Shown: one piece after another, positions 1-64,000 of the stretch | Numbering within the stretch: the stretch's first letter is position 1 | Layout of the letters: the number at the start of each line of letters is the position of its first letter | IMG/VR virus record: IMGVR_UViG_3300036770_006893 | Location: 124,001 to 188,000 of that record | DNA length: 64,000 bases | Direction: 5' to 3' (one strand) | Notes under the pieces: generated by a model | What the model saw: only the letters and a program-made list of their open reading frames with translations | Database searches by the model: none | Told to the model about the DNA's origin: nothing | Position numbers and translations under genes: made by a program

Positions 1-1
1 T

Positions 2-415
2 AGAGCCAACCTTACTAGCCTCCCTGACTGCTTTATTAGCCATCGATAACAGCTGTTCTTTTTCGTCCTCTGTTTTTAAATTCCATGCCGCTCTAGCTTT
101 AGATTTCCTGTCTTTTATCTCTTCCTCCGATAACTGGCTCCAAGACTTAAGAACAGAATTACCAATTGAACGTTTAGTTGCTTCGCTTCTCTTACGTCCT
201 TTGGTTGGGTGTGTGTGTTTTCCTGTGACAAGGGCGTTTTTTTGCGCCTCAGATTTATTGCGTATATTTATTTTTAAACGTATGGCATCTCGTCTAATTT
301 TATTAGCATATGTCCCACATGCCTCCGCGATGTCTGCAAAACTTTTATTTTCATCAATATACAGTTTTTTGATTAACTTTTTCTTTTCCTCATCACCCAG
401 CTGATTGTATAACAT
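2..415 (-). CDS. Partial ORF (runs off the left edge) with HTH-like N-terminus and NUMOD3-like motif; possible endonuclease
   Basis: Manual translation from ATG 415: MLYNQLGDEEKKKLIKKLYIDENKSFADIAEACGTYANKIRRDA...HPTKGRKRSEATKRSIG...; no stop before window edge; not in ORF track. Confidence 0.6.
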   Translation of the reverse strand, partial: MLYNQLGDEEKKKLIKKLYIDENKSFADIAEACGTYANKIRRDAIRLKINIRNKSEAQKNALVTGKHTHPTKGRKRSEATKRSIGNSVLKSWSQLSEEEIKDRKSKARAAWNLKTEDEKEQLLSMANKAVREASKVGS

Positions 416-869
416 TGATTATTTCCTCATATGAGAACTTGTTGATTTTATTGACACGTAATGATGGCCAGCATATGTTATATATGTTTTTTACATCATC
501 ACTAGTTGATATAATATGTAAATTATTTTTTTCAAACAGTTTTTTCCATAAAGTATATTCTGTATATCCAGAAGCCCATGGTGTCTCATTAGTATAAAAA
601 AATACGTTATGCGCTTTTGGAAAACTATTAGATAGCATTAAAGACATAGTATCAAATATAACAATATTACCATCAAAAAACTTACTATGGCTTATAGGCA
701 TAAGAGGGATGTTCATATGAGACGTCATAGACGAAGAGCAATTAAATATGCAAATATTGCTCAACGGATTATGGTCTATAAAAGGTCTTATTTCTGATAT
801 TAGGGCAATGTGTTCAGCAGACTGATTGAGGTATAGGCATATGAATGCTAGATCTTTTGTTAGTTTCAT
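393..869 (-). CDS. Hypothetical protein, possibly a truncated glycosyltransferase-fold protein
   Basis: 158 aa ORF coupled to neighbours in GT-like operon; no clear catalytic motif. Confidence 0.6.
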   Translation of the reverse strand: MKLTKDLAFICLYLNQSAEHIALISEIRPFIDHNPLSNICIFNCSSSMTSHMNIPLMPISHSKFFDGNIVIFDTMSLMLSNSFPKAHNVFFYTNETPWASGYTEYTLWKKLFEKNNLHIISTSDDVKNIYNICWPSLRVNKINKFSYEEIINVIQSAG

Positions 870-1600
870 TTTACTATCTTTTCTAGAAAATCCTCTATAT
901 CTACAGGACTAAAACTATTTGTGTTTTTGTTTATTGTGAGAGTCTCTGCGTCTAATATGACGCAGCCACAGGTATATGCTTCAGCAACATAGGACTCATA
1001 TTTATTTGACACAAAATATTTGCAATTATTTAAGATATCATTTTTGTCTAGTTCTGTAAGCATTCCGAGATTTTGAGGATGCTGTATAGATTTGTTATTA
1101 AATAATAAAAATTTACTATCTTTTGTTTCTGGATATAGATGTTTTTTTATATGTTGTGGAATCTCACTATCCTCATCCAAAAAATATGCTATCCTATCTA
1201 TTCTGTTGTAGTTTTCGTTGTTCTTAGAAGTAAATAAATTTTTGTTTATACAATAATCTGGTAGTACTAGAACATTGCTGTATCGCCGAAACTCATCATG
1301 GTCTTGGGGGTGTAAAATGTGTTTAGCCTTTTTAATATATCTAATAGCATCTTTATTGATTTGTGATCTGCTATGATATATAAACGCTTTTGTCAGTATG
1401 TCACCATATTCGCCCACAAACTGTATGATTTCGTTAGAAATAAAGGAACTATCAAAGATGTAGGCATTAGCACTAATCTTATGATGTATCTCATATAGAT
1501 TTGTAGGTTTGTCTATGAATATTTGAAATTTTGTGCTATTTATGTGTTTGATAGCACTCAATATTCTGTTGTCTCTATCAGACAAAAATACTTTTATCAT
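866..1600 (-). CDS. Hypothetical protein, GT-B-like C-terminus
   Basis: 244 aa; ends with ...KYESYVAEAYTCGCVIL resembling the GT4 E-x7-E/EA-x-x-CG motif. Confidence 0.55.
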   Translation of the reverse strand: MIKVFLSDRDNRILSAIKHINSTKFQIFIDKPTNLYEIHHKISANAYIFDSSFISNEIIQFVGEYGDILTKAFIYHSRSQINKDAIRYIKKAKHILHPQDHDEFRRYSNVLVLPDYCINKNLFTSKNNENYNRIDRIAYFLDEDSEIPQHIKKHLYPETKDSKFLLFNNKSIQHPQNLGMLTELDKNDILNNCKYFVSNKYESYVAEAYTCGCVILDAETLTINKNTNSFSPVDIEDFLEKIVK

Positions 1601-2273
1601 AAAAGTTTTTGACCCTTTTTATATCGTCTAATGTATTAATTTTGTAAATATTCTTTGTATTGCGAATAGCTATTGGTTCTATATCTATATTATTATTTAT
1701 TAGCAGGTTTACAAGCTCAAAAATATACAGATGATCTAATTTGTATAGTTTAGATAATTTTTGGATCGATTTAATTGTCCTGTTGTTCATAAATATGCAT
1801 TCAGACCATTGGTGTTTCAGGCCGTAAAACAGATACTCAACTTTTGTGGGATCTTGTATACCTATAGAGAAACCATCTTTATTTTTTGGTAATACGAACA
1901 GTGCTGTTTTTTGTGATATGGGTAATTTTTCTTTTAAGAGAACACCGTTGTTGATAAGTAAAAGATTTGATGGCTTTTTTGTGATTATATAATGCATCAG
2001 CGACTGCGCCTGATTGCTATCATTATATTTGTCATTATGTAATATGCTTACTGACTTATATTTTTTAATTTGTTTTTTAATCTTCTCATTTTCGAATCCG
2101 GTTAGTACTGTTATACTAGAATTTTTGTAAAATTTTTTACAATACATTATTTGATAATCTATAAGCGTTATATCATGATATATTTTTAATAATGCTTTTG
2201 ACCCTATGGATTTCATTCCTTTGGTAGCTTCTGGCACTAAAATAAGTATGTTTTGTGGTGAACTACAGCTCAT
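1578..2273 (-). CDS. Nucleotidyltransferase-like protein (LicC/sugar-phosphate NTP-transferase fold), degenerate
   Basis: ILILVPEATKGMKSIGSKALLKI...LIDYQI...ITVLTGFENEKI...NDKYNDSNQAQSL; canonical AAGxGxR and GD motifs altered. Confidence 0.6.
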   Translation of the reverse strand: MSCSSPQNILILVPEATKGMKSIGSKALLKIYHDITLIDYQIMYCKKFYKNSSITVLTGFENEKIKKQIKKYKSVSILHNDKYNDSNQAQSLMHYIITKKPSNLLLINNGVLLKEKLPISQKTALFVLPKNKDGFSIGIQDPTKVEYLFYGLKHQWSECIFMNNRTIKSIQKLSKLYKLDHLYIFELVNLLINNNIDIEPIAIRNTKNIYKINTLDDIKRVKNFYDKSIFV

Positions 2274-3018
2274 ATTGTATGTATTTAAAACCTCTATCTG
2301 TTGCTGAGGCCATGGCTTTCAGAATGTCAGGGTTATCGTTTAGCAATAGATACTTATAAGAATTAAAATCTATGAATATACCATCTAAAGTAGTAAGATC
2401 CGCTATAACTGCATTAAATGGATTTTGTTTTACACTTGTCTCAAAATGAAAGAAGTTTATTCTATCATTTAGTTCATTTTCTTTTTCGGGATTTTCTGGT
2501 ATATAAACGGTAAATATTTTGCTATCGACCTTATTTATATTAGTGTCGAGCGAAATAGTTATACATTCTTGTAGCGATTTATCTAATACAAAATTATGTA
2601 ATTTCCATTTGGCCGTATCGTAGATATTTTTTAGTATCTGTTTTGCTATGGAGTCGCTGAGGTCTTTGTTTCTATTAATAAACGATATATATTTTGGCTT
2701 GATGTCCAATTTATTAATTGTTGAGCACACGGCTTCTACATTGGTATCGTTATTTTTCAGATCCACTACTAAATAGTATTTAAGCAGAGAATTATCTCTG
2801 ATTGCCTGTACTATGTCTATCTCATGCAATTCTTTGTTTGAATCATATACACTTTTTGAAAAACAATATTTACACGCATATTCATGAATATAGTTATATC
2901 CGTCTTTATCTTCTATTATTTTTACATCCTTTAATATATTTGGAATATCAAAGTAGCAACCCTTATTATCACCATCCTTAATAAACAAGCAGCCAGAACA
3001 ATATGTATTAATTTTCAT
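2263..3018 (-). CDS. Hypothetical protein (N-terminal CxxC)
   Basis: 251 aa ORF overlapping both neighbours. Confidence 0.6.
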   Translation of the reverse strand: MKINTYCSGCLFIKDGDNKGCYFDIPNILKDVKIIEDKDGYNYIHEYACKYCFSKSVYDSNKELHEIDIVQAIRDNSLLKYYLVVDLKNNDTNVEAVCSTINKLDIKPKYISFINRNKDLSDSIAKQILKNIYDTAKWKLHNFVLDKSLQECITISLDTNINKVDSKIFTVYIPENPEKENELNDRINFFHFETSVKQNPFNAVIADLTTLDGIFIDFNSYKYLLLNDNPDILKAMASATDRGFKYIQYEL

Positions 3019-3443
3019 AGCTTTCTTCCGAAGGTGACAGCTGACAATATTTTATTTTGTTCAATACCGATAATATCGAATTGTTTATTATCCAGAATTT
3101 GTTTTGTAATTTTTTCGTAAGATATATTATTTTTAACACCCTCTATTATTTTTAGAAATTGTTCTTCTGAGATCTGCCTATCTACATACAATTTAGCAAT
3201 GGCATAGACATCGCTAATAACAAAAGTGACTTGTCCGCCATATCTGGTTTTATTTATGATAGTATCGATTGTGGCTGATGTCTTGTCCTGGGCCACAAAC
3301 GCAAGATCTGCACAATAAATAACATCAATCGACGCATTGGGAATAGAGTCTATATTTTTTATATCCCAGTCCACAAAATCTTTGATATTATGTTTTTCTT
3401 TATTTGTATAATCTATAATATTAATTTTCCGTATCATTTGCAA
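3015..3443 (-). CDS. Short SAM-dependent methyltransferase-like protein
   Basis: IPNASIDVIYCADL...KTRYGGQV resembles class I MTase motifs II-III; motif I not evident. Confidence 0.45.
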   Translation of the reverse strand: MQMIRKINIIDYTNKEKHNIKDFVDWDIKNIDSIPNASIDVIYCADLAFVAQDKTSATIDTIINKTRYGGQVTFVISDVYAIAKLYVDRQISEEQFLKIIEGVKNNISYEKITKQILDNKQFDIIGIEQNKILSAVTFGRKL

Positions 3444-3455
3444 CTATCCTTATGT

Positions 3456-4310
3456 CTATATACTGTTTAAATAGTGGTTATATATTTTGGTACAAAATTC
3501 CGACCAGTCGTATTTTTTAATCGTGTCGGAAGCTATGCTTTGCGTCTTTTGGTCTATATCTGATTTTAGTAGATTAGATACTGTGTGTATCATATCCTGT
3601 AGATCTTTTACAACAAAAATATTGGCATCAAAAGCAAATCTTGTGGTTACACAGTAACACCCGCAAGCGGAGGCCGCTAAAAGATTATAATAGGTGTCTG
3701 TATCGATGCAAATGCGATACTTGGATAAAATAGCATAATTCTCATTAATATCATTACTAAATTCATATAGAGTATCGGTTCCTGGTATAGTTTGCTTAAG
3801 GTGCTGATATACGGCCTCTATCTGTTTTTGTTTTTTCGTATTAATAATTAGTATGTTTTTATTTCTTTCTACAGTATCGATATTTTTAGGTGGTATAACG
3901 CCATAGTTTATGTATTCTATATTAGGCATCTCCCACACAGAATCATTCGAAAAAAACGATAATATTTTGTGTGCAGACGTATTGCTAAATAATATTTGCA
4001 TATCTTCTTTTTTCATAGTCTGTGGTGGTGCGTCGTGAATAGATATAATATGCGGAACGAAATATTCCGATAAGCTTTTTTTGTTTTGGGCAAACTCTAA
4101 TGCGCTATTTATCCAAACACAACTATAAAAAATATTATCTATAAATGGCTTATTGGTATTAATGTCTAGTGGTATAAAATACTTTTGCTCATCACTAGAC
4201 ATCGCTACGTCAAACAATGAATTATGCTTAGCATAAAGCATATTAGGAGGTTGGTTTCCTAATATTCTTTTTTTAGTGTAAATTTGATTTTTGATTTGTT
4301 TATTTAGCAT
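3456..4310 (-). CDS. Glycosyltransferase-like (GT-B) protein
   Basis: INYGVIPP, LLAASACGCYCVT, YDWSEFC motifs typical of GT4 C-domain. Confidence 0.55.
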   Translation of the reverse strand: MLNKQIKNQIYTKKRILGNQPPNMLYAKHNSLFDVAMSSDEQKYFIPLDINTNKPFIDNIFYSCVWINSALEFAQNKKSLSEYFVPHIISIHDAPPQTMKKEDMQILFSNTSAHKILSFFSNDSVWEMPNIEYINYGVIPPKNIDTVERNKNILIINTKKQKQIEAVYQHLKQTIPGTDTLYEFSNDINENYAILSKYRICIDTDTYYNLLAASACGCYCVTTRFAFDANIFVVKDLQDMIHTVSNLLKSDIDQKTQSIASDTIKKYDWSEFCTKIYNHYLNSI

Positions 4311-5296
4311 AGGATATCTAATATTCTGCTTTTTTCTTGTGCATCTAAACCATGTTTTTCGACTTTATTGAGATCAGATAGTGCGTCCACTATAGACTGT
4401 GTTAGTACGGATTGCTTATGCTTGTCGATATAGTAGTCTACGGTGTTCATCGATGGAACAGTGATGTGGTCGAGATTGGTGATATCCAGTATTTTACTAT
4501 TGTAGCACTCAGCCATGCTTCTATTTAATCCGCACTCGTATTGATCTTTCAGGTCGATAAAAATATCACAAGAGTTATGTAGTACTTTTAAGTGGTCGTA
4601 GGTAAATTCTTGATTTATAATTTTTATAGGCTTGAGAATAGGATGATAATTCATTTTGTCAAAAATATCTTGTATATTTTTTTCTAATGCTTCTTGGGCA
4701 TTGTATTTTTTAGGGTCCGTTAATGCTAAAACCATACATTTTTCGAGACTATTGCGGCAAGATATGATAAAAGATATAATTATCTTATTGAGAATGTTAT
4801 TGTTTTCTAAATAATTGCCGATAAAGTATAATTTTGTTTTATTATTACAATAATCAAAATTGCCCTGCTGTCCATCAGGAATTTTTTCTATATGGTATAC
4901 TAGCGCTTTGTGTGCTATATTATATTTACTTAGTATATAAGCATTAGTATAATCGTCAACTAAAACAGTATTAAAGTTACGTAATACTTCTAACTGATAT
5001 TGGCTTACGGAATAATCTATCATAGGTATGCATATATTTTTTTCTCCCAAGCTGATATATTTTGGATCACAAATCATTTCGACGGGACAGTGTTGTATCA
5101 CATAGTCGTAGCTATCGAAACTCTGTCTTAGTCTATAGTTTTCGAATTTATCAACATTAACATAGTCTAAATCGGTAATTATTGACTTTGTTTCTAGTTG
5201 AATAGAAGGATTCGATTTTATTGTGTCTATAATATTTCTTGAGGCCATACCTATTAAATCGGTATTATAATATGGTCCAAAATATAATACTTTCAT
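4304..5296 (-). CDS. Glycosyltransferase-like (GT-B) protein
   Basis: MKVLYFGPY N-terminus; LHNSCDIFID...GLNRSMAE. Confidence 0.55.
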   Translation of the reverse strand: MKVLYFGPYYNTDLIGMASRNIIDTIKSNPSIQLETKSIITDLDYVNVDKFENYRLRQSFDSYDYVIQHCPVEMICDPKYISLGEKNICIPMIDYSVSQYQLEVLRNFNTVLVDDYTNAYILSKYNIAHKALVYHIEKIPDGQQGNFDYCNNKTKLYFIGNYLENNNILNKIIISFIISCRNSLEKCMVLALTDPKKYNAQEALEKNIQDIFDKMNYHPILKPIKIINQEFTYDHLKVLHNSCDIFIDLKDQYECGLNRSMAECYNSKILDITNLDHITVPSMNTVDYYIDKHKQSVLTQSIVDALSDLNKVEKHGLDAQEKSRILDILC

Positions 5297-6954
5297 TTTT
5301 GGGTATCTTTCATTTTTGCATAAGCTATGAAGTCTTCGTCAAAACTAATCTTTTTAATTCTTGCTAATTCAGCTTGATTATGATTTCTAATAATTGTTTT
5401 TATCATATCGACGCCCATATCGCTACTAAAGTTTTGGTAAGATGTACCAGATTGACTGAAGCCATAAGCTATGTCTTTACAAAGATTAAGCATCATCATA
5501 GATCCTATTTTTTCGTAATCCATTAGGTTTGATCCACAAATAGACGCTAGATTAAGCATATTCAGCGTATGGTCTTTTGGTACATCGAAATCATTTAGAA
5601 TTTGCGGCTCCTGATCCCAATCGGCCCTATATCCAGAGTCATCTAGTTTATCAAGATAGTTTTCCCATTTTTTGGCTATATGATCCCAATTATAGTGTTT
5701 CTCTACCAAGCTTCTGGTCTCTATACGTTTTTGTAATCTCATAGGCTCTGGTAAATTTATAAACGATAATATGTTTTTAATTAGACTATCGTTATCGGGA
5801 TAAACCCTTATTGCTTTGGTTTCTAATTCCTTGAACCTGTTTTTTATATCTACTTTATATGCGTTGAGTTTATTTATTATATCAACCATAGCGCTATAAT
5901 TCACTGTGGCTACGGGGACACCACAAGCAGCAGCTTCTACTTGAGGCATGCCAAATCCTTCGCATATAGCATATTGTACATAAATATCGAATGTATTATA
6001 TATATTTGCTAATATTTCGTTAGGCACACCTATAGCAACAGACGGTAGTCTGCATGAGTTCTCTAAGCAGTTTTTACAAATTCTAGTAGGATGATTGTAC
6101 GTTGTTGTTTCTACTTGATGGCATCTACCACAAAAATATGTAAACAGCACCTTATTGCATAATTTAGTATCTCTTAGTAATTCTGGTATGTCCCATCCTG
6201 CGTCTGGGTAGCTAGTGTGCAGATACAAATATAAATTTTTAGCGGTTTCTGCATTTTCTTGTGATAGTTTATCTATTAGATTTCTAAACGCAAAAAGCAA
6301 TTCTGGTATGAGTTTTCGTTTTTGATTTCTCATAACAGAACCAATTATTATGGATTCCGGTGGGATACCAAGATTTTTCTTGATTATATTTTTATCTAGA
6401 ACTTTAAATATAGAGAGGTCCACTCCGGGTGATGCGGTATCTATATAGTTTATTTTGCCTCTGCTTTGATTTTTAAGTACATCCGCACCCCAGTCAGAAT
6501 ATGTAAATATCGCATCTGCCCCAATAAATGTATCTATCCATTCGTCTTGCTGAGGAGCAGAATCAACCGTAGGCATTAGTATCCAATGAAAAAATCTTCT
6601 TAATGGAGATAAAGACTGATAATGACTCATCCAATAGTCTCTTACATCTATTACAACATCTGGGCGAAAATCTAATAGAACCTTTTCAAAGCGCCATCTA
6701 CCGAATTGATTATCTTGTCTGGATGAGTACTCATTGAACCTAGGGTCATTTTCTCTAACAGCATTAGCATAGAATCGCCAATTTATATCTTTATCTCTAC
6801 TGTCATTTACGTGAGCGTACGAAGCAAATTCTGCTATGTGAAATTTGTTTGTTTTATACAGTCTCGACAGAATCTCCTTTGCATATGTGCCAAAGCCAGA
6901 GCTTAAAAAGCTTGCTTCAGAACACATTAGTACTTTTAGTTTATTGTTTTTCAT
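5293..6954 (-). CDS. Glycosyltransferase family 4 with internal CxxC...CxxC insertion
   Basis: KLKVLMCSEA..SSGFG; RNQKRK; YNTFDIYVQYAICEGFGMPQVEAAACGVP; YNWDHIAKKW. Confidence 0.85.
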   Translation of the reverse strand: MKNNKLKVLMCSEASFLSSGFGTYAKEILSRLYKTNKFHIAEFASYAHVNDSRDKDINWRFYANAVRENDPRFNEYSSRQDNQFGRWRFEKVLLDFRPDVVIDVRDYWMSHYQSLSPLRRFFHWILMPTVDSAPQQDEWIDTFIGADAIFTYSDWGADVLKNQSRGKINYIDTASPGVDLSIFKVLDKNIIKKNLGIPPESIIIGSVMRNQKRKLIPELLFAFRNLIDKLSQENAETAKNLYLYLHTSYPDAGWDIPELLRDTKLCNKVLFTYFCGRCHQVETTTYNHPTRICKNCLENSCRLPSVAIGVPNEILANIYNTFDIYVQYAICEGFGMPQVEAAACGVPVATVNYSAMVDIINKLNAYKVDIKNRFKELETKAIRVYPDNDSLIKNILSFINLPEPMRLQKRIETRSLVEKHYNWDHIAKKWENYLDKLDDSGYRADWDQEPQILNDFDVPKDHTLNMLNLASICGSNLMDYEKIGSMMMLNLCKDIAYGFSQSGTSYQNFSSDMGVDMIKTIIRNHNQAELARIKKISFDEDFIAYAKMKDTQK

Positions 6955-6981
6955 TTTGAAATAATCTATTTTATGAGAATA

Positions 6982-7009
6982 GAAGTGGGGGCTTTTCAGC
7001 CCCCGCTTC
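6982..7009 (-). terminator. Rho-independent terminator-like hairpin downstream of ssb
   Basis: GAAGCGGGGGC-TGAAAA-GCCCCCACTTC then TATTCT on minus strand; 11-bp stem with one G-U pair. Confidence 0.75.
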
Positions 7010-7037
7010 GTATCTCAATTACGCTACGCGATTAGTC

Positions 7038-7424
7038 TCAAAAGGCCATAGCCTCTGTTTCTTCTGCGCTTTTCGCTGGTGCGCCGCTATTTTTTGAAAG
7101 CTTCGTAATCTTGGAAAAGTTATTTACTCTAACTTTTAAGCTGCTATGCTTAACTCCGTCCTTTTCCCAAGTATCATTCCTTAATGATCCTTCTACCATT
7201 ACTAGATCACCCTTCTTAAATGAAGAGCCTATAATATCCGCACCGCTATCCCATGCTTCACAATTGATAAAAGATGTGATTTTATCCTTTTCACCACTAG
7301 ACTTGGTGTATTCTCGCGATACGGCAACAGTGAAATTAACAACGGATGTTTGTTTTCCTCCGGTATTTACTGTTCTTAATTCAGGATCTCTAGCAAGATT
7401 ACCACGTAATATAGTTATATTCAT
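7038..7424 (-). CDS. ssb: Single-stranded DNA-binding protein
   Basis: MNITILRGNLARDPELR...FINCEAW...KGDLVMVEGSLRNDTWEKDG; SD AAGGAG upstream. Confidence 0.95.
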   Translation of the reverse strand: MNITILRGNLARDPELRTVNTGGKQTSVVNFTVAVSREYTKSSGEKDKITSFINCEAWDSGADIIGSSFKKGDLVMVEGSLRNDTWEKDGVKHSSLKVRVNNFSKITKLSKNSGAPAKSAEETEAMAF

Positions 7425-7469
7425 ATCAAAACTCCTTCAAGGTTAAAATTTGTGCGCCAATCGCACCTT

Positions 7470-7497
7470 ATAATACAATAGGGTCGGTAAAAGTCAA
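7470..7497 (-). promoter_or_regulatory. Sigma70-like promoter for ssb (TTGACT-N16-TATTAT)
   Basis: -35 at 7497-7492, -10 at 7475-7470, 16-bp spacer. Confidence 0.55.
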
Positions 7498-9104
7498 GAC
7501 GCCGGCATAAAACATTTATCTACTATCAGGCCATCACCTGTTTTATTTTTGTTGCCAACAAATATTAAAATATTAGAATTAAAAAGTTGGTGTTTATATT
7601 TTTGATATTGCTCAGGAAATAAGACCACAGAGTCTAATATACCGAACTGGTCCTCTATTGATACAAACGCCATGTCTAATCCCTTGGTTTTTCCTCGTTT
7701 AGTTTTTGTTGTATTGATATTAATTATCTCTCCGGCGATGATAATATTTTTATTTGATATACATGTTTTGAATTGCTTGCAATTACTATTTGTCATACTA
7801 ATATCATAAGTATCTAACTTAGAGCATGTAATAGAGCATCCTAATAGAGTATCCTCAGAATCAGATAGCCATTCTATCTTGTCTATTAGAGAATACGGAG
7901 GATTGAGTAAAGAGTCTATTATTGAGCTTATCGACGTTTTTCTTTTTGTTGTAATTTTACTTTCGGTAATGAGCTTGCGTAGTATAGATATAATATCGGC
8001 ATTCTGATTATTTTGGGATATATCTATGCATTTTTCTATTTCTTTTGTTGTTAATTGACTTATATTCTCAAAATCGAATAGCATCTCAGTTCTATTCTTT
8101 TTGATAAAATCTATAGCTCCACTAGAAATAATAGCTTTTGCCGCTGTTGAATTTATATTCACTAATATTTTTAGTAATAGAGATGGCCAAGAAACAGAAT
8201 AAAGGTCTATGTTAGACGTTAATAGTTCAAGCTTATCAAAAATAGATTGACCGACACCCTTTATGTCCGTAAGACCAAAAATTATATCGTCGTTGTGTAT
8301 CTCAAAAAACCGATTCATTAGTCTAAGGTCTGGTATTTTAACAGAAATATCCATTTCGGATGCATTTTTAACTAATTCTTTTATTTCTTGCTTGGGGTCT
8401 ATTTTATCTTTCGCGTATTTCAAGTATGATGCAAAAAAGACCTTTGGAAAGTGAGCTTTTGCATATGCTGACAAATATCCGTTCATCGCATACGATATAG
8501 AGTGAGATTTATTGAAAGAGTATCTTTGGCTTTTCTCGATCCAGCTAAAAATTTCTTCAGCCTCATCCTGAGAGACTATATTTAATGCAGAACAACCTTC
8601 TAAGAATCTGGTTTTAATTTTTGACATTTCTTCTGGCTTTTTCTTGCCGATAGCCTTTCTTAACATATCAGCTTCTTTTAAGTCGAAACCTGCTATATCT
8701 CTTGTTATTTGCATAGCCTGTTCTTGATAAATCATCTCGCCGTAGGTATTTAATAGAGCCGGGCCGAGGGCTGGATGAAATATATCTACGCTCTCCAATC
8801 CATTTTTCTTATCTATATAATGGTCGGTAACGCTTTTTCCGTCTCTTACAGCTTCTAAGCAACCGGGCCTAATAATAGCAATAAGCGCAGAAAGTTGCTC
8901 AATATTTTGAGGCTTTAATTTTTTTGCTGTCATTTGACCTAGTCTAGACTCTAGCTGAAAACACCCCTTGGTATTTCCGGCAGATATTAAATCCCATGTT
9001 TTTTCACAGCTTAAGTTCAGCTTAGTTAAATCAGCAGAAAAAACTACCGAGCCGTCTATATAATCAAAACTACAGCCACAATCAAATTTTATTTGTTTAC
9101 TCAT
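7494..9104 (-). CDS. dnaE: DNA polymerase III alpha, C-terminal half (fingers, HhH, OB fold)
   Basis: GCFQLES, IAIIRPG, MIYQEQ, ADMLRKAIGKK, YSFNKSH, GLTDIKGVG, MAFVSIEDQFG; lacks PHP and catalytic aspartates. Confidence 0.92.
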   Translation of the reverse strand: MSKQIKFDCGCSFDYIDGSVVFSADLTKLNLSCEKTWDLISAGNTKGCFQLESRLGQMTAKKLKPQNIEQLSALIAIIRPGCLEAVRDGKSVTDHYIDKKNGLESVDIFHPALGPALLNTYGEMIYQEQAMQITRDIAGFDLKEADMLRKAIGKKKPEEMSKIKTRFLEGCSALNIVSQDEAEEIFSWIEKSQRYSFNKSHSISYAMNGYLSAYAKAHFPKVFFASYLKYAKDKIDPKQEIKELVKNASEMDISVKIPDLRLMNRFFEIHNDDIIFGLTDIKGVGQSIFDKLELLTSNIDLYSVSWPSLLLKILVNINSTAAKAIISSGAIDFIKKNRTEMLFDFENISQLTTKEIEKCIDISQNNQNADIISILRKLITESKITTKRKTSISSIIDSLLNPPYSLIDKIEWLSDSEDTLLGCSITCSKLDTYDISMTNSNCKQFKTCISNKNIIIAGEIININTTKTKRGKTKGLDMAFVSIEDQFGILDSVVLFPEQYQKYKHQLFNSNILIFVGNKNKTGDGLIVDKCFMPAS

Positions 9105-9110
9105 GTGTTA

Positions 9111-9800
9111 TTAAACAAACGATCCCCTAAATTTTACTTTATTCGCAATTTTTCTATGTAGCTTTAGAAATCGAATTATTATGTCAGCAGTATCTCTTAC
9201 GTCTTTAATAGCATCGTGCGACCCTTCTGCAGATATGCCTAAGTATTCTCGCAGGGTGTCCATCGTATAATTCTTGAGTTCGTTGCTACCCTCAAACCAA
9301 TAAAATACCAAGTTCATTAAATCCAAAACATCTCTTGGATAAAAAAGAGAAGACTTTTCCTCTTTATTGAGATTGCCGTATTTAGTGCTTAGTCTTTCTA
9401 TAATTTTCAGATCGAACCTATTTATATTATACCCAGCAGCAATCGGAGCGCTAAAGCACGATTTTTTTTCTGATCTGGTATGATACATTTCTAGATATGA
9501 CACAAACGCTTTCCATCCTTGAGATTGTGGAGGATAAGCTAGCCATTCTGATAATATCTTAGACTTATCGACGCCCTTTACTTTAGCGTGAAAATCTAAG
9601 ACGTCGCTATCTTTATAGGCATATTCACTATCAGCCTCTAATAGATCTGGCTTAAAATAAACATTAAATTCTGAATCTTTTATTATTTCCAATTTGATTG
9701 GGTCTATAATTACTGCCGCTAGTTGCACAGGACTACAGACACTAGGATTGGATCCGTCTGTTTCAAAATCAAATACACAAATTTTTTGTAAATTAGCCAT
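9111..9800 (-). CDS. DEDDh 3'-5' exonuclease (Pol III epsilon-like)
   Basis: ExoI VFDFETDG, ExoII GYNINRFDL, ExoIII HDAIKD. Confidence 0.9.
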   Translation of the reverse strand: MANLQKICVFDFETDGSNPSVCSPVQLAAVIIDPIKLEIIKDSEFNVYFKPDLLEADSEYAYKDSDVLDFHAKVKGVDKSKILSEWLAYPPQSQGWKAFVSYLEMYHTRSEKKSCFSAPIAAGYNINRFDLKIIERLSTKYGNLNKEEKSSLFYPRDVLDLMNLVFYWFEGSNELKNYTMDTLREYLGISAEGSHDAIKDVRDTADIIIRFLKLHRKIANKVKFRGSFV

Positions 9801-9972
9801 TTAGAGTTACCGATGTAGATGGGTGAATATAAATCCTATTATTTGGGTCGGCTACAGCTTGACAGTTTATTGTTTTGCAGCAGCTTACTCTGACCTCTTG
9901 TGTTTTAATATATTCGGTTCCATTGATCGTAAATCTTTGTCCTACAGTAAGTTCTGAAAATGTTTTATTCAT
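9793..9972 (-). CDS. 59-aa microprotein between dnaE-N and exonuclease
   Basis: MNKTFSELTVGQRFTINGTEYIKTQEVRVSCCKTINCQAVADPNNRIYIHPSTSVTLNG; 8-bp overlaps with both neighbours; below ORF-track cutoff. Confidence 0.75.
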   Translation of the reverse strand: MNKTFSELTVGQRFTINGTEYIKTQEVRVSCCKTINCQAVADPNNRIYIHPSTSVTLNG

Positions 9973-11836
9973 AGTTAATGCCTTTATTAAGAGTGTCGGA
10001 TACCATCATTATTTTGTCTAACATAGCTATTCCCAATACATCAAATTTAATTATACCCAATGATTCTAAATCCTGCATTTCCATACCGGCTATCATTTGC
10101 TTATTTTTGGAGTCATAAACCATTGGGCAAATTTCTGATAAGTTTTGTGTACCAATAACAACCCCAGCGGCATGTTTGGATTGATTTATTTTAGTTCCCT
10201 CCAAACGAATGGCTTGTTCGAATCTTTTAGCCAGTGGGCCAGCTACGGAATTATCATCCATAAGATAACACCATTCTTTGAGTTTGTCAACATTGTTTTC
10301 TAAGGCCCAGCGAATAATAGAAGATTCGCCGGTTTCTTCTTTCATCTCTTGTAGCTCGTCAGCAATTTTAGCCTCATCTGGTATATTTTTGGTTATTTTA
10401 TTCATTTCTTCAAAGCTAATATTACCATAGGCTCTGAGTACGTCTTTCAAAGCACCTCTACCCTTAATGGTGTTAAAGGTTATCATTTGAGATACCTTGT
10501 CATGACCATATTTATTTTTGATATATTCTATGATTTGCTCTCTTTTATATTTGGGCACATCAACGTCTATATCTGGCATGCTTATACGATCACCCGAATT
10601 TCTACCAGCATTATAAAATCGTTCAAAGATTAAGTCATATTTTATTGGATCAATAGATGTAATTCCTATCAGATAGGATACCAAGCACCCGGCAGCAGAA
10701 CCTCTTCCTGGTCCAGGTAACCAGCCATTGTCCCTTACCTGATCAACGATATCGGACACTATTAAAAAATAGCTAGACAAGCCAGACCCCTGTAAAACCT
10801 CAAGCTCATACTTAATTCTGTTTACGTATTTTTCTTGATCATGTTTGGGTATGCTATTGGCTATTTTTTGAGACCAGCCTTTTCTACATAGTTCTCTTAA
10901 GTATTCGTCGCTATTCATATTATTAGGACAGCTAAATGGCGGTAGCATAGGGCGGCTAGTTATGTCATAGTCTTCACACATTTCTTCTACCATAAAAGTA
11001 TTTTCTATTTCTTGACCAGTATGCAAAGACGACATCTCTTCTCCAGAGATTATATAATAATTATCTGATTTAAAAAAACATCCCATTGGTATGTCTTCAT
11101 TATCTAGTATTTTTGTATTTATATCTACTAATGTGGTTTTCAGATTATTACAAAGTAATATTCTTTGATCTGCACTGTCTTCTTTATTGGCATAATGAGC
11201 ATCTGGTGTGCATATAACTTTAGTATTTGTTATTCTGCCGATTGATCTAATATTTTCTGTTAATTGTATTTGGTCTGGCAAAAACTCTTGATCCATAAGC
11301 TGAGCTTCTAAGAAAATATTGTCAGCTCCAAAAATGTCTTTTAGAAGATAAACATAGTCTATACACTGTGTCTGATCATAATTACAGGCCCGTAGTAAAT
11401 TAGCCAATGTTGACCCCATGTGTCCACAAAAACCTATCATATTATGATTGGCATATTCTTTTATATCCTGGATGCTTACTCTGGGTTTATGATAAAAATT
11501 TTCCGGAGTATTACTTAGCGACACAAGCTTTATTAGGCTTTTCCATCCCTCTAAGTTTTTGGCCAATACAATAAAATGAGATAGCTTGCTGTTCTCTTTA
11601 GTTTTTATAGATGCGTCTTTATCAGAAATATATAATTCACAACCCAATATTGGCTTTATATTATATTTTTTCATTGTGTTATAGAATTGTACCGCACCGG
11701 CTATTGTTCCGTGGTCAGTAATAGCGCACGCTTTAGACCCTATATTTAGACATCTATCGGCTATTTGGTCTGGTTTGGATAAGCCATCTAATAGGCTATA
11801 GTGAGTATGGACGTGAAGAGGTATATAGTTTTTCAT
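9965..11836 (-). CDS. dnaE: DNA polymerase III alpha, N-terminal half (PHP + palm/thumb, all catalytic Asp)
   Basis: HVHTHYSLLDG, AITDHG, PGRGSAAGCLV, MPDIDVD, SKHAAGVVI, IKFDVLG then ends after about 20 aa. Confidence 0.95.
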   Translation of the reverse strand: MKNYIPLHVHTHYSLLDGLSKPDQIADRCLNIGSKACAITDHGTIAGAVQFYNTMKKYNIKPILGCELYISDKDASIKTKENSKLSHFIVLAKNLEGWKSLIKLVSLSNTPENFYHKPRVSIQDIKEYANHNMIGFCGHMGSTLANLLRACNYDQTQCIDYVYLLKDIFGADNIFLEAQLMDQEFLPDQIQLTENIRSIGRITNTKVICTPDAHYANKEDSADQRILLCNNLKTTLVDINTKILDNEDIPMGCFFKSDNYYIISGEEMSSLHTGQEIENTFMVEEMCEDYDITSRPMLPPFSCPNNMNSDEYLRELCRKGWSQKIANSIPKHDQEKYVNRIKYELEVLQGSGLSSYFLIVSDIVDQVRDNGWLPGPGRGSAAGCLVSYLIGITSIDPIKYDLIFERFYNAGRNSGDRISMPDIDVDVPKYKREQIIEYIKNKYGHDKVSQMITFNTIKGRGALKDVLRAYGNISFEEMNKITKNIPDEAKIADELQEMKEETGESSIIRWALENNVDKLKEWCYLMDDNSVAGPLAKRFEQAIRLEGTKINQSKHAAGVVIGTQNLSEICPMVYDSKNKQMIAGMEMQDLESLGIIKFDVLGIAMLDKIMMVSDTLNKGINYE

Positions 11837-12870
11837 ATAGTTCCTGGTGCCTTATAATGACCAATCGTGTGATTGGGACTTATATATGTTTTAGTTGTGT
11901 GGTCGATACCATTTAATTCGATTTCGTGTTTGATTTGTTCACATTTTGTCATGTATGTGCCTTTGGCGCATGTCTGATTGTCTCTGTATTCTAGTATAGC
12001 CGGTATGTTTGAGTTTTCAAATGTGGTTTTTCCAAAGTGACACAGCTTGGTACACATCCAAGACTTATTTAGTTTGGGTCTTTTTGAAGATTTTATTGCT
12101 TCAAATTTTTGCCTTAACATATGTTCGGTTTCTATTAGGTCGTTTTTATCAAAACATATCGAAAATGGTCCTCCGTCGTTAATAAAGTATATAGAAAAAA
12201 TGATATTCTCTATATCCGGATATAGGTGACTTATGGCATAGTGATAAATCCTAAGCTGAGGATCTTTTTCTAATTTTTCTTGAGTCTTTTCTTGGCCTGT
12301 TGCCCAATCAAGCCTACGTCCAGTTTTCCAGTCTATTACCTCTATGGTGTTCTTATTGACCAGTGTTATTAGATCTATCGTGCCTTTTAGGGCTAGATTG
12401 CCCTCTATTACCCCCTCAGGAGTTTGGAAAGAATATTTTGACCATTGTTTTTTTATTTCGAAATCGAAATGCTTTTCTGGACACAATATATTTCTATTTC
12501 TTGGATCAAACATACCATCATTAAAAGAAATTGCTTTATTTACCCAGTTACGACAATCAGTTAAGTCTTTTTGAGTCCACTTGTGGTGGTTTGCTTGTGT
12601 AGAATAAAAATCATATACCTGATCTATAATTTTATCTAAGTCATAACTGTTTATGTTGATCTTCCCAACTATGTCATCATCTATAATATCTATATCGTCC
12701 TGATTAGCCTGTTTAATAAAGGCTAGTATTTCTAATACCTTATGAACTATTGTTCCTTTGTCTGCCTTTTGTCCAGATGGTCCTCGCCACCCTAGAACAT
12801 ATTCAATAAAATATTGTTGCTCACACATGGAATGCGTGTTAAATGAGCTACTTCTAAAGTATGTGATTAT
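11833..12870 (-). CDS. PD-(D/E)xK nuclease (RecB/Cas4-like exonuclease); probable non-ATG start upstream of track start 12828
   Basis: LKGTIDL, VIDWKTG, QLRIY, C-x3-C-HF; in-frame upstream IITYFRSSSFNTHS-MC matches the family N-terminal motif. Confidence 0.8.
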   Translation of the reverse strand: MITYFRSSSFNTHSMCEQQYFIEYVLGWRGPSGQKADKGTIVHKVLEILAFIKQANQDDIDIIDDDIVGKININSYDLDKIIDQVYDFYSTQANHHKWTQKDLTDCRNWVNKAISFNDGMFDPRNRNILCPEKHFDFEIKKQWSKYSFQTPEGVIEGNLALKGTIDLITLVNKNTIEVIDWKTGRRLDWATGQEKTQEKLEKDPQLRIYHYAISHLYPDIENIIFSIYFINDGGPFSICFDKNDLIETEHMLRQKFEAIKSSKRPKLNKSWMCTKLCHFGKTTFENSNIPAILEYRDNQTCAKGTYMTKCEQIKHEIELNGIDHTTKTYISPNHTIGHYKAPGTI

Positions 12871-13514
12871 AATGGTAGGATCCTTTTACTTTTTAGAAAA
12901 TTATATATGATTGAGTTTTGTTGATCTATATTTAGGTCATTATTATCTATAATTAGATCGAAGTTATTATGTGAGTAATTTTGTGGGTCCAAAGCAACTT
13001 CGCTTTCATGCTCAGAGTTGTAAGGATTTCTCGTTAGCTTAATAACATACCCACCAGCCGATTTGATGGATTCGACCTCGTTTGGAAATCTACAATCAGC
13101 TATAACAGCTATATCAGGATCATCTTTTTTTATCTTATTGATAGTTGCTTGGCACCATACATCTTTTTTCATTTTACGGAAAATTTCTGTTCCGACAAAT
13201 TGCATAACTTGTCTAGCTGTCATAAATCCCGTTTCATCATAGTCCTTAATCAATGTCCAGGAAGCATTATATCCTGGCATGTTCTTCCATTCTAAACAAG
13301 TTAGGGTGTTCTTTTCTTCGTCTGTGCCATAACACTGTTTGTCTGTTAAGCCTAGTATATCAATACAAATATCTTGTTTTAATGTATCAGCAAAGCTGTA
13401 TACCCTACATTCTGTTGTATACTGAAAATCCCTAAAAACTAAAGACTCTATGAAACGAGCACACGAAGTTTTTCCAGATTGTTTCCTTCCGGCAAATGCT
13501 ATAATCTTAGTCAT
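12867..13514 (-). CDS. Deoxynucleoside monophosphate kinase (T4 gp1-like)
   Basis: IIAFAGRKQSGKT P-loop, SFADTLK, RQVMQFVGTE, IADCRFPNE. Confidence 0.9.
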   Translation of the reverse strand: MTKIIAFAGRKQSGKTSCARFIESLVFRDFQYTTECRVYSFADTLKQDICIDILGLTDKQCYGTDEEKNTLTCLEWKNMPGYNASWTLIKDYDETGFMTARQVMQFVGTEIFRKMKKDVWCQATINKIKKDDPDIAVIADCRFPNEVESIKSAGGYVIKLTRNPYNSEHESEVALDPQNYSHNNFDLIIDNNDLNIDQQNSIIYNFLKSKRILPL

Positions 13515-14671
13515 AAAAATATTTCTATTTGTGGTAATATTACCTTTTTAACTTCTTCGACATTCATACCGCCAACATCTGGCGCATCAATTTTGATTGT
13601 TTTAATATTGTATGTTTTTTGGCACTTTTTAATTATTTTTTCAGCCCCCTCTGTCCCAGCCTTATCATTATCCATTAACAGTAATATGGTCATAGCTCCG
13701 GATATATCCAAGAGCAGCTTCTGCCTGTCTGCTAAATTAGATCCAAATATCGCAACAGAATTATGTATACCAGATTCCTCTAATCTCCAAACATTGCCTG
13801 GACTTTCTACGAGTATGACGCTTTTGGTTTTTTGTATGTGTTCTTTTGCGAACCAAAAATTATACAGATTTTCTTGTGTTTTAAAATTATGGCTGTGTCT
13901 CCACTTGGAATACTTCCATATATCACTATCGTTTGGACATGATAAGTTTGGATCATGATAAGAGTTACATTTGTTGCATTTTTCGAATATGCTTCTTCCT
14001 GTACATCCCACCATAAATTGATAATTTTTATCATAAACTGGCACTACTGAACGACCAAACATTTCTTTGCCACTATTCAAACATTCTCCAACATCGTATT
14101 TTATTAAGATCTTATCGCTAAATCCTCTATCATAAAAATATTGGGACGGTATCGACAGATTTCTGACTATGGTTTGTCTACCAATTTTCTGATTATTTTC
14201 TTCTTCATGACTTTTTATATGTTTGATGGTATTTACAAATTTATTTTTTTCTATAGTCTTTTTATTAATTTTGATATCGCTAAGGTTTTGTTTCAAAAAA
14301 TTTTGAACAAATTCTATAGCTTCTTGAAATGAACAACACTCGTCTCCATCTTTATTCCAGCCGTGATTTTGATGCGACAGTACGCCTCTCACAAAGCCTA
14401 TAATAGATGATTTAAAATATTCCTCACAATGATGTGTTCTGCATTTCCAGTTACCCCTATAAGACTCTCCAGTAGGATAAAGATTTAGAGCAGATATATT
14501 ATCTCCTCCGTGTATAGGACACGGCATTGATAGCATTTTTCCGTTTTGTCTATATTCTATCTGCAGATACTCTAGTAGATCATCTATTTCTTCGCAAAGA
14601 CTATCAGATAGAATTTTTAATTTATACTGATTGTATTTATGCGAATGGTATTTCTTCTTCATTGTTTGCAT
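13511..14671 (-). CDS. dnaG: DNA primase (DnaG-like)
   Basis: CHC2 finger CPIHGGDN...WKCRTHHC; TOPRIM VILVESPGNV and MDNDKAG. Confidence 0.85.
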   Translation of the reverse strand: MQTMKKKYHSHKYNQYKLKILSDSLCEEIDDLLEYLQIEYRQNGKMLSMPCPIHGGDNISALNLYPTGESYRGNWKCRTHHCEEYFKSSIIGFVRGVLSHQNHGWNKDGDECCSFQEAIEFVQNFLKQNLSDIKINKKTIEKNKFVNTIKHIKSHEEENNQKIGRQTIVRNLSIPSQYFYDRGFSDKILIKYDVGECLNSGKEMFGRSVVPVYDKNYQFMVGCTGRSIFEKCNKCNSYHDPNLSCPNDSDIWKYSKWRHSHNFKTQENLYNFWFAKEHIQKTKSVILVESPGNVWRLEESGIHNSVAIFGSNLADRQKLLLDISGAMTILLLMDNDKAGTEGAEKIIKKCQKTYNIKTIKIDAPDVGGMNVEEVKKVILPQIEIFL

Positions 14672-16097
14672 CGACTATGAATCCATCTTTTTTGGAGCCA
14701 GTATTATTGGTAATCTCTAATTTTGTTGAACCTTCAGAAATCTTAGCGCACCAACCTTTCATTTGGCAATTAATGTAATCGTTATCGTCTAATCCGCCTC
14801 CATGACGACTGATAATGGGTATTAGCTTACGATTACCTGATTGTCCACCATCTTCAGCTATTTCTTCATCGCTTTTTCTTTTGAATATTGTAAAATTACT
14901 ACACAGCCATATAATTCTGTCTGAACCACTGGCCGTGTCTGTGCTTTCTTTTGTGATTCCGTCTCTATTAAGCTGAACAAATGCCACGATTGGTATTTGA
15001 TATTTTGTAGCAAAATTATGTAAAGAAGTCATCATAAAGCCCAGTACCTGATACTCTTTAAGGTCTTGTGATAGTCCTGATGTATCCATAAGCTTTAGAT
15101 AATCGTAAAATATAACGCACTCTTTAGCTGTTCCGTCATCATTAAGTCCCACCGTTTGAACAACCCATCTTTTCATGATAGATAGCTGTTCGTCGAATGG
15201 TTTACCAGCTATGCTTTTGTAAAATAGTGGTGTTTTTTTAAGATTTTCTTTTGACTCATTAACTTTCTGCAAACTAACAGGAGACTCGGAAAACTTGCCG
15301 GTTTCTATTTTAGATATTTCTATCTCAGTACTCATAGCGATCAATCTGTTTACATGATCTTCGGTTGTCATTTCAGTATCCATGTTTAAAACAGGTATAT
15401 TTAACTTATTAGCTATAAAAAATCCCATATTATCAGCTAATAATGTTTTACCTGTTTTTGGACGCGCAGCTATAACATTAACAGTGCTTTTTCTTAAGCC
15501 TCCTCCAATAGCCTGATCGTATATAGGAAATCCCGTTGATATGCCAACCTGAGCTATTGGGTTGTCTATTAGATGCTGCAAATAGTCATCTATACCATCG
15601 CCAACATGTTTTGGATTAGTATCTTCAGATCCAGATATCTTAGAAGAAAAATCAAAAATAGTATCTTCGGCTATACCAAGAATAGATCCTATAGTCTCTG
15701 ATCCATTGATATCTAAAAGTTTATCTTGTGCCACAGACAGCTCGGCGTGTAGCGATCTAGCTATCTCTAATTTTTTTATTTTTGCCGCAAAGGGTTTGAT
15801 ATTCTCCAAACTGGCCGGAAAATCTAATATAGCCTTTAGGTGTTGTGTCTCCTCTTTGTTTTGCATCAAGGGCAATACGCCAAGCTCTTGGGCTGAGGAG
15901 TAAATACTGGCTACGTCTATATGAATCGGTTGCTCTTTAGTGAATATGTTCTTTAGGCACTTCCATATAAATTGATTACTATCAATAGTGAAAGTAGAAT
16001 CAGAGATAATATCGGCCACCTCGATATAGGCCTTATCTCCATATTTACATATACAGCTTAAAACAGCTCTTTCGGCTGATGGGTCGCAAAGTATCAT
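14637..16097 (-). CDS. dnaB: Replicative DNA helicase (DnaB family)
   Basis: AERAVLS N-terminus; Walker A AARPKTGKT; IFYDYLKL; QLNR. Confidence 0.93.
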   Translation of the reverse strand: MILCDPSAERAVLSCICKYGDKAYIEVADIISDSTFTIDSNQFIWKCLKNIFTKEQPIHIDVASIYSSAQELGVLPLMQNKEETQHLKAILDFPASLENIKPFAAKIKKLEIARSLHAELSVAQDKLLDINGSETIGSILGIAEDTIFDFSSKISGSEDTNPKHVGDGIDDYLQHLIDNPIAQVGISTGFPIYDQAIGGGLRKSTVNVIAARPKTGKTLLADNMGFFIANKLNIPVLNMDTEMTTEDHVNRLIAMSTEIEISKIETGKFSESPVSLQKVNESKENLKKTPLFYKSIAGKPFDEQLSIMKRWVVQTVGLNDDGTAKECVIFYDYLKLMDTSGLSQDLKEYQVLGFMMTSLHNFATKYQIPIVAFVQLNRDGITKESTDTASGSDRIIWLCSNFTIFKRKSDEEIAEDGGQSGNRKLIPIISRHGGGLDDNDYINCQMKGWCAKISEGSTKLEITNNTGSKKDGFIVDANNEEEIPFA

Positions 16098-16108
16098 AAT
16101 ATATTATA

Positions 16109-16501
16109 TCAGCCAGAGGTTGTGGAGCATCTGTTGCATTTATATCTATTTTCTCTAGAGTCATAAACAAGCGATGGGTTAACCATATCTGATCTGCCGC
16201 AAACCCTACAGGTAACCTTAACTGGCTCAAAATCTCTGCATCGAGCTACTGGCGGGTGCTTATTAAGAATTTTATCTACTGCACGATCTTCTTTATGCAT
16301 ATCTTTTTCTGGCATATCCAAAAAAGCATTATGTCGTGAGGGTCTGTCCGGAGAACCACCCACGCGCTTCTGCTTAGTGTTTTTTTGTGACTCTTCGACT
16401 TCTTTATTTTGATTTGGTTCGACATCTTGTATTAGATTTTGCAGTAGGGCTATTAGTCCTTTGATCTGCTCTGGATTGTTTTTAAGCTCATTAAGATCCA
16501 T
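16109..16501 (-). CDS. Hypothetical protein with C-terminal zinc ribbon
   Basis: CRVCG...YKCNRC. Confidence 0.7.
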   Translation of the reverse strand: MDLNELKNNPEQIKGLIALLQNLIQDVEPNQNKEVEESQKNTKQKRVGGSPDRPSRHNAFLDMPEKDMHKEDRAVDKILNKHPPVARCRDFEPVKVTCRVCGRSDMVNPSLVYDSRENRYKCNRCSTTSG

Positions 16502-16982
16502 GTTTCACCTTTGTTTTTTGTACCGAAAGTATGATATCCGCCAGATTTTTGGCACTATTTGCTATATATGATAGCCTATCGATTCGTTGTTTTGCATATT
16601 TTTTAATATTATTTAGTGATTGTGCTTTGTCGTTGTGTTTTATTGCCTGAATAGACTTCTCTATATATCCATAGCCTTTATATGAATTGACTTCGTCGGC
16701 TATGGTTTCTTTTATGCTTTCTTCGGACCAATTGAATCTGGCAATTTCCCTATTTATAGTTCTTTGTATATGAAAAGAGAATTGAGATAATCTATACGCT
16801 ATCTGAGCACAATCTTCTGGTGTTAGCTTCTCTAATTGATCTCTATTCATTGAAAGATATTCGTTCAGCTCTGACTCTGGTAAATATGTAGGATTATATG
16901 TGGGCATACCTATACCCTTTTCATATTCGTCTAATATCCTGTCCCAGTTTTGTAATTCCTCTTTAGCTGTTTTCATATCCAT
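16491..16982 (-). CDS. Hypothetical helical protein (UvsY-like recombination mediator possible)
   Basis: 163 aa, coiled-coil character, two genes from recA; function by context only. Confidence 0.55.
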   Translation of the reverse strand: MDMKTAKEELQNWDRILDEYEKGIGMPTYNPTYLPESELNEYLSMNRDQLEKLTPEDCAQIAYRLSQFSFHIQRTINREIARFNWSEESIKETIADEVNSYKGYGYIEKSIQAIKHNDKAQSLNNIKKYAKQRIDRLSYIANSAKNLADIILSVQKTKVKHGS

Positions 16983-17379
16983 TAAGCCTATCTTTCCATT
17001 GTTCTATTGATTCATAATGAGGTAAAATGATTTGCTTTATATTGTTGATATTGCACCATTCTGTTTTTGAAGAGTCTCTTTTTTTTGATTTAGCAAACCC
17101 TATCATATTTTGGTGGTAAAATTTTACAAATTTATAGTGTTGTTCTCCATGAACTTCTACGCATGTTTTTATTAGAGGCAAATAAAAGTCAAGAAATAGT
17201 GTTTCTGATCTAGTTATTTTAATTGGTACCTCTTCCAGAATTTGTAGCGTGGGGAAAAGTTCTTTAATTAAGCTCCTTGCTGATAGATGAAGATCTGACT
17301 TATTAGTGATTTTACCATGCGACAGACACCCTGTCAACTGCCATAGATAAGAATTTCCGTCTAAATCTACAACATTCAT
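16963..17379 (-). CDS. Small PD-(D/E)xK endonuclease (DUF559/Vsr-like)
   Basis: LFLDFYLP...VEVHGEQHY...D..K..WC. Confidence 0.75.
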   Translation of the reverse strand: MNVVDLDGNSYLWQLTGCLSHGKITNKSDLHLSARSLIKELFPTLQILEEVPIKITRSETLFLDFYLPLIKTCVEVHGEQHYKFVKFYHQNMIGFAKSKKRDSSKTEWCNINNIKQIILPHYESIEQWKDRLNGYENS

Positions 17380-18389
17380 GACGCTACGCCCATCGTCTCC
17401 TTAAATTCTGCGCATATTTTTTCATAAGCTTCTGGATTTTCTATCAAATACTGTCTTATTTTTTCTGATCCTTGAAATTTCATTTTTTCTTCGCCAATGT
17501 TCACTGAGTACCAAGCGCCACCCTTTTGTATAACCCCTATATCTGAAGCTAAATTAATTAATTCCATGTATTTATCTATACCTTGTCCGTATCTAATATA
17601 GCTAGTAATTGTTCCTCCAGGAGGGCCCAAAGCAGAGCATAAAACTTGCCAGTCTATTTCTTGTCCAATTTGCGTAGCGTCATTTCCTATAGTCCAAGGC
17701 TTAAAAGACTTAGCTCGTATTTTAATATCTGTTTGATATGCTATTGCTTGTCCGCTCTTCTCTTTAAATTCCGCACCATATCCTGTTGGATTACCCATAA
17801 GATGAGTTATGCCTATAACTATATTTTTGTTGACAGGAATAACGTTGGCTACTTTGCGACAAAATTTTGCTAATAGTTTTGCTCCGTCGGCTCTTTGCAT
17901 TTTATCCATATCGCTAGTAATTTCAGCCTCGGTACATAAAGCAGAATATGAGTCTATTATCAGGATGCTTCCAGGTATTTCATTTATAATTCTTTCAGCT
18001 ATTTGCAGATACTCTTCTGCATGCAATATCTTACCTTGTTGACTGCCTATAATATGAAATCTAGAAAGGTCTAAATTCGGTATTCCTTCTAGGTCTCTCT
18101 TTTTGAGTCTACCTTCTATATTTAGGTAATACACTTCTCTTGGGCTTTTGAGGTCTCCTTGGTATTTTGGATTCTGGGCAGTAGCAGCAAAATCTAATGA
18201 TGTAGTTGTCTTACCGCACTTGGGCTGGCCAGTTAGTACCACAAAACTGCCTTCTGGTATACCTCCGTTTAAAACTATGTCTAATGCTGGACTAACAGGA
18301 ATATTAATAAGTGTTTTATCAACTAAAGCATTGCCGCTGAGAATAACTTGATCGCCAAAATTTTTTGTTACGTCGTCTTTAAGACTCAT
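17376..18389 (-). CDS. recA: RecA/UvsX-family recombinase
   Basis: GQPKCGKTT P-loop, IIDSYSAL, GQAIAYQTDIKI, KGGAWYS. Confidence 0.92.
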   Translation of the reverse strand: MSLKDDVTKNFGDQVILSGNALVDKTLINIPVSPALDIVLNGGIPEGSFVVLTGQPKCGKTTTSLDFAATAQNPKYQGDLKSPREVYYLNIEGRLKKRDLEGIPNLDLSRFHIIGSQQGKILHAEEYLQIAERIINEIPGSILIIDSYSALCTEAEITSDMDKMQRADGAKLLAKFCRKVANVIPVNKNIVIGITHLMGNPTGYGAEFKEKSGQAIAYQTDIKIRAKSFKPWTIGNDATQIGQEIDWQVLCSALGPPGGTITSYIRYGQGIDKYMELINLASDIGVIQKGGAWYSVNIGEEKMKFQGSEKIRQYLIENPEAYEKICAEFKETMGVAS

Positions 18390-18804
18390 TGTCTATATTC
18401 CTTAATTTTGATAGTATGTTTTCTTTATGTATAGATTTTCTAAAAGTAGAGCCGCTGTTTCTTTCTAATTTTTTAGTCAGCTTTGTATTTTGATTTTCTA
18501 TAATTCTAGTGTACTTCTCTATAATATCAGATAGGTGAGGTGCTCTCAAGGAAAAAATTTTCTTACCCTCTGGTGAATTAAGAGCCTTTATAATTGCTTG
18601 TGCTGTATATTTTTCTAAAAGCTTATGCGCTGATGCTATTTGATTTCGATAAAATACAGACCATTTTTTTGTTGTCCAAAACCTGTAATGTAAATCACTA
18701 CCATCTTTTAGAGCCTTATTTTCACATATGATTTCTGTTATATACTGAGCTGCGCTTACATATTTACCATTAGAGTATTTTGATAGGTACTTATTGTCAT
18801 TCAT
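18379..18804 (-). CDS. Hypothetical protein
   Basis: 141 aa ORF, coupled to neighbours. Confidence 0.65.
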   Translation of the reverse strand: MNDNKYLSKYSNGKYVSAAQYITEIICENKALKDGSDLHYRFWTTKKWSVFYRNQIASAHKLLEKYTAQAIIKALNSPEGKKIFSLRAPHLSDIIEKYTRIIENQNTKLTKKLERNSGSTFRKSIHKENILSKLRNIDNES

Positions 18805-19141
18805 TAGTTTTAAAGATAGAATTTTTTGTCCTTGGGTTTTCCGATTTATGTCTTATAGAATCGTTATATTCGGAAGCTTCTTTTGTCATTATAGCAACTG
18901 TATTGTTGTTCTTAGCCGATGTTTTGGTAATCATTAGATTTTTTGATTTTGATACGGCGGGGCCAGAAGCTGTTTTGATCGAGTCTTCTGTTTCTGTCTT
19001 TTTTGATACTCCATTTTTTTCCAATACTTTAACGACTTGATCCACTTTAATTTTAAGTTCTTGAGCTATTTCTTCTGGCGAAATATTTTTACTATTTAAC
19101 CAATTAATCGCATAAATTTCTACATTTTTTAGTCTAGCCAT
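18797..19141 (-). CDS. Hypothetical HTH-containing protein
   Basis: ISPEEIAQELKIKVDQVVKVL. Confidence 0.6.
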   Translation of the reverse strand: MARLKNVEIYAINWLNSKNISPEEIAQELKIKVDQVVKVLEKNGVSKKTETEDSIKTASGPAVSKSKNLMITKTSAKNNNTVAIMTKEASEYNDSIRHKSENPRTKNSIFKTNE

Positions 19142-19524
19142 TATTCAGCCTCTCTTTCTGCGTTTTGTAGCCATGCTATGTTTTTTGTTTTTAGGAAATT
19201 GATATACATATTAAAACTTTTATGGTTTACTTCTTTAAATGTTCTAGCCTTGGAATACGGAGAATTTTTAGTATAGCTCTCATCTTTTTTCCCATATAGA
19301 GATATGGGGTTATACATTTTTCCGTCTCGATTTATTCTAATGAGATATTTAATTGTATTATTGTTTTTGGATAATTTTTTAGCGCAAACCAGAGAATTAT
19401 TTGCATCAGAACATCTGGGGTATCCTGAGTCGTCAAAAAAATCTTGTTCTCCAGATATGCAAAAAAAAGCTTCTAGATTATTTGATACGACATTTTTTTC
19501 TTGATGAAATATAAAATCATTCAT
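19141..19524 (-). CDS. Hypothetical protein
   Basis: 127 aa ORF, coupled. Confidence 0.65.
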   Translation of the reverse strand: MNDFIFHQEKNVVSNNLEAFFCISGEQDFFDDSGYPRCSDANNSLVCAKKLSKNNNTIKYLIRINRDGKMYNPISLYGKKDESYTKNSPYSKARTFKEVNHKSFNMYINFLKTKNIAWLQNAEREAE

Positions 19525-19933
19525 GGTCTTTATCCTTTATGTCTTTTGTATGATTGGCTGCGGAGGCTATGCAGTTTTCTAAAAATTTAAAAAAAGTATC
19601 CATATATACATTGTAGTCTTTTAGTGGAGGTACCGGTATATGGTAATTTTTATTACATACTTCTACACATCTAGTCGTTTCTCCATGCTCGTTTTCCTCC
19701 ATAACATTTGCGGTTATGGAAAATATAATTTCGTGAGCACAAGATAATAATTTAACAGGATCATCTACTGCGGGTGCTGCACCGACGTAGTTATCCTGTA
19801 AAAATTTAATTAATTCTTCTGGGTTATTGATATTTACATCATTAAAAGATGATTCTATTGCTTGTTGAATTTGCTTAATTTGCTCTTCAGTAATTTCGGG
19901 CTGTTTTTCAGTATTTTCGTCTTTGGTATTCAT
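19517..19933 (-). CDS. Hypothetical acidic protein
   Basis: 138 aa ORF, coupled. Confidence 0.65.
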   Translation of the reverse strand: MNTKDENTEKQPEITEEQIKQIQQAIESSFNDVNINNPEELIKFLQDNYVGAAPAVDDPVKLLSCAHEIIFSITANVMEENEHGETTRCVEVCNKNYHIPVPPLKDYNVYMDTFFKFLENCIASAANHTKDIKDKDHE

Positions 19934-19934
19934 T

Positions 19935-20279
19935 TTATGTCCATTTTGTTTTGGGTTGTTTTTTAAGTCTGGTCATACCAGATGGTAATTTTTTATTTGA
20001 TTGCTCGTTCTTATACGAGTTGTGCTTATCGAATAGGTGTTTTTTTTCGTCTTCTGACAGCCTGTCTCTATTTCTATTGGCTATGTCGCCTATAGTTTTA
20101 AGTTCATTGTCAGCTTTTTTTACAGACATATTCTGCGTCATAACATCTCTACTAACAAGCCTAATGGTTTTATTGCTTTTACACGCCGGACACGGCGGCT
20201 GTTCTGTATAATCTTTGATATAAAAAAACAGCTCAAATTCTTGTTCGCAATTATTGCATTTATATGAGTATGTGGGCAT
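19935..20279 (-). CDS. FmdB-family zinc-ribbon protein
   Basis: MPTYSYKCNNCEQEFE...CPACKS; start corrected to ATG 20279. Confidence 0.8.
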   Translation of the reverse strand: MPTYSYKCNNCEQEFELFFYIKDYTEQPPCPACKSNKTIRLVSRDVMTQNMSVKKADNELKTIGDIANRNRDRLSEDEKKHLFDKHNSYKNEQSNKKLPSGMTRLKKQPKTKWT

Positions 20280-20281
20280 TA

Positions 20282-20869
20282 TTAAAGATGCTCGTATGAT
20301 TGCGGTAAATACGCCGCCCATTCGTCGGGAATACTCTTTATAGTAGTTAGAGACTCTACAAATGGCAAGAAGCGAAAACTAGATTTTGGTCTTACAGGAA
20401 TCTTTAATAATTTCATACCAGCCTGTGTTGGTGTGCGATTACCCTTTTTTCTATTACATTCGACACAGCATGTAACAATATTTGTCCAATTTGTTGGACT
20501 AGTATTTGAAGACCATTTAGACTTTGGTATAACGTGGTCATAAGTTAATTGATTTATGTTAAATGTATTATTACAGTATTGACACGTATAAGCATCCCTA
20601 ATTAGTATATTTTTTCTATTAAAATTTACTGTTCTATTATTTAGGCTTAAAAATCTATGTATTCTTGCCACAGCTGGTACAGGAAATCTCCTACTAATAC
20701 CTTGTATAAAGTCATTTTTGTAGAAATCTATGATTTCTATGGAGTATTGACTATTAGTATTTTCTGATTTGAGGCCCCATATTATGGCCCTGTGCCAGTG
20801 AACAATGCCTATTGGAGTATAATCAGCGTTCAAGATTAAGCATCTATTGTGGTCTGCTTTCGTTTCCAT
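20282..20869 (-). CDS. HNH endonuclease (McrA-like)
   Basis: RDAYTCQYC, TYDHVIPKS, NWTNIVTCCVECNRKKGN. Confidence 0.9.
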   Translation of the reverse strand: METKADHNRCLILNADYTPIGIVHWHRAIIWGLKSENTNSQYSIEIIDFYKNDFIQGISRRFPVPAVARIHRFLSLNNRTVNFNRKNILIRDAYTCQYCNNTFNINQLTYDHVIPKSKWSSNTSPTNWTNIVTCCVECNRKKGNRTPTQAGMKLLKIPVRPKSSFRFLPFVESLTTIKSIPDEWAAYLPQSYEHL

Positions 20870-21566
20870 ATTCTTCTAGTCGTGTTAAGATTTTTCCAAT
20901 AATAGGATTTCTTGCTATATCGGAAGATTCTAGGATTGATACGCCTATATCTTCGATATCTGTTAATGCATTAATCATATTCAAAAACCCGCCCCTCAAA
21001 TGTCTTACAAGGTCGGACTGTCCTGTATCTCCGGTCAATACCATCTTACTGTTATTGCCTATGCGAGTAATCAACATCTTTAGCTGATCATAAGATGCAT
21101 TTTGGCATTCGTCAGCAACTATAAAGCAATTATGAAAATTTCTACCTCTCATTAATGCTAGCGGCACTATTTCTATCTTATGTTGTGTTTTTAGGGAGCC
21201 GTATACAGACATAGGAATAAAATGAGAGATTTCATCCAAAATAGGCAAAAGATAAGGATGCAGCTTTTCTTCTGCTGTTCCTGGTAAAAAACCAAGCTTT
21301 TCTCCAGATTCAACAATAGGTCTTGTTATGATAATTTTTTCTACCTTTTCCTCAAATAAATATTGTAAAGCTAGTCCAACAGCTATATGTGTCTTACCGC
21401 TACCGGCAACACCTTGACAGAAAACAATAACATTATTATTTACGTTTTTAATAAGATTATTTTGGTTTATAGAGATAGGTTTTAATTTATTCCTAAAAAT
21501 AGTATCATGTTTTTTTTCTAGGCTAGGTTCGGAAAGTTTGATAGGCTTATTTTTTTTTCTAGTCAA
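20844..21566 (-). CDS. phoH: PhoH-family ATPase
   Basis: GVAGSGKT, RPIVESGEKLGFLPG, MRGRNF, ADECQN, TGDTGQSD; TTG start with AAGGA SD. Confidence 0.95.
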   Translation of the reverse strand: MTRKKNKPIKLSEPSLEKKHDTIFRNKLKPISINQNNLIKNVNNNVIVFCQGVAGSGKTHIAVGLALQYLFEEKVEKIIITRPIVESGEKLGFLPGTAEEKLHPYLLPILDEISHFIPMSVYGSLKTQHKIEIVPLALMRGRNFHNCFIVADECQNASYDQLKMLITRIGNNSKMVLTGDTGQSDLVRHLRGGFLNMINALTDIEDIGVSILESSDIARNPIIGKILTRLEEYGNESRPQ

Positions 21567-21608
21567 GAGAGATCCTTTATAATAGAGGTTATAGATAATT
21601 CTCTATAT

Positions 21609-21620
21609 TAGATTACACCA
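21609..21620 (-). promoter_or_regulatory. GGTGTA motif (candidate phage promoter) upstream of phoH
   Basis: TGGTGTAATCTA directly after dut stop; same motif recurs in other intergenic gaps. Confidence 0.4.
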
Positions 21621-21622
21621 TA

Positions 21623-22048
21623 CTATTTATTTCCACTAGAACCAAATCCATTTATACCGCGTTCAGAATTGGATAACTCATCAGTTTCTAGAAAATTAAA
21701 ATCAAAATGTTGCTCAATAATTAGTTGGGCAATTTTATCTCCATACGTAACGTCGAAAGTATTTTCTTTATCCGTATTAATTAGTATTACCTTAATTTCT
21801 CCGCGATACCCACTATCACAAACCCCAGCCAAAACATCTATACCGTACTTTGCGGCTAATCCTGATCTTGGGGCTATTCTTCCATAAAAACCAGAAGGTA
21901 TCTCTACGCATATTCCGGTAGATATAGCAGCTCTAGATTGAGGTGGGATAGATATATTATCAACAGAATACAGATCTGCGCCAGCATCTGTTGTGTTGTT
22001 TTTTTTGGGTATAATTGCTAATTCATGAACCTTTTTTACTTTTATCAT
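21623..22048 (-). CDS. dut: dUTPase (trimeric)
   Basis: AGADL, PRSGLA, GVCDSGYRGEI, IAQL, RGINGFGSSG. Confidence 0.96.
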   Translation of the reverse strand: MIKVKKVHELAIIPKKNNTTDAGADLYSVDNISIPPQSRAAISTGICVEIPSGFYGRIAPRSGLAAKYGIDVLAGVCDSGYRGEIKVILINTDKENTFDVTYGDKIAQLIIEQHFDFNFLETDELSNSERGINGFGSSGNK

Positions 22049-22050
22049 AT

Positions 22051-23703
22051 TTAACTCTCACAGTTTGAACAGGACATTATATTTCTTGCTAATTCTTGCG
22101 CTGGATTGGCGCTTCTCTGATAATAGAATGTTTTTATACCCATCTTCCATCCATCTATTAATAGATCGCTGACCTGTTTTGGTGGTGTATTAGGACCAAC
22201 CATGATATTAAGAGACTGAGACTGATCGATATATTTTTGTCTATTAGATGCTTGTATAATAATATCTTTTTGACTAATTTCACCAAAAGTTTTAAAGACA
22301 TCTTTTTCTTCTTTGGTTAGAAAGTCTAAGTGCTGAACAGATCCTCCTTTAATAAGGATACTTTTCCATGTTTCATCGTCGTTTCTATGATATTTTTTTA
22401 GTATTTCTTTTAGGTGTGGGTTTTTGTATGTGAATTTACCTTTGGCTAAATTTTTAACGAAGTAATTACTATTAAGTGGCTCTATGCTAGGACTAACTTG
22501 GCCTAAAATAAAACTACTGCTAGTGGTTGGGGCTATAGCTAAAGTGGTTACATTTCTACGACCATAGCCTTCTAGTATGGGAGCCTCGCCAAAAAGCTCT
22601 GCGAGCTTGGTGGTAGCCGTATCTGCTCTATCTCTAATAGTTTTCCAAATTTCGTTATTGATAGATTTTGAAACAACGCTTTCAAATGCAATCATTTTGC
22701 TCTGCAAATAAGAGTGCCATCCAAGTACTCCCATACCAAGAGCCCTTTGGTTTAGCGCAAAGCTGCGAGCACCTTTCATGAATTTAATATGTTGTGTTTT
22801 TTCAATAAACTCTTGGTTCACACTATCTAGAAAATAAATAAGAGTTTCTATAGCATCTGTTTTTACTATTTCGTCCCAATGCAACAAATTTAGAGAAGAT
22901 AAAACACAAACGAAGCTATTATTTTCATCAGAATGTAGGCATATTTCTGAGCATAAATTAGATGCTTGTATCTTTAGCTGTTTGTCTCGATAGGCTTTTG
23001 GCGCATTATTGTTAATTGTATCGGTAAAAAAAATGTACGGATAACCGCTCTCAAATCTTTTTTGAATAATTTTTGCCCATATTTTTCTTTTTTGCTTGTC
23101 TCCATCTATCATACTATTCATCCACTCATCGCCTATACACACCCCCAAACTCATATTCTGAATAGGGTGTCCTTCATTTCTGATTTGTAAAAACTCTTCT
23201 ATGTCTGGATGCTCAACAGGCAAATAGGCAGCAAAGCTACCTCTACGCGCTGATCCCTGACTTATTACGTCTGCAACCTTGTCAAACATTTCCATAAAGT
23301 GGACAGGGCCACTGCTCTCTCCACCAACACTAATGGCCGCTCCTCTTTCTCTTAGAGAGCCGAAGTATCCACTTGTGCCGCCACCCATTTTGCTCATCAT
23401 ACCAACTTCTGCAACCTTATATAAAATACTTGTTATTGTATCGTCTATATAGCTGCCGAAACAGCTCACCGGCAAGCCTCTTGTGTTACCAAAATTATTC
23501 CATACGGGAGTAGAAAGAGAATAGTATCCTAGGCTCATATAATGTTCAAATTTTTCTGCAAAACCTGATATACTTAAGATTTTTTCAGAGTTCAGAGAGA
23601 TTTGCTTAATTCTTTCTTCTGGTGTTTGACCATTTTGTAGATAGCCTCGTTCTAAAAATAGTCTACTATGAGAATTTAACCAATAATACGGCTTAGTTGT
23701 CAT
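22051..23703 (-). CDS. nrdA: Class I ribonucleotide reductase alpha subunit, no ATP cone
   Basis: PVSCF, QASNLCSEI, FVCVLSSLN, IAPT, FYYQR, C-terminal CSNC; only 550 aa. Confidence 0.95.
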   Translation of the reverse strand: MTTKPYYWLNSHSRLFLERGYLQNGQTPEERIKQISLNSEKILSISGFAEKFEHYMSLGYYSLSTPVWNNFGNTRGLPVSCFGSYIDDTITSILYKVAEVGMMSKMGGGTSGYFGSLRERGAAISVGGESSGPVHFMEMFDKVADVISQGSARRGSFAAYLPVEHPDIEEFLQIRNEGHPIQNMSLGVCIGDEWMNSMIDGDKQKRKIWAKIIQKRFESGYPYIFFTDTINNNAPKAYRDKQLKIQASNLCSEICLHSDENNSFVCVLSSLNLLHWDEIVKTDAIETLIYFLDSVNQEFIEKTQHIKFMKGARSFALNQRALGMGVLGWHSYLQSKMIAFESVVSKSINNEIWKTIRDRADTATTKLAELFGEAPILEGYGRRNVTTLAIAPTTSSSFILGQVSPSIEPLNSNYFVKNLAKGKFTYKNPHLKEILKKYHRNDDETWKSILIKGGSVQHLDFLTKEEKDVFKTFGEISQKDIIIQASNRQKYIDQSQSLNIMVGPNTPPKQVSDLLIDGWKMGIKTFYYQRSANPAQELARNIMSCSNCES

Positions 23704-23738
23704 GTATTTATATATCCTGTGTCTTTTCCTAGTAATGA

Positions 23739-24722
23739 TTAAAACAAGGCTTCTGCGTCGAAAGACAAAGCCTTTTTGGCATATTCCACCGGTCTGGAAT
23801 GAAAGAAATCAGTCATGTTATTACCAAGTATTTGTTCATCAAACCAAACAGTTTTAGATAAAAGGTCATTATCTACATCAAATATTTTATCGTATCCAAT
23901 TTGGCTCAAGGATTCATTGAGTCTATTTTTTATGAACTCTTTTAAGATATCTGAATTGAGGTATTCATCACCATATCCGTTAATTATCCAATCAATAATC
24001 TCACACTCATATTTTACGGCTTGTTGAGATTCAAGCAGTATAATTTTTTCCAAATCGTCATCGAATAATTCGGGATATTCTAGCCTTATGGTATTAATTA
24101 ATTTTATTCCTATCATAGCATGTAGGTTTTCTTCTCTACTAGTATATTCTACTTGCTTATTAGTGTCCTTAAGCATGTTCTTGAACCTGCCAAAAAAACT
24201 TATGGTATAAAACTGAGAAAATAGGGCTATGTTTTCAACAAACAAAGTAAACAATATTAAGGAATAAACAAATTGTTTTTTGCTATCATCAGAAAATTTT
24301 CTAAGATGTTTTCGCAAATAATTTACGCGACTCTTAATAATATCTAGCTGAAGAATTTTTTCAAAATTATCATCTATACCAAGTACCTCCAACAGTCTCT
24401 CATAAGCATCACCGTGTATAACCTCCACATGAGCCATAGTATAGCCTAGATCGTTTAGTGATGGATGAGGTAGATTTTCGCCTAATTTTGCCCAGAATTT
24501 TTTTACACTAATCTCTAGTTGTCCTATAGTAGACAATGCCCGTATAACTATCTCCTGCTCCTGATCTGTTAAATTAACTAAAAAATCTTGCACATCACTT
24601 TGAAAATTAAACTCTCTATGGGTCCAGAAGCCATTGTGCATAGCTTCAATAAAGTCTTGTGTCCAAGGATACAGGTCTGGTTTTCTGGCAATTTGTTCAC
24701 TGAATATCATATTAAACTCCAT
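23739..24722 (-). CDS. nrdB: Class I ribonucleotide reductase beta subunit (class Id-like)
   Basis: QLEISVK, EVIHGDAY, VENIALF, REENLH, DFFHSRPVEY. Confidence 0.93.
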   Translation of the reverse strand: MEFNMIFSEQIARKPDLYPWTQDFIEAMHNGFWTHREFNFQSDVQDFLVNLTDQEQEIVIRALSTIGQLEISVKKFWAKLGENLPHPSLNDLGYTMAHVEVIHGDAYERLLEVLGIDDNFEKILQLDIIKSRVNYLRKHLRKFSDDSKKQFVYSLILFTLFVENIALFSQFYTISFFGRFKNMLKDTNKQVEYTSREENLHAMIGIKLINTIRLEYPELFDDDLEKIILLESQQAVKYECEIIDWIINGYGDEYLNSDILKEFIKNRLNESLSQIGYDKIFDVDNDLLSKTVWFDEQILGNNMTDFFHSRPVEYAKKALSFDAEALF

Positions 24723-24859
24723 TATTTATTGACAATATTTGCTATCAGGCCTACAACTACCATGCTCACAAATTCTGGACCAACAGTATCAAAATCAGCC
24801 ATGAAATTAAATCGCATATAGTAATTGACTACCGAAAGCATAAACAGGGTATTCATCAT
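24722..24859 (-). CDS. 45-aa hydrophobic microprotein
   Basis: MMNTLFMLSVVNYYMRFNFMADFDTVGPEFVSMVVVGLIANIVNK; ATGA and TAATG coupling to neighbours. Confidence 0.65.
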   Translation of the reverse strand: MMNTLFMLSVVNYYMRFNFMADFDTVGPEFVSMVVVGLIANIVNK

Positions 24860-25332
24860 ACTACACCACATAATTGTCTCAGCCAAGACAGATTGGGTTT
24901 AACATAATATATTTTTATATTGCTCATTTTTACAAAAGTATCAAAGTTTTTTTTGGAGTGCTCGTCAAATAATTTCGTTCCATGATCATCAGCCATGTAA
25001 ACTGTATCAATACCCTCCTGGTAAAGAGATATTATACAGTCGTTGCAGCACTGACCGGTGACATATGCTGTTCCGCCGTCAGGTCTGACAACACAATTTG
25101 CTAAAGCGTTTTTTTCACTATGAACCATCCATGCGTACTTATCTGGTCTATTTTTAGGTAGTAAATCATCCTTTAGTCCTTTGGGAAATCCGTTATATCC
25201 AACTCCAAGAATCCTATTATTTTTATCTGTAATCACACAACCATGTTTGGTGTGTATGTCGTGGCTGCGTAATGATATTACTTTAGCCAATCCAAGAAAA
25301 TAATCAGTCCACTCTGGTCTAGTAGTGCTCAT
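24856..25332 (-). CDS. dCMP deaminase (ComEB family)
   Basis: GYNG, HSEKNAL, CCNDC zinc motif. Confidence 0.9.
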   Translation of the reverse strand: MSTTRPEWTDYFLGLAKVISLRSHDIHTKHGCVITDKNNRILGVGYNGFPKGLKDDLLPKNRPDKYAWMVHSEKNALANCVVRPDGGTAYVTGQCCNDCIISLYQEGIDTVYMADDHGTKLFDEHSKKNFDTFVKMSNIKIYYVKPNLSWLRQLCGVV

Positions 25333-25339
25333 AGATCAT

Positions 25340-25367
25340 ATTATAGTCATTGCGTCGTGTCTGTCAA
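25340..25367 (-). promoter_or_regulatory. Consensus sigma70-like promoter TTGACA-N16-TATAAT, 7 nt from ATG (leaderless)
   Basis: -35 at 25367-25362; -10 at 25345-25340; ATG at 25332. Confidence 0.75.
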
Positions 25368-25399
25368 TCAGAAATTTAAGGTCTTGCAGCAACTTGGTG

Positions 25400-27559
25400 C
25401 TACTCTGGGCTGTTGAACTGTTCTATATTTATGTTTTTGTATTTTTTCATAAATATTTGTTTATTTATAACTTGGTAGGTCTTAGCTCCTAAATTTATAT
25501 CTGTGCCACTAGACGATCCTTCGTCATGTATAGCTAAACACCTTGGCTCGTACATTGTCTTTAATCCTTTGACATGGGCTCTGTATTGCCATTCGCTATC
25601 TTCATAATACATCTTGCTTAAAGAAGTATCGAGAGCTCCTATATTAGCGATAGCGTCTCTTCTCATATATAGCAAACAGCCGGAACAATAACCAACAGAT
25701 CTTCTGATATTACTGTCTGGGTTTTCGTTTGGCGCATATCGAAATAAATTTCTGCCGTTACCGTCGTTATATAATTCTGCACCAGCCTCAGCTATCGTAT
25801 TATTTGGATACAAAGTTTTACCTCCAACTGCCGCCACGGTATTTGCCGAATAAGCAGTAGAGTATAAGTGATTGAGCCAGCAATCAGAAATAATCTCTAT
25901 GTCATCATTTACTAATACAATATCAGAATGTTTATATTTTTTACTGTTTATTATTTTATTATTTGGAATTATGAAGTATTCGTTACTTTTATTTTTGATA
26001 TAATCAATTTTTTCTGGATATTGTTGTTTAAATTTATGTATTATATTGAATATATTAGTATTATTACTATTATCAGTTATTGCTATAGTATAATTAGAAT
26101 ATTTAGTCTTAGATAATATGCTGCTCAGGCATTTTTCCAATTTATCTGTTTGCTTGTAGGCGACTATACTAATTGCTATGTGTTTAGAAAAAAGTGTTGA
26201 TTCTAGTGTGGTTTTTGCAGCCTGATGGTCTACGATTTTTTGTAATTGGCTTCTACCAAGTTTTCCTAGTTTGATTTTGTCTTTGCTATTTAAAGAAAAA
26301 AAGTATTCTAATTGTTGAACGAATTCTTCATCAGAATTTGCTATCAATGCATTTGACCGATTGGTAAAATTAATGCCTTCGTTACCTATGGTGGTCGTTA
26401 AAATAGGGATACCAGACATACCACTATCGCATATTTTACCCTTAATACCGGCGCCCCAATATAGAGGAGCGAGACATAAGCAACTTTTTTTATATAGATC
26501 TTCGATATTATCTATTTTGCCGGTGATAACTATATCCTTATCTTGTCTCGCCTGAGAGATAATTTTATTGCAAATGTTGGGTCCTGCTATATATAATTTA
26601 GGCTTATGTTTTAATTTTTTATATACAGGCGACATCTTGAATGTTCTAAATACTTTTATGGAGTTGAGCGCACCTTCCTTGTTAGGACCGTGAGCATAAT
26701 TGCCAAGAAAAAATATATCATTTCCAAGTTTTGACTTGATGTTTTTTGCATAATGTATGTTACTAAGAATCTTTATGTTTGTGCTATATCCTAACTCTTG
26801 CTCAATATGTTTTTTGTCTTCGTTTGTAATTGCAAAAACCACATCAGCGGATAGATATACGTTTTTTTCTGTGTTTTTTCTAATAGATAGTGCTTGTGTA
26901 CTAATGTCGAGATTTCCGGTGTCGTAGCCTCTCTGCTCTCTAATCCAATGCACATCAACACTATCAACAATAATTTTAGTGCTTGGATAAATTTTTTTAA
27001 CTATATCCATATATTGCGCTGCTATGTCGTACCAACAGAAAATAGCTGCGTCAAAAGTTATATTATTATTATATAAATCTTGTAAATAAATATCCATATA
27101 AATATTATTATCTATATCTGGATAGTAGACTTTTATATTAAGCTTTTGAAGTGATTCTATATATTTTTTAGATATCGGATTATTACAAAAAAAGTAAACA
27201 TTTTGATTTAGATCTTTAGTTAAGATTTTTAATATTTCATATAATCTATTGCCTCCGCTACTTAGATCATAATCTGGTGCCAATGGAGAGAAAACCATTA
27301 TATTATTGGTATTTTTAGACGGCCATTGTTCGCAAGAGTGTGACGGGGTGGGTTTGTTTGCTGTGTAATATTTGAAAACGCGATTCTCTTTGCGTCCAAA
27401 TAGAATATAGTGCTCTATAGCCTTTTGATAATCATCTATATGCGCCAAAGAAAGGTCTGGATTTAAATCAATATATGCTTTATGGTCAAAGTTTTCTGGT
27501 ATCAAATGCATTAGCTTTGATGTGAATCGTCTAATTTCCGGCGTTGATTCCCAAATCAT
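25400..27559 (-). CDS. Bifunctional glycosyltransferase (GT4-like + GT2)
   Basis: N-terminal FDHKAYIDLNPDL...HYILFG module; APLYWGAGIKGKI; VLVNDD, YCSGCLL, YYEDSE. Confidence 0.85.
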   Translation of the reverse strand: MIWESTPEIRRFTSKLMHLIPENFDHKAYIDLNPDLSLAHIDDYQKAIEHYILFGRKENRVFKYYTANKPTPSHSCEQWPSKNTNNIMVFSPLAPDYDLSSGGNRLYEILKILTKDLNQNVYFFCNNPISKKYIESLQKLNIKVYYPDIDNNIYMDIYLQDLYNNNITFDAAIFCWYDIAAQYMDIVKKIYPSTKIIVDSVDVHWIREQRGYDTGNLDISTQALSIRKNTEKNVYLSADVVFAITNEDKKHIEQELGYSTNIKILSNIHYAKNIKSKLGNDIFFLGNYAHGPNKEGALNSIKVFRTFKMSPVYKKLKHKPKLYIAGPNICNKIISQARQDKDIVITGKIDNIEDLYKKSCLCLAPLYWGAGIKGKICDSGMSGIPILTTTIGNEGINFTNRSNALIANSDEEFVQQLEYFFSLNSKDKIKLGKLGRSQLQKIVDHQAAKTTLESTLFSKHIAISIVAYKQTDKLEKCLSSILSKTKYSNYTIAITDNSNNTNIFNIIHKFKQQYPEKIDYIKNKSNEYFIIPNNKIINSKKYKHSDIVLVNDDIEIISDCWLNHLYSTAYSANTVAAVGGKTLYPNNTIAEAGAELYNDGNGRNLFRYAPNENPDSNIRRSVGYCSGCLLYMRRDAIANIGALDTSLSKMYYEDSEWQYRAHVKGLKTMYEPRCLAIHDEGSSSGTDINLGAKTYQVINKQIFMKKYKNINIEQFNSPE

Positions 27560-27568
27560 AAAATTTTC

Positions 27569-28507
27569 CTAGTCGATCAAAGAATCTCTAATAATAGTAT
27601 TATAGTTAATTTTTCGGTATGTGGCAATAGTTTTGGATTCGAGATGATACCACTCTATAGTGTAATGGTCGTTATGTTTAATAAATCTACCATATATATT
27701 AGGCTCTTCTAAAAGATAGCAGTAGCTATTATGGGTAATAATTAGGTTAAAAAATTTTTTATTAGGAGCATTATTATTTAATATTTTTATAGCTTTATGC
27801 TTGGGGTGGCAAAAGTTTAGATTATCATATTTGACTATATAGCCAAATATCCTCTCCATGCTGTGAGAAAATGTACCAGCTTGATAGTCGCTAACTTTTC
27901 CTCTTTCATCAGATAATAATGAAAGAATCATTTTGGTATTTTTATTATTAAAGTATTTTTTATATAGTGAAGTTTTAGCCATAAACATATTACCAGCAAC
28001 AAAGTCAGAATTTTTCACAGATTCGTAATCGATGTTGAGTATGTCACATATCACTCGTATATTTTTTGAATTATAGAATTCTCTATTATTGAGCAGCATG
28101 GTCTTGTTGCATAAGACAGCATTATTTTTGTATCTAGTCAGCGTTTTTAGATTTCTCTCAAAAATTTGTTCTGATCCAATCAGATCGTTTAATAAAATTT
28201 CTCTCCAATTGATATGAAACTTAAATCCCCATTGGCTTTTTTTTGAGTGAATTTTTACAAACACATCCTCTTGCACATGCGACAACTGCTGTAAGAATGG
28301 AGCAACATCGACGCCACGATTTTCATGAAAAGATAGTTTGTGGTCAAATTGACTTAGGTCATTCACTATTGCGTACGTATCACTACTTTCGCACAGCCCT
28401 AGGTATAGCTTTATATTATCTGCGACAGGTAGTAATAAGGACTTAAATTCGTTCCATAAGTCTGTATGATACAAGTACAGACATACAGCTGTCTTATTGG
28501 TACGCAT
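27569..28507 (-). CDS. Rhamnan synthesis protein F (RgpF)-like glycosyltransferase
   Basis: YLYHTDLW, ENRGVDVAPF, KIHSKKS, FVAGNMF, HSMERIF. Confidence 0.8.
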   Translation of the reverse strand: MRTNKTAVCLYLYHTDLWNEFKSLLLPVADNIKLYLGLCESSDTYAIVNDLSQFDHKLSFHENRGVDVAPFLQQLSHVQEDVFVKIHSKKSQWGFKFHINWREILLNDLIGSEQIFERNLKTLTRYKNNAVLCNKTMLLNNREFYNSKNIRVICDILNIDYESVKNSDFVAGNMFMAKTSLYKKYFNNKNTKMILSLLSDERGKVSDYQAGTFSHSMERIFGYIVKYDNLNFCHPKHKAIKILNNNAPNKKFFNLIITHNSYCYLLEEPNIYGRFIKHNDHYTIEWYHLESKTIATYRKINYNTIIRDSLID

Positions 28508-28532
28508 AATCCAGAACTATAATATTTTTTAT

Positions 28533-28787
28533 CTATTTAAGGCCAACTGCTATTTTATTGTAAAGTACGAGAGAAACTATCGCCCCCATAACCCCAGCAA
28601 AAACACCGGCAGGCGATAGTGAGTCATATCTACCTATTAAATAGAGTATCGCACCACCCATATAAGAACCGGCAACACCTAATGCCACAGTCTTAACAAA
28701 TCCAAAATTTTCTTCTCCAGGCACTATGGTTTTGGCTATACTGCCAACAAATAAACCATATACACACCATGTTAGTAAATTAATCAT
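28533..28787 (-). CDS. GlsB/YeaQ/YmgE-family small membrane protein
   Basis: WCVYGLFVGSIAKTIVPG...LGVAGSYMGG; three hydrophobic segments. Confidence 0.85.
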   Translation of the reverse strand: MINLLTWCVYGLFVGSIAKTIVPGEENFGFVKTVALGVAGSYMGGAILYLIGRYDSLSPAGVFAGVMGAIVSLVLYNKIAVGLK

Positions 28788-29178
28788 TATTTGCTGCCTC
28801 CATTAAAGTATACACTTCATCATCCGTGAGGTTTATACCAGTTTCCATTATGCTGTTTTGTAGAGCTTTGCCATAAGATTTATACTGATCTTTTGACATA
28901 TTTTGCTTCATAATTCTTTGTAGCCTGAGTCTATTTAGCCAAGAATCTTTTAGAACCACTTCTTGAATATCTTTTTTCATTAAAGAGGCAGCCTCAGTTT
29001 TATCTTTTAGTAGTTTTCTATTTTTTTTGCATTCTTGTATAACTCTGATTAGACTCAGTATCACACCAATAACAATGATTATTGTTATAGGATCTATACC
29101 GTATTCCTTATCTTTTTCGAGATTCATATTAGATATAACTTTTTTAGCAATTTTTTCTAAAGCCATATTTTTTTTCAT
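28780..29178 (-). CDS. Hypothetical membrane-anchored protein
   Basis: Start corrected to ATG 29178 (ATGA overlap); TM segment IDPITIIIVIGVILSLI. Confidence 0.7.
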   Translation of the reverse strand: MKKNMALEKIAKKVISNMNLEKDKEYGIDPITIIIVIGVILSLIRVIQECKKNRKLLKDKTEAASLMKKDIQEVVLKDSWLNRLRLQRIMKQNMSKDQYKSYGKALQNSIMETGINLTDDEVYTLMEAANND

Positions 29179-29543
29179 AGTTTTTTCTCCACAGATGGTA
29201 CACATCCGCAATTTTTGCATTTACAATCTTTACATTTACAGTTTGGATTATTGCACTTGTTTTCTTTTTTATATGATATGGCTTCTGGTTTACCAGTATC
29301 TGTTTTATTTTCTGGCTCACAGTACCCACAATCAACCATTTTAATACCATCACCACTTAGGTATTTGCCTGTTCCTTTACATACTGGACAATTTTTTCTA
29401 GGATATTTTTTTTCTTTATCAATATGTTTCGCCTTAATTATTCCTCCGACAAGGGCAACAGCGCTCGTTGTCGATCCTTCATATCCGTAGTTTGATGCTA
29501 ATAATATAGATCCAATTAATGCAACGCAAAATGTTTTATTCAT
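29175..29543 (-). CDS. Secreted or membrane protein with CxxCxGxG motif and Cys-rich tail
   Basis: Hydrophobic N-terminus; CPVCKGTG...CGYC; CNNPNCKCKDCKCKNCGC. Confidence 0.7.
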   Translation of the reverse strand: MNKTFCVALIGSILLASNYGYEGSTTSAVALVGGIIKAKHIDKEKKYPRKNCPVCKGTGKYLSGDGIKMVDCGYCEPENKTDTGKPEAISYKKENKCNNPNCKCKDCKCKNCGCVPSVEKKL

Positions 29544-29694
29544 CTGTTTTTCTCCATGGAAAAATTTTTCTTCTGGGCTTAGGCGTATTTATTTCTTCTA
29601 CGCTGTTAGGCGCTATAATTTTTAATACGCCCAATATAAAACTAGCTATAATACTAATTAATCTATTAAGAGCTATTTTGTCTAAGATTTTCAT
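29536..29694 (-). CDS. 52-aa membrane microprotein
   Basis: MKILDKIALNRLISIIASFILGVLKIIAPNSVEEINTPKPRRKIFPWRKTDE; overlaps both neighbours. Confidence 0.7.
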   Translation of the reverse strand: MKILDKIALNRLISIIASFILGVLKIIAPNSVEEINTPKPRRKIFPWRKTDE

Positions 29695-30617
29695 AAATAA
29701 TTCTCAAAACCATAAGAAGGAAGCTTTTGAACAGGAAAACCGTCAAACTGACTAAATGCATAAGCACCGTTCTGTTTAAGCATCCCTGCTGCTGTGTCCG
29801 CATGGATTAAAAATGAACCATCGGGTATTTTACCCCATTCTGGATGACCTCCATCATTCCACTTGCCCCAACTATTCTGTACTAAAAACGCTGGTTCGTT
29901 ACCAGTATCATCACAAGCTATCCAAGCCATTGCGTGAGCCCAACTGCCGCTGACTCTTGCAAAACCTTTACTATCTCGTTTATTACTAAATCCATAACTA
30001 GAGCACACAGATAAGCCATAGCCATTAGCTAAGGCATCTCGTGCTTCTTCAATTGTTCTAATTAAACTTACTGTTTTGATTTGATGATCGTTGGCAACAT
30101 CTATAACAGGATCGGGTAAACCCCTAGATCCCCAGCTAGCACCTAGATTACCGTTATATTTACTAAGATCAACAACGCCTTTATAATTTTTTCTGACTAA
30201 AATTCCACCACTTTGACTTACAAATGTGGCCGCTCTAGAGCAACTCATTCCTTGACCACCGTGCCCCCTTGCTCCATAAATAGCTTCTGTTGCTCCTCTT
30301 GCTAACCAAGCTTCTCTATCTCTATGTATATCTATTTCTACTGCTCTGGATACATCACAAGCATTGCGTGTTGCATGACTGACACAATCGCCTGTGGTCT
30401 GTCTTTCATTATAAGGATTCTTATCAAACTTCAATACACTTTTGTATGGTGTGCTAAGTTTACTCTTGCCACTATTTTTGATTCTTTTAGCGCCATCGGT
30501 AAAGTAAGCATATTTTGAGCTTTCTAATAGCTCATCAAATATATGTTGCTCCCAAAGACAGCCTGAGAAACCCTTACGATAATTATTATATAAATCATTT
30601 GGAGAAAATCTTGGCAT
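29691..30617 (-). CDS. Papain-like cysteine peptidase (clan CA, C1-like)
   Basis: QTTGDCVSHA (Gln, Cys), WAHAM (His), VQNSWG (Asn). Confidence 0.88.
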   Translation of the reverse strand: MPRFSPNDLYNNYRKGFSGCLWEQHIFDELLESSKYAYFTDGAKRIKNSGKSKLSTPYKSVLKFDKNPYNERQTTGDCVSHATRNACDVSRAVEIDIHRDREAWLARGATEAIYGARGHGGQGMSCSRAATFVSQSGGILVRKNYKGVVDLSKYNGNLGASWGSRGLPDPVIDVANDHQIKTVSLIRTIEEARDALANGYGLSVCSSYGFSNKRDSKGFARVSGSWAHAMAWIACDDTGNEPAFLVQNSWGKWNDGGHPEWGKIPDGSFLIHADTAAGMLKQNGAYAFSQFDGFPVQKLPSYGFENYL

Positions 30618-30618
30618 A

Positions 30619-31110
30619 TTATTTGCTTCCTTCTAGACAAGCCCACGATAAAGCCATAAAAGCTTTTACTGCTTTGTCTCTTAGGTCGTCATCTAATGGA
30701 ATAATATCATTACCGATCTCGCTAACAATTACGGCGTTTGTTCCTTCAGATAAGCCATCATATTTATCTTTTATATTCATTTGCAACATCAAGCCAGCTA
30801 AAGAGTTGGCTTGTCTAATTTCTTCTGTGGTTTTGACAACCTCATTTTCGCCATCTAACCTGATTAACACCGCTAAATCAGAATATAGCTCTGATAATCT
30901 TTTACCATCTTTTTTTCTATCAGAAGATCCAGATTTTAGCACGTCTATTACCAACTGGCAGGTTTTTTTAAGCCCCTCATCAGAAGGAGGAGTCACAACG
31001 ACAATATTATCAACTGGATTAGGATTATTTATTGGTAAGTTTATATTTGGTCTAAATAAACCTAATAGTAATAATGCTACGCCTATTGTTAGTAATACTT
31101 TGTTATTCAT
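30619..31110 (-). CDS. Hypothetical exported or membrane-anchored protein
   Basis: MNNKVLLTIGVALLLLGLF signal/anchor; start corrected to 31110. Confidence 0.7.
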   Translation of the reverse strand: MNNKVLLTIGVALLLLGLFRPNINLPINNPNPVDNIVVVTPPSDEGLKKTCQLVIDVLKSGSSDRKKDGKRLSELYSDLAVLIRLDGENEVVKTTEEIRQANSLAGLMLQMNIKDKYDGLSEGTNAVIVSEIGNDIIPLDDDLRDKAVKAFMALSWACLEGSK

Positions 31111-31472
31111 TTGTTTTCCTCGCCACAAACTGTTGGACTTAAATATGGAAACATTTGATCAGCAACTTTTACTGCTTCATCGCATCCGCTTTTTACTGCC
31201 AAATCACGAGTCTGCTTCCAAGATGCTACTAGCTCAAAAAATATATCATTGCTTTCTGGTGCTACTAGGGTTGGTTTCGGAATTTCTACAGCATCAGTCT
31301 TGGTCGTAAGACTCTTTGCTTTATTGACTAGGTCTTGCAATATTTTTTGTACAGGACTGAGTCTGTCTTTGAATAGGACCCATAGAATAAGTCCTGCACC
31401 ACCATAAAGAGCCAAATCTATAGGCTTTAACGAAGAAGAAAATTCTTCAAAACTTTGAGCATAGTCTAACAT
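31107..31472 (-). CDS. Hypothetical single-TM protein
   Basis: LALYGGAGLILWVLF. Confidence 0.7.
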   Translation of the reverse strand: MLDYAQSFEEFSSSLKPIDLALYGGAGLILWVLFKDRLSPVQKILQDLVNKAKSLTTKTDAVEIPKPTLVAPESNDIFFELVASWKQTRDLAVKSGCDEAVKVADQMFPYLSPTVCGEENK

Positions 31473-31856
31473 TTAGGCTGTTCCTTTCTTTAAAAAAATG
31501 CCTGTTTCTCTGAAAATAGTAACAGTAGCATCAATTGAGGCCGAAACCATAATCATGAGAATTTTTTTGATATACCCATGTATAATAGGCTCAACCACAG
31601 ACGGCACAAAGGGAATATCTATAATTAAAAAAGCCTTATCGTAGAAATTATTAATATATTCAATTGCAATATCTTTTTTATCTTTACCCTCTAGAGTTTT
31701 AGCGGTTGATTCAATTATCTGTACTGTGCTTGCGGTTACGAGCTGTAGACTTCTCCACGCTTCGTTTAGTGCTATTTTTTTTACGCTTTGCAGGCTTTCT
31801 TTTAGTTGTTGGTGTACTTTTTCTGCTTCGGCTATTATTAGTTCTTTGGGCGTCAT
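31473..31856 (-). CDS. Hypothetical protein
   Basis: SD GAGGAG upstream; 127 aa. Confidence 0.7.
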   Translation of the reverse strand: MTPKELIIAEAEKVHQQLKESLQSVKKIALNEAWRSLQLVTASTVQIIESTAKTLEGKDKKDIAIEYINNFYDKAFLIIDIPFVPSVVEPIIHGYIKKILMIMVSASIDATVTIFRETGIFLKKGTA

Positions 31857-32112
31857 CTTTTGTCGTCTCCTCTTTTTTAATTTCTATTTCAGCAATTTTT
31901 TTAACTTCGTTTCTGCCTCTAATATATCTTGCTAATATGAATACTTGTCCGCTAATTAATATTACGCTTTCTACAGCATGAGATACTATTGTTATTAGTT
32001 CTTCTTTTTGATCATTTTCTTTTAATATACCGGTTAAATATAAACCACTAAATATAAAACTTACTAAAGTAAACCAAAATTCACTAGTTCGATAACCAGC
32101 TTTTATTTTCAT
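31711..32112 (-). CDS. Putative holin-like membrane protein
   Basis: GYRTSEFW followed by two hydrophobic segments and a very basic tail; SD GGGAG. Confidence 0.5.
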   Translation of the reverse strand: MKIKAGYRTSEFWFTLVSFIFSGLYLTGILKENDQKEELITIVSHAVESVILISGQVFILARYIRGRNEVKKIAEIEIKKEETTKDDAQRTNNSRSRKSTPTTKRKPAKRKKNSTKRSVEKSTARNRKHSTDN

Positions 32113-32172
32113 ATTTTGAGTCTCCCATAAGAAGCAAGGCTTTTTAAGGCTTTATCTAATTAATTTTTACAT

Positions 32173-34002
32173 TTATGTGGGCGACGGAGTTATTGTCGGT
32201 GTGACGCTTGGCGATTGAGCGTTGGGCGACGGACTTATTGTCGGTGTGACGCTTGGCGATTGAGCGTTGGGCGACGGACTTATTGTCGGTGTGACGCTTG
32301 GCGATTGAGCGTTGGGCGACGGAGTTATTGTTGGGGTGGGAGTTACTGTAGGACTCACTACTGGAATATCCTCGTCCAAATTAACTATTGTTGAAGAAAC
32401 TCGTCCTGATTCATTTAGTGTGATTCTTATTGAAGATTTTGCATTATTTTGTTTGTTTGAATCAATACATCTGCCTATATTAAAATTTTGAGGTAGTGGG
32501 CTAAGGGGTGTGCTGTATCCCACCTGCGATGATGTTTGAGCTTGTAGAATAAAGCTTGATGTGTTTGGGCTATTATCAGCAGGTACGTACCCTAAGTCTA
32601 ACATAATGCCGATAGTTACAGGTGTTATTTGTGCTGTAGAAATCGCCACGCCAGCAAAGCTACCGTAGCTCATAATATCTTGTGGTAGTGGTGGGTGAAG
32701 TAGAGTGTGTCTACTGAGCGGATTTCTTTCATAGGCCCAGTGAGATATTCTATTAATTTCGTCAAATTCATTCTGCCACATTAATGGCATATTTTTTCTT
32801 TTTGCTTGAAATTTGAATAATTTATTATATTCGTCTTGGGCTTTAACATAAAAATTTCCACGAAATGTGCCCTTAAGCTGATATCTCCCAGCTAGTTGTC
32901 CATGATTTGTTATAATTGGGCGTTTTTTCAATTTAGAAATAGCATAATCGCTCCAAAACGGCCCAAAACCTAAGGCATGCCCTAGTTCATGCACAAAAAC
33001 AGATTTCCATGTGTTATCGTTTGTGGTGCTGATAACGTCTGGATGAGTATTAATTATTAGAGCAAAGGATATTGAGTTAGCTTGTGGAGACATATCTTCG
33101 CCTATAGACACAGCATCTGTCACATAGCATTGTGCCAAAACAGAGGAGCCGTTTTCTGGAGGCTGTTGAATTATTTCAAGATTGCTAAGAAATATTCCTT
33201 TAAAGCTATCATATATTTTATTAATTTGTATCGCAATCGTTTCGTCCATTTTAATGTGTTTTTCCCACTCTTCTGCAGCAAAGGTTAGCAGCGACTTTAG
33301 ACTATCCGGTATATTACTGTTGTGCTCCCAAGAAGTTTTATCAAATAAGATATTTTTTAAGTCTGGTAGTAAAACTATAGGTCTGGTTACGTTGCTGGTT
33401 GGGCTAATTGATCCGTCGGCATTTTCAGCTAGTACCCTAAATATATAGCTGTTATTTGTGTCAAGATTATCAAATATGTATCTTGTTGGACGTAAAAGAA
33501 CAGAGGTATATGGTACGGGCTTAGAGAACCAAATGTCTCCACCATTATATGAATATTGTATATGGTGTCTAACTATGTTAGACCCACCGTTATTTTCGGA
33601 TAAAGTCCAATCTATTTGTATAGTATTGTTGTTTAAAAGAATCGCCGTAACATTTTGTGGTGGGGTTGGGGCGGATCTTGCGTCCAGAACGAGCACGTTG
33701 GATACGGTAGGAGTATCGTATGGTAGATTTCCATTTTTTGATGTTACTAGAACAGCCCTCAAATAAATAACAGAACCGAGCGGTATTCTAACAGATTGTT
33801 GTCCCGAGTAATACGAGACAGTTATTTTTTGTGTATTTCCAGAAAAATTACTATTATAACTATATTCTAAATAAATTTGTTCCGGTTTTTCTGTATTATT
33901 TCTATTCCTAGGATCTACGTACAGTTGATGTTGCCATCTGACAACAAAAAAACCTTCTGATGTTTCTTCTTGTAAAAATATAGTAATTGGATTAATAGCC
34001 AT
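32173..34002 (-). CDS. Fibronectin-III + zinc metalloprotease (leishmanolysin/M8-like) + Pro/Thr/Ser tail; putative virion protein
   Basis: PTPPQNVTA..W....NGGSNI..H.IQY..YIFRVLAEN (FN3); HELGHALG, SHW, DIMS Met-turn. Confidence 0.8.
   Translation of the reverse strand: MAINPITIFLQEETSEGFFVVRWQHQLYVDPRNRNNTEKPEQIYLEYSYNSNFSGNTQKITVSYYSGQQSVRIPLGSVIYLRAVLVTSKNGNLPYDTPTVSNVLVLDARSAPTPPQNVTAILLNNNTIQIDWTLSENNGGSNIVRHHIQYSYNGGDIWFSKPVPYTSVLLRPTRYIFDNLDTNNSYIFRVLAENADGSISPTSNVTRPIVLLPDLKNILFDKTSWEHNSNIPDSLKSLLTFAAEEWEKHIKMDETIAIQINKIYDSFKGIFLSNLEIIQQPPENGSSVLAQCYVTDAVSIGEDMSPQANSISFALIINTHPDVISTTNDNTWKSVFVHELGHALGFGPFWSDYAISKLKKRPIITNHGQLAGRYQLKGTFRGNFYVKAQDEYNKLFKFQAKRKNMPLMWQNEFDEINRISHWAYERNPLSRHTLLHPPLPQDIMSYGSFAGVAISTAQITPVTIGIMLDLGYVPADNSPNTSSFILQAQTSSQVGYSTPLSPLPQNFNIGRCIDSNKQNNAKSSIRITLNESGRVSSTIVNLDEDIPVVSPTVTPTPTITPSPNAQSPSVTPTISPSPNAQSPSVTPTISPSPNAQSPSVTPTITPSPT
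32178..32330. repeat. 45-bp tandem repeat, about 3.4 copies (encodes SPNAQSPSVTPTI(S/T)P)
   Basis: tgggcgacgga(g/c)ttattgtcggtgtgacgcttggcgattgagcgt at 32178, 32223, 32268, partial at 32313. Confidence 0.95.
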
Positions 34003-34041
34003 TATATTTAATTTTTCTATTATGTTTTTATGGGTTCGCTA

Positions 34042-34263
34042 CTATGCAACATCACCACCATCAGCACCGCCGCCACCATGATAATAACTCGGATCATCAA
34101 AACGATTGTCATATTTATTTTGAATATTTTCTATAGTTAAATTATTAGAGTAATATCCAAACCTGAGTAATTTACTACTAAAGCCGGTAGGCAACGTTGA
34201 ACAAATAGTATATTCAACATTTATTGGCTTATCAGAGTTTAGACGCATAATATCATTGGCCAT
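34042..34263 (-). CDS. 73-aa hypothetical protein with Gly-rich tail
   Basis: Strong SD AAGGAG; preceded by TTGGTGTATTAT motif. Confidence 0.7.
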   Translation of the reverse strand: MANDIMRLNSDKPINVEYTICSTLPTGFSSKLLRFGYYSNNLTIENIQNKYDNRFDDPSYYHGGGGADGGDVA

Positions 34264-34288
34264 AATAATTCTCCTTCGGTATACTAGT

Positions 34289-34300
34289 ATAATACACCAA
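34289..34300 (-). promoter_or_regulatory. GGTGTA motif (candidate late promoter)
   Basis: TTGGTGTATTAT in intergenic gap. Confidence 0.45.
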
Positions 34301-34311
34301 ATTTATAGATA

Positions 34312-35394
34312 CTATAATTGTCCACCATCAGTAATATTCCAATTATAGGTAGTACTTAATACATTTCTGGCTGACGCTGCGGCAGACGAATATTTATTTG
34401 TTCCAACTCCCCAAATCACATCATTAGAAGGAGATAATAGTTGAGACCAAGCAATAAGGGCTGCGTCGTAGTTTGATGTTCCCCAAGTGTCGCTGAAAAA
34501 CATCGACTCCATAGTAGTGACCTTGCGAATGTCCCAGCTGGAAATGTCTTGAGTAAAGGCAGTTGCTCCGCTAAAAGTAAGCAACAAGGTAGTAACGCTT
34601 GCTGTGTTCCAAGAGCTAATCGGTTGGTTGAACGAGGACGCATTCTGGAACATGCCTCTCATATTAATCACCTTAGATGTATTCCAAGAACCGATTGGCT
34701 GGTTGAAGGCACTGCAACCGGCAAACGTACCATTCATGTTTGTTACGGCCGATGTATTCCAAGAACCGATAGGTTGATTGAAAGAGTATGAGTTGAAGAA
34801 CATGAAGCCCATGTTTGTTACGGCTGATGTGTTCCAAGAACCGATGGGCTGGTTGAAAGAGTATGCGTTGAAGAACATGAAATCCATGTTTGTCACAGTG
34901 GAAGTATTCCACGAAACAATATTAACATCATTAAATTGTGAACAACCACTAAATGCTCCTTGAAGACTAGTAATGTTACTATTAGTTGGCAAGTTTGCTG
35001 GGCATTGAATAAGGTTTATGCAGTTTGCATATGCATTTAGGAGCGAGGTTAATCCAACAGTTCCAAAACTTAAACACCTTACGAGTTTAGATCTATTGTT
35101 TGTTGTACTATTTGCGGTTCCGTAATTTAGCTGTGTCATCGTGCCACTAATTTGCACAACATAAATTCCGGGAGTAGCATAAGTATGAGTCTTAAATCCA
35201 GTGGTGGTGTGCGACTCGCTTGAACCGTCGCCCCAGTCTATGACGCAGTTAACCGTTCCATTAAGAGGTACAGATATGGTATTGTTTATAGGCTCTTTTG
35301 AAGTATCGTAGACTAATACTAAATTAGTAGTATCGTAGTTAAACCTTATTTGCGAACCTATTAAAAGACTATTATTTTTTACAAAAGTACTCAT
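34312..35394 (-). CDS. BspA/DUF285-type repeat surface protein with PKD-like N-terminus
   Basis: IDWGDGS..H.Y..PG.Y.V; repeats [20 protein letters not shown]. Confidence 0.85.
34530..34920. repeat. 75-bp (25-aa) degenerate tandem repeat
   Basis: gt(a/g)ttcca anchors at 34604, 34679, 34754, 34829, 34904. Confidence 0.9.
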
Positions 35395-35897
35395 AGCTTA
35401 CTTGCTACTATAAAACCCTGGTCAATTTGTTCTGGGGTTAAGCCTAAATATTGAGCTAAACTTTCTATAAGAGGATGATTTCTTTCTATGTACGGTGCGT
35501 ATTCCCATTCTACTCGTGTTTTTGCTCTTAATTTTTCATTTACTATGGTATCGATAGCAGCTTCTACGCTAGTTAAACTGATATCATTTTCTATAAGCCA
35601 CAACCTCACTTGTCGTGCGCTAATAGTTTCAGGAACACCAACAACGTTTTGTATAGGAACCCAAGTTCTTATAATATCAACAAAATTACCGTCAATATTA
35701 ACCACTCTTTGTGAGGCATCTTCCGCAGTATTTTCTGGTTGTTCTGGAGTGTCACTTCTAACAGTTAGATAACCAGCATCTGCTAATACTGCCGGATCAC
35801 TTATTGAGCCAGTAACTACTGTGCCATTTTTTAATTTCAAGACTGTGGGTATGCTTGATGTTAGGTCTTGGTTGTTTGTATTATAGTACATTGTCAT
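35391..35897 (-). CDS. Putative tail-associated protein
   Basis: [12 protein letters not shown]...RVEWEYA..IER.HPLI..LA..LGLT..QID..F module typical of phage tail-region proteins. Confidence 0.65.
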
Positions 35898-36153
35898 CCT
35901 CTTTTGGTTTTTCTATCCATACTCTAGTAATATCAGCATAAGGTTTGTCTAATACTATTGATCGTTTTGTTACGTCTTCTCTTTCGCAATTTTCGGGTAT
36001 TTCACTATTGTCATTTCTAACAGTATAAAATCCATAATCAGATAAAATTTCTGCGTTATTTTGATCAAAATTGATCATTAGTACACCATCAGGATTAAAG
36101 AAATTCTTGGGCACCCTGCGTAATAATGATTCGTTTTCTGTATAGTAAAACAT
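35881..36153 (-). CDS. Hypothetical protein, paralog of the N-terminus of 35391..35897
   Basis: GFYTVRNDNSEIPEN...DITRVW vs [15 protein letters not shown]...DIIRTW. Confidence 0.7.
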   Translation of the reverse strand: MFYYTENESLLRRVPKNFFNPDGVLMINFDQNNAEILSDYGFYTVRNDNSEIPENCEREDVTKRSIVLDKPYADITRVWIEKPKEDDNVL

Positions 36154-36163
36154 TTATATTTCC

Positions 36164-37936
36164 TTAGTTAGTTTTTTCGCCTATATAGTGGCCTTGAATA
36201 GTACCATTAATACTTCTTAACAAGACTAAGTATTTTCCAGCAACAAAATTTGGTGGGGGATTGTACCAATCATCAACAATACTCCAAATTACATTAATAG
36301 GGTTGGTAAACGTCAATTCTAATAACACATCAACACTCTTAGCACTAGGCCAATTTGATCCTTCTATAAAATTAATGTTAGTAACTGTATTTTGCCAATT
36401 TGCAAAAACTTGAATCTGTCTATCTATAGCATACGATATACCAAAATTTACTGATGGGCCTGGTATTGTACCAATGGATGGAGCATATATCAGAGTAGGC
36501 GCACTTAGTCCATTATTTACAGTTAAACTACCATTTAATGTATTGTCTTCTGATGTTTGTTGATAAAAATTTCGGCCTTGAATCGTTCCAGTATTTAGTA
36601 GAGTACCGTCTGGATTTAAATATACCGTTTTATCTAAAAGATTATCTCCACCACTACTGGTGCGCAAATAAATTCTAGCACTAGGATTTAAAGAAGTTGA
36701 GGATGCCTCATCAACAATCTCCATTCTTAAACCGCCAAGAATAGTCACGTTTTTGTTATAATCTAAACTTTCTCCTCGTACAGCAAATATACCATCACCA
36801 CTATTAGCTATTTCTGGTAAAACTTGTGTGCCTCGTGCTCTTCTAAAAATTAATCTACTTGGTTCGATATCAGCGTTATAGAATTGATTAATTCTAAAAT
36901 TGCCTATGGTTTCATCAGCTATTAGCCTAAGAGTATTATTATCTGTGCTATATGTTAAATACGAGCTAGGTTCCCAATTGTTTGTGTTAGAATTATATAC
37001 TAATAAATGATCGTTTTGTAAACCGGCTAAATCTACATCATGATTATCATCTAAATGTCCATAACTAGTTGGTCTTACAAAAATGCGACCAGTATTTTGA
37101 CTAACATATAATACTATAGCAGCGCTGATGCTATGTTTTGGTTCAACCTTTGTTAATTTACCAGGAACTGTTGGATGAACATATAATATGTCACCTTCAA
37201 CCCAAGCTGGTTCATCGGCCGCATATAAATTTTGATCGCCATTAACTGCTCCGTTGCCTCTGGTATCTAAATTTTCAACATGACCAAAATTAATAGCATA
37301 ACCTTTTTGATTAATGTCAATATCTGTTAATACTAATCCCATAAAGCGTATTTCTCTTATAGTTCCATCAGCAGTGTACAAACTAGCTTCTATGAGAGAG
37401 TTATTATGAACATCACTGACATAAACTGCTTGACCAGCTCTAAGAATGGAACCAGTATTATTGCGAATTCTAAAATAGTTATGTTCGCCAACATGAATTT
37501 TAGTCCCACCTTCTAGACCCAAATCCAATGTGCCTTGTGCTTCATCCCAACCTATTTCAGCAGTTTCTATTGTAGGGTCTGCTGTTATGTTAAAAGATAT
37601 TTTATCAAATTCAGCATTGCCGCTGGTACTAATGGTTAAATTATCATTATCGTCATCATAAACTATATTTATTCCGCTACCGGGTATTAAAAATCCGCTG
37701 GCGCCAACAACATCTTGAACATCTTCTGGCTGCAATATAACGTCTTGATTATTTTCTGATTGTAAATATGGTAAGCTATTCCAAGCAGTAACTCCATCGC
37801 CAATTTTTAATTTACCAGTATCTTTTTCATATCCTGGCTCTCCTAAGCGTAAAACTTCACCACCGGGTTGCGGCTCACTATTGGCCCATTCAGCAGCGGT
37901 ACCTCTTCTAAATTTTATTACATCTTTACGCGTCAT
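36164..37936 (-). CDS. Putative tail fibre with Mtd-N/hyaluronidase-type N-terminal domain
   Basis: IKFRRGTAAEW...GEPGYEKDTGKLKIGDGVTAWNSLPY. Confidence 0.75.
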   Translation of the reverse strand: MTRKDVIKFRRGTAAEWANSEPQPGGEVLRLGEPGYEKDTGKLKIGDGVTAWNSLPYLQSENNQDVILQPEDVQDVVGASGFLIPGSGINIVYDDDNDNLTISTSGNAEFDKISFNITADPTIETAEIGWDEAQGTLDLGLEGGTKIHVGEHNYFRIRNNTGSILRAGQAVYVSDVHNNSLIEASLYTADGTIREIRFMGLVLTDIDINQKGYAINFGHVENLDTRGNGAVNGDQNLYAADEPAWVEGDILYVHPTVPGKLTKVEPKHSISAAIVLYVSQNTGRIFVRPTSYGHLDDNHDVDLAGLQNDHLLVYNSNTNNWEPSSYLTYSTDNNTLRLIADETIGNFRINQFYNADIEPSRLIFRRARGTQVLPEIANSGDGIFAVRGESLDYNKNVTILGGLRMEIVDEASSTSLNPSARIYLRTSSGGDNLLDKTVYLNPDGTLLNTGTIQGRNFYQQTSEDNTLNGSLTVNNGLSAPTLIYAPSIGTIPGPSVNFGISYAIDRQIQVFANWQNTVTNINFIEGSNWPSAKSVDVLLELTFTNPINVIWSIVDDWYNPPPNFVAGKYLVLLRSINGTIQGHYIGEKTN

Positions 37937-37991
37937 AGTATTCTGTTGCCCTTTTAAATAGATGGCTCATTTTAATATATTCGCTATTTAA

Positions 37992-38003
37992 GTAATACAC
38001 CAA
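37992..38003 (-). promoter_or_regulatory. GGTGTA motif (candidate late promoter)
   Basis: TAA-TTGGTGTATTAC immediately after the stop of the 1878-aa gene. Confidence 0.45.
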
Positions 38004-41000
38004 TTAAATATCCCAACCCGCCTGTCTAAGATTAACTAATGCTTGCGCACCAGGAATAGTTCTTGCGATTATCGTACCACGACTACTAGTACGCACTCTA
38101 ATTTTTGTATTAGCAGTATAATTGTACTCGAACGCAGAACTTGCTGGCCTGGGTGTTGTGAAATAAGTAGAGAATAATGATTTATTTTGATCCCATTTGA
38201 TTAACAGATTGTCCAAGTCACTGCCCGGTAAATACAAATCGCTCAGTAAAGCAGGGAGAATCCAATCGTCTGTTCCCAGAATACTAAAGTCTGCCGCATC
38301 CTTAAGACTACTAGCATTCCATCTAGATAATTTTGTTGTGTATCCGGTAAGCCTAAACATATCTCGCATACTTATAACATTAGAAACATTCCAATTATTG
38401 ATATCTGTTGTGAAAGCACCAGCATTATAAAACATGCTATTCATATTTGTAACTTGAGAAGTATCCCAATTGCTTATATTTCCTCTAAAGCTTACAGCCG
38501 ACTCAAACATAGAACTCATGTTTGTAACTTTACCGGTATTCCAAGAATCTAGTGTATCGCCGGTAAATGCCCGAGCGTCTTGAAACATCCTCGACATATT
38601 TGTAACATTGCTGGTATCCCACAGGGATAACGGAATATTAAATCTTACACATCCTCGAAACATGTTATTCATATCATTTATGCTCGATGTGTCCCAGCTC
38701 ATAACATTAGGGTCATTGAAAGTAGTACATAATGGTAGTTGTATGTGTTCGGCCTTTGGAATATAATCTGGAACAGAATTGAGGAGTGGTAAAGAGTCTA
38801 AAGTTATTCTCTTAAGCGAACTTATCCAAGAAGATATTCCCGTAACACCGCCTGCTACACTCGATGTGGGAGTAGAGGTAAAGCTATCAGCAATGACTAC
38901 ATCCGTAGTATTAGTATGATTAATTGGAGTAATTTTAATAGATCCAGTTTTATTCCTTGCAGTAACCACACTAGGTCTTCTGTCGGTAAAGTTAATAACT
39001 AGCCTATGTTTGCCATCAAAGAATACTGTTCCAACTACCCCATCCTGCTGAGTTCCGCCCTCTACTAAGTACCAGCTGGGCTCCGACGCGTCTATAGTAA
39101 TCGTTATAGCCATCGTACTAGAATTAATTAGGGTAGAATAATTATGGCCATAATCTATAATTAAGGGGCTTATTACTGAGTCAGGTGGTATTGGAGAAAC
39201 ACTAACGCTTGGACTAACAGTAGGACTGATGGTTTGTGTTGGTGTTGCTGTTGCGCTAACGCTAACGCTAACGCTTGGAGTGGGCGTCATGCTGTGTGTT
39301 GGCGTTAGTGTTGGAGTCATGGTTTGCGTTGGTGTTGGAGATCTCGATGGCAATGGTGTTGGTGTTACTGTTGCGCTCACGCTATTGGTTGGCGTTACTG
39401 TTCTTGTTACAGTCGGCGATACTGTTATACTTGGACTAACTGTTTGGCTAACCGTAACCGTGGGTGTGGTCGTGGGTGTAGTAGTTGGACTATTAGTTAT
39501 TGTTGGCGTGGGCGTAGGAGTTCTTGTACTAACGGGAGTTGGAGAAGGAGTTGGGGTGCATTGTGCTGCACACTTTAATGCAATGTAGTCTGTGCTTGTG
39601 GCGCCGGTTGATTCTCTAGTTAATCTAATAAAAGCATTAACATTTACATTACCATTCAGGAGGGCTAAAGATGTTAATCTAGCATTATTTGCCACATAAA
39701 CGTGGCCGCCAGCAGGATAAAATGAAACATTGCTAGAATCACTACCAAATCTAAAATAGTACTTTTCTTTAGAAATATTATTAGTACTAGACAAGTCATC
39801 TATATAACTATCTGGTAAATAATTTTTAATATCTACCATAATTGGTATATATTGTTTACATCCATTTCCAGAAACTTCTATTTGACGATTAGAAGGAGCA
39901 ACAAACTCTACATCTGTTACAAATTCCTTGGAATAGCATTTGTTGCATTTTAATAAAGACTCAGACCAAGCAATACCACAATTTGGTTGAGATGCTTTTG
40001 CTATATTGAAACGTAATATATTATAGATTTTACTAAAATCTTTAGTTTTTTCAGAAACTGGTGGTAGATTAAAATTAGTGTTTTTATCATTGACAAATGT
40101 AAAGGTGGATGATATTGTATGAGTATCGCCATTTGCAATGAACACATTATCTTTATCGGATATATGAGCTGGCCAATTACTGTCGGTGGAATCAAAGAAA
40201 TACGAATATGATGTATTTTTAGATAGTCCAGTTACCACAACATCAACCACAGCATGATCACCCTCAAATTGAGACAAATCAATATTATTAGTCATAGATA
40301 ATATTTTAGGGCATTTATTGTACTGTTCTTTAGCGTCATGGCATGAGTCGCACTGTACAGTAAAGATATGATCAACTTTTTCTGGACATAAAGTTTGGAT
40401 ATTTTTAGCATTTCCCGAAGAATCAGATAAAACAGGCTGTGGAGCATCATGGGATTGGGTGGGATATGTCCAATAGGCGGCTAGTTCTGAATCATAAAAT
40501 GCCGCCTTGTACCATTCGTTGTGAGATGGAATAAAATATTTTGCATCAAAATTTCTGTATATTTGGTTATCAAATATTATATTGCGTAAATCATATGCTC
40601 CGACTAGTAGTTTATCATTGATAGTAGCAGGATCGTATACTCTAATATTAACGTCAAAAGACCCGAAGTTATCTTCAGTACATCTGACATCGTTTATGCC
40701 TAGGTATAGTCGTCCAGAAATTTCTGGGTTATACCTACCGCCAGTACCTATTTCAAAAATAGTTCCATTATCTCCTATTTTTCCAACCAAAGCAGCCACT
40801 GGTATACTTACTGCTTGAGGAACATCAAAGCCACAAGTTGCGGAAGCGAGTTCTCCTAAATTAACACCCTCTGGTCCTGTCCATTGGTTTATATCAGTAA
40901 CATCTGTAAACTTAATTGTCCCAGACGCTTGTATCTCAACAATAGAGTCGGGATGTAAGTCTATATTGGAATCAACCCAATCTTGAGCTATAGAATTATT

Positions 41001-43640
41001 TGGTACATTTTCATATATATCCCATCCTTTATTATTGTGTAACCAATTGCAGTATTTTGCGGCTCTAATCCAGGAGATAAAATTAGCAGGTTTATTGCTC
41101 ATTAACGGTTTAATTACATATCTTTCTCCAAAGTTTTTGCATGAATCTAAGGCTATGCCTCCTGTATGATGGTTCGCCATTCTGTAATCATACAAATCAA
41201 GATTATTTTCACCCAGAGGATCAACAGTATTTAAATAGTCGCAGTATTCTTGATTAGTTAATAAATTTTGTTGTATATAATAACTATAGTATACGCTACC
41301 AAGATTACAACTTTCTGGGCTTGGGTCGTTAATATTTCCTTCGTTTTCTATTATAATAAAATTATTATAATTGTCTGGATTTTCATATGAAGCAATTCTT
41401 AGACCAAATCCTCCGTCGTCAAAAACAGAAAAAATATCATGGTTTTTAAATATGTGCTTACTAAGAGCAAGACTATCGCTATCTAGCCAGCTACCACCAC
41501 GTAAAATTTTATGATTAGGTTTATTGTCTGGGCTAGTATCTGTCCATTCGTATAACTGACCGGCCATATCATAGATACCATATTTTGATGGCCTTCCATT
41601 AAGGCCGATTGTTGTTAATCCAGCATTACCACCCCATACGGCCCTTTCTGCGTAATTACATGAATTATTATCTAATTCTTTGTTGCTATTAAGAGACAGC
41701 TTAATAACAGAATAAATATTTTTATCATTACTGATAAGCTTTGATAGATTAGCTTGTTGAATAAACACATCATCAAAACCAAATTCTATAACCCCAGCGA
41801 TTTCTGATGTTTGGTCATGTCTATTTGTGATTATTCCAGATAAGGGATAGATTGAACACGGGGCAGAAGCGTCCACAGATTCAAAAGAGTAAGAATAATT
41901 ATCTAAAAGCCCGGATAGTGATATATTGAACGGGATCATTAATCCTGTAGATATAATTAAATTATCAGAATTAATACCAGAAATATTGATATTTGGACAT
42001 ATGTTGGTTTCACAAAGGATTTTTGGATCTGCCTCTAAGCATCTGGGTATATGTATATCTTTATCTGGGTATTCACGAGTTATAAAATAATAGGATTCGC
42101 CAGGTTCTAGTTCAGATAAGGAGCTGTATGGATTAGGTACAAATGCATTACCAGATGGTAATACCCAAAAAATTGCAGTATTATCATCTATACTTTTTGT
42201 ACTATATATAGTAGAAATATTGTCTATAAAATTGTGCCATAGTTGATATTGTTTTTCTCCAGGCTGAAAAACCTTATCTCCACATTTAGGCTCAAGTAAA
42301 GATAGTTTATCACTACCAAGATATGTTTTAATATTAAACATCGATTCTAGAATCATGTTATTAATATTATCTACTTGTGGCGCCGTAAATATTGATGGGG
42401 TGGGTGTGTTACTTGGGGTTGTGGTTATTGTTGGTGTTACTGTGGGAGTTACTGATCTTGTTGGCGTTGGAGTTTTTGTGGGTGTTTTTGTTGGACTTAT
42501 TGTATTTGTGGGAGTACTTGTTGAGGTTGGGGTTGTAGTAACAGTAGTAGTGACTGTTGGGGTTGGGGTTAGTGTTGGTGTGATGCTGCTAGTTGGGGTG
42601 TGGGTTGGAGTAGTTGTAGGTGTGGTTGTTATGGTCGGAGTTGTTGTTGGAGTAAGACTAACAGACAAAGATTGTGTAGGAGATAAGGTTGGAGTTACTG
42701 TATTTGTTGGAGTAGTAGTTGGAGTTAGGCTTGGTGTCAATGTAGGGGTGGGACTAGGAAAAATATTATTTACTGGTCCATCACCTAATATGTTCGATAT
42801 AACGCATGATGGGTCTGTATCGTATTGCGTAGCATATAACCAATATCCACTATTTAATCCGTCAGCTTTATAGTATGCTGATTTATACCATTCATTTTCT
42901 GAAGATATAGCATATTTAGCATTTGGGTTTCTAGTTATAGACAATATATTAGTGCCATTAGTTAAATCATATGCGCCCGATTCTGTATCTCCGAAATCAT
43001 TATGAAGCCAATTCGCCATCCTTGCGGCACAAAACCAGTCAACATAATTTACTGGCTTATTTGACATATTATTTTTAACTATATATTTTGATCCAACAGG
43101 ATTGCTAGGAACATAAATAATACCTCCTCTAAAATTATTTGTCATATCTATAGAATATGTATTATACAGATTTTGGCCGCTAGGATCTGTGTTGTTCAAA
43201 AATTCGACATATTCTTGATTAGTGACAGGATGTATCATGATGTGATAATCATAAGATACTGATCCTTTTGAGTTTGTGTCGGCTTCATTACCAGAGTCGT
43301 TTATCCCTACAAAAGAACCAAAAATAGAACCAATTGATAAATGTACTAATCTAAAACCTATATTAAATGATTTCGTACTAGCGGAACTATTGATAGAAAA
43401 ATTAGAAGATAAAACCGAAGTGGTTGTTGAGTTCCAGGCTCCTCCTCTAAGAATTTTATTATAATTGCCTTGATTTTCTATGGTATTTTCATTCCATTCC
43501 CAAACATTTCCGGATTGATCTCTTGTCCCGTATGCACTAGTGCCACCATTTGTACCTACTGAGGTAATATTACCGTTTTGTAGATTCCATCTAGCACAAT
43601 TATTAAAATTGGCAGTATTACTACCTTTTGGAAAAGCCAT
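38004..43640 (-). CDS. 1878-aa mosaic adhesin-like protein: two permuted FGE/C-type-lectin domains, lectin-like insert, two Pro/Thr tracts, BspA repeats
   Basis: GTNGGTSAYGTRDQSGNVWEW, RGGAW, GFR, VTNQEYVEFLN, ENEWYKSAYY; ALVGKIG..GRLYLGIND; WDTSNVTNMSRMF. Confidence 0.85.
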   Translation of the reverse strand: MAFPKGSNTANFNNCARWNLQNGNITSVGTNGGTSAYGTRDQSGNVWEWNENTIENQGNYNKILRGGAWNSTTTSVLSSNFSINSSASTKSFNIGFRLVHLSIGSIFGSFVGINDSGNEADTNSKGSVSYDYHIMIHPVTNQEYVEFLNNTDPSGQNLYNTYSIDMTNNFRGGIIYVPSNPVGSKYIVKNNMSNKPVNYVDWFCAARMANWLHNDFGDTESGAYDLTNGTNILSITRNPNAKYAISSENEWYKSAYYKADGLNSGYWLYATQYDTDPSCVISNILGDGPVNNIFPSPTPTLTPSLTPTTTPTNTVTPTLSPTQSLSVSLTPTTTPTITTTPTTTPTHTPTSSITPTLTPTPTVTTTVTTTPTSTSTPTNTISPTKTPTKTPTPTRSVTPTVTPTITTTPSNTPTPSIFTAPQVDNINNMILESMFNIKTYLGSDKLSLLEPKCGDKVFQPGEKQYQLWHNFIDNISTIYSTKSIDDNTAIFWVLPSGNAFVPNPYSSLSELEPGESYYFITREYPDKDIHIPRCLEADPKILCETNICPNINISGINSDNLIISTGLMIPFNISLSGLLDNYSYSFESVDASAPCSIYPLSGIITNRHDQTSEIAGVIEFGFDDVFIQQANLSKLISNDKNIYSVIKLSLNSNKELDNNSCNYAERAVWGGNAGLTTIGLNGRPSKYGIYDMAGQLYEWTDTSPDNKPNHKILRGGSWLDSDSLALSKHIFKNHDIFSVFDDGGFGLRIASYENPDNYNNFIIIENEGNINDPSPESCNLGSVYYSYYIQQNLLTNQEYCDYLNTVDPLGENNLDLYDYRMANHHTGGIALDSCKNFGERYVIKPLMSNKPANFISWIRAAKYCNWLHNNKGWDIYENVPNNSIAQDWVDSNIDLHPDSIVEIQASGTIKFTDVTDINQWTGPEGVNLGELASATCGFDVPQAVSIPVAALVGKIGDNGTIFEIGTGGRYNPEISGRLYLGINDVRCTEDNFGSFDVNIRVYDPATINDKLLVGAYDLRNIIFDNQIYRNFDAKYFIPSHNEWYKAAFYDSELAAYWTYPTQSHDAPQPVLSDSSGNAKNIQTLCPEKVDHIFTVQCDSCHDAKEQYNKCPKILSMTNNIDLSQFEGDHAVVDVVVTGLSKNTSYSYFFDSTDSNWPAHISDKDNVFIANGDTHTISSTFTFVNDKNTNFNLPPVSEKTKDFSKIYNILRFNIAKASQPNCGIAWSESLLKCNKCYSKEFVTDVEFVAPSNRQIEVSGNGCKQYIPIMVDIKNYLPDSYIDDLSSTNNISKEKYYFRFGSDSSNVSFYPAGGHVYVANNARLTSLALLNGNVNVNAFIRLTRESTGATSTDYIALKCAAQCTPTPSPTPVSTRTPTPTPTITNSPTTTPTTTPTVTVSQTVSPSITVSPTVTRTVTPTNSVSATVTPTPLPSRSPTPTQTMTPTLTPTHSMTPTPSVSVSVSATATPTQTISPTVSPSVSVSPIPPDSVISPLIIDYGHNYSTLINSSTMAITITIDASEPSWYLVEGGTQQDGVVGTVFFDGKHRLVINFTDRRPSVVTARNKTGSIKITPINHTNTTDVVIADSFTSTPTSSVAGGVTGISSWISSLKRITLDSLPLLNSVPDYIPKAEHIQLPLCTTFNDPNVMSWDTSSINDMNNMFRGCVRFNIPLSLWDTSNVTNMSRMFQDARAFTGDTLDSWNTGKVTNMSSMFESAVSFRGNISNWDTSQVTNMNSMFYNAGAFTTDINNWNVSNVISMRDMFRLTGYTTKLSRWNASSLKDAADFSILGTDDWILPALLSDLYLPGSDLDNLLIKWDQNKSLFSTYFTTPRPASSAFEYNYTANTKIRVRTSSRGTIIARTIPGAQALVNLRQAGWDI

Positions 43641-43653
43641 ATTTGGTCCTATT

Positions 43654-43665
43654 AAATTTTTATGT
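43654..43665 (-). promoter_or_regulatory. GGTGTA motif (candidate late promoter)
   Basis: TTGGTGTAAATC in gap upstream of the 1878-aa gene. Confidence 0.45.
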
Positions 43666-43707
43666 GATATATTGATTTACACCAATGTTTTAGGTCGTAA
43701 TTAATTT

Positions 43708-44124
43708 TTATGAGCATATTGGTATCAATAAAGCCTTATCATCAGGAGCGCATTGCTCAAAAATAACTTCATCAGTAGAAGGGTCTATAATTTGTATTTT
43801 GGCTATGCCTCTATGTACAGAGCCAGGGCTTGGGATGCCAACGAGTTCTATTTTATATTTAGCATCTTGCGAAGCTGTGCCAGCGGGTAATATTATTCTA
43901 GATTCTCTATATCCACCATCTGATGCATTATTTAAATCAATTTCTCCAACTTCGTTGGAATTAATATAAACATCAAATCTTGCTCTATTGCACCTATGAC
44001 CACCGGAACATACCGATGGATCATAGCTTACTTTTAATACAAAAGAACTGATATCTTCGTATGCAACGCACGGTGGAGGAGGTTCTGGATCTGGGAAGTC
44101 GATACAAGAATAGTCATCGGTCAT
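43708..44124 (-). CDS. Hypothetical Cys-containing beta-rich protein
   Basis: 138 aa; PPPPC, CSGGHRCNRA. Confidence 0.7.
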   Translation of the reverse strand: MTDDYSCIDFPDPEPPPPCVAYEDISSFVLKVSYDPSVCSGGHRCNRARFDVYINSNEVGEIDLNNASDGGYRESRIILPAGTASQDAKYKIELVGIPSPGSVHRGIAKIQIIDPSTDEVIFEQCAPDDKALLIPICS

Positions 44125-44136
44125 AATAGAATTCCT

Positions 44137-45336
44137 TTAAGAACATATAGGCTGCTTATTAAATGTTGATACTATCCATCTTATCCATCTTTCAGAATTG
44201 CACAGTATGCGTCTTGTTGTCAATCCATTATTTTTAGCTATGGTGAAATATTCTGATACTCCATCTTTTACCGAAGACCAGCCGAGAGAAGGGCTATCAT
44301 CGACAAATACATTAACCTGAGAAGAGGGATTGATGTCACCAAAAGCTTCTTTTATTTTTTCGTTTATCCAATTCCCAGTCAATGGCTCATTATTTATTAT
44401 ACAAGCGGGGACATTTCTAGACGATGGTATTATTCTAGAATCTGGTATTGGCATCTGGTATCCGTCTGGCACATTAATATATGGATATAATGGTAAAATA
44501 GTACATTGTTGTTTGATAAAAGATCTTACATGAAATATTAAAATTTTATTTACGTCTATAGCTTTAAGGCTGTCCAATAATTTAAAATCATCCATGTCCT
44601 GATACCAGTATATATTAGGGGTACCATATGGGGATTGATTAACATATCCAAAAATATTTGGTGCTGATGGATATAAAGACTCGTCAGCAAAAATAATACA
44701 ATAATCATCAAAGCCTATGCCTGCTTCTGGAGGCTGTGGGGGAGGGGGCAGAACAGGAGGATCTAATGCCTTACACACAGTATTTGAGTACTGATTTGGC
44801 GATCCAGGACCACAACAATCTGTTCCGCCAACCCTAAAACATATTCTAGAATAATTTTTATCATTAAAGACATTACCCGGAATAATAACTTGTATATATG
44901 TTTTATCGCAAGTTGGTGTTGGTATGGGGGAACATCTCAAAACTAAAACATCATAGGTTATCAAAGCTCCAACTCTTGTTGTTTTACCACAAATATATGC
45001 TGTAGTATCTAAACTAGCACCCTCATACTCAGCAACTATAGATACCTGCTCGCCGATGATCCAGTCGTCTATAGGAGAACCGGGATATAACAAGGAATTC
45101 GCACCGCGTATAACCTGAAATAAACAATCATCACCTATGCATTTTTTATATGGATCATTAAGTTGATCGCTATTATAAGTAACCGCACATGCTACCCAAG
45201 AAGACCCAGAGGACAGACCCTGTATTCTGAAGGCGCTTTCAGTAAAAACACAATTACATTCTATTGGGACAAATTTACTAAAGCATGCATTGTCAGAGTA
45301 ATCACAATATCTCAGCGATTCTTCAGTAGGTATCAT
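44137..45336 (-). CDS. Hypothetical Cys/Pro-rich protein, putative virion component
   Basis: 399 aa, many Cys, PPPPQPP linker. Confidence 0.7.
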   Translation of the reverse strand: MIPTEESLRYCDYSDNACFSKFVPIECNCVFTESAFRIQGLSSGSSWVACAVTYNSDQLNDPYKKCIGDDCLFQVIRGANSLLYPGSPIDDWIIGEQVSIVAEYEGASLDTTAYICGKTTRVGALITYDVLVLRCSPIPTPTCDKTYIQVIIPGNVFNDKNYSRICFRVGGTDCCGPGSPNQYSNTVCKALDPPVLPPPPQPPEAGIGFDDYCIIFADESLYPSAPNIFGYVNQSPYGTPNIYWYQDMDDFKLLDSLKAIDVNKILIFHVRSFIKQQCTILPLYPYINVPDGYQMPIPDSRIIPSSRNVPACIINNEPLTGNWINEKIKEAFGDINPSSQVNVFVDDSPSLGWSSVKDGVSEYFTIAKNNGLTTRRILCNSERWIRWIVSTFNKQPICS

Positions 45337-45354
45337 AATTATTACTCACAAAAT

Positions 45355-48015
45355 TTACGGAATTAAATTAGTACAAATCGATGGTAGAGTTATATACTGA
45401 TATGGGCTGCAATCAACCCAAGAGGCATCTGCACGTTGCCAATCTGCAAAACTTACTTCGTGCTTAATATTAACGTAGTATAGGCCACAATGTAATTCAT
45501 CTATGCAATTAATATGATTAATAGCTAAATATAATCGACCAGATGCTGCTGCTTTAAGAGACAGGTCGGATCCTATAAAGAAAGGCGATCCGTTTTCACC
45601 AATTTTGCCTATTAGTGATAGGGAAGGTAAGTGTTGAGCTTCTTGTAGTTTGCATGAAGTTAAATTGTTTGAGATACCATTAGGACCGGATTGTAGAGGA
45701 ACGGGTGTTGTAACGGTGGATGGGGACAGAACAGACGATGGGTAGTACACGACTCCAGTAGCCCCAAACTCTAATTCTTCTTCATCTACTATGTCTATAA
45801 AAGTATCTTTCCACGAAGGGGTTCTGGCTCCAACATATATATCAATAGATTCTCTTTCTATAAGTCTGTATTCAACGTTGCAACAACAGCTTGGGTTTCT
45901 AAGCATATCTAGTATAAAAATACCTCCGCCATCAGCTAATTTGTCGGTTAGTGTAGCATCACAAATTTCTATACTTGGACATTCACAAATAGCGTCTCTT
46001 GGGAAGGGCCCATTTTTAAGACTATCTATTAATGGACATACGGGTTGTTTGTTTGACTGTGTGGCATATCGATAATATCTCGAATCAATGGGGTTATAGT
46101 ACGCAGCCTTATACCACTCATTGTCTGTTGGTAAGAAATATTTTGCGTCGTTGTTTCGCTTAATTAAATGTATATTCCTTGGCGATACATCAGAAGGTAT
46201 ACTATAGGCGCCATCTTCTGTGTCTCCGAAATTATTGTGTAACCAATTACAGTATCTTATGGCGGTTAGCCAGGTAACAAAATTAACTGGTTTATGGTCC
46301 ATATTTTGTTTTAGATAGTATTCATATCTATCTTTTAACGGATTGAATCTTCTGATAATTCCTCCGTTATTATCATCTTCCATTTCTTGGTGATATAGTC
46401 GTAAGTGATCGGAAGATTGATCGAATGCTACAGAATTTAGAAATGCTATAAACTCATAGTTAGTTACTTCATACTTATGGATTTTGTAGCTATATTTTAC
46501 TCTTCCAAAACCAAGCGAACTAGATAGATTGCAAGGCTCGTTTACATCGGCGAAACACTTGATATCTAATGGGTTATTATACGATGCTATTCTAAAACCA
46601 AATTGTGAAGACACCTGATCAAAATTATTGGAATACCGAGACGATAAGCTAAACGCATCGATTTCCATTAAGCTACTAGCATAGGAACCGCCCCTAAGTA
46701 CTTTATGTAAGGTATTATCTCCTGTTGATTCTGTCCACTCCCAAACATTTCCATTTTGATCAAAAGTACCATACCCACTCTGTCTACCATTAGTACCTAC
46801 TGTTGTAACTATAAAAGCATAGTCTGTGGGGTCGCAGTCTATACATCCGGCAAAATTAATAGAAGATCTAACATCAGGAGATGGACTTGGAGTAGGAGAA
46901 ACTATTGGACAGTCCGCCGTTGCGCAACCGCAGTTATCGTTTTTTACCACTACAATTTTAGAATCTTCTAGATGTGTTTCTAGATCAAGTACTCTAATTG
47001 ATACAGTGGCGCTATCAGATGATTCTAGTCTAGTTAATAAAAGAGTAATGTCTTGATTGCCATCGTATTTGGCAACAAATTCTATTTCACTAGGCACGAT
47101 TTTTGTAATACTATCATAATCATTGGAAAATATGTTGACTTTGTATCTATGAGAAGATATTAATGGTCCTATAGATGCCTGTATAATACAATCATTTAAT
47201 GCTAAATTCGGAGTAATAGAAGGAGTAGGAGATGGGGCAGGGCAAGAGGTTTCGCTAGGGGTCGGTGTTGGCGTGGCTGTTCTAGTGGGTGTTGGTGTGG
47301 GCGTTCTTGTTGGTGTCTTAGTAGGTGTGGCGGTTTGTGTTGGGGTAACGGTCGGAGTACTAGTTGATGTGCGTGTGGGTGTGTTGCTAAGAGTTTGGGT
47401 TGGTGTGATAGTTATGCTAGATGTTGGGGTCAGGCTAGCAGTAAGGCTTACGGTGATAGACGGAGTAGGGGTATGAGTCAAAGAAACCGAAGGGGTCGGA
47501 GTTTGTGTTGGAGTGGTGGAGGGTGTCGGGTTTGGGGTAGGCGTTACAGAAGCTGTTACGCTAGGTGTCGGATTGGGGGTTGGTGTGCATGTTGGGGTTG
47601 GGGTGGCAGATACGCTTATACTTATACTAGGAGTCACCGAGACACTCGGGGTAACAGTAGGGGTGTTAGTTGGCGTTATCGTTGGTGTGGCGGTTGGTGA
47701 GGGTGGTGGAGGAATATCCTCAGAAGTTACTTGACCTATCCAGTTACCTGTGCGGGCACTAACTACTAACCACCTACTACCATTCCATGCCCAATGACCA
47801 TTATCGTTTGGAGAACTATAATTAGTTCTGGAATCATTTATGGGGGACCTAGGATCTATAAAAGTTATTCGACGCCCTCTTTCGTACTCTATACTATGAA
47901 GCTTATTTATTGTAAGCGTATCAAAACGGATAGATCCAGGTGCGTTAGGCTCATAGACTGGCCTATTAAAATATGATGTGACCGACCTAAAGCCTACTCG
48001 TCTATAAATTGCCAT
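45355..48015 (-). CDS. 886-aa adhesin-like protein: Pro/Thr tract, permuted FGE/C-type-lectin domain, lectin-like C-domain
   Basis: About 165-aa (TP)n tract; GTFDQNGNVWEW, RGGSY, GFRIAS, YEVTN, DNEWYKAAYY; SLIGKIGENG..GRLYLAIN. Confidence 0.85.
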   Translation of the reverse strand: MAIYRRVGFRSVTSYFNRPVYEPNAPGSIRFDTLTINKLHSIEYERGRRITFIDPRSPINDSRTNYSSPNDNGHWAWNGSRWLVVSARTGNWIGQVTSEDIPPPPSPTATPTITPTNTPTVTPSVSVTPSISISVSATPTPTCTPTPNPTPSVTASVTPTPNPTPSTTPTQTPTPSVSLTHTPTPSITVSLTASLTPTSSITITPTQTLSNTPTRTSTSTPTVTPTQTATPTKTPTRTPTPTPTRTATPTPTPSETSCPAPSPTPSITPNLALNDCIIQASIGPLISSHRYKVNIFSNDYDSITKIVPSEIEFVAKYDGNQDITLLLTRLESSDSATVSIRVLDLETHLEDSKIVVVKNDNCGCATADCPIVSPTPSPSPDVRSSINFAGCIDCDPTDYAFIVTTVGTNGRQSGYGTFDQNGNVWEWTESTGDNTLHKVLRGGSYASSLMEIDAFSLSSRYSNNFDQVSSQFGFRIASYNNPLDIKCFADVNEPCNLSSSLGFGRVKYSYKIHKYEVTNYEFIAFLNSVAFDQSSDHLRLYHQEMEDDNNGGIIRRFNPLKDRYEYYLKQNMDHKPVNFVTWLTAIRYCNWLHNNFGDTEDGAYSIPSDVSPRNIHLIKRNNDAKYFLPTDNEWYKAAYYNPIDSRYYRYATQSNKQPVCPLIDSLKNGPFPRDAICECPSIEICDATLTDKLADGGGIFILDMLRNPSCCCNVEYRLIERESIDIYVGARTPSWKDTFIDIVDEEELEFGATGVVYYPSSVLSPSTVTTPVPLQSGPNGISNNLTSCKLQEAQHLPSLSLIGKIGENGSPFFIGSDLSLKAAASGRLYLAINHINCIDELHCGLYYVNIKHEVSFADWQRADASWVDCSPYQYITLPSICTNLIP

Positions 48016-48016
48016 T

Positions 48017-48322
48017 TTATCTTTCTATTCTACTTTCTAGTGCCTCTAGCGTATGGCCTAAAGTAGCTATTTGTAATTTAAGCTCATTCATAACTTCTGT
48101 ATTTCTTTGTAGAGCAGCAGCAAATGCTGCTTGGGTTTCTTTATTAACGGCTAGTCTTTCCATTATAAACTGACGATCTTGAACATATGGTGACTTTGTT
48201 TCTATCATATCGCATACTTCGCTTTTAGTAGCCATATTACGACCTATAGTAAACCAAAATCCTAACATAGTTAATATAATACCTATACTTGTTGTTGCAA
48301 CGTATTGCCATACTTCTGTCAT
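48017..48322 (-). CDS. Single-TM + coiled-coil protein
   Basis: SIGIILTMLGFWF then heptad-rich C-terminus; SD GGAGG. Confidence 0.7.
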   Translation of the reverse strand: MTEVWQYVATTSIGIILTMLGFWFTIGRNMATKSEVCDMIETKSPYVQDRQFIMERLAVNKETQAAFAAALQRNTEVMNELKLQIATLGHTLEALESRIER

Positions 48323-48342
48323 TTTATTTAACCTCCATCAAT

Positions 48343-48375
48343 AAAAAAGCCAATGATACGAATAGCATCACTGGC
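48343..48375 (-). terminator. Rho-independent terminator
   Basis: GCCAGTGATGC-TATTC-GTATCATTGGC-TTTTTT on minus strand. Confidence 0.8.
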
Positions 48376-48413
48376 TTAAGGTAATAAGTATTTAACAACC
48401 TATTAAATATATA

Positions 48414-48920
48414 TCAATTGGTTTTGCTAGAATAGCTTGTAACAACTGGATAGTTTTTATTTCCAAGAGTATATGTTATAACACCAGGGGATTGTCTATT
48501 CGTTCTTGCGGCATTGTCTTGGCCAAAAGAATCCACAGAAGTTTGTGGCGCTACTGTCCATTCATGATCAAACTCATTCCAATAGCCAGCTCTAAAAGCT
48601 GTGGCGTATTTTGTTGTGGTAATGCTTTCAATTTTTAATGGCGAAGAAATTAATCCTGGCATACCAGCACCGCTTAGTAAGTAGTCGTTAGTTAGTCCAC
48701 CAGCTAAAAACACCGTTATTCTTTTGGCTATTGGTTCGTTGTTGTCGTGTGGGAAATTACCTAATATGGTATTTTTTGTGACATCTGATGTTTCGACAAC
48801 TCTTGATCCAATGCTTTCAGGCACAAAACCATCTGGAACTGAAGCTAATAGTCTTGTTGCCGTAATGCGATGGGTTGCGCCGCCATTATTATTAATTTTG
48901 TTAACTGACAGAATTGCCAT
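48414..48920 (-). CDS. Hypothetical (putative structural) protein
   Basis: Start corrected to ATG 48920 (SD GGAG); flanked by TTGGGGTATCAT motif and terminator. Confidence 0.7.
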   Translation of the reverse strand: MAILSVNKINNNGGATHRITATRLLASVPDGFVPESIGSRVVETSDVTKNTILGNFPHDNNEPIAKRITVFLAGGLTNDYLLSGAGMPGLISSPLKIESITTTKYATAFRAGYWNEFDHEWTVAPQTSVDSFGQDNAARTNRQSPGVITYTLGNKNYPVVTSYSSKTN

Positions 48921-49019
48921 ATTAATCTCCATAACTTTTATGTTAATTGAGTAAACCATCTCATATATGATACCCCAAAAAGACGAAATAACGCAAATTT
49001 TGTTTACTAGAGATTAGGC

Positions 49020-49667
49020 TTATATAAGGGTTAATGCATTTAAATTATTTATTCTAAAACCGTAGATATTTGAATGCAATATATTATTTACATGTTGTTG
49101 GCGGTAAATATTGCCATTACATATGGTTTTTATATTGGTTTTTGTTTGTAAAAATTTGCAAGCAATAATATTGTCATTTATATCGTCCAGCATCATTCCA
49201 GATGATGGTAAAATAGTATCAATATTTAGGTCTTTTAAAATTTGGCAAACTTTAGCTAGTACATCATGTCCATATCTTCTATATTCTAAGACATATCTGA
49301 GCTGAACATTATTTTTTGAACATATATCAAGATTTGTTTTTATATCTTCTCTTAATTTATCATATTTACGATTAGTTATTGCCTTAGTGGGTATCATAAG
49401 GTCTATAAAAGAAATTTTATTGGATTTAGCTAGATGCTCAACCGTATAATTTCTTGTTTTTTGGTCAGAGAGACCGTAGGGAAAATCTATAGGGCAGCCG
49501 AATTTAATGTCGCTATCTACAGAAAATAGTTCAGATCTAATATAGTTTATAGAGTATGGTAGTAAGAATATATTTTGAAGACCATGCTTAATAGCTGTTT
49601 CGACATTAAATGTCGTTTCTGTCTCATTTATATCATAGTCATAGCAACAATATTCTATATGTGTCAT
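49020..49667 (-). CDS. DeoC (deoxyribose-phosphate aldolase)-like TIM barrel, catalytic lysines apparently lost
   Basis: IDFPYG, FIDLMIP, LRYVLEY, ILPSSG (canonical IKTSTG), KTICNGN (canonical FKPAGG). Confidence 0.7.
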   Translation of the reverse strand: MTHIEYCCYDYDINETETTFNVETAIKHGLQNIFLLPYSINYIRSELFSVDSDIKFGCPIDFPYGLSDQKTRNYTVEHLAKSNKISFIDLMIPTKAITNRKYDKLREDIKTNLDICSKNNVQLRYVLEYRRYGHDVLAKVCQILKDLNIDTILPSSGMMLDDINDNIIACKFLQTKTNIKTICNGNIYRQQHVNNILHSNIYGFRINNLNALTLI

Positions 49668-50359
49668 ATTTTTTTACAGTAAGATTTGATGTAGTCTATA
49701 TTTGGAAATTTTTTAGTACCAAGTACCCCATCAGCAAATCCGTAATTAACAGCTTCTTCTGCTGTTAGTATCCAATCTCTTTTTGTTGCCAATTGTGTAA
49801 CGATATGTTTTTTTGCCATCATCTTTTTCCAATTTTTTTCTTTGCAAATCCTACTATTCATACACCTTTCGGTAAAGATGTCGATCATCTTATCGCTCTC
49901 TTTTTCGCTCCACTGAACCATGCTAAGTGCCGCTTTGTGCTCGTTGTCAACACTTATAGAACCATAATGGATTAAGAAGTTGGTGTTTGGAGTAAGTATC
50001 CTCAGGTCTGCTGCTTGTAGTAAAACACTACTACTTGATTCGACTTTTGCGTACGCTAGGATAGCTACCCTTGCTTTTGAATATTTTATTGCGTCAAAAA
50101 TACCCAAACAATCTTGCCAATCTCCTCCAGGCAAGTGCATATGAACTAGTATCGGTTCTAGAGATAATAAATTAAGGTATCGTAAATTTTTTTCAAATAT
50201 AACCGCGCTCTTGTAGTTTACTCCACCCTCCTCGTCACCGCCGTCTATAGAAGAGTGAAGGTAAATTTCTCTGTTTGGTATGTCTATATTATAAGAGTGA
50301 ATATATCCTATATCATATTCTATGTCGGAATATTTTTTATTTTTATTCATCATCATCAT
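49664..50359 (-). CDS. clpP: ClpP-family serine protease
   Basis: REIYL, HLPGG, KVESSSSVLL (Ser), FLIHYG (His), RDWILTAEEAVNYGFAD (Asp). Confidence 0.85.
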   Translation of the reverse strand: MMMMNKNKKYSDIEYDIGYIHSYNIDIPNREIYLHSSIDGGDEEGGVNYKSAVIFEKNLRYLNLLSLEPILVHMHLPGGDWQDCLGIFDAIKYSKARVAILAYAKVESSSSVLLQAADLRILTPNTNFLIHYGSISVDNEHKAALSMVQWSEKESDKMIDIFTERCMNSRICKEKNWKKMMAKKHIVTQLATKRDWILTAEEAVNYGFADGVLGTKKFPNIDYIKSYCKKI

Positions 50360-50807
50360 TTTTATTTTCTAGAAAATTGTATATATTATTTTGAATAAGT
50401 AACATCGTGTCAGCATCATTGAATGCTTTTCCTATTGCTATTCTAAAGCGATATCTAGTAAAAATATCCAAGCACTCTACACCGTCTGTATTTTCTATGA
50501 GATCACATATTTTTGATGTTATATTAAAATTGGTATGACCCATCCAAAAATTAAAAATTTTACCACTGGCAGTATTCTCGTTTATTGGTATGATTCCCAT
50601 GGGCGTAGCTATAACTTTGATACCCTTAACAATTTTTGGTATATAGCTATTATTTTGTGGTGGCCATTCATAATCCTCACCAGGATACTCATCCTCTGGG
50701 TCAACATCAGATTGGTTGTCGTTTGTTTCGCGATAAATATCGTCGTCGATATCTTCGCCAAATGGATCAAACCATTTTTGCCATATAATAGTATTGTTTT
50801 GTTTCAT
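50343..50807 (-). CDS. Hypothetical protein
   Basis: 154 aa with acidic patch; leaderless promoter upstream. Confidence 0.7.
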   Translation of the reverse strand: MKQNNTIIWQKWFDPFGEDIDDDIYRETNDNQSDVDPEDEYPGEDYEWPPQNNSYIPKIVKGIKVIATPMGIIPINENTASGKIFNFWMGHTNFNITSKICDLIENTDGVECLDIFTRYRFRIAIGKAFNDADTMLLIQNNIYNFLENKNDDDE

Positions 50808-50814
50808 ACTATGT

Positions 50815-50842
50815 ATGATAATCGCTGGCGACCGTGGATCAA
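50815..50842 (-). promoter_or_regulatory. Sigma70-like promoter TTGATC-N16-TATCAT, 7 nt from ATG
   Basis: -35 at 50842-50837; -10 at 50820-50815; ATG at 50807. Confidence 0.55.
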
Positions 50843-50849
50843 TACGTAA

Positions 50850-51302
50850 TTATAGTCTAAAGACATTTAGTGGCCTAACCACTGGTAAATTTTTTGAAAT
50901 ATTTTTTGTTAAATCTTTTTCTAATTCATTTTCTAGTATTGGAAAAAAATATAGCACATTTTGTAAGAATAGTTTTTTATTTAGGTCTTTGGTGTCTTTC
51001 ATCGTTTTTTCCACTAGATTTATGATTTGATCATGAACTAATCCGTTTGTTATATAGACCAAAAAATTTGCATAGTTTTCTGCTTGATCCAGTAAAGCGT
51101 TTTGATCATTGTTGGTGTCAGAAATATCTGGAGTATTTACTAGCATTGAAATATAATTATCTTCATATAACCCAAATATTACAGAGCCATTATCTGTGAT
51201 ATTTTTTTTTGTAGTGTTTTCAATATCGGGTTCGATTTTTTGAGAACTGTTTATTTTAAGCAATGTTAAAAACTTTTCGTATATTTTTAATAATATTTTC
51301 AT
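50850..51302 (-). CDS. Hypothetical protein (start uncertain)
   Basis: 150 aa ORF. Confidence 0.6.
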   Translation of the reverse strand: MKILLKIYEKFLTLLKINSSQKIEPDIENTTKKNITDNGSVIFGLYEDNYISMLVNTPDISDTNNDQNALLDQAENYANFLVYITNGLVHDQIINLVEKTMKDTKDLNKKLFLQNVLYFFPILENELEKDLTKNISKNLPVVRPLNVFRL

Positions 51303-51612
51303 TATTTGTTTTATTTAGAGGAATAAAATAACCACTTGTATTAGTAACGCCAAATGGAACAATACAAAAATATGAGAGCATTAGTTTATTTTCATAATTG
51401 TCAATATCTAATGTAGTAAATTGATACATATCGCAAACTACGTCATTAAAAAATTTAGAGAACAGTTTTTTGATATTAAGCTCCATATCTTCATTAGTTG
51501 ATATCGCTGCTGATGGTGGTGTTATCACATCTTCTGAAACAGACAATATCTCATAGAGCAGATTGGTCTTATTTCTTGTAAAAACATAAATACATACATT
51601 AGCTTCTATCAT
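51256..51612 (-). CDS. Hypothetical protein
   Basis: 118 aa ORF, coupled to sigma gene. Confidence 0.6.
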   Translation of the reverse strand: MIEANVCIYVFTRNKTNLLYEILSVSEDVITPPSAAISTNEDMELNIKKLFSKFFNDVVCDMYQFTTLDIDNYENKLMLSYFCIVPFGVTNTSGYFIPLNKTNNENIIKNIRKVFNIA

Positions 51613-52183
51613 AGGATTTAATCAGCTCCAGTCCCCTTTTGATATTTTGTCTAACAGCTTCTCTAGACACATTGAAAACCTTACCAATTTCGGATAGCGT
51701 TTTGTCTTCGAAATAATACATATATATTTGTTTTCTTTGTTTTTCGGATATGATCGAGCTATTCAAGATAGAATCTAGAGCAAAACTTAAGTCTTCTGCG
51801 CTTTCGTTCTGAATAGCTATTTCTAATGGATCTTTTTGTTTTTTATCGACAATTAAATGAGCATGGGTATTATCGTCATTAATATAATTATCTATGCTTA
51901 GGCATTTTTGCTTTTTATATTTTGATGTAATGTATGTTTGTATGGCCCATATAGCACATTGATTTCTGTATGAGTACAGCGTTTTCTGTTTACCAGAAGC
52001 ACCGACCCTATCAGGATCAAACCTCCAGTCGGCATACATAATAGCCGTAGCAACATCCGATATAGCCTCTTCGCTTTTAAGCATCTCAGTAGACAAACCG
52101 TTATAAAATTTTGGTGCAAATTTTGCAATAGTTTTTTTAGCTAATGAAATATATGTGGATAGAGAATCTTTTACTTCTGGCAT
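51599..52183 (-). CDS. Sigma70-family RNA polymerase sigma factor (small)
   Basis: Region 2-like WRFDP...LYSYRNQCAIWAI; region 4 HTH KTLSEIGKVFNVSREAVRQ. Confidence 0.85.
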   Translation of the reverse strand: MPEVKDSLSTYISLAKKTIAKFAPKFYNGLSTEMLKSEEAISDVATAIMYADWRFDPDRVGASGKQKTLYSYRNQCAIWAIQTYITSKYKKQKCLSIDNYINDDNTHAHLIVDKKQKDPLEIAIQNESAEDLSFALDSILNSSIISEKQRKQIYMYYFEDKTLSEIGKVFNVSREAVRQNIKRGLELIKSYDRS

Positions 52184-52229
52184 TGTTAATTTAATCCTTA
52201 TGTTGTGTCCTAATAAATTTATTGATACT

Positions 52230-52958
52230 TTACTTTGTCAATTTTTTCCACTGTTCTGGATCTGGCCTATCTTTATCCCCAGGTTTAGCTGGCTTATAAT
52301 TTTTTCCTTCTCGTTCTTTTTTCTTACGAATATTTTCCCATAGGCCAGGAAGATTTTTTGCTGCCTCTGCTCCTTCTGTATCGGTTTCAGTTTCGCCGAA
52401 CATTAGGAAATTATGAATTGTTAGCATATAGTCTTCTGTTACGGCGATTTTACCTTGTAGCCAGCTCTCTGTCAATCTTTCTTTTACGGAAGGGTTGGAT
52501 AGTGCATCTACAATCGCTTGAGCGTGTTGAGCAATAGACTGTATGGAACCCATACTCATTTGATAAAAGTCGTACTTGTATTCCATAAGTTCCATTTCTG
52601 GGCTTTCATCTTCCATGTCTTCTACTTGTGTAAAATCGCCATCTTCTGCTTTTGCTGTTTTAATACCAAGCTTATCTTTGGTCGCTTTCGGTAAAGCAGC
52701 AACAAATTCTGGACCTTTGCGCTTAGCCATGTTGTATAATTTTTTAATAAATACATCGTAACTCATTTGTCCCTTCATGCGACCAAAATTACTGATTGCA
52801 TCAGGAACATCAGATGGAGAAACAATTGGGAAAGAACGAGTTTCGGGAAATAAAAAGTCACTATCTTTAAGATCACTTCTTTTTTTACCTTTATACGTTT
52901 TTTGTGCAGCTTCTATGGAGTCCTGAATATCAGATAGTATTTCAGTATATCTTTTCAT
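52230..52958 (-). CDS. Hypothetical multi-module phage protein
   Basis: DFLFPETRSFPI..DAISNFGR; SWLQGKIA; GLWENIRKKK. Confidence 0.7.
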   Translation of the reverse strand: MKRYTEILSDIQDSIEAAQKTYKGKKRSDLKDSDFLFPETRSFPIVSPSDVPDAISNFGRMKGQMSYDVFIKKLYNMAKRKGPEFVAALPKATKDKLGIKTAKAEDGDFTQVEDMEDESPEMELMEYKYDFYQMSMGSIQSIAQHAQAIVDALSNPSVKERLTESWLQGKIAVTEDYMLTIHNFLMFGETETDTEGAEAAKNLPGLWENIRKKKEREGKNYKPAKPGDKDRPDPEQWKKLTK

Positions 52959-53607
52959 TGTAATATTTCCTTAGCTTTGGTTGTAAATGATTAAATAATG
53001 TTTTACTAAATATTAAAGAAGCTTTATTATCTGTGGGATAATGAACGCCTTGAATAACTCTTGCTCTAGCCGTTTCTAATACAATATGGTCTAATTCTTT
53101 AGTATTAATCTGTTGAAATAGATGTTTAAGTATATTAGCAACTAAACTGCTATACACCGTATGTCCAGAAGGATATGCTGCTGTATGATGAGTATCTGTT
53201 AATATAATGTCAATATCTACACCATAAATATCGGCCAATTGATTGGGTCTTGCTCTATTCCAATAGCTTTTAGTATTTAGCAAAACAGGCTTAACTATGT
53301 CATAGAATAGGTCTATATAGTTTTGTGGATAGTTTAGCTTATATTTTTTAAGAAGTAAAATAAAGGGCTTGTCTAGGTCTTTATCAACACTATAAACTAA
53401 AGATACATCTTCTTTTGATCTGTTTTTTGTCGATTTAGAGATTAATATCAGCTCATCTCTGGTTTTATCGCTAGTGTTTTGTGGGGGAGGGTCTAGAATT
53501 TTTTTCCAGTCAAAATCAATAAGATTTGACATGGGTTTTTCTAGATATATAGTATCATATCCAATAGAATTAATTTTATCTTTGGATAAAAAATATGGTA
53601 AATTCAT
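52942..53607 (-). CDS. PAP2-superfamily phosphatase
   Basis: K..WNRARP, AYPSGH, ARVIQGVHYPTD. Confidence 0.88.
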   Translation of the reverse strand: MNLPYFLSKDKINSIGYDTIYLEKPMSNLIDFDWKKILDPPPQNTSDKTRDELILISKSTKNRSKEDVSLVYSVDKDLDKPFILLLKKYKLNYPQNYIDLFYDIVKPVLLNTKSYWNRARPNQLADIYGVDIDIILTDTHHTAAYPSGHTVYSSLVANILKHLFQQINTKELDHIVLETARARVIQGVHYPTDNKASLIFSKTLFNHLQPKLRKYYNEKIY

Positions 53608-53619
53608 ATTATTGCTTTT

Positions 53620-54338
53620 TTATTTTAATAATAGTCTATATACTATTGCCTTACTTTGATTAATTGTTAGTCCTGACTTTAAGGAATATTCTTTAATAAT
53701 GTCTTGTTTTGATCTAGTATTTTTATTTTTGATCGACTGAAATATTTCTAGTTTTTTCTTTTTGGTTAAGCCTATATATTCTGGCTTATATAATCTAAGC
53801 CAATCTTTAAATTTTGATCTTGATATTTTATGTCTATCAGCAAAAGATTGTTGAGATTCTAGTGGATTGGTGGCCCAAATTTCTATTAGATTTATTATTT
53901 CTGAATATGGTTTAGTTAAATTCCTATCCCTATTAGCTTTTCTAATGTTTTGATTTCTGTTAATATTTTTGAGAGCATTAGAGATTCTTTGTTTAGTTTG
54001 TTCGGTTTTTGACTTATGACACAAAGAAAGATCCTGTGCCGAAGATAAAACATTAGTTAATAATCCTCCATCAGATTTTTTACCAAACCATCTTATTAAG
54101 AATTCTTCTCTATCTTTTAGATCTTCTATATCATCAGTCTTCCATCATATTCTTAATTCAAAATCATATTTAGCTATTATATTTAATTTTTGTGGATTAG
54201 ATTTTTCTCGTCTATGATTTTTTCTCTGTGATAAAGATTTTTATCGCCACTAGCTATTCCTATATAAAATAAATGCTCAGACAAGCTATTAGTTTTATAG
54301 GTTATATTTTTTTTATATAATCCATAAACATAGTTCAT
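53620..54338 (-). pseudogene. Decayed GIY-YIG homing endonuclease (frameshift + nonsense codon)
   Basis: ATG 54338: MNYVYGLY...FYIGI; 1-nt-short A6 run at 54218-54223; TGA at 54145-54147; continues FGKKSDGGLLTN...KTEQTKQRIS into track ORF 53620..54024. Confidence 0.8.
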
Positions 54339-54390
54339 TTTGGTGATTCTCCAAAACATTATACGCCTAATCGCTAGGAGATCACCAAAA
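54338..54390 (-). promoter_or_regulatory. RBS-sequestering hairpin with a promoter-like element in its loop
   Basis: TTTTGGTGATCTCC pairs with GGAGAATCACCAAAA (contains SD GGAG and the A of ATG); loop holds GGCGTATAAT. Confidence 0.65.
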
Positions 54391-54395
54391 ATAAC

Positions 54396-54935
54396 TTAGT
54401 CCTCTACAGGAGAACTTGCTCTCCATTGACGACAACTCCAATATCTGGCTTTCCATTTGGGGCCGGGATTATCACAATTATGTCTTGCTCTAAAGCTTTT
54501 ACGTCTAGCAGGATTGTCTCTTTTTATATCCATATCGGGGCTGCCAAAATTAACTTTGACAACATTGCCTTTTTCATTTTTTACATACACACTAAATTTT
54601 TTAGGACCATCAGGCGTTCTGAAAGGTTTATTTAAAGTTACTTTTCTGCCTTGATATTCCGATGCAGATACGATGTTTCCTTCTTCATCATAAATTTGAT
54701 TTATTTCTATGTCCCATATAAATTCGTCCCACTCATCATCCCATGAGCAATTTTTTGCGAACAGCTGATCATGTACGCGCTCTATAATTGAAGCTTTATT
54801 ATCTGATGCTTGACTAAGGCATACTGCGATTCTTTGTTGTGAGTTTGGGTACTCTTTTTTCATAACATCGCTGCTCATGCAACGACTTACATATTTTTGT
54901 TTGTCTTCGCTAGGTTTTTTTTCTGGTATTGGCAT
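54396..54935 (-). CDS. Conserved phage protein (DUF6321-like C-terminus, from memory)
   Basis: Start corrected to ATG 54935 (SD AAGGAG); VKVNFG...RRKSFRARHNC...KARYWSC. Confidence 0.75.
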   Translation of the reverse strand: MPIPEKKPSEDKQKYVSRCMSSDVMKKEYPNSQQRIAVCLSQASDNKASIIERVHDQLFAKNCSWDDEWDEFIWDIEINQIYDEEGNIVSASEYQGRKVTLNKPFRTPDGPKKFSVYVKNEKGNVVKVNFGSPDMDIKRDNPARRKSFRARHNCDNPGPKWKARYWSCRQWRASSPVED

Positions 54936-54945
54936 AGTGGTCTCC

Positions 54946-56019
54946 TTAAAGACCAATACACCTTTGTATAGTTTTAGCGGTATTATCCCATGAGTATTTT
55001 TTAGCCGTATTGATACCATTTATATTCGTTTTTATACCGTTTTGATATACATGTCTCATATATCCTATTGCTTGATCTATTTGTTTTTGGCTTATTTTAG
55101 CCCAATGTCCTTGGCCTTTAAACGCTTTTCCATCGAATGCTGGTTCTGTAGTATCTATGTCGATAAGATACGAATTTTGGCTATTGCAGAATTCTGTATG
55201 GGCTGAGAAATTGGTTGCTATTACTGGCTTATTCATTGCCATGCACTCTAGTAGTTCAAGATTCCAGCCTTCTGCTCTGGATGGAAATATACCGCAATCT
55301 GCCTGGGCTATTAATTCGGCTATTTGAAAATGCGTATCTACACCATTAAATAACTTAATGTTGTTGTGACTATAGATATTTTTCCATTTTTCTAATTCTT
55401 CTTTAGATGAGTAAGAGTTTGTGTTTTCAGACGCCAAGATCCATAGTTCTACATCTTCATTATCAGGAAATGCATCCCGAAAAATATTTAATAGTATATC
55501 ATGCCCTTTTCTAATTTCCCACTTACCAATATTAAGAAAAACAAACTTATTCTTGTATTGATATTTCTGATTAAGTTCTGCATTAAAAATATTTAGATCA
55601 ACACCCAAAGGGCAAACAAAAGTCTCCGTGTCAATATTATTCTTTTCAATTATATTTTTTGCCCATTGACTAGTAACAAATAATGCATCTGGAACGGTCA
55701 TGTGTTTTTTTTCAAGATCGTTAAAAGTATCAAGCTCAAAAAAAGGAAAGGCAAAATATTTTCCTCTACCTATTTTTTGTATAAGATCAAACTGATGCCA
55801 AATTTTAACGAAAGGGGCGTCTATATCTAAGTTATTGACGGAATTAACTACAAGCTCAGAGAAGAAATCATATTCCTTTTGATCTTCTACATAAGAGCTA
55901 CCTATAGGAAAAAGACTAATATTTTTAGAAAATGTATTATATATGCTTTTAAGTATATTTTTTGATACTATACCATATCCAGTGCTATTTATAGGACAAG
56001 AGACGTTTATATTGTTCAT
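54946..56019 (-). CDS. Glycosyltransferase family 4
   Basis: TGYG, FLNIGKWEIRKG, DCGIFPSRAEGWNLELLECMAMNKPVI, YSWD. Confidence 0.9.
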   Translation of the reverse strand: MNNINVSCPINSTGYGIVSKNILKSIYNTFSKNISLFPIGSSYVEDQKEYDFFSELVVNSVNNLDIDAPFVKIWHQFDLIQKIGRGKYFAFPFFELDTFNDLEKKHMTVPDALFVTSQWAKNIIEKNNIDTETFVCPLGVDLNIFNAELNQKYQYKNKFVFLNIGKWEIRKGHDILLNIFRDAFPDNEDVELWILASENTNSYSSKEELEKWKNIYSHNNIKLFNGVDTHFQIAELIAQADCGIFPSRAEGWNLELLECMAMNKPVIATNFSAHTEFCNSQNSYLIDIDTTEPAFDGKAFKGQGHWAKISQKQIDQAIGYMRHVYQNGIKTNINGINTAKKYSWDNTAKTIQRCIGL

Positions 56020-56141
56020 TTTTAATATACCTTATTATGTGTGTTATTAACTTGAATAAATATTGTTTTTACTAATTTTGTTACATATATCTATATAGAA
56101 TTGGTATTATGCGATTCATAATGTTTTGCTCATTATATAGT

Positions 56142-57242
56142 TTATACGCCAAAAACTGGATTTTTGTTGGAATGAATTTGATTAACTCTATAAAATTGTC
56201 CACACTTACTCATATGCTTGATAGATCTAGCCCCTATATAACAGCAGCATGATCTTATACCTCCTAATAATTCTTGAACCACCGTATTTGTTGTTCCTTT
56301 ATAAGGGACTGTAATTTTAGTGCCTTCTGAAGCCCTATATTTTTTAATATTATCCTCATATGTTTCTTGAGCATGATGTGTGCTCATACCATAATACGTG
56401 AAACTACCTTTAGTTTTTTTATTCGATTCTAATATTGTAGAATAATCTCCTCCAAATTCCCATTCTCCTTCGCTCTCATCAACACCAGCAAAATATCCTC
56501 CCAGCATTACAAAATCAGCACCGCCGCATAGAGCCTTACAAACATCTCCAACGTTTTTATGACCACCATCAGAACAGATCAATCCAGGTTTTTTATCTCC
56601 GTTTTGAAGACCATGTGCCACATAAGCATTTTCTAAACAACAGCTCAACTGAGGCAAACCGCATCCTGTCAAGAAACGAGTTGTACATGCGGACCCGCCA
56701 CCAATGCCGCATTTTACAATATCTACGCCACCATAAATAATCAGTTCTTGGGTCGAAGAAGTATTGGTTATATTACCGGCTATAATAATACTTTCTGGGA
56801 AATTATCTCTTACTTTTTTACAATACTTAACAAAAACGTCCATATGTCCATTTGGTACATCTATACAGATATTAGGCTGTATATTGATTTTATTTTTTAG
56901 TTCAAGTAAATGATTTAAGTCACTTTTTTTATATCCAATAGATACAAATGTATAATCTATATTATCTGGATAATCCTTGAAGTACTGAAATAATTCATCT
57001 ACAGTATGATATTTATGTAAGCAAGCTATAATTTTATGACGAGCTAGTGCTATAGCCATAGAAAAACTACAAAAGCTCATATTTGCACATATGATAGGTA
57101 CTCCATTCCAAACTCTTGGAGAATGATAAAAGTGAAAAGTTCGACTAATATCTATATCCGATCTACTAGTAAGGGTAGATCTTTGAGGAGCAATTAATAC
57201 ATCATCAAAATCAAGTTTGGTTTCATTAATTATTTTTTGCAT
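56142..57242 (-). CDS. guaC: GMP reductase
   Basis: LDFDDVLIAP, CIDVPNGH, KCGIGGGSACTTR, SDGG, MLGG, YYGMS, GGIRS. Confidence 0.9.
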   Translation of the reverse strand: MQKIINETKLDFDDVLIAPQRSTLTSRSDIDISRTFHFYHSPRVWNGVPIICANMSFCSFSMAIALARHKIIACLHKYHTVDELFQYFKDYPDNIDYTFVSIGYKKSDLNHLLELKNKINIQPNICIDVPNGHMDVFVKYCKKVRDNFPESIIIAGNITNTSSTQELIIYGGVDIVKCGIGGGSACTTRFLTGCGLPQLSCCLENAYVAHGLQNGDKKPGLICSDGGHKNVGDVCKALCGGADFVMLGGYFAGVDESEGEWEFGGDYSTILESNKKTKGSFTYYGMSTHHAQETYEDNIKKYRASEGTKITVPYKGTTNTVVQELLGGIRSCCCYIGARSIKHMSKCGQFYRVNQIHSNKNPVFGV

Positions 57243-57768
57243 TGAAAAAATACCATCTGTTAAAAGCTTCTATTTCTGAATAATCATTTATGTAGTTTAG
57301 ATAATCTCTAATTTCTAGCCATGATGAAAAAATCATCTGATGAGGTATGGTGCCAAAAAGCCAATCAGGGGCTTGTTGTTTGCCTTGAACCATATGAACT
57401 ATAATAGGTTTTTTCTGACGATTTGCCCAAAAAATTTCTTCATATGTTCCGCACGGATGAACATCTAGATCCAGATTGACTATCATAAAGTCGCTGATAT
57501 CAACCAGTCTTAAATCTACAGATCGAATTACTTTCATTAATTGAGCTAATTCATCATAAGATTTTTGCTGCTTTAACATTTTTTTATAAAGGTGCGTTCT
57601 TTCATCTTCTTGACCAATCATAATTGGTTTTTTGATTGGATTAAAAACAACTATACCTAAATTTTCTAGGAATGGAGTAATATCGTCCCTCCATCCACTT
57701 CCCCTATCGGCAACCCTATCCATTGCCCCTGCTAGATAAACTCTTTGATTTCTAAGCCTATTATTCAT
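57226..57768 (-). CDS. Nucleoside 2-deoxyribosyltransferase / dNMP N-glycosidase (NDT/DNPH1-like)
   Basis: VYLAGAM, VDLRLVDISD, GTYEEI. Confidence 0.75.
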   Translation of the reverse strand: MNNRLRNQRVYLAGAMDRVADRGSGWRDDITPFLENLGIVVFNPIKKPIMIGQEDERTHLYKKMLKQQKSYDELAQLMKVIRSVDLRLVDISDFMIVNLDLDVHPCGTYEEIFWANRQKKPIIVHMVQGKQQAPDWLFGTIPHQMIFSSWLEIRDYLNYINDYSEIEAFNRWYFFNAKNN

Positions 57769-57775
57769 TTAGATA

Positions 57776-57853
57776 TTAATATTTGTTTGTTAGGCCTTTG
57801 TGAATTCCTAAGAGGATGCAGCTAACAAAAACTATAGCAAAAACTACATTCAT
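57776..57853 (-). CDS. 25-aa hydrophobic peptide
   Basis: MNVVFAIVFVSCILLGIHKGLTNKY; ATG 6 nt after a TATAAT box. Confidence 0.55.
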   Translation of the reverse strand: MNVVFAIVFVSCILLGIHKGLTNKY

Positions 57854-57859
57854 ATGTGT

Positions 57860-57887
57860 ATTATAGCGCATGGAGCAGGATAGGCAA
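57860..57887 (-). promoter_or_regulatory. Sigma70-like promoter TTGCCT-N16-TATAAT (leaderless)
   Basis: -35 at 57887-57882; -10 at 57865-57860. Confidence 0.6.
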
Positions 57888-57970
57888 GCGGTTTTATAAG
57901 CCTAAGGCACACTGTTAATAATTAATCTAGTGTCACGTACTATGACAATATTTTGGTTTATTGTCTGTAA

Positions 57971-58744
57971 TTATATTTTAAGCCTATGTTCTTGAAACTG
58001 CTCTTGGAAATCGTCCATTGACTCGTGTACTTTGTGTATCGGTGGTTCGCCACCAGATTCTAATAACCAGTGTTTAAGCCAAAAGTTTTTGTTTCTTAAT
58101 AGGCGGTTTTCAAGAGATAAGTATCCGGTATGAACAACAAAAGGTAGATTGTTTCCCCTGAGGCTTTGTATGTCGCTTGGAAAAGCTTTGCATAAAACCA
58201 AATTACCATTAGAGTCTATTAATTCACATGTATCGCTTTTTGTAGTGTCTATAAATCCGTTGTTTTTTATTGCAAAATTAACAGGACCCCTAAATAAACC
58301 AGACTTATGCATATACCATTTTGGTGTTATGGATGAATAATATTCATATGTTTTATATAGATTGATAGATGGTATCATATATGATTGACTATTGTCGTAA
58401 ATTAAATTGGAGGCAGCGGCATACCATATTGGCTTTTGCCATATTGGTATGTATTCATCCATATCTAGGCCTATTTTTATTTGATGTGTGCTAGAAGTAG
58501 ATTGAAGAGCTAGATTTTTAATCTTACCATCTAGTAGATAATCAGAGTAGGGTATGTCTGATGATATAATTTTTAAATTATTATATAATCTTTGCTCACT
58601 AGTAAGCACAGATAGAGTTTCATCCTCACTAGTATTTACACATATAACCACTTCATCAGCCATAGCGCAAAAGTTTTTAACTGAGTATTTATAGTTAAAA
58701 TTATTTTTTATTAGATTGAATGCTGATGAGTATATAGAAATCAT
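57971..58744 (-). CDS. GT-A (GT2-like) glycosyltransferase
   Basis: ADEVVICVNTSEDET, KNLALQ, LDMDE (DxD). Confidence 0.75.
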   Translation of the reverse strand: MISIYSSAFNLIKNNFNYKYSVKNFCAMADEVVICVNTSEDETLSVLTSEQRLYNNLKIISSDIPYSDYLLDGKIKNLALQSTSSTHQIKIGLDMDEYIPIWQKPIWYAAASNLIYDNSQSYMIPSINLYKTYEYYSSITPKWYMHKSGLFRGPVNFAIKNNGFIDTTKSDTCELIDSNGNLVLCKAFPSDIQSLRGNNLPFVVHTGYLSLENRLLRNKNFWLKHWLLESGGEPPIHKVHESMDDFQEQFQEHRLKI

Positions 58745-59598
58745 TTGATTATTATTTTATCACTTGTTGATATATTATAAGCTTTATTAATTTGTTCGAT
58801 TTGATTTAATTGATTTTTGGCTATACTTTTACACGCGTCAATATTGATTTTGGATAGATCAATATCTGTTTTTGGAGTACATGATGGGAGTATGTATATG
58901 TCTCCGTATCTTGATACTGAGTAACAGAAATTTACATGTTCTATGTGTCCACATGTTGACCAATAACAATCTGGTCTTTTTAATATATCTGTTTTGATTA
59001 GTGCAAATCCGCTAAATCCAGACATGATTTTTATAGCACTATTTTGTTTCCACAATTGCCTATCAGAATCTAATAAAAATGGACAATCGGTAAAATACAA
59101 TCCGTTATTGCCAAAATAATCTCTGAACGCCGAAACATCGTAAAAACTATTTTGTGTTTCATTGGTCATGAGATCTTCTATTTGATTCTGTCTTGTATTA
59201 GCAACTACCATTGCGCAGTTTTTCACATTTGTTATGAATTCATATAGTATTATAAAATTTTGATTAGTAAATATAATATCAGTATCTATTAAAAGAGTAT
59301 ATTCAGAATCGATGTTTTTTATTAATGTTTTTGCCTTATTTCTATAATAGGCCATAAGCACAAGTCTTTCCACAAGGCTTACAGAACCAAATTGGGGAGT
59401 ATTTAATTTTTCTGATATTATTGATCCTGATTTATTTTTGATCCAAGAATTAATAATTTCTAATGTTTTATCTTCAGAGTCATTCTCATAAAAGTAAAAA
59501 CTAAAATCTCCCAGTGTGGACAAGTCATCTAATGAACGCAAAGTTCGATAGATGTGTTTTTCAGAATTTCTCCACAATCCTATTACAGAAATATTCAT
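58741..59598 (-). CDS. GT-A glycosyltransferase (CAP59/GT69-like)
   Basis: FYENDSEDKT, MAYYRNK, IDTDI, SGFSGFALIK, EHVNFC. Confidence 0.7.
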   Translation of the reverse strand: MNISVIGLWRNSEKHIYRTLRSLDDLSTLGDFSFYFYENDSEDKTLEIINSWIKNKSGSIISEKLNTPQFGSVSLVERLVLMAYYRNKAKTLIKNIDSEYTLLIDTDIIFTNQNFIILYEFITNVKNCAMVVANTRQNQIEDLMTNETQNSFYDVSAFRDYFGNNGLYFTDCPFLLDSDRQLWKQNSAIKIMSGFSGFALIKTDILKRPDCYWSTCGHIEHVNFCYSVSRYGDIYILPSCTPKTDIDLSKINIDACKSIAKNQLNQIEQINKAYNISTSDKIIIK

Positions 59599-59608
59599 TG
59601 AATATAAT

Positions 59609-60217
59609 TTATTTTCCTAGAATATGAACAGTTACATTGAACTTAGACCAAATATCATCAATTAAATCTGATATGAAATACCAGTTTCCTCCAGCTAATC
59701 CGCTACCAAACCTAGGACAATGTATGTCGAAGATATCTGTAGATGATTCATTATTTTTCAGTTGGCTGTTAATGAAAGAGGCAACTGCGCTCATGGATTT
59801 GGTAAGGGCCAAATAGTTCAATGGTCTAGTATTTGATGGCGATATCACCCCATTCTGGGCAATCATATTAGCAACATATAGAGAATTTTTTGTTTTGTTA
59901 TTTTCGATAACCTTTATAATTTGACAATATCCCAAATTAGACCTAAGAAATGATTTACCAAGCATGTGGTAGTTCATTTTGACTATAGGAAATTTATCAG
60001 CTATAAAAGCAGCGAATCCTGCGCCAAAAGAATCAATGTTGTTGCATACGTGTGGGATTATGACACTCGAACCATTATTAGGTGTATTAATTTTTTCAAT
60101 ACAGCAATTAAATATGTCGTGCTTACTAATAACGTATGAATGTCTTTTATTGTTTTTATTGGTTTTTATTGACATTTTAATTACCTTATAATTTTTGTCC
60201 ATTTTAATTTTGGACAC
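59609..60217 (-). CDS. Macrodomain protein (ADP-ribose processing)
   Basis: IIPHVCNN..SFGAGFA, VANMIAQ, IHCPRFGSGLAGGNW. Confidence 0.85.
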   Translation of the reverse strand: MSKIKMDKNYKVIKMSIKTNKNNKRHSYVISKHDIFNCCIEKINTPNNGSSVIIPHVCNNIDSFGAGFAAFIADKFPIVKMNYHMLGKSFLRSNLGYCQIIKVIENNKTKNSLYVANMIAQNGVISPSNTRPLNYLALTKSMSAVASFINSQLKNNESSTDIFDIHCPRFGSGLAGGNWYFISDLIDDIWSKFNVTVHILGK

Positions 60218-60432
60218 TCTTGATCAGCCCAAGCTAATTTATTTAAAAACTTGCTACTATTACTAATATTACATCCACATATTTTACATTGTGAATTTTT
60301 GCTATCAAATTCTTCGCAGCTAAGACATATTTGGTATCTATATAGAATTTCAGACTTGGTTGACTTTGGTAGACCTCTACTAATATGAAAGAGAAGGGAT
60401 TTTAAAAAGGTTTTTATTCTAAGAAATATCAT
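60181..60432 (-). CDS. Small zinc-binding protein
   Basis: R..ICLSC...CKICGC...K......CP..KW. Confidence 0.7.
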   Translation of the reverse strand: MIFLRIKTFLKSLLFHISRGLPKSTKSEILYRYQICLSCEEFDSKNSQCKICGCNISNSSKFLNKLAWADQECPKLKWTKIIR

Positions 60433-60652
60433 TTTTTTCTCTTCTTTTAAGAGCTACTATATTTTTATCATTGTCTGTTGTCAGTAATTCTATTTGATTC
60501 ACCATACTATTCGGCGGTAGCCATTTAGTAAAGCCATCGAATAATCCGAGACACATAATATCTCCGTTACTTTTAAAGTCCTTCGACATAATGTAATACC
60601 TATTTCCATATTCAAAGCAATCACCTCCTGTTAGTTCTTCTAAGTATTTCAT
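60419..60652 (-). CDS. Hypothetical protein
   Basis: Start corrected to ATG 60652 (MKYLEELTGGDCFEY). Confidence 0.65.
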   Translation of the reverse strand: MKYLEELTGGDCFEYGNRYYIMSKDFKSNGDIMCLGLFDGFTKWLPPNSMVNQIELLTTDNDKNIVALKRREKNDIS

Positions 60653-60653
60653 T

Positions 60654-60851
60654 CTAGTGATTGTAGTACCTGTCCCAGTCTTCCCATTCTTCTTCTTCAA
60701 AATCCTGTTTTATTTTTTTATATTCAGACTGTTTCCTTAACTTAGCTTCTAATGGATCTTCATCCGCGCTTGTATACTTTTTCTTTTTGTTTTTAATCTT
60801 ACTTCTTCTTATTTCTTTTCTAATTGAAAAGTCATCAGATTCATTTTTCAT
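60654..60851 (-). CDS. Small charged hypothetical protein
   Basis: Start corrected to ATG 60851 (SD GGAG). Confidence 0.65.
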   Translation of the reverse strand: MKNESDDFSIRKEIRRSKIKNKKKKYTSADEDPLEAKLRKQSEYKKIKQDFEEEEWEDWDRYYNH

Positions 60852-60873
60852 GTTTTTCTCCAAAATCAAACCT

Positions 60874-60901
60874 ATTCTATAGGGTCATAGAAAAAAGTCA
60901 A
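60874..60901 (-). promoter_or_regulatory. Sigma70-like promoter TTGACT-N16-TAGAAT (leftward arm of divergent region)
   Basis: -35 at 60901-60896; -10 at 60879-60874. Confidence 0.6.
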
Positions 60902-60968
60902 GGCGCAAGCAGTAAATTTTATTGAGTTGACGAACACAAAAATCCCTTTATATATTATGCAGGCCCGG

Positions 60969-60984
60969 GCGCTATAATACTCTT
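60969..60984 (+). promoter_or_regulatory. -10 box GCGC-TATAAT-N6-ATG (rightward, leaderless)
   Basis: TATAAT at 60973-60978, ATG at 60985, no SD; same GCGCTATAATAC context as the 57860 promoter. Confidence 0.5.
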
Positions 60985-62631
60985 ATGAATACAAATATAA
61001 CTCTGGTGACAGGAATATGGGACCTTGGTAGATCTAATCTATCAGATGGTTGGTCTAGGGCTTTTGAGCACTATATAAATAATTTCAGGCTACTGCTAAA
61101 TAATACTAAAGATATAAATTTGGTAGTATTTATAGACAAGTCGTTGGAAGAATTAGTGTGGTCTATAAGAGAAAAGACTAATACCAGAGTATACCACCAT
61201 TCAGTAGAAGAGTTTGATAGTAATTTTTTCCCATTTCGTGAAGAAGTAGAAAAAATAAGAAAAAACGAAGAATGGTTGAACCAAGCGGGTTGGCTTAGAG
61301 AAAGCACTCAAGCTAGGCTAGAAATGTACAATCCTTTAGTTATGAGCAAGATGTTCCTGCTGCATAATGCTAAAATATATAATGATTTTAATAGTGATTA
61401 TCTTTTTTGGATAGATGGCGGGATAACAAATACTGTGCATCCAGGTTATTTTAGTAGCGATAAGGTTCTTCAGAAAATATCTGAAAAATTAGATAATTTT
61501 TTGTTTATATGCTTTCCATATAATACAGAATCCGAAATACATGGGTTCAAAATAGAAGGAATGAGAAAATTTAGTCAGTGTGATTCTGTTAAAAGAGTTG
61601 CTAGGGGAGGTTTTTTTGGTGGAAAATCTGAGCTTATATCACCAGCTAATGATATGTATTATGCTTTGCTTAAGGATACTTTGTCTCAAGGATATATGGG
61701 AACCGAAGAAAGCATATTTACTATCATGTCTTATTTAGACAGCAAAAGTTTTAGAGTAGAGATGATAAATGAGGACGGCCTTATATCTACCTTCTTCGAA
61801 AATGTAAAAAACAATAAATTTATATCACTAAATAAATCACAAAAAATACACAAAAACAAAAACATAGAGCTGTATATAAATACATTTAACTCTCCAAAAC
61901 AACTTAAAATGGTGATAGAAAGCTTTGAACGGCACGATACAAATTTCCTAAATAAAACAAAAAAGTTTCTAATTAATAATTCAACAAATGAAAAATTTGA
62001 TACAGAATATGACGAGATATGTAATCAATATAACTTTAATCAAATCAAAAAAGGTAATATAGGTATATGCGGTTCCAGACAATTGGCCGCAGAAATGTTC
62101 TATAAAAATAAAAGCCAGTATATGTTATTTTTTGAGGATGATATGTTAATAGATTTTTCTGGTGTTTGTAGATTCGGTTTTCCCAAAAAAACAAAAGATC
62201 TCTTTAATAATTTAGTTTCAATAATGGATCAAGAAAATTACGATTTTATTAAGCTCAGCTTTTCAGAATTCTACGGACATAATGGAATGCAATGGAGTTG
62301 GCATAATGTTCCACATAATAAAAAAATAGAATATTTTGGCGAAATCAAAAACAAACCATTCACATTATTTAAAAACATAAAATCAAAGAATGGTGTTCCG
62401 TATGCCGACGGAGAGGTTTACTACTCCAACTGGCCACATATTATAAACCAAGAAGGCAATAAGAAAATGTTTATAGACACCAAATGGGCCAACCCTTTTG
62501 AACAAACTTGGATGAGCCATATTTACTCATTGACAAAAGAACAAAAAGTATTTCCAGCAATATTGCTATCTAGTCCAATAACACATAATAGGGTAGATTT
62601 TTATGAGTCTTCAGAAAGAAAAGAAAACTAA
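60985..62631 (+). CDS. WlaTC/HtrL-family glycosyltransferase fused to a second GT-A-like domain
   Basis: ITLVTGIWDLGR, MSKMFLL, FWIDGG, GGFFGG, GTEE; second domain LFFEDDM. Confidence 0.78.
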   Translation: MNTNITLVTGIWDLGRSNLSDGWSRAFEHYINNFRLLLNNTKDINLVVFIDKSLEELVWSIREKTNTRVYHHSVEEFDSNFFPFREEVEKIRKNEEWLNQAGWLRESTQARLEMYNPLVMSKMFLLHNAKIYNDFNSDYLFWIDGGITNTVHPGYFSSDKVLQKISEKLDNFLFICFPYNTESEIHGFKIEGMRKFSQCDSVKRVARGGFFGGKSELISPANDMYYALLKDTLSQGYMGTEESIFTIMSYLDSKSFRVEMINEDGLISTFFENVKNNKFISLNKSQKIHKNKNIELYINTFNSPKQLKMVIESFERHDTNFLNKTKKFLINNSTNEKFDTEYDEICNQYNFNQIKKGNIGICGSRQLAAEMFYKNKSQYMLFFEDDMLIDFSGVCRFGFPKKTKDLFNNLVSIMDQENYDFIKLSFSEFYGHNGMQWSWHNVPHNKKIEYFGEIKNKPFTLFKNIKSKNGVPYADGEVYYSNWPHIINQEGNKKMFIDTKWANPFEQTWMSHIYSLTKEQKVFPAILLSSPITHNRVDFYESSERKEN

Positions 62632-63889
62632 AAACCAAAACAGCATATTTGTGCAGATAGCTGCTTATAGGGATCCACAATTGATGCCGACCCTAGACGA
62701 TATGCTAGATAAGGCCATGAGACCTGATGATCTAAGCATAGGAATAGCTTGGCAACACTGCGATAATGATAAATGGGACAATTTAGACAAATACATCAAT
62801 GATAATAGATTCAAAATTATAGATATAAACTATAAGGAATCTAAAGGAGTTTGTTGGGCAAGAAACATGGTTCAGCAGTTATATAACAATGAAAAATATA
62901 CTCTTCAATTAGATAGTCATCATAGATTTGAAAAAGATTGGGATAAAACTCTAATAGATATGGTTAAAAATTTACAAAAAAAGGGATATAAAAAACCATT
63001 ATTAACATCTTATATACCTAGTTTCGATCCGGATAATGATCCAGCAGCAAGAGTTTTGCAACCATGGAAAATGAATTTCGACAGATTCATACCTGAAGGC
63101 GCTGTATTTTTTATACCATCTAATTTTGATCCATGGGACAATGTTGATGAACCACTTCCGGCAAGATTTTATAGTGCTCACTTTGCTTTTACTGTCGGAC
63201 AATTTTCTAAAGAAGTTCAGCATGATCCTGAGTATTATTTTCACGGAGAAGAAATCAGTATAGCAGCACGAGCTTATACGCATGGGTATGACTTATTTCA
63301 TCCAAACAAGGTTGTTTGTTGGCATGAATACACAAGAAAAGGCAGAACAAAACAATGGGATGATGATCCGAAGTGGGTAGAGAAAAATAATTTGTGTCAT
63401 CTAAAAAACAGAAAACTTTTTGGTATGGACGGCGAAAAACAAGATATTGATTTTGGCAAATATGGATTTGGTAGCCGTAGGACTCTTAGAGAGTACGAAA
63501 AATATTCAGGTTTGAGCTTCAAGGACAGATCCATCCACAAGTCTGTACAACAAAAAATAGACCCAATATCTGCAAATACCTTGTCCTTAACCGACGAAGA
63601 ATTTGATGCTAGTCTCATGAGTATTTTCAGACACTGTATAGATATTTCTTATGATCAGGTTCCAGAAAGCGATTATGATTTTTGGGCAGTTGCATTTAAA
63701 AATGCTAAAGGCGAAGATATGTATAGGCAGGATGCTGATAGAAATGAAATTATTTCTATGAAAGCAGACCCAGATGGATATTGCAAAGTTTGGCGAGAGT
63801 TTCAAACAAAACAAAAACCCTATAGTTGGATTGTTTGGCCCCATAGCGAAAGTAAGGGATGGGCCAGTCCAATAACAGGAGTACTATAA
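62603..63889 (+). CDS. Polypeptide/hydroxyproline alpha-GlcNAc transferase-like (GT60, Skp1-Gnt1-type)
   Basis: SIFVQIAAYRDP, SKGVCWARN, LQLDSHHRF (DxH), FHGEEI, AYTHGYDLFHP. Confidence 0.85.
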   Translation: MSLQKEKKTKNQNSIFVQIAAYRDPQLMPTLDDMLDKAMRPDDLSIGIAWQHCDNDKWDNLDKYINDNRFKIIDINYKESKGVCWARNMVQQLYNNEKYTLQLDSHHRFEKDWDKTLIDMVKNLQKKGYKKPLLTSYIPSFDPDNDPAARVLQPWKMNFDRFIPEGAVFFIPSNFDPWDNVDEPLPARFYSAHFAFTVGQFSKEVQHDPEYYFHGEEISIAARAYTHGYDLFHPNKVVCWHEYTRKGRTKQWDDDPKWVEKNNLCHLKNRKLFGMDGEKQDIDFGKYGFGSRRTLREYEKYSGLSFKDRSIHKSVQQKIDPISANTLSLTDEEFDASLMSIFRHCIDISYDQVPESDYDFWAVAFKNAKGEDMYRQDADRNEIISMKADPDGYCKVWREFQTKQKPYSWIVWPHSESKGWASPITGVL

Positions 63890-63926
63890 TTCAAATCAAA
63901 TTCAACATTTTTATAACGAGGAATTC

Positions 63927-64000
63927 ATGTGGCTTGAGTGCTTAAAAGTATACGATGTAAATTTTTCAAAAGTCCGAGTAGGCAATGCTAGTGATGGCGG
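63927..64000 (+). CDS. Partial ORF, possibly FkbM-like methyltransferase
   Basis: SD GAGGA; MWLECLKVYDVNFSKVRVGNASDGG resembles the KxRxGxxxDGGY motif. Confidence 0.45.
   Translation, partial: MWLECLKVYDVNFSKVRVGNASDG

What the first reader, a model, noticed from the sequence alone, without database searches (positions are those of the whole stretch)
7494..11836. Intein-less split DNA polymerase III alpha with an exonuclease gene between the halves
Seen: dnaE-N (PHP, PDIDVD, KFDVLG) stops about 20 aa after the third catalytic Asp. dnaE-C starts with a new MSKQIKFDCGC leader and resumes at the GCFQLES region. Neither end carries intein residues, and the FNKSH site where cyanobacterial DnaE is intein-split is intact. 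A 59-aa ORF and a DEDDh exonuclease lie between, all co-oriented. Inference: a heterodimeric replicase assembled non-covalently at the palm/fingers boundary, co-expressed with its proofreader as a 3-4 subunit complex.
Basis: partly seen in the sequence, partly recalled or inferred. Interest (0 to 1): 0.8.

Follow-up and report, generated by a model that had tools for sequence, protein, structure and literature searches.

The report
Two-gene phage DNA polymerase III alpha
An uncultured jumbo phage encodes its DnaE-type replicative polymerase as two separate conserved genes with a proofreading-type exonuclease gene between them and no intein or intron to rejoin them, and the same layout recurs in thousands of environmental phage sequences.

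Summary
On the minus strand lie dnaE-N (9965-11836: PHP, palm, thumb, all three catalytic Asp), a 59-aa ORF (9793-9972), a DEDDh exonuclease (9111-9800) and dnaE-C (7494-9104: fingers, HhH, OB). Start and stop codons overlap or nearly abut. The halves meet end to end on full-length DnaE profiles, at about E. coli alpha 579/585.

The split is not an artefact. Three independent metagenome runs hold both junctions unchanged. All 59 related IMG/VR loci keep the break, and 145 of the 150 best 50%-identity clusters are C-half-only proteins.

No intein residues sit at the break, although canonical and split inteins occur at other sites in relatives. Relatives carry unrelated genes (methylase, MazG, UDG, glycosyltransferase) between the halves, which argues against splicing.

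Split C-halves carry a roughly 24-residue head with three invariant cysteines. The five relatives continuous across this junction lack it, and they sit nested inside the split clade.

A cultured phage, Rossellomorea phiT1, is split independently at the same loop.

Best explanation: a non-covalently assembled two-piece Pol III alpha, co-translated with its exonuclease. Assembly is inferred, not shown. This is a new variant of the phage "genes in pieces" kind.

The parts
9965..11836 (-). dnaE-N: PHP, palm and thumb, plus the first helix of the fingers domain of a DnaE-type Pol III alpha (623 aa). Catalytic Asp residues lie in PDIDVD (421-426) and KFD (597-599).
   Evidence: Pfam PHP and DNA_pol3_alpha. 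PHROG 405 profile positions 41-616. phmmer to E. coli alpha residues 6-574 and to the Taq and Mtb enzymes. Motif positions.
9965..10039 (-). N-half tail (residues 600-623 plus stop). The conserved part, L-D-K-[IV]-M ... L..G, is followed by a short variable end. No Cys, Ser or Thr intein start is present.
   Evidence: Alignment of 27 tails. The stop codon is covered without differences in three runs.
9793..9972 (-). orf59: a conserved 59-aa small beta-barrel protein with an invariant Cys-Cys pair. Its start overlaps the dnaE-N stop and its stop overlaps the exo start. Function unknown.
   Evidence: 24-sequence alignment A1 with invariant F14, C31, C32 and V55. AF2 pLDDT 93.8. Only generic KOW/SH3-like or uncharacterised phage protein matches. 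An orf59-like domain sits at the N-terminus of the 222-aa ORF in L046.
9111..9800 (-). DEDDh (DnaQ-like) 3'-5' exonuclease, 229 aa, the likely proofreader. It has a conserved C-terminal K-F-[KR]-G-S-F peptide.
   Evidence: Pfam RNase_T. PHROG 192 'DNA polymerase exonuclease subunit', E 3e-21. Weak PDB matches to DnaQ-like domains, including a PolC-type exonuclease. Motifs conserved in 25 relatives.
7494..9104 (-). dnaE-C: fingers, HhH/beta-binding region and OB fold of Pol III alpha (536 aa). FNKSH is intact at residues 197-201. No tau-binding C-terminal domain is present.
   Evidence: Pfam. PHROG 405 profile positions 623-1054. phmmer to E. coli alpha residues 585-897. AF2 pLDDT 94.8. Foldseek best hits are Pol III alpha of Taq, Mtb and E. 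coli, E down to 3e-23.
9006..9104 (-). Head of dnaE-C (residues 1-33). About 24 extra residues form three short beta strands. C9, C11 (the 'CGC' motif) and C33 are invariant. The head is absent from relatives that are continuous across this junction.
   Evidence: Head alignment. A2 of 76 sequences at 35-76% identity: C9, C11 and C33 are among only 18 invariant columns. 120 of 145 split representatives have CxC in the first 40 residues. The junctions read (P0175, P0249) lack the head. The AF2 head has pLDDT about 89-93.
7038..7424 (-). SSB, the last gene of the conserved block.
   Evidence: Pfam SSB, E 8e-26. Synteny in the related loci.
6987..7004 (-). G+C-rich hairpin followed by a T-rich tail, lying after SSB. 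No terminator-like site was found on this strand inside 7494-11836; the only other minus-strand site in the scanned 6900-14800 is at 13071-13049.
   Evidence: Scan.
11833..12828 (-). PD-(D/E)XK nuclease gene directly upstream. Its stop overlaps the dnaE-N start by 4 nt.
   Evidence: Pfam PDDEXK_1. Conserved position in the related loci.

Best explanation
The phage's C-family replicative polymerase is encoded by two independent genes. They are translated as two polypeptides that reassemble non-covalently into one Pol III alpha-like enzyme.

dnaE-N supplies the PHP domain, the palm with all three catalytic aspartates, the thumb, and the first helix of the fingers. dnaE-C supplies the rest of the fingers (dNTP binding), the HhH/beta-binding region and the OB fold. 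Neither half could polymerise alone.

Assembly probably uses the pre-existing palm-fingers interface. The N-half tail helix would dock into the C-half fingers. The split-specific, Cys-rich beta head of the C-half would stabilise the new N-terminus, possibly through a metal site.

The DEDDh exonuclease between the halves is most likely the epsilon-like proofreader. The four ORFs have overlapping or abutting start and stop codons and no terminator between them, so they are probably made from one mRNA in the order N, orf59, exo, C. That order would favour co-translational assembly.

Shown: gene structure, conservation, absence of intein features, and independence of the two genes. Inferred: association of the halves, proofreading, co-translation, and the role of the cysteines. 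Unknown: the role of orf59.
For: 1. The halves are exactly complementary. On PHROG 405 the N half covers profile positions 41-616 and the C half 623-1054. On E. coli alpha they cover 6-574 and 585-897.

2. The sequence is real. Contigs of three runs cover both junctions with 0 differences and no indels or joints.

3. It is conserved. All 59 IMG/VR loci (46-100% identical in dnaE-N) keep the break, and those with enough flank keep the order PDDEXK, dnaE-N, (orf59), exo, dnaE-C, SSB. The halves stay open and 45-75% identical. More than 3,500 90%-identity clusters are of C-half length. Of the 150 best 50%-identity representatives, 145 are C-half-only.

4. The genes are independent. Relatives carry other genes between the halves:
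- a C5-methylase and MazG (L053), and DUF1501 plus DUF1559 (L039);
- UDG, a 715-aa glycosyltransferase, and DHFR.

5. Inteins are recognisable in this family but sit elsewhere. They lie at RPG|C and LRK|S, and as split inteins with a free-standing ORF at FNK|SH and at N residue 379/380.

6. There is a split-specific adaptation. C9, C11 and C33 are invariant in 76 split C-halves, and the head they lie in is missing from both junctions read in junction-continuous relatives.

7. The C-half folds confidently as the C-terminal half of Pol III alpha.

8. The same loop is split independently in the cultured Rossellomorea phage phiT1 (gp20, a 49-aa ORF, gp18). It groups with unsplit Bacillus phage DnaEs outside the environmental clade.

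9. There is precedent. The split gp43A/gp43B PolB of Aeromonas phage 25 co-purifies and is active, and the split NrdA of phage Aeh1 is active (PMC2988022).
Against: There is no protein-level or RNA-level evidence here.
- No multimer prediction was possible, and no RNA run was listed.
- The Rfam negatives are weak, because Rfam also found nothing in Bacillus phage Jayan, where a break at the catalytic PDIDTD looks like an intron.
- About 25 of 145 split representatives lack the Cys head, so it is not indispensable. Some of these are truncated gene calls.
- The exonuclease matches solved DnaQ-like structures only weakly.
- Its role as this polymerase's proofreader rests on family and position. 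The PHP domain also appears, by my own reading of the sequence, to keep a full set of candidate metal ligands and could proofread by itself.
Confidence: 0.8

Rival explanations
1. The orf59-exo stretch is an intron, and RNA splicing joins the two dnaE exons into one mRNA.
For: Intron-interrupted phage dnaE genes exist. ORF240 of Bacillus phage 0305phi8-36 is annotated as interrupted by a mobile intron, and Bacillus phage Jayan is probably another case. Rfam negatives are weak. No RNA data could be obtained.
Against: - The 860-nt gap is filled end to end by two conserved protein genes with overlapping start and stop codons, leaving no room for a structured intron core.
- The N-tail is conserved as protein up to a few variable last residues before its stop, and the C-head is conserved as protein from its ATG.
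- Gap length and content vary from 0.83 to 4.1 kb, with unrelated cargo genes.
- There was no Rfam intron match in the window or in 11 loci.
Confidence: 0.03
2. The halves are ligated after translation by a cryptic, very short split intein or another trans-splicing element at the tail and head.
For: Cys residues lie close to the C-half N-terminus (the CGC motif). Split inteins are common in this gene family and in cyanobacterial DnaE (PMC2677866).
Against: - The tail beyond the homologous helix (about 10 aa) and the 8 residues before the CGC motif together give fewer than 25 residues. The N-intein parts alone in the fractured genes of PMC2677866 are 88-105 residues.
- There is no Cys or Ser at a putative N-intein start.
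- The residue before the first Cys varies (D, P, S, A, E, N, T) instead of being a conserved Asn.
- Canonical intein ends (C...HN|C or S) are easily seen at other sites in relatives.
- The head is predicted as an ordered part of the C-half.
Confidence: 0.03
3. The split is an assembly or sequencing error, or a pseudogene in decay.
For: None was found. The only contig break in the Logan assemblies lies at 9773-9795, inside the exo gene, not at a dnaE junction.
Against: - Identical junctions occur in three runs.
- Two IMG/VR contigs from different samples are 100% identical.
- The break is kept in 59 loci and in thousands of protein clusters.
- In the relatives with readable flanks both halves are open and conserved at levels similar to the neighbouring replication genes.
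Confidence: 0.01
4. The two products do not form one enzyme. For example, dnaE-C or dnaE-N works with host proteins or has a separate role, and the phage relies on another polymerase.
For: No physical evidence of association exists. Only 64 kb of a 224-kb genome was read, so another polymerase elsewhere cannot be excluded.
Against: - Both halves are always present together and adjacent.
- Catalytic and substrate-binding motifs are kept in both: PDIDVD and KFD in the N half, and invariant Q127, E128, R149, K155, Y195 and H201 in the C half.
- Relatives continuous across the junction occupy the same syntenic slot.
Confidence: 0.08

Closest known systems
Split PolB (gp43A/gp43B) of Aeromonas phages 25 and 44RR, and the other phage 'genes in pieces' (NrdA of Aeh1, T4 topoisomerase gp39/gp60)
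   Same: A contiguous replication enzyme of relatives is encoded as two adjacent ORFs with no intein. The pieces must reassemble. For gp43A/B and NrdA, co-purification and activity were shown (PMC2988022).
   Different: - The polymerase family differs (B versus C).
- Those splits are associated with a homing endonuclease gene or an untranslated spacer and are confined to a few phages.
- Here the gap holds a conserved DEDDh exonuclease and a small beta-barrel protein.
- Here the split dominates a very large clade and comes with a conserved Cys3 head.
Rossellomorea phage phiT1 (PV767480.1) gp20, gp19, gp18
   Same: It is a cultured phage whose DnaE is annotated as two 'DNA polymerase III subunit alpha' CDSs. 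The break is in the same loop: the N tail ends about 20 aa after KFDLLG, and the C half starts at the IPLDD position. A small ORF lies between the halves.
   Different: - There is no exonuclease between the halves and no Cys head, and the gap is only 150 nt.
- It is only about 32% identical to the window's halves.
- It branches with unsplit Bacillus phage DnaEs, so this is an independent fission.
- A very small intron was not excluded.
- I found no paper discussing it.
Cyanobacterial split-intein DnaE and the 'fractured' DnaE genes of Dassa et al. 2009
   Same: DnaE is encoded in pieces. In fractured genes the pieces are adjacent, with a free-standing gene between them (PMC2677866). Relatives of the window (L011, L048, L056, L057) have exactly such split-intein fractures at other sites.
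   Different: Those pieces carry intein halves and are ligated by trans-splicing. The cyanobacterial site lies next to FNKSH. The window's break has no intein residues and its FNKSH is intact.
Intron-interrupted phage dnaE (Bacillus phage 0305phi8-36 ORF240)
   Same: A phage DnaE is interrupted by DNA that carries an ORF.
   Different: There the interruption is a mobile intron with an intron-encoded protein and is removed from the RNA. Here the intervening DNA consists of conserved cellular-type genes with no room for an intron core.
E. coli Pol III core (alpha-epsilon-theta) and PolC
   Same: A C-family polymerase works with a DEDDh proofreader. A small third protein is encoded next to the exonuclease, as theta accompanies epsilon in the core (general knowledge).
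   Different: In E. coli, alpha is one chain, epsilon is encoded elsewhere, and theta is helical. In PolC the exonuclease is inserted in the PHP domain of a single chain. Here the exonuclease is a separate gene placed at the palm/fingers break of a two-chain alpha.

Membership tests
C-family DNA polymerase, DnaE type (Pol III alpha) | N-terminal PHP domain | tested here: met
   Pfam PF02811, E 1.8e-37, residues 7-179 of dnaE-N.
C-family DNA polymerase, DnaE type (Pol III alpha) | Palm with three catalytic aspartates (E. coli D401, D403, D555) | tested here: met
   PF07733 matched over its full length. PDIDVD at 421-426 and KFD at 597-599 align with the Taq and E. coli alpha motifs.
C-family DNA polymerase, DnaE type (Pol III alpha) | Fingers, HhH/beta-binding and OB domains | tested here: met
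   PF17657 and PF14579 in dnaE-C. The AF2 model matches Pol III alpha structures, E down to 3e-23.
C-family DNA polymerase, DnaE type (Pol III alpha) | All domains on one polypeptide | tested here: not met
   A stop codon at 9965-9967 is followed by two intervening genes and a new ATG at 9104.
C-family DNA polymerase, DnaE type (Pol III alpha) | DNA polymerase activity | not testable with these tools
   Needs expression of both halves and primer extension.
Split-intein DnaE / fractured genes | Intein halves at the broken ends (N-intein starting with Cys or Ser; C-intein ending in His-Asn followed by Cys, Ser or Thr) | tested here: not met
   The tail and head are too short, and the residue before the first Cys is not a conserved Asn. 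Canonical intein ends are seen at other sites in relatives.
Split-intein DnaE / fractured genes | Break at the cyanobacterial site next to FNKSH | tested here: not met
   FNKSH is intact at C-half residues 197-201.
Intron-interrupted gene | Structured non-coding intron RNA between the exons | tested here: not met
   No Rfam match, which is weak evidence on its own. The gap is fully occupied by conserved ORFs and varies in gene content among relatives.
Intron-interrupted gene | Spliced mRNA | not testable with these tools
   No RNA run was listed.
Phage 'genes in pieces' (split enzyme without intein) | The gene is contiguous in relatives and two conserved ORFs are present here | tested here: met
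   Unsplit relatives P0175 and P0249 occupy the same synteny. Both halves are conserved.
Phage 'genes in pieces' (split enzyme without intein) | Homing endonuclease gene or untranslated spacer at the break | tested here: not met
   The gap holds orf59 and a DEDDh exonuclease, and no HNH, GIY-YIG or LAGLIDADG match was found.
Phage 'genes in pieces' (split enzyme without intein) | The pieces reassemble into an active enzyme | not testable with these tools
   Needs co-purification and an activity assay.
DnaQ-like DEDDh 3'-5' exonuclease | Exo I (DxE), Exo II (D) and Exo III (H-x4-D) motifs | tested here: met
   DFETDG, NINRFD and SHDAIKD are conserved in 25 relatives. Pfam RNase_T. PHROG 192.
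DnaQ-like DEDDh 3'-5' exonuclease | Binds and proofreads for the polymerase | not testable with these tools
   Inferred only from family and from its persistent position between the halves.

The most novel reading that the evidence does not exclude
The fission was a single ancient event. It was made stable by a new assembly element: the roughly 24-residue beta head of dnaE-C, whose three invariant cysteines, possibly with a fourth ligand from another subunit, form a metal-dependent staple holding the two polymerase chains together. The exonuclease gene was captured in the gap so that the N half, the proofreader and the C half assemble co-translationally. On this view the two lineages continuous across the junction inside the clade are secondary re-fusions that discarded the head. 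This would give a natural, evolution-tested split site and docking module for Pol III alpha.
Probability: 0.3. Interest if true: 0.7.

Novelty: new variant of a known kind. Interest (0 to 1): 0.55.

Why it matters
C-family replicases are normally single chains of more than 1,000 residues. The only well-known natural split, in cyanobacteria, is repaired by a split intein.

Here a very large and diverse group of environmental, mostly jumbo, phages runs on a two-chain alpha with no repair mechanism. The same loop was split again independently in a cultured phage. This has several consequences.
- It marks E. coli alpha residues about 575-585 as a naturally permissive split site. That is useful for structure-function work and for engineering split Pol III alpha.
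- It offers a candidate docking module, the Cys3 head, that can be tested by mutagenesis.
- It gives a family in which intein-mediated and intein-free breaks coexist in one gene. Some relatives encode DnaE in three pieces. This suits study of how "genes in pieces" arise, persist and revert.
- It is a warning for annotation pipelines and polymerase-based phage phylogenies, which would score these genes as fragments.

Tried and rejected
- Near-identical DNA in GenBank phages: none found.
- Protein searches of GenBank phages: only distant DnaEs at 23-37% identity. DnaB gave no closer cultured relative.
- Rfam on the window and on 11 loci: nothing. I treat this as weak, because Rfam also found nothing at the likely intron of phage Jayan.
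- RNA runs: none listed, so splicing could not be tested directly.
- Multimer prediction: not available, and read-through or concatenated proteins are not accepted. Model coordinates are not exposed, so Cys-Cys distances in the C-half model could not be measured.
- orf59: no Pfam or PHROG family. The atlas, PDB and BFVD searches gave only a generic KOW/SH3-like barrel and uncharacterised phage proteins. I therefore do not call it a polymerase subunit.
- Host inference: close relatives sit in MAGs labelled Alphaproteobacteria, Flavobacteriales and Chitinophagia. The labels are discordant, so these are probably mis-binned phage contigs.
- An alignment-based genome scan failed for lack of a conserved stretch.
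- Literature: PMC8008677, PMC7412058, PMC4889955 and PMC12926913 contain nothing on an intein-less split DnaE. Searches for 'split DnaE' return split-intein papers.
- A clamp-binding motif at EMLFDF (C residues 340-345) was rejected. It aligns with the R-x-x-[ML]-L helix of E. coli and Taq alpha, not with QADMF.

Full report
**What is there**

The window is about 33% G+C, almost every gene is on the minus strand, and no tRNA was found. It is part of a 224-kb IMG/VR viral contig (L001).

The finding sits in a replication module. In order, this module holds:
- a DnaB-like helicase, a Toprim primase and a dNMP kinase;
- a PD-(D/E)XK nuclease, dnaE-N, orf59, exo, dnaE-C and SSB;
- further upstream on the minus strand (at higher window coordinates), RecA, PhoH and ribonucleotide reductase.

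dnaE-N (9965-11836, 623 aa) has the PHP domain and the complete Pol III alpha catalytic domain. dnaE-C (7494-9104, 536 aa) has the fingers, HhH and OB domains. Between them lie a 59-aa ORF and a 229-aa RNase_T-family protein with DEDDh motifs.

The stop of dnaE-N overlaps the start of orf59. The stop of orf59 overlaps the start of exo. Only 6 nt separate the exo stop from the dnaE-C ATG. The only convincing terminator-like hairpin on this strand lies after SSB.

**The halves are complementary**

Against the 1,190-position phage DnaE profile PHROG 405, the N half covers positions 41-616 and the C half 623-1054.

Against solved structures, N residues 4-618 align with E. coli alpha 6-574, and C residues 25-340 align with E. 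coli alpha 585-897. The third catalytic Asp is D599 (E. coli D555), 24 residues before the end of the N half.

By the E. coli domain limits as I recall them (palm to 560, fingers from 561), the break falls about 20 residues into the fingers domain, after its first helix. The first roughly 24 residues of dnaE-C have no counterpart in E. coli or Taq alpha.

**Not an artefact and not decay**

Logan contigs from three subsurface-metagenome runs cover the dnaE-N stop/orf59 start and the exo stop/dnaE-C start with no differences, indels or joints. A fourth run holds fragments, one of which spans the dnaE-N stop.

In IMG/VR, 59 loci encode a dnaE-N relative at 46-100% identity. In every one the N ORF stops at the same place. 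Every locus with enough flank has a separate dnaE-C.

The protein databases give the scale:
- More than 3,500 90%-identity clusters of C-half length match, on contigs up to about 240 kb.
- Of the 150 best 50%-identity representatives, 145 are C-half-only proteins that start at the same position.
- Of those 145, 91 are plain and 54 carry in-frame intein-sized insertions.
- The remaining 5 carry N-half sequence continuous across this junction.

**No intein and no sign of an intron at the break**

The N tails end a few variable residues after a conserved L-D-K-[IV]-M ... L..G helix. The C heads start with M plus about 5 variable residues and then F-x-[FY]-x-C-G-C-x-F.

Too few residues are available for an intein. 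The residue before the first Cys is not a conserved Asn. Inteins are nonetheless easy to recognise in this very family, at other sites:
- L017 has a canonical intein with an HNH domain at RPG|C.
- L053 has one at LRK|S.
- L011 and L048 (in dnaE-C, at FNK|SH) and L056 and L057 (in dnaE-N, at residue 379/380) have the 'fractured gene' layout of Dassa et al.: an N-intein, a free-standing ORF, then a C-intein.

Those four phages therefore encode DnaE in three pieces. One junction is intein-mediated and the other is intein-free.

The gap cannot be a conventional intron for three reasons.
- It is filled by conserved protein genes.
- Its length ranges from 0.83 to 4.1 kb.
- In relatives it holds unrelated cargo: a C5-methylase and MazG; DUF1501 and DUF1559; UDG; a 715-aa glycosyltransferase; DHFR.

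Rfam finds nothing. That test alone is weak, and no RNA run could be found.

**A split-specific feature**

In an alignment of 76 C halves at 35-76% identity, only 18 columns are invariant. Three of them are C9, C11 and C33.

Of 145 split representatives, 120 have the CxC motif in the first 40 residues. Several of the rest are truncated gene calls.

Two relatives that are continuous across the junction were examined in context. P0175 is a 1,133-aa protein in the same syntenic slot, with its exonuclease gene further downstream. P0249 is a 1,102-aa protein with the exonuclease gene just upstream. Both have a short plain linker and none of these cysteines.

AlphaFold2 models the C half with pLDDT 94.8. 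The head forms three short strands with pLDDT about 89-93. The model's best PDB matches are the C-terminal halves of Taq, M. tuberculosis and E. coli Pol III alpha. I could not measure Cys-Cys distances, so metal binding remains a hypothesis.

**The intervening genes**

The exonuclease keeps its Exo I, II and III motifs and a conserved C-terminal K-F-[KR]-G-S-F peptide in 25 relatives. It matches PHROG 192, 'DNA polymerase exonuclease subunit'.

Across the wider clade it stays between the halves, most often directly upstream of dnaE-C, and in L076 directly after dnaE-N. In the two junction-continuous relatives examined in context (P0175, P0249) it lies elsewhere.

orf59 is a real gene. It is conserved with an invariant F, a CC pair and a V, and its model has pLDDT 93.8. 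It is only a generic small beta-barrel resembling many uncharacterised phage proteins.

It is confined to relatives of at least about 57% identity in dnaE-N, where L046 has an extended 222-aa version. Its role is open.

**Evolution**

In trees of the C-half region, the environmental sequences form one clade with 100% support. This clade is separate from the cultured-phage DnaEs: Nanodon, Anath, PK-1 and a gut phage, all unsplit, and phiT1.

Inside the clade the split state is found on all deep branches. The five junction-continuous sequences form two nested groups. An AU test rejects a tree in which all split sequences form one clade (p 0.00035). The group was defined after seeing a first tree.

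The shared Cys head makes one ancient fission followed by two re-fusions the most economical reading, but this is not proven.

Rossellomorea phage phiT1 is split at the same loop: gp20, then a 49-aa ORF, then gp18. It has no head and no exonuclease between the halves, and it branches with unsplit Bacillus phages. The loop has therefore been broken at least twice independently, which suggests a structurally permissive site.

**Comparison with what is known**

Intein-free split enzymes are established in T4-related phages. gp43A/gp43B of Aeromonas phage 25 co-purify and polymerise. The split NrdA of Aeh1 is active. T4 topoisomerase is another case (PMC2988022).

DnaE in pieces is known with split inteins in cyanobacteria and in the fractured genes of PMC2677866. 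It is also known with introns, as in 0305phi8-36. PHROG fragment families show that cultured-phage DnaE genes are often broken at other sites.

I found no paper describing an intein-free, two-gene DnaE. The search covers only the held library. Such genes are already in public records, annotated simply as 'DNA polymerase III subunit alpha'.

I therefore rate this as a new variant of a known kind. It is a C-family counterpart of the gp43A/B case. Three things distinguish it: its very wide distribution, the embedded proofreader gene, and the conserved Cys3 head.

**Verdict**

Physical assembly, the role of the 59-aa protein and the role of the cysteines remain to be tested.

Noticed in passing
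L011:8678-11691 and L048:8727-11674 (dnaE-C); L056:6034-9094 and L057 (dnaE-N): In these relatives the dnaE halves are further 'fractured' by a split intein with a free-standing ORF of about 285-305 aa between the intein halves. The sites are FNK|SH in the C half and residue 379/380 in the N half. DnaE is therefore encoded in three pieces, with one intein-mediated and one intein-free junction.
   Followed up: partly
L017:8726-11092; L053:10176-12866; representatives P0122-P0263: Contiguous inteins (one with an HNH domain) sit in dnaE-C at RPG|C and LRK|S. Of 145 representative C halves, 54 carry intein-sized in-frame inserts at four recurrent sites, around residues 77-85, 126-128, 147-154 and 199/200. 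Some carry two.
   Followed up: partly
L068 (Rossellomorea phage phiT1, PV767480.1) 1622-4904: This cultured phage has DnaE annotated as two CDSs (gp20 of 573 aa, gp18 of 469 aa) broken at the same loop as the window, with a 49-aa ORF (gp19) in a 150-nt gap. It could serve as an experimentally tractable model.
   Followed up: partly
L039:8722-11077: Genes for DUF1501 and DUF1559 with an N-terminal methylation motif lie between exo and dnaE-C. These families are, from memory, typical of Planctomycetota-like bacteria. This could be a host hint, a captured gene pair or a chimeric contig.
   Followed up: no
L053:7908-9145; L074:3372-3911; L075:314-835: The inter-half gap acts as a cargo site in distant relatives. 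It holds a C5 cytosine methylase with MazG, a uracil-DNA glycosylase, or DHFR.
   Followed up: partly
window 9111-9140 (exo C-terminus) and 25 relatives: The exonuclease ends in a conserved K-F-[KR]-G-S-F peptide after the Exo III motif. It may be a docking motif for the polymerase or a clamp.
   Followed up: no
L037:4055-5989: The PD-(D/E)XK nuclease gene upstream of dnaE-N is interrupted by about 950 nt at residue 168/169 in this relative. This looks like another mobile insertion.
   Followed up: no
L077-L080 (genome contigs): Close relatives (59-63% identity) of the phage dnaE-C lie on contigs binned into MAGs labelled Alphaproteobacteria, Flavobacteriales, Chitinophagia and 'bacterium'. 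The discordant labels suggest phage contigs mis-binned into bacterial MAGs.
   Followed up: no
window 9766-9802: All three Logan assemblies break their contigs here, inside the exo 5' end. Short 32-37-nt unitigs reach much higher depth (up to 321x against about 85x). This suggests co-occurring related phages share this conserved stretch.
   Followed up: no
window 4304-6954, 54946-56019, 58741-59598, 60985-63889; 56142-57242; 20282-20869: The window carries several glycosyltransferase genes, an IMPDH/GMP-reductase family gene, and an HNH endonuclease gene next to PhoH.
   Followed up: no
L071 (Bacillus phage Jayan) 2483-5890: This DnaE is annotated as two 'DNA polymerase' CDSs broken exactly at the catalytic PDIDTD motif, with a gap of about 270 nt. 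It looks like a small unannotated intron, and Rfam did not detect it.
   Followed up: partly

What the first reader, a model, noticed from the sequence alone, without database searches (positions are those of the whole stretch)
32173..63889. Putative phage-encoded mucin-type O-glycosylation system for virion proteins
Seen: four long (T/S-P)n tracts in three large structural-region proteins (about 32176-32365, 39183-39560, 42392-42758, 47210-47712). They are mostly codon-diversified, so they look selected at the protein level. The same window holds a GT60-type transferase (62603-63889; DSH metal motif) coupled to an HtrL-like GT, plus about ten other GT-like genes, a nucleotidyltransferase-like gene, PAP2 and methyltransferase-like genes. 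Established: GT60 enzymes (Dictyostelium Gnt1/Gnt2, trypanosome OGNT) put the first alpha-GlcNAc on Hyp/Thr of protein acceptors, including mucins, and some mycobacteriophages glycosylate virions with their own GTs. Inference: an initiating polypeptide-GlcNAc-transferase plus elongating GTs builds a glycan coat on phage mucin stalks (rigid spacers, protease or predator shielding, host mimicry).
Basis: partly seen in the sequence, partly recalled or inferred. Interest (0 to 1): 0.85.

Follow-up and report, generated by a model that had tools for sequence, protein, structure and literature searches.

The report
Phage mucin-like protein glycosylation cassette
A large freshwater phage carries a sugar-adding enzyme of the type that starts mucin-style glycosylation in protists. 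Across phages and bacteria this enzyme sits next to genes with long threonine-proline tracts, so these phages probably sugar-coat their own fibre proteins, which has not been described for this enzyme family.

Summary
Four T/S-P tracts of 64-178 aa lie in three large proteins of a tail-fibre-like region, and a solid GT60 (PF11397, DxH motif) overlaps an HtrL-like two-domain GT. The count of "about ten other GT-like genes" is too high: Pfam supports three, plus two below threshold.

- GT60 and the HtrL-like gene form a conserved pair that brackets a variable set of GTs and methyltransferases.
- 15 of 47 viral GT60 loci hold a TP tract, against 1 of 118 control loci.
- In 120 viral loci picked only for TP-coding DNA, GT60 is the joint most widely shared of 787 protein families. 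The 118 control loci have none.
- In 80 bacterial GT60 loci, TP genes pile up within 1 kb of GT60. They include Tat-signal surface proteins and T6SS VgrG spikes with (TP)n tails.
- The modelled GT60 structure matches mucin-type ppGalNAc-transferases first.
- The unrelated cultured phage XacN1 has the same cassette, 15 TP-tract ORFs and Schiff-positive virion proteins.

Still inferred: the acceptor, the sugar, virion location in this phage, and the benefit. No paper found describes this. I rate it a new variant of a known kind, of high interest.

The parts
62603..63889 (+). GT60-family glycosyltransferase (428 aa). It has a GT-A catalytic domain with a DxH motif and a C-terminal beta-sandwich domain (aa ~312-428). 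It has no signal peptide or TM segment, so it is expected to be cytoplasmic.
   Evidence: PF11397 E 2.6e-75. D24, D104, H106, E217, D230 and H241 are invariant in 36 homologues. AF2 model pLDDT 91.3. The top 44 PDB fold matches are ppGalNAc-transferases. The C-terminal domain has no significant PDB match.
60985..62631 (+). HtrL/WlaTC-like two-domain glycosyltransferase (548 aa): an N-terminal HtrL_YibB part and a C-terminal GT2-like part. It overlaps the GT60 gene by 29 nt.
   Evidence: PF09612 E 3.2e-12. A homologue lies in 40 of 47 viral GT60 loci. The Atlas cluster has 3145 members, 99% viral, with related clusters carrying HtrL_YibB plus GT2.
45355..48015 (-). 886-aa protein with a 178-aa T/S-P tract (47200-47733) and an FGE-sulfatase (C-type-lectin-like) domain. 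Candidate glycan acceptor and fibre protein.
38004..43640 (-). 1878-aa protein with two T/S-P tracts (42375-42776 and 39249-39572), three FGE-sulfatase stretches and a C-terminal DUF285 repeat domain. Candidate glycan acceptor and fibre or adhesin protein.
32173..34002 (-). 609-aa protein: fn3, a leishmanolysin (M8)-like zinc-protease domain (HExxH motif) and a C-terminal 64-aa TP/SP tail made of a 45-bp tandem repeat. Candidate acceptor.
36164..37936 (-). 590-aa protein with an Mtd_N / tail-fibre-type N-terminus. It marks the 32-48 kb region as a host-recognition (fibre) module.
   Evidence: PF18454 E 3.3e-11. Several PHROG tail-fibre and tail-spike families match the N-terminus.
34312..35394 (-). 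360-aa PKD + DUF285 repeat protein, an adhesin-like neighbour of the TP proteins.
54946..60217 (-). Block conserved upstream of the HtrL-GT60 pair in the window's own clade of loci: GT4 (54946-56019), GMP reductase (56142-57242), nucleoside deoxyribosyltransferase-like (57226-57768), faint GT2-like (57971-58744), weak GT2 (58741-59598) and an unknown 202-aa ORF (59609-60217). Any role in the glycan pathway is not shown.

Best explanation
The overlapping HtrL-like and GT60 genes are the conserved ends of a phage glycan-building cassette. The cassette works in the host cytoplasm on the phage's own proteins. GT60 is a retaining GT-A enzyme with a DxH metal site, built like mucin-type initiating transferases. 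I propose that it puts the first sugar on Thr/Ser of the long T/S-P tracts in the fibre or adhesin proteins (886, 1878, 609 aa, and a 520-aa protein just beyond the window). The HtrL-like enzyme and the variable GTs and methyltransferases encoded between or beside the pair would then extend and cap the glycan, giving stiff, protease-resistant glycosylated stalks on the virion.

Shown: the genes, the motifs, the fold resemblance and the genomic coupling.
Inferred: the acceptor, the sugar, the order of steps, virion location in this phage and the benefit.
For: 1. Family and fold. PF11397 E 2.6e-75. DxH and a later His are invariant. AF2 pLDDT 91. The top 44 PDB matches are all ppGalNAc-Ts. GT60 is sister to GT27 and shares the DxH motif and polypeptide Ser/Thr O-glycosylation (PMC7185993).

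2. Cassette. The HtrL partner is present in 40 of 47 viral loci. In most relatives GT60 and the HtrL-like gene bracket 1-8 variable genes: GT25, GT10, GT17, PLOD-GT, GT2, methyltransferases and HAD plus a nucleotidyltransferase.

3. Coupling seen from GT60. A TP tract lies within 10 kb in 15 of 47 viral GT60 loci, against 1 of 118 control loci (p = 1e-8). A TP-protein gene lies directly next to GT60 in L021, L037, L038, L087 and L148, and directly next to the HtrL-like gene in L021, L070, L133 and L157. One or two genes separate the TP gene from GT60 in L015, L019, L033, L035 and L044.

4. Coupling seen from TP. In 120 viral loci chosen only by a TP-coding DNA pattern, GT60 is the joint most widely shared of 787 families (7 loci) and HtrL is third (6 loci). 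Together they occur in 10 loci, against 0 of 118 controls (p = 0.0016).

5. Bacterial genomes. 29 of 80 GT60 loci hold TP ORFs. Density is 10.2 per 100 kb within 1 kb of GT60 and 0-0.9 per 100 kb at 6-10 kb (p = 1e-7). The adjacent TP proteins have twin-arginine-like signals. In Burkholderiales, GT60 sits in T6SS clusters beside VgrG proteins with (TP)n tails.

6. TP-adjacent GT60s are scattered over all major clades of the GT60 tree (25 changes; starred branches force at least 20).

7. Cultured phage XacN1 shares almost nothing with this phage except GT60, HtrL and GMP reductase. It has the same cassette, 15 TP-tract ORFs and at least two Schiff-positive virion bands (PMC5852040). Within 20 kb of the tail sheath gene, GT60-bearing XacN1 and RAS14 have 4 and 3 TP ORFs. 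GT60-lacking RsoM2USA and PA5oct have none.
Against: - There is no biochemical evidence for this phage or for any prokaryotic or phage GT60. Acceptor type is extrapolated from a few protist enzymes.
- In the window the GT pair lies on the opposite strand, about 15 kb from the nearest TP gene inside the window. The nearest one overall is 3.7 kb beyond the window end.
- In the largest viral synteny group (L007-L031 type), the cassette neighbours are not structural genes, and TP tracts are seldom seen within 10 kb.
- Only 10 of 120 TP loci show the module in the stretch held. Many TP proteins may therefore exist without it, or the module may lie elsewhere in the genome.
- Loci are phylogenetically non-independent. 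After de-replication at 80% identity the viral figure is 8 of 19 clusters.
- The XacN1 glycoprotein bands were not identified, and XacN1 has a second GT (ORF328).
- No capsid or tail core genes were recognised near the window's TP proteins, so 'virion protein' is inferred.
Confidence: 0.62

Rival explanations
1. The cassette builds or alters a non-protein glycan, such as host LPS, capsule or a lipid-linked sugar, during infection. TP proteins would lie nearby only because both belong to host-surface interaction modules.
For: HtrL_YibB is named after an LPS-core cluster gene, and GT25 and GT9-type genes occur in cassettes. The window has a PAP2 phosphatase. In Jiulongibacter (L307), ORFs whose N-termini resemble a UDP-glucose dehydrogenase and an NAD-dependent sugar epimerase/decarboxylase lie beside the cassette, as read by eye without a search. 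A Pfam-confirmed carbamoyltransferase lies inside it.
Against: No priming phosphoglycosyl transferase, flippase or polymerase was seen in any cassette examined. The enzymes lack membrane segments. The sharp pile-up of TP genes within 1 kb of GT60 in many phyla, and GT60 being the joint top family among TP-anchored loci, are not expected. The best fold matches are polypeptide transferases.
Confidence: 0.12
2. The TP tracts are plain extended linkers and are not glycosylated. GT60 co-locates with them for another reason: it binds TP tails as a chaperone or cargo, or it is a delivered effector, as its position beside VgrG/PAAR in T6SS clusters could suggest.
For: T6SS effector genes typically sit next to VgrG and PAAR genes (my own knowledge), which is the layout seen. 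PT linkers are common in unglycosylated bacterial proteins (my own knowledge). Most TP loci sampled show no GT60 in the stretch held.
Against: The catalytic residues are invariant across phage and bacterial members. The pair comes with a variable set of further GTs and methyltransferases, which points to glycan building rather than binding. XacN1 virions contain glycoproteins. Tat-type signals on the bacterial TP neighbours fit modification before export.
Confidence: 0.13
3. The GTs modify phage DNA or nucleotides (hypermodified bases) to evade restriction.
For: Phage GTs often glucosylate DNA (reviewed in PMC12619734). GMP reductase, a nucleoside deoxyribosyltransferase-like gene, a dNMP kinase and dCMP deaminase are in the window. 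The first two lie next to the cassette.
Against: The same GT60-HtrL pair sits in bacterial chromosomes beside exported TP proteins and in T6SS clusters. The fold is closest to polypeptide GTs, not to DNA glucosyltransferases. No hydroxymethylase was seen in the window.
Confidence: 0.05

Closest known systems
CAZy GT60 / Pfam PF11397: Dictyostelium Gnt1 (Skp1 hydroxyproline GlcNAc-transferase) and Gnt2, Trypanosoma cruzi polypeptide alpha-GlcNAc-transferases
   Same: Same Pfam family at E 2.6e-75, with the DxH metal motif and a soluble GT-A catalytic domain. Like the T. cruzi mucin system, the candidate acceptors are Thr-rich tracts.
   Different: The phage and bacterial members carry an extra C-terminal beta-sandwich domain (missing in the T6SS-linked ones). 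They are paired with an HtrL-like GT and act in a bacterial cytoplasm. Donor sugar and acceptor are untested. PMC7185993 lists GT60 as present in prokaryotes and protists only and describes no prokaryotic function.
GT27 polypeptide GalNAc-transferases (animal mucin-type O-glycosylation initiation)
   Same: They are the best structural matches (top 44 PDB hits, E ~1e-10). They share the DxH motif and dense Thr/Ser/Pro-rich acceptors, followed by elongation by other GTs.
   Different: Sequence identity is 10-16%, so this is not the same family. The phage C-terminal domain is a beta-sandwich with no significant match, not a ricin-type lectin. There is no Golgi context.
Mycobacteriophage virion glycosylation (Freeman et al. 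2023, as summarised in PMC12619734)
   Same: Phage-encoded GTs decorate the phage's own virion proteins in the host cytoplasm.
   Different: There the acceptors are the C-termini of capsid and tail-tube subunits, in actinophages. Here the enzyme family is different (GT60 plus HtrL-like), the proposed acceptors are long TP tracts in fibre-like proteins, and the cassette is hypervariable. I could not read the primary paper, so I did not compare enzyme families directly.
Serine-rich repeat adhesin glycosylation in Gram-positive bacteria (GtfA/GtfB plus variable GTs, accessory Sec export); from my own knowledge
   Same: A cytoplasmic initiating O-GlcNAc transfer onto long Ser/Thr-rich repeats, strain-variable elongating GTs in the same locus, then export by a dedicated route. 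The bacterial GT60 loci with Tat-signal TP proteins look analogous.
   Different: The initiating enzyme there is GT-B (GT4), not GT60. The repeats are Ser-rich rather than Thr-Pro. Export uses SecA2/Y2, not Tat, and no phage is involved.
Xanthomonas jumbo phage XacN1 (AP018399; PMC5852040)
   Same: It carries the same cassette: ORF334 GT60 (48% identity) through ORF330 HtrL-like (39% identity). It has 15 TP-tract ORFs and Schiff-positive virion proteins.
   Different: The phage is otherwise unrelated, has 50% GC and infects a Xanthomonas host. Its cassette holds a carbamoyltransferase. The authors listed ORF334 only as a 'glycosyltransferase family protein' and did not link it to TP tracts or identify the bands.

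Membership tests
GT60 (PF11397) | Significant match to the family profile above the curated cut-off | tested here: met
   254.5 bits against a cut-off of 21, E 2.6e-75
GT60 (PF11397) | DxH metal-binding motif in place of DxD, plus a downstream conserved His (shared with GT27) | tested here: met
   D104-S-H106 and H241 are invariant in 36 sequences of 24-100% identity. Motif description from PMC7185993.
GT60 (PF11397) | GT-A fold most similar to GT27 | tested here: met
   AF2 pLDDT 91.3. The top 44 Foldseek PDB hits are ppGalNAc-Ts.
GT60 (PF11397) | UDP-GlcNAc donor and retaining alpha-transfer to a polypeptide Thr/Ser/Hyp | not testable with these tools
   Only indirect support: genomic coupling to TP-tract genes and Schiff-positive XacN1 virions.
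Mucin-type protein O-glycosylation system | Long Thr/Ser/Pro-rich acceptor tracts with few other residues | tested here: met
   Four tracts of 64-178 aa
Mucin-type protein O-glycosylation system | Elongating and capping enzymes co-encoded with the initiating enzyme | tested here: inconclusive
   Clear in relatives: GT25, GT10, GT17, PLOD-GT, GT2 and methyltransferases lie between GT60 and HtrL. In this contig an FkbM methyltransferase and two unknown paralogues follow GT60, beyond the window (L002).
Mucin-type protein O-glycosylation system | Glycans actually attached to the tracts | not testable with these tools
   Needs glycoproteomics
HtrL_YibB (PF09612) | Match to the family profile | tested here: met
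   47.1 bits against a cut-off of 24.1. Only profile positions 2-152 of 267 are covered. The Atlas neighbours are HtrL_YibB clusters.
Diversity-generating retroelement target (considered because of Mtd_N and FGE-sulfatase domains) | A reverse transcriptase and a template/variable repeat pair nearby | tested here: not met
   No long near-identical repeat pair was found in the 64 kb. No RT appeared among the Pfam results.
Mycobacteriophage-type virion glycosylation | Glycosylated C-termini of the major capsid and tail-tube subunits | not tested
   No capsid or tail-tube gene was recognised in the window.

The most novel reading that the evidence does not exclude
GT60 plus the HtrL-like GT plus a swappable set of further GTs may form a widespread, undescribed prokaryotic cytoplasmic 'mucin-type' O-glycosylation system. 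Its dedicated substrates would be Thr-Pro tracts. It would be used in parallel by jumbo phages on fibre proteins, by bacteria of at least three phyla on Tat-exported surface proteins, and by Burkholderiales on T6SS VgrG spike tails. The hypervariable cassette would generate glycan 'serotypes' under arms-race selection.
Probability: 0.4. Interest if true: 0.9.

Novelty: new variant of a known kind. Interest (0 to 1): 0.8.

Why it matters
- GT60 has so far been characterised only in protists, where it starts O-glycosylation. Showing that an abundant phage and bacterial branch (more than 7,400 clusters at 90% identity) serves Thr-Pro tracts would give function to a large set of 'hypothetical' genes. 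It would also bear on where mucin-type glycosylation came from.
- It would make glycosylated virions a common feature of large aquatic and plant-associated phages, not a mycobacteriophage oddity. That has consequences for host range, particle stability, grazing and immune recognition.
- It predicts glycosylated T6SS spikes and Tat-exported bacterial mucin-like proteins.
- A cultured system, XacN1 on Xanthomonas citri, already shows glycoprotein-positive virions, so the idea can be tested directly.

Tried and rejected
- A megablast of 24 kb of the window against INPHARED found no related phage.
- A DGR reading (Mtd_N plus FGE-sulfatase) was rejected: no template/variable repeat pair and no RT in the window.
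- PDB sequence searches with GT60 and with the HtrL-like protein found nothing useful.
- I asked whether the GT60 C-terminal domain is a lectin like that of ppGalNAc-Ts. Modelled alone (pLDDT 91), it is a beta-sandwich with no significant PDB match, so the lectin analogy is not supported.
- Pfam and PHROGs left most ORFs around the TP genes unnamed.
- An orthologue-level contrast, asking whether the same fibre protein has TP tracts in phages with and without GT60, failed. XacN1 ORF372 has homologues of its non-TP domain only in the four GT60-bearing phages. I used tail sheath neighbourhoods instead.
- Literature searches for GT60 or PF11397 in phages, for TP-tract glycosylation of tail fibres and for VgrG glycosylation found no relevant paper.
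- The Freeman et al. paper could not be read.
- No tRNA genes are in the window.
- Slip: a Fisher test used 16/47. The correct count is 15/47, recomputed.
Full report
WHAT THE WINDOW IS

The window is a low-GC (31-41%) stretch. Nearly all genes lie on the minus strand up to about 60.9 kb, followed by two plus-strand genes. Pfam finds a large-phage replication and nucleotide set:
- a split PolIII alpha with an RNase T-like ORF between the halves;
- DnaB, primase, RecA, SSB, RNR alpha and beta, dCMP deaminase, dNMP kinase, PhoH and HNH;
- a sigma-70 region-4 protein, a ClpP-like protease, PAP2, GMP reductase and a nucleoside deoxyribosyltransferase-like gene.

The window is identical to part of IMG/VR contig 3300036770_006893 (224 kb), so this is a jumbo phage. 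No cultured phage is close at the DNA level.

CHECK OF THE OBSERVATION

The four tracts are real and lie at the stated places:
- 64 aa at the C-terminus of ORF 32173-34002;
- 134 aa and 108 aa in ORF 38004-43640;
- 178 aa in ORF 45355-48015.

They are T/S/P/V-rich with almost no charged or aromatic residues. Three use all Thr and Pro codons and give only weak DNA periodicity. The first is a 45-bp x3.6 repeat at 96% identity.

The carrier proteins have adhesin or receptor-binding type domains: fn3, FGE-sulfatase (C-type-lectin-like) and DUF285. Their neighbours are a PKD+DUF285 protein and a protein with an Mtd_N tail-fibre N-terminus. The 609-aa protein also has a leishmanolysin-like zinc-protease domain. 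No capsid or tail-core gene was recognised, so 'structural' means 'fibre-like module'.

ORF 62603-63889 is a firm PF11397/GT60 member (E 2.6e-75) with the DSH motif. It overlaps the HtrL-like ORF 60985-62631 by 29 nt.

The other GT genes are fewer than stated. Three have Pfam support and two are below threshold. The 'nucleotidyltransferase-like' and 'methyltransferase-like' ORFs have no Pfam support.

THE GT60-HtrL CASSETTE

GT60 homologues were found in 47 viral loci. The HtrL-like gene accompanies GT60 in 40 of them.

In most relatives GT60 opens, and an HtrL-like gene of about 555 or 780 aa closes, a run of 1-8 small genes that differs from locus to locus. Representatives of these genes are GT25, GT10 (fucosyltransferase-like), GT17, PLOD-type GT, GT2, methyltransferases and a HAD plus nucleotidyltransferase fusion. 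This is the layout of a glycan-building island with two conserved ends and a variable middle.

In the window's own clade the order is HtrL-GT60. The variable genes follow GT60 beyond the window end: an FkbM methyltransferase, two unknown paralogues, then a subtilase and a 520-aa TP protein (L002).

The family is very large and unnamed: more than 7,400 clusters at 90% identity, all hypothetical. The HtrL-like partner's Atlas cluster has 3,145 members, 99% viral.

IS GT60 TIED TO TP TRACTS?

1. Starting from GT60 in viral contigs.
- 15 of 47 loci have a TP tract (a 40-aa window with at least 75% T/S/P) within 10 kb.
- The control was 118 viral loci (about 1 Mb) picked by a collagen-type GXY pattern. 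One of them has a TP tract (p = 1e-8).
- A TP-protein gene lies directly next to GT60 in L021, L037 and L038. One or two genes separate it from GT60 in L015, L019, L033, L035 and L044. Some of these large upstream proteins match 'virion structural protein' PHROGs.

2. Starting from TP tracts.
93 of them have protein-level TP tracts.
- Their 994 ORFs form 787 families, so the sample is diverse. GT60 is the joint most widely shared family (7 loci) and HtrL is third (6 loci). Together they occur in 10 loci.
- The control has none (p = 0.0016; p = 0.014 if only low-GC loci are compared).
- TP genes again flank the cassette directly: L087 and L148 at the GT60 end, and L070, L133 and L157 at the HtrL end.

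3. Bacterial genomes.
- 365 loci encode GT60 relatives, and the best 80 were kept. 29 of the 80 have a TP ORF.
- TP-ORF density is 10.2 per 100 kb within 1 kb of GT60. It falls to 0-0.9 per 100 kb at 6-10 kb (p = 1e-7). This is an internal control that keeps genome and composition constant.
- The adjacent tracts are long and clean. They occur in Saprospiraceae, Lewinellaceae, Jiulongibacter, Arcticibacterium, Vicinamibacterales, Gemmatimonadaceae, Alphaproteobacteria, Caulobacterales, Chthoniobacter and others.
- Several of these TP proteins start with twin-arginine-type signals. Two end in what looks like a T9SS sorting tail. Both features were read by eye and not checked with a predictor. 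A Tat route would fit modification in the cytoplasm before export; this is inference.

4. T6SS loci.
- In 17 loci, almost all Burkholderiales, GT60 lies inside a T6SS cluster. In Ralstonia sp. 25C the order is TssE, TssF, TssG, a fimbrial-like gene, GT60, PAAR, VgrG, TssM.
- 10 of the 12 VgrGs visible in these loci end in S/T-P repeats. Six of them are pure (TP)n.

5. Phylogenetic spread.
- On a tree of 131 GT60 sequences, TP-adjacent members (within 3 kb) are scattered over all major clades: 25 changes, of which starred branches force at least 20.
- After de-replication at 80% identity, 8 of 19 viral clusters and 27 of 69 genomic clusters keep a TP ORF in the locus.

WHAT THE ENZYME LOOKS LIKE

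An alignment of 36 homologues (24-100% identity) keeps D24, D104, H106, E217, D230 and H241 invariant. The AlphaFold model is confident (pLDDT 91.3).

Its 44 best PDB matches are all polypeptide GalNAc-transferases, the initiating enzymes of animal and Toxoplasma mucin-type O-glycosylation. This agrees with the published placement of GT60 beside GT27 and with their shared DxH motif (PMC7185993).

The C-terminal domain is a beta-sandwich with no significant match, so it is not a ricin-type lectin. The T6SS-linked homologues lack it. There is no signal peptide or membrane segment, so the enzyme should act in the cytoplasm, where phage proteins fold and assemble.

A CULTURED COUNTERPART

Only four phages in INPHARED encode GT60: Xanthomonas XacN1 and Xoo-sp13, and Stenotrophomonas CM1 and RAS14.

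XacN1 has the full cassette:
- ORF334, GT60;
- ORF333, carbamoyltransferase, as in Jiulongibacter;
- ORF332 and ORF331;
- ORF330, HtrL-like.

The cassette lies about 3 kb from ORF325. ORF325 is a 3,313-aa protein that follows the baseplate wedge genes and carries TP tracts.

Its 319 kb of unique sequence holds 15 ORFs with TP tracts. These include ORF369, ORF370 and ORF372 beside the tail sheath genes.

XacN1 and the window phage share essentially only GT60, HtrL, GMP reductase and a few weak nucleotide-metabolism hits. The trait pair therefore recurs in unrelated phages.

The XacN1 paper reports at least two Schiff-positive glycoprotein bands in virions and suggests the phage GTs (ORF328, ORF334) make them. 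The bands were not identified (PMC5852040).

Within 20 kb of the tail sheath gene, GT60-bearing XacN1 and RAS14 have 4 and 3 TP ORFs. The nearest GT60-lacking relatives, RsoM2USA and PA5oct, have none. This is a small and local comparison.

MOST LIKELY MECHANISM AND RIVALS

Best reading (about 0.6): GT60 starts, and the HtrL-like and cassette enzymes extend, O-linked glycans on the T/S-P tracts of the phage's fibre or adhesin proteins in the host cytoplasm.

Rivals:
- The cassette makes a non-protein glycan for the host envelope (about 0.12). No priming, flippase or polymerase genes were seen, and this reading does not explain the TP pile-up next to GT60.
- The TP tracts are bare linkers, and GT60 is a binder or an effector (about 0.13). 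The T6SS layout allows this, but the conserved catalytic residues and the companion GTs argue against it.
- The GTs modify DNA or nucleotides (about 0.05). The nucleotide genes beside the cassette hint at it, but the bacterial contexts and the fold do not fit.

Unknown in every case: the sugar, the linkage, which protein is modified, and the selective benefit.

NOVELTY

Searches of the paper library found nothing on phage or bacterial GT60 function, on TP-tract glycosylation of phage fibres, or on VgrG glycosylation.

Phage self-glycosylation is known in mycobacteriophages (summarised in PMC12619734). Cytoplasmic O-glycosylation of Ser/Thr-rich repeats is known for Gram-positive adhesins (my own knowledge).

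I therefore class this as a new variant of a known kind. It uses a different enzyme family and a different acceptor type, and it occurs across several bacterial phyla and in unrelated phages.

Noticed in passing
L329 (Ralstonia sp. 25C chromosome, NZ_CP196737.1 1082150-1103349); also L315, L347, L349, L350, L361, L364: GT60 homologues lacking the C-terminal domain sit inside T6SS clusters (TssE/F/G, PAAR, VgrG, TssM). The adjacent VgrG ends in a (TP)n or similar S/T-P repeat tail of up to ~150 aa. This could mean a glycosylated spike, or GT60 as an effector.
   Followed up: partly
L289:8525-9706(-), L296:8000-9769(-), L307:8968-9834(-), L354:8660-9640(-), L358:11530-12165(+), L339:8442-9989(+): Bacterial TP-tract proteins encoded next to GT60/HtrL begin with twin-arginine-like signal peptides. 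In Saprospiraceae and Lewinellaceae they end in a T9SS-like sorting tail. This suggests cytoplasmic glycosylation followed by Tat export. The features were read by eye and not checked with a predictor.
   Followed up: partly
window 32173-34002 (-): The middle domain (aa ~213-530) resembles leishmanolysin (peptidase M8) and keeps an HExxH zinc motif. The protein is therefore fn3 + metalloprotease + TP tail, an unusual phage protein.
   Followed up: partly
window 7494-11836 (-): DNA polymerase III alpha is split into two ORFs: 9965-11836 (PHP + NTPase) and 7494-9104 (finger + HhH + OB). An RNase T-type exonuclease ORF (9111-9800) lies between them.
   Followed up: no
window 38004-48015 (-): The 1878-aa and 886-aa proteins share three paralogous FGE-sulfatase / C-type-lectin-like modules (DNA repeats at 41031/42996/46231 and 40494/42870/46096, 63-78% identity). 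At the N-terminus of the 1878-aa protein the profile's C-terminal part comes first. With the Mtd_N neighbour this looks like a DGR target, but no RT or template repeat is in the window.
   Followed up: partly
window 56142-57768 (-); XacN1 ORF403: GMP reductase and a nucleoside deoxyribosyltransferase-like gene are conserved next to the HtrL-GT60 pair in the window's clade. GMP reductase is one of the very few genes shared with XacN1 (37% identity). The reason for the linkage is unknown.
   Followed up: no
window 32178-32338: A 45-bp x3.6 tandem repeat at 96% identity encodes the C-terminal tail of the 609-aa protein. This recent expansion contrasts with the codon-diversified tracts elsewhere.
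   Followed up: yes
L002:~13900-16614 and L004:15100-16026 (beyond the window's 3' end): A subtilase (Peptidase_S8, E 8e-50 for the L004 member) is conserved a few genes downstream of GT60 in the window's clade. In this contig a 520-aa TP protein follows it. One TP protein in L021 ends in a peptidase domain. Proteases recur around the cassette.
   Followed up: no
AP018399.1 (XacN1), e.g. ORF384 272200-280671, ORF232-237 124048-133104, ORF369-372 249342-261711: XacN1 encodes 15 TP-tract ORFs. One is a 2,823-aa 'glycerophosphoryl diester phosphodiesterase' whose TP tracts lie between aa ~320 and ~1950. Another group is a six-gene run, ORF232-237.
   Followed up: partly
window 34574-34915: 75-bp periodic DNA repeats (78% identity) underlie the DUF285 repeats of ORF 34312-35394. 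Weaker copies lie in the DUF285 domain of the 1878-aa protein (38356-38564).
   Followed up: no

What the first reader, a model, noticed from the sequence alone, without database searches (positions are those of the whole stretch)
38004..48015. Circularly permuted FGE/C-type-lectin domains in three copies
Seen: all three copies (about 43616-42800, 41655-40436, 46860-46045) run ANF...GxxDQxGNVWEW...RGG(S/A)W...GFR first, then a short linker, then F(V/I)xIxxxGN...VTNxE(Y/F)...PVN(F/Y)VxW...NEWYKAA(Y/F)Y...YxTQ. Established: canonical FGE-sulfatase/SUMF1-like domains have the reverse order and end in GFR, and the fold's termini are adjacent, so permutation is feasible. The FGE catalytic Cys pair is absent. 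Inference: a permuted, non-catalytic binding domain in which the usual DGR-variable C-terminal segment has become internal.
Basis: partly seen in the sequence, partly recalled or inferred. Interest (0 to 1): 0.75.

Follow-up and report, generated by a model that had tools for sequence, protein, structure and literature searches.

The report
Circularly permuted FGE-type lectin domains, phage
Two giant surface-protein genes of an uncultivated 224-kb phage carry three copies (a fourth lies elsewhere in the genome) of a sulfatase-modifying-factor/C-type-lectin-like domain whose two halves are in swapped order. This is a true circular permutation, apparently undescribed, seen here only in virus contigs, and most likely a non-enzymatic sugar- or surface-binding module.

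Summary
In all three window copies the first piece matches Pfam FGE-sulfatase positions about 154-254 and the second piece matches about 30-137. A fourth copy elsewhere in the same 224-kb phage genome has the same swapped order.

The swap is a real circular permutation, not debris of a tandem array:
- Units start at protein N-termini, are bounded by Pro/Thr linkers, or sit alone in about 315-aa reading frames.
- Swapping the halves in silico turns two out-of-order BLASTP matches to single-domain bacterial relatives into one match over about 96% of the unit.
- AlphaFold2 folds the unit as one compact domain, pLDDT 94 and pTM 0.92. Each half superposes on the matching part of solved FGE-family structures.

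The FGE cysteine pair is absent family-wide. No reverse transcriptase is present here or in 48 related viral records, so there is no diversity-generating retroelement (DGR).

Among the fetched loci the permuted form occurs in virus contigs, many 130-244 kb. The canonical form of the same subfamily occurs in Planctomycetota/Verrucomicrobiota genomes.

Copy 2 carries a nested LecA/PA-IL-like lectin domain.

Most likely role: glycan or surface binding on phage fibre-like adhesins. This is inferred, not shown. It is a new topological variant of a known fold.

The parts
38004..43640 (-). p1, a 1878-aa multidomain adhesin-like protein. Order: permuted FGE unit 1, Pro/Thr linker, unknown region, permuted FGE unit 2 with nested lectin, Cys-rich region, Pro/Thr linker, DUF285/PARCEL repeats.
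   Evidence: ORF list and translation; Pfam FGE-sulfatase 3.8e-23 and DUF285 8.8e-43
43326..43640 (-). Copy 1, first piece. It matches the C-terminal half of the canonical FGE domain (GNVWEW, RGGAW, GFR) and starts at the protein N-terminus.
   Evidence: Pfam PF03781 profile 154-254, 40.3 bits, E 3.7e-10
42786..43325 (-). Copy 1, second piece. It matches the N-terminal half of the canonical domain (VTNQEY, PVNYV, NEWYKSAYY, ATQ).
   Evidence: Pfam PF03781 profile 30-124, 28 bits, E 2.1e-6; swapped-halves BLASTP gives a single HSP over residues 6-282 of 285
42366..42758 (-). Pro/Thr-rich linker of about 130 aa that separates copy 1 from the rest of p1.
   Evidence: Translation; PT motif positions; degenerate 6-12-nt periodic repeats
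41376..41678 (-). Copy 2, first piece (matches the canonical C-terminal half).
   Evidence: Pfam PF03781 profile 172-236, 29.7 bits
41025..41375 (-). Copy 2, second piece, part a (canonical N-terminal half up to the CNWLHNN helix).
   Evidence: Pfam profile 36-109, 15.9 bits, below cut-off; phmmer against the copy 3 N-half, query positions 9-117
40566..41024 (-). 153-aa LecA/PA-IL-like beta-sandwich lectin domain nested inside the second half of copy 2.
   Evidence: Homologous to p2 aa 733-851, E 1e-11. Pfam PA-IL 21.5 bits, just under the 22.5 cut-off. The profile matches PllA 5odu (E 5e-6) and LecA 1l7l (E 1.4e-3) over nearly full length. Modelled as an all-beta insert in the AF2 model.
40416..40565 (-). 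Copy 2, second piece, part b (GAYDL, NEWYKAAFY, PTQS).
   Evidence: phmmer against the copy 3 N-half, query positions 137-184; AF2 pLDDT above 95 for the flanking FGE parts
38286..38729 (-). DUF285/PARCEL surface-protein repeats near the C-terminus of p1.
   Evidence: Pfam DUF285; NCBIfam PARCEL repeat
45355..48015 (-). p2, 886 aa. Order: N-terminal about 100 aa, Pro/Thr linker, permuted FGE unit 3, Cys-rich spacer, LecA/PA-IL-like domain.
   Evidence: The public gene call starts at M307 (580 aa).
46576..46863 (-). Copy 3, first piece (matches the canonical C-terminal half).
   Evidence: Pfam profile 168-254, 34.5 bits. In the model, residues 1-95 superpose on EgtB-IV 8vig 340-442, rmsd 1.5 A over 83 residues.
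46021..46575 (-). Copy 3, second piece (matches the canonical N-terminal half).
   Evidence: Pfam profile 35-137, 43.3 bits. In the model, residues 96-281 superpose on the N-terminal two thirds of FGE, TvpA, CarF and PvdO, Z 4.5-6.8.
45463..45819 (-). Free-standing LecA/PA-IL-like lectin domain at the C-terminus of p2. It is a paralogue of the insert in copy 2.
36164..37936 (-). Neighbouring 590-aa gene with an Mtd_N tail-fibre N-terminal domain (context).
   Evidence: Pfam Mtd_N 3.3e-11; PHROGs tail fibre / minor tail families
34312..35394 (-). Neighbouring DUF285 + PKD-like protein (context: adhesin-like gene cluster).

Best explanation
Each unit is a genuine circular permutant of the FGE-type C-type-lectin (CLec) fold. 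The old C-terminal strand (GFR) is joined by a 0-30-residue linker to the old N-terminal strand. The chain is opened instead in the surface loop between the 'NEWYKAAYY...YATQS' segment and the '...ANY...VGTNG...GNVWEW' segment.

It most likely arose by duplication and truncation from tandem arrays of a canonical subfamily. That subfamily is still found in Planctomycetota/Verrucomicrobiota surface proteins, many of them PEP-CTERM proteins.

The domain is not an enzyme of the FGE type, because the Cys pair is missing. It most likely acts as a ligand-binding (probably glycan-binding) module displayed on long, Pro/Thr-linked, fibre-like phage proteins. There it sits together with LecA-like lectin, DUF285/PARCEL and Fn3 modules and would serve host-surface recognition or adhesion. 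The segment that forms the ligand site in DGR variable proteins (between RGGSW and GFR) is now internal. It is diversified by paralogue divergence, not by a retroelement.

Shown: swapped order, exact permutation at sequence level, autonomous unit boundaries, absence of the Cys pair, absence of a DGR, and virus-versus-cell distribution in the loci sampled.
Predicted: a single compact fold (AlphaFold2).
Inferred: binding function, virion display, and origin by duplication and truncation.
For: Swapped Pfam segments in all copies. PDB sequence profiles also hit in swapped order: in SUMF2, CarF and PorK, profile 121-249 matches the chain's N-terminal part and profile 27-93 matches its C-terminal part.

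In-silico swap test: two out-of-order HSPs become one HSP. For copy 3 it covers 11-279 of 281 against 40-317 of a 349-aa bacterial protein, 37% identity, E 4e-52.

Unit boundaries: in (CN)n proteins most C-to-N gaps are under 30 aa (range 0-81), while N-to-C gaps run 37-809 aa. Many proteins start with the C-half within 10-30 aa of the N-terminus and end with the N-half 6-30 aa from the C-terminus. Fifteen near-complete phage genomes each hold 1-10 full-length (profile 2-276 of 277) units, including one in a 315-aa reading frame.

AF2: pLDDT 94, pTM 0.92. Both halves superpose separately on FGE-family structures. Sequential aligners find no full-length match in PDB, AFDB clusters, ESM Atlas or BFVD. 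A tandem canonical AFDB protein aligns colinearly in sequence across its domain junction, but at rmsd 25.6 A.

No Cys columns. The most variable stretch is positions 61-90. LecA-like lectin domains are nested or adjacent. The neighbourhood holds tail-fibre/adhesin-type genes and a head protease.

CLec-fold termini pair as antiparallel strands beta1 and beta5, and the variable region lies at the extreme C-terminus in TaqVP, Mtd and TvpA (PMC6328139).
Against: That the two halves pack exactly as in canonical FGE therefore rests on pTM, separate half superpositions and sequence logic.

There is no experimental or proteomic evidence that p1 or p2 are virion components or bind anything.

The tree of N-halves does not resolve a single origin: 7 label changes, of which well-supported branches force at least 3.

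The virus-versus-cell split comes from the best 80 loci per collection, not from an exhaustive census.
Confidence: 0.8

Rival explanations
1. The swapped order is only apparent. The pieces are remnants of decayed tandem canonical domains (the tail of one domain plus the head of the next) and do not form one fold.
For: Closely related proteins do exist as tight canonical tandem arrays: NCNC was the commonest pattern, 58 of the top 150 hits. In P0039 only 6-9 aa separate a C-half from the next N-half. A C-N window cut from such an array would look permuted.
Against: Copy 1 starts at residue about 7 of p1. Copy 3 is the only unit in p2. Units are separated by hundreds of residues or Pro/Thr linkers. 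A full-length unit sits in a 315-aa reading frame. Both halves are strongly conserved across the 63 aligned units, and the AF2 model is compact at pTM 0.92.
Confidence: 0.02
2. The halves complement each other between chains (3D domain swapping within a trimeric fibre) or between neighbouring units, rather than within one unit.
For: Phage fibres are usually trimers, and Mtd is an obligate trimer (PMC6328139). Only a monomer was modelled.
Against: The short C-to-N linkers, the confident intramolecular packing in AF2, the single-unit proteins and the monomeric state of TvpA, TaqVP and AvpA all favour an intrachain fold.
Confidence: 0.05
3. The domain is catalytic: an FGE/EgtB/PvdO-like oxidative enzyme or a new activity acting on host or virion glycans or proteins.
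For: Public annotations call homologues 'formylglycine-generating enzyme' or 'SUMF1/EgtB/PvdO family nonheme iron enzyme'. The window holds several glycosyltransferases.
Against: The Cys pair that binds Cu(I) in FGE is absent family-wide. No DinB-type iron domain is attached: Pfam finds only FGE-sulfatase, DUF285 and a weak PA-IL match. NCBIfam enzyme equivalogs score 16-19 bits against cut-offs of 350-500. The region around the former active site is the most variable part of the family, as expected for a binding surface.
Confidence: 0.05
4. The fold and permutation are real, but the proteins are not receptor-binding virion parts. They could be capsid decoration that adheres to particles or mucus-like polymers, or proteins acting on the infected cell surface.
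For: No hit to baseplate or tail-fibre cores within p1 or p2. PHROGs families hit are of unknown function. Pro/Thr linkers and Fn3/PKD/DUF285 modules also occur in decoration proteins and cell-surface proteins.
Against: The genes lie next to an Mtd_N fibre gene and near the head protease, in one co-oriented block. Lectin-type modules in phages usually serve adsorption (Iyer et al. 2021, PMC7824862).
Confidence: 0.2

Closest known systems
FGE-sulfatase / SUMF1-like domain (Pfam PF03781; structures 1Y1E, 1Y4J, 2Q17)
   Same: Both halves are homologous at sequence level. Each superposes on the matching part of the fold. SUMF2/pFGE (1Y4J), the best PDB sequence hit, has no Cys at the aligned positions where FGE carries its pair (alignment).
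   Different: Segment order is swapped (circular permutation). There is no catalytic Cys pair. The domain is embedded in giant modular phage proteins.
FGE-type CLec-fold ligand-binding proteins of DGRs (TvpA 2Y3C, TaqVP, Mtd)
   Same: Non-catalytic FGE-subtype CLec scaffold. TvpA is among the best structural matches, Z 6.0. The segment equivalent to their variable region is the most variable part of this family. Both occur in phage or prophage settings.
   Different: Their variable region lies at the extreme C-terminus (PMC6328139); here it is internal, within the first third of the unit. There is no reverse transcriptase or TR/VR pair in this genome or in 48 related viral records.
Canonical 'NEWYKAAYY' subfamily of FGE-like domains in Planctomycetota/Verrucomicrobiota proteins, single or tandem, often with PEP-CTERM
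   Same: 32-46% identity over the whole unit once the halves are swapped. Same motifs, and likewise non-Cys. Tight tandem arrays of this subfamily are plausible precursors.
   Different: They have the canonical N-to-C order: in GTDB genome loci 54 ORFs read NC and none read CN. Viral loci read CN (59 ORFs) or (CN)n.
LecA (PA-IL) / PllA galactophilic lectins
   Same: The insert in copy 2 and the C-terminal domain of p2 match PllA and LecA over nearly their full length.
   Different: Pfam score is just below the gathering threshold, 21.5 against 22.5 bits. One copy is nested inside another domain. Sugar specificity is untested.

Membership tests
FGE-sulfatase domain family (PF03781) | Significant match to the family HMM above the gathering score | tested here: met
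   Whole proteins score 82.9 and 67.7 bits against a 23.3-bit cut-off. Five of six half-pieces exceed the cut-off on their own.
FGE-sulfatase domain family (PF03781) | Colinear N-to-C arrangement of the domain segments | tested here: not met
   Profile 154-254 precedes profile 30-137 in all four copies. BLASTP needs the halves swapped to give one HSP.
FGE-sulfatase domain family (PF03781) | Same three-dimensional fold | tested here: inconclusive
   The halves superpose separately, Z 4.5-6.8 and rmsd 1.5 A over 83 residues. The model is one rigid domain, pTM 0.92. No permutation-aware superposition could be run.
Formylglycine-generating enzymes (catalytic FGE) | Conserved Cys pair (human C336/C341) after the RGGS motif | tested here: not met
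   None of the window copies has Cys there. No column between RGG and GFR holds Cys in more than 3% of 63 units.
EgtB/OvoA/SenA sulfoxide or selenoxide synthases; PvdO | Match to the equivalog model; N-terminal DinB-like iron domain | tested here: not met
   NCBIfam scores of 16-19 bits against cut-offs of 280-500. No other Pfam domain is attached.
DGR variable proteins | DGR reverse transcriptase in the element | tested here: not met
   PF00078 is absent from the 224-kb genome and from 48 related viral records, 15 of them at least 90% complete.
DGR variable proteins | Template repeat (TR) nearly identical to a variable region (VR) | tested here: not met
   In 36000-50000 the only direct repeats are Pro/Thr-linker periodicities and 63-78% paralogue matches.
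PA-IL / LecA lectins (PF07828) | HMM match above the gathering score; full-length homology to solved LecA-type lectins | tested here: inconclusive
   Pfam 21.5 bits against 22.5. A profile of 11 homologues hits PllA at E 5e-6 and LecA at E 1.4e-3 over about 95% of the domain.
Phage tail-fibre / receptor-binding proteins | Virion location and host binding | not testable with these tools
   Only context is available: adjacent Mtd_N fibre gene, DUF285, Fn3 and PKD proteins, head protease.

The most novel reading that the evidence does not exclude
A virus-specific topological variant of the FGE/C-type-lectin fold. On this reading it was born by duplication and truncation from tandem surface lectins of PVC-type bacteria. 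It then became a principal, paralogue-diversified host-recognition module of a widespread clade of uncultivated 130-244-kb phages. The permutation moves the chain entry and exit points away from the beta1/beta5 strands. That would let the domain be strung along fibres and accept nested lectin inserts, giving a retroelement-free alternative to DGR diversification of the same binding surface.
Probability: 0.3. Interest if true: 0.7.

Novelty: new variant of a known kind. Interest (0 to 1): 0.55.

Why it matters
The FGE-type CLec fold is the best-studied scaffold for hypervariable ligand binding in phages and bacteria. A natural circular permutant shows the fold tolerates new chain termini and a nested domain, which is useful for protein engineering of this scaffold.

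The permutant gives only split or partial hits with colinear tools. Pfam sees two out-of-order fragments. Foldseek finds only half-domain matches (TM 0.2-0.57) in PDB, AFDB clusters and ESM Atlas and nothing in BFVD. Public annotation therefore mislabels hundreds of phage proteins as 'formylglycine-generating enzyme'.

A survey of 224 jumbo phage genomes reported no FGS/FGE domains (PMC7824862). Here the domain is present in 1-10 copies in each of 15 near-complete large phage genomes. This points to an overlooked adhesin family in uncultivated large phages. It also provides a clean example of the duplication-truncation route to permutation, with the presumed tandem intermediates still extant.

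Tried and rejected
- Megablast and tblastn against GenBank phages found no match to the region or to the domain. The phage is distant from cultured ones: the best DNA polymerase identity listed is about 35%.
- Sequential structure searches (Foldseek on PDB, AFDB clusters and BFVD; the ESM Atlas shape search) returned only half-domain or spurious hits. This is expected for a permutant and does not show a new fold.
- DGR hypothesis: rejected.
- A fusion of copy 1 with the upstream ORF 43708-44124 was considered. That ORF has no FGE signal.
- Single-origin test by tree: inconclusive. FastTree on 183 columns gave 7 label changes, at least 3 of them forced, and the largest split holds 94 of 120 permuted units plus 3 canonical ones.
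- The 'query_residues_matched' column of the search for related loci turned out to be a union of HSPs, not proof of colinearity. I therefore re-derived the order of the halves per ORF with phmmer.
- A terminase search with PF17289 found nothing. Host and phage clade remain unassigned.
- Literature: no paper combines 'circularly permuted' or 'circular permutation' with FGE-sulfatase or sulfatase-modifying factor. Two papers holding 'permuted' together with 'C-type lectin fold' refer to other proteins.
Full report
**Setting.**
- The window is bases 124001-188000 of a 224,357-bp IMG/VR virus record that CheckV rates complete.
- Nearly all genes run on the minus strand. They include a split Pol III-alpha-type DNA polymerase, a helicase, a primase, ribonucleotide reductase, several glycosyltransferases and a head maturation protease.
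- GenBank phages hold no nucleotide or protein match to the region. The polymerase reaches only about 35% identity in the best listed hits.
- This is therefore an uncultivated jumbo phage of unknown host, with about 33-35% G+C.

**The observation.**
- The finding spans two ORFs: p1 (38004-43640, minus strand, 1878 aa) and p2 (45355-48015, minus strand, 886 aa).
- I cut each copy at the GFR/linker boundary and scanned the pieces separately. The first pieces match Pfam FGE-sulfatase (255 positions) at 154-254, 172-236 and 168-254. The second pieces match at 30-124, 36-109 and 35-137.
- A six-frame scan of the whole genome gives the same picture and reveals a fourth swapped copy at G000:C1:97186-97995. 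It lies in a 1875-aa protein that ends in two Fn3 domains.
- A profile built from 63 permuted units hits solved FGE-family chains in swapped order too. For SUMF2, profile 121-205 matches chain 34-138 and profile 27-92 matches chain 195-267. CarF and PorK behave likewise.

**Is it a true permutation or a slice through a tandem array?**

This matters because close relatives do form canonical tandem arrays. An HMMER search of 1.84 billion representatives with copy 3 gave 7171 hits, 780 of them below 1e-30. Among the best 150, 67 proteins read (NC)n and 45 read (CN)n. Four lines of evidence show that the CN units are autonomous.

1. **Boundaries.**
   - In (CN)n proteins most C-to-N gaps are under 30 aa (range 0-81), while N-to-C gaps run 37-809 aa.
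   - Many proteins begin with the C-half 10-30 aa from their N-terminus and end with the N-half 6-30 aa from their C-terminus.
   - In the window, copy 1 begins at residue about 7 of p1 and is followed by a Pro/Thr linker of about 130 aa. Copy 3 is the only unit in p2.
   - The ORF upstream of p1 has no FGE signal.
2. **Full-length units in other genomes.** Fifteen near-complete phage genomes of 131-244 kb each hold 1-10 units that match the permuted profile end to end (positions 2-276 of 277), with E-values down to 1e-116. One of these sits in a 315-aa reading frame.
3. **A formal swap test.**
   - In native order, each window copy gives two out-of-order BLASTP HSPs against single-domain bacterial relatives.
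   - When the halves are exchanged in silico (for alignment only), a single HSP crosses the old junction and covers about 96% of the unit. For copy 3 this is 11-279 of 281 against 40-317 of 349, 37% identity, E 4e-52.
   - The canonical relatives read '...NEWYKAAYY...YPTQS...P', then 15-30 aa, then 'ANY...VG...GN.WEW...RGGS...GFR'. The permutant is therefore cut in that connecting loop.
4. **Structure.**
   - AlphaFold2 on the 63-unit alignment gives pLDDT 94 and pTM 0.92 for copy 3. The model is one rigid body, not two tethered pieces.
   - VIA-align places model residues 96-281 on the N-terminal two thirds of CarF, TvpA, PvdO and several FGEs (Z 4.5-6.8). It places residues 1-95 on the C-terminal part of EgtB-IV, rmsd 1.5 A over 83 residues.
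   - Sequential aligners find no full-length match in PDB, AFDB clusters, ESM Atlas or BFVD.
   - Tellingly, the top AFDB hit is a tandem canonical protein that aligns colinearly in sequence across its C1-N2 junction but at rmsd 25.6 A. The same sequence order is packed differently there.
   - The CLec fold's N- and C-terminal strands (beta1 and beta5) pair antiparallel (PMC6328139). This explains why a short linker suffices to join the old termini.
   - What I could not do is a permutation-aware 3D superposition, because model coordinates are not exposed.

**Catalysis and DGR.**
- The FGE Cys pair is absent in all window copies. No alignment column between RGG and GFR holds Cys in more than 3% of 63 units. 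NCBIfam enzyme equivalogs (EgtB, SenA, PvdO) score far below their cut-offs.
- The genome has no reverse transcriptase. The region has no TR/VR-like repeat. None of 48 related viral records carries an RT.
In TaqVP, Mtd and TvpA the variable region is the extreme C-terminus and forms the ligand site. Its equivalent here is positions about 61-90 of the unit, which is internal. It is the most variable stretch of the family, at 2.6-3.0 bits of column entropy.
- Diversity comes from paralogue expansion: four units in this genome and up to ten in a relative.

**Distribution and origin.**
- I re-derived the order of the halves per ORF in all fetched loci. IMG/VR loci are almost all CN: 59 ORFs read CN, others read (CN)n, and only one ORF, cut off by its locus end, reads NC. 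GTDB genome loci are mostly Planctomycetota and Verrucomicrobiota MAGs, and they are almost all NC: 54 read NC, a few are tandem, and none reads CN.
- A FastTree of 302 N-halves shows the two forms strongly clustered, with 7 label changes against about 94 for shuffled labels. It does not show clean reciprocal monophyly, since well-supported branches force at least 3 changes. The number of origins is open.
- Tight canonical tandem arrays, with only 6-9 aa between a C-half and the next N-half, exist in relatives. These are the intermediates expected under the duplication-truncation model of permutation. That model is an inference here.

**Other parts.**
- Copy 2 contains a 153-aa insert between the CNWLHNN helix and the GAYDL segment. 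The insert is homologous to the C-terminal domain of p2, E 1e-11. Two related proteins, P0040 and P0047, share the nested arrangement.
- A profile of 11 such domains matches the LecA-family lectins PllA (E 5e-6) and LecA (E 1.4e-3) over almost their whole length. Pfam PA-IL scores just under its threshold.
- AF2 models copy 2 as the same FGE-type core (pLDDT above 95) with an all-beta insert of moderate confidence (overall pLDDT 86.5, pTM 0.87).
- p1 ends in DUF285/PARCEL repeats.
- The neighbours are an Mtd_N fibre-like protein, a DUF285+PKD protein and an Fn3 protein.

**Mechanism proposed.** These are modular, fibre-like phage adhesins. Their permuted FGE-type CLec units and LecA-like domains would bind host-surface glycans or other envelope ligands. 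This rests on domain content and gene context, not on direct evidence. Rivals are listed with their probabilities.

**Novelty.**
- Full-text searches found no description of a permuted FGE/SUMF1-type domain.
- A comparative study of 224 jumbo phage genomes states that no FGS domains were found in jumbo phages (PMC7824862).
- Public annotations of homologues read 'formylglycine-generating enzyme' or 'SUMF1/EgtB/PvdO family nonheme iron enzyme'.
- I rate this a new topological variant of a known fold family, widespread in uncultivated large phages. It is solid and of moderate interest, mainly for protein evolution, scaffold engineering and annotation of phage receptor-binding proteins.

Noticed in passing
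window 7494-11836 (-): The Pol III-alpha-like DNA polymerase is encoded in two ORFs (9965-11836 and 7494-9104). Between them lies a 229-aa ORF (9111-9800) with an RNase_T/DEDD exonuclease domain. This looks like a split polymerase with a separate proofreading subunit.
   Followed up: partly
window 46864-48015 (-): The public gene call for p2 starts at M307 (580 aa) and places two small opposite-strand genes in the Pro/Thr-coding stretch. The 886-aa ORF starting at 48015 abuts the upstream gene's stop at 48017 and is more likely the real gene. Its first 100 aa have no family hit.
   Followed up: partly
window 43708-45336 (-): Two ORFs between p1 and p2 (138 aa and 399 aa) have no Pfam or PHROGs hit at all. 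They may be chaperones or assembly factors for the flanking fibre-like proteins, but this was not examined.
   Followed up: no
window 32173-37936 (-): Further adhesin-like genes sit just downstream of p1: an Fn3 protein (32173-34002), a DUF285 + PKD-like protein (34312-35394) and a 590-aa Mtd_N tail-fibre-type protein (36164-37936).
   Followed up: partly
window 5293-6954, 25400-27559, 54946-56019, 62603-63889: An unusual number of glycosyltransferase genes, including a 719-aa GT1+GT2 fusion, plus a dehydrogenase at 56142-57242. Glycosylation of the Pro/Thr linkers or of host or virion surfaces is possible.
   Followed up: no
G000:C1:94975-100602 (+), outside the window (L168:76-5703): A 1875-aa protein with a fourth permuted FGE unit in its middle (aa about 735-1020) and two C-terminal Fn3 domains. 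It has a weak PHROGs minor-tail hit.
   Followed up: partly
G015 (IMGVR_UViG_3300009180_000021, 151,782 bp), about 40.8-66 kb: A related complete phage genome carries ten full-length permuted units within 25 kb, five of them in one 3754-aa reading frame. This is an extreme paralogue expansion.
   Followed up: no
window 38800-40415 (-) and 45820-46020 (-): Cys-rich stretches follow copy 2 in p1 and copy 3 in p2 (for example CECPSIEIC, and CCC runs). They have no family hit and may be disulfide-stabilised spacer domains.
   Followed up: no
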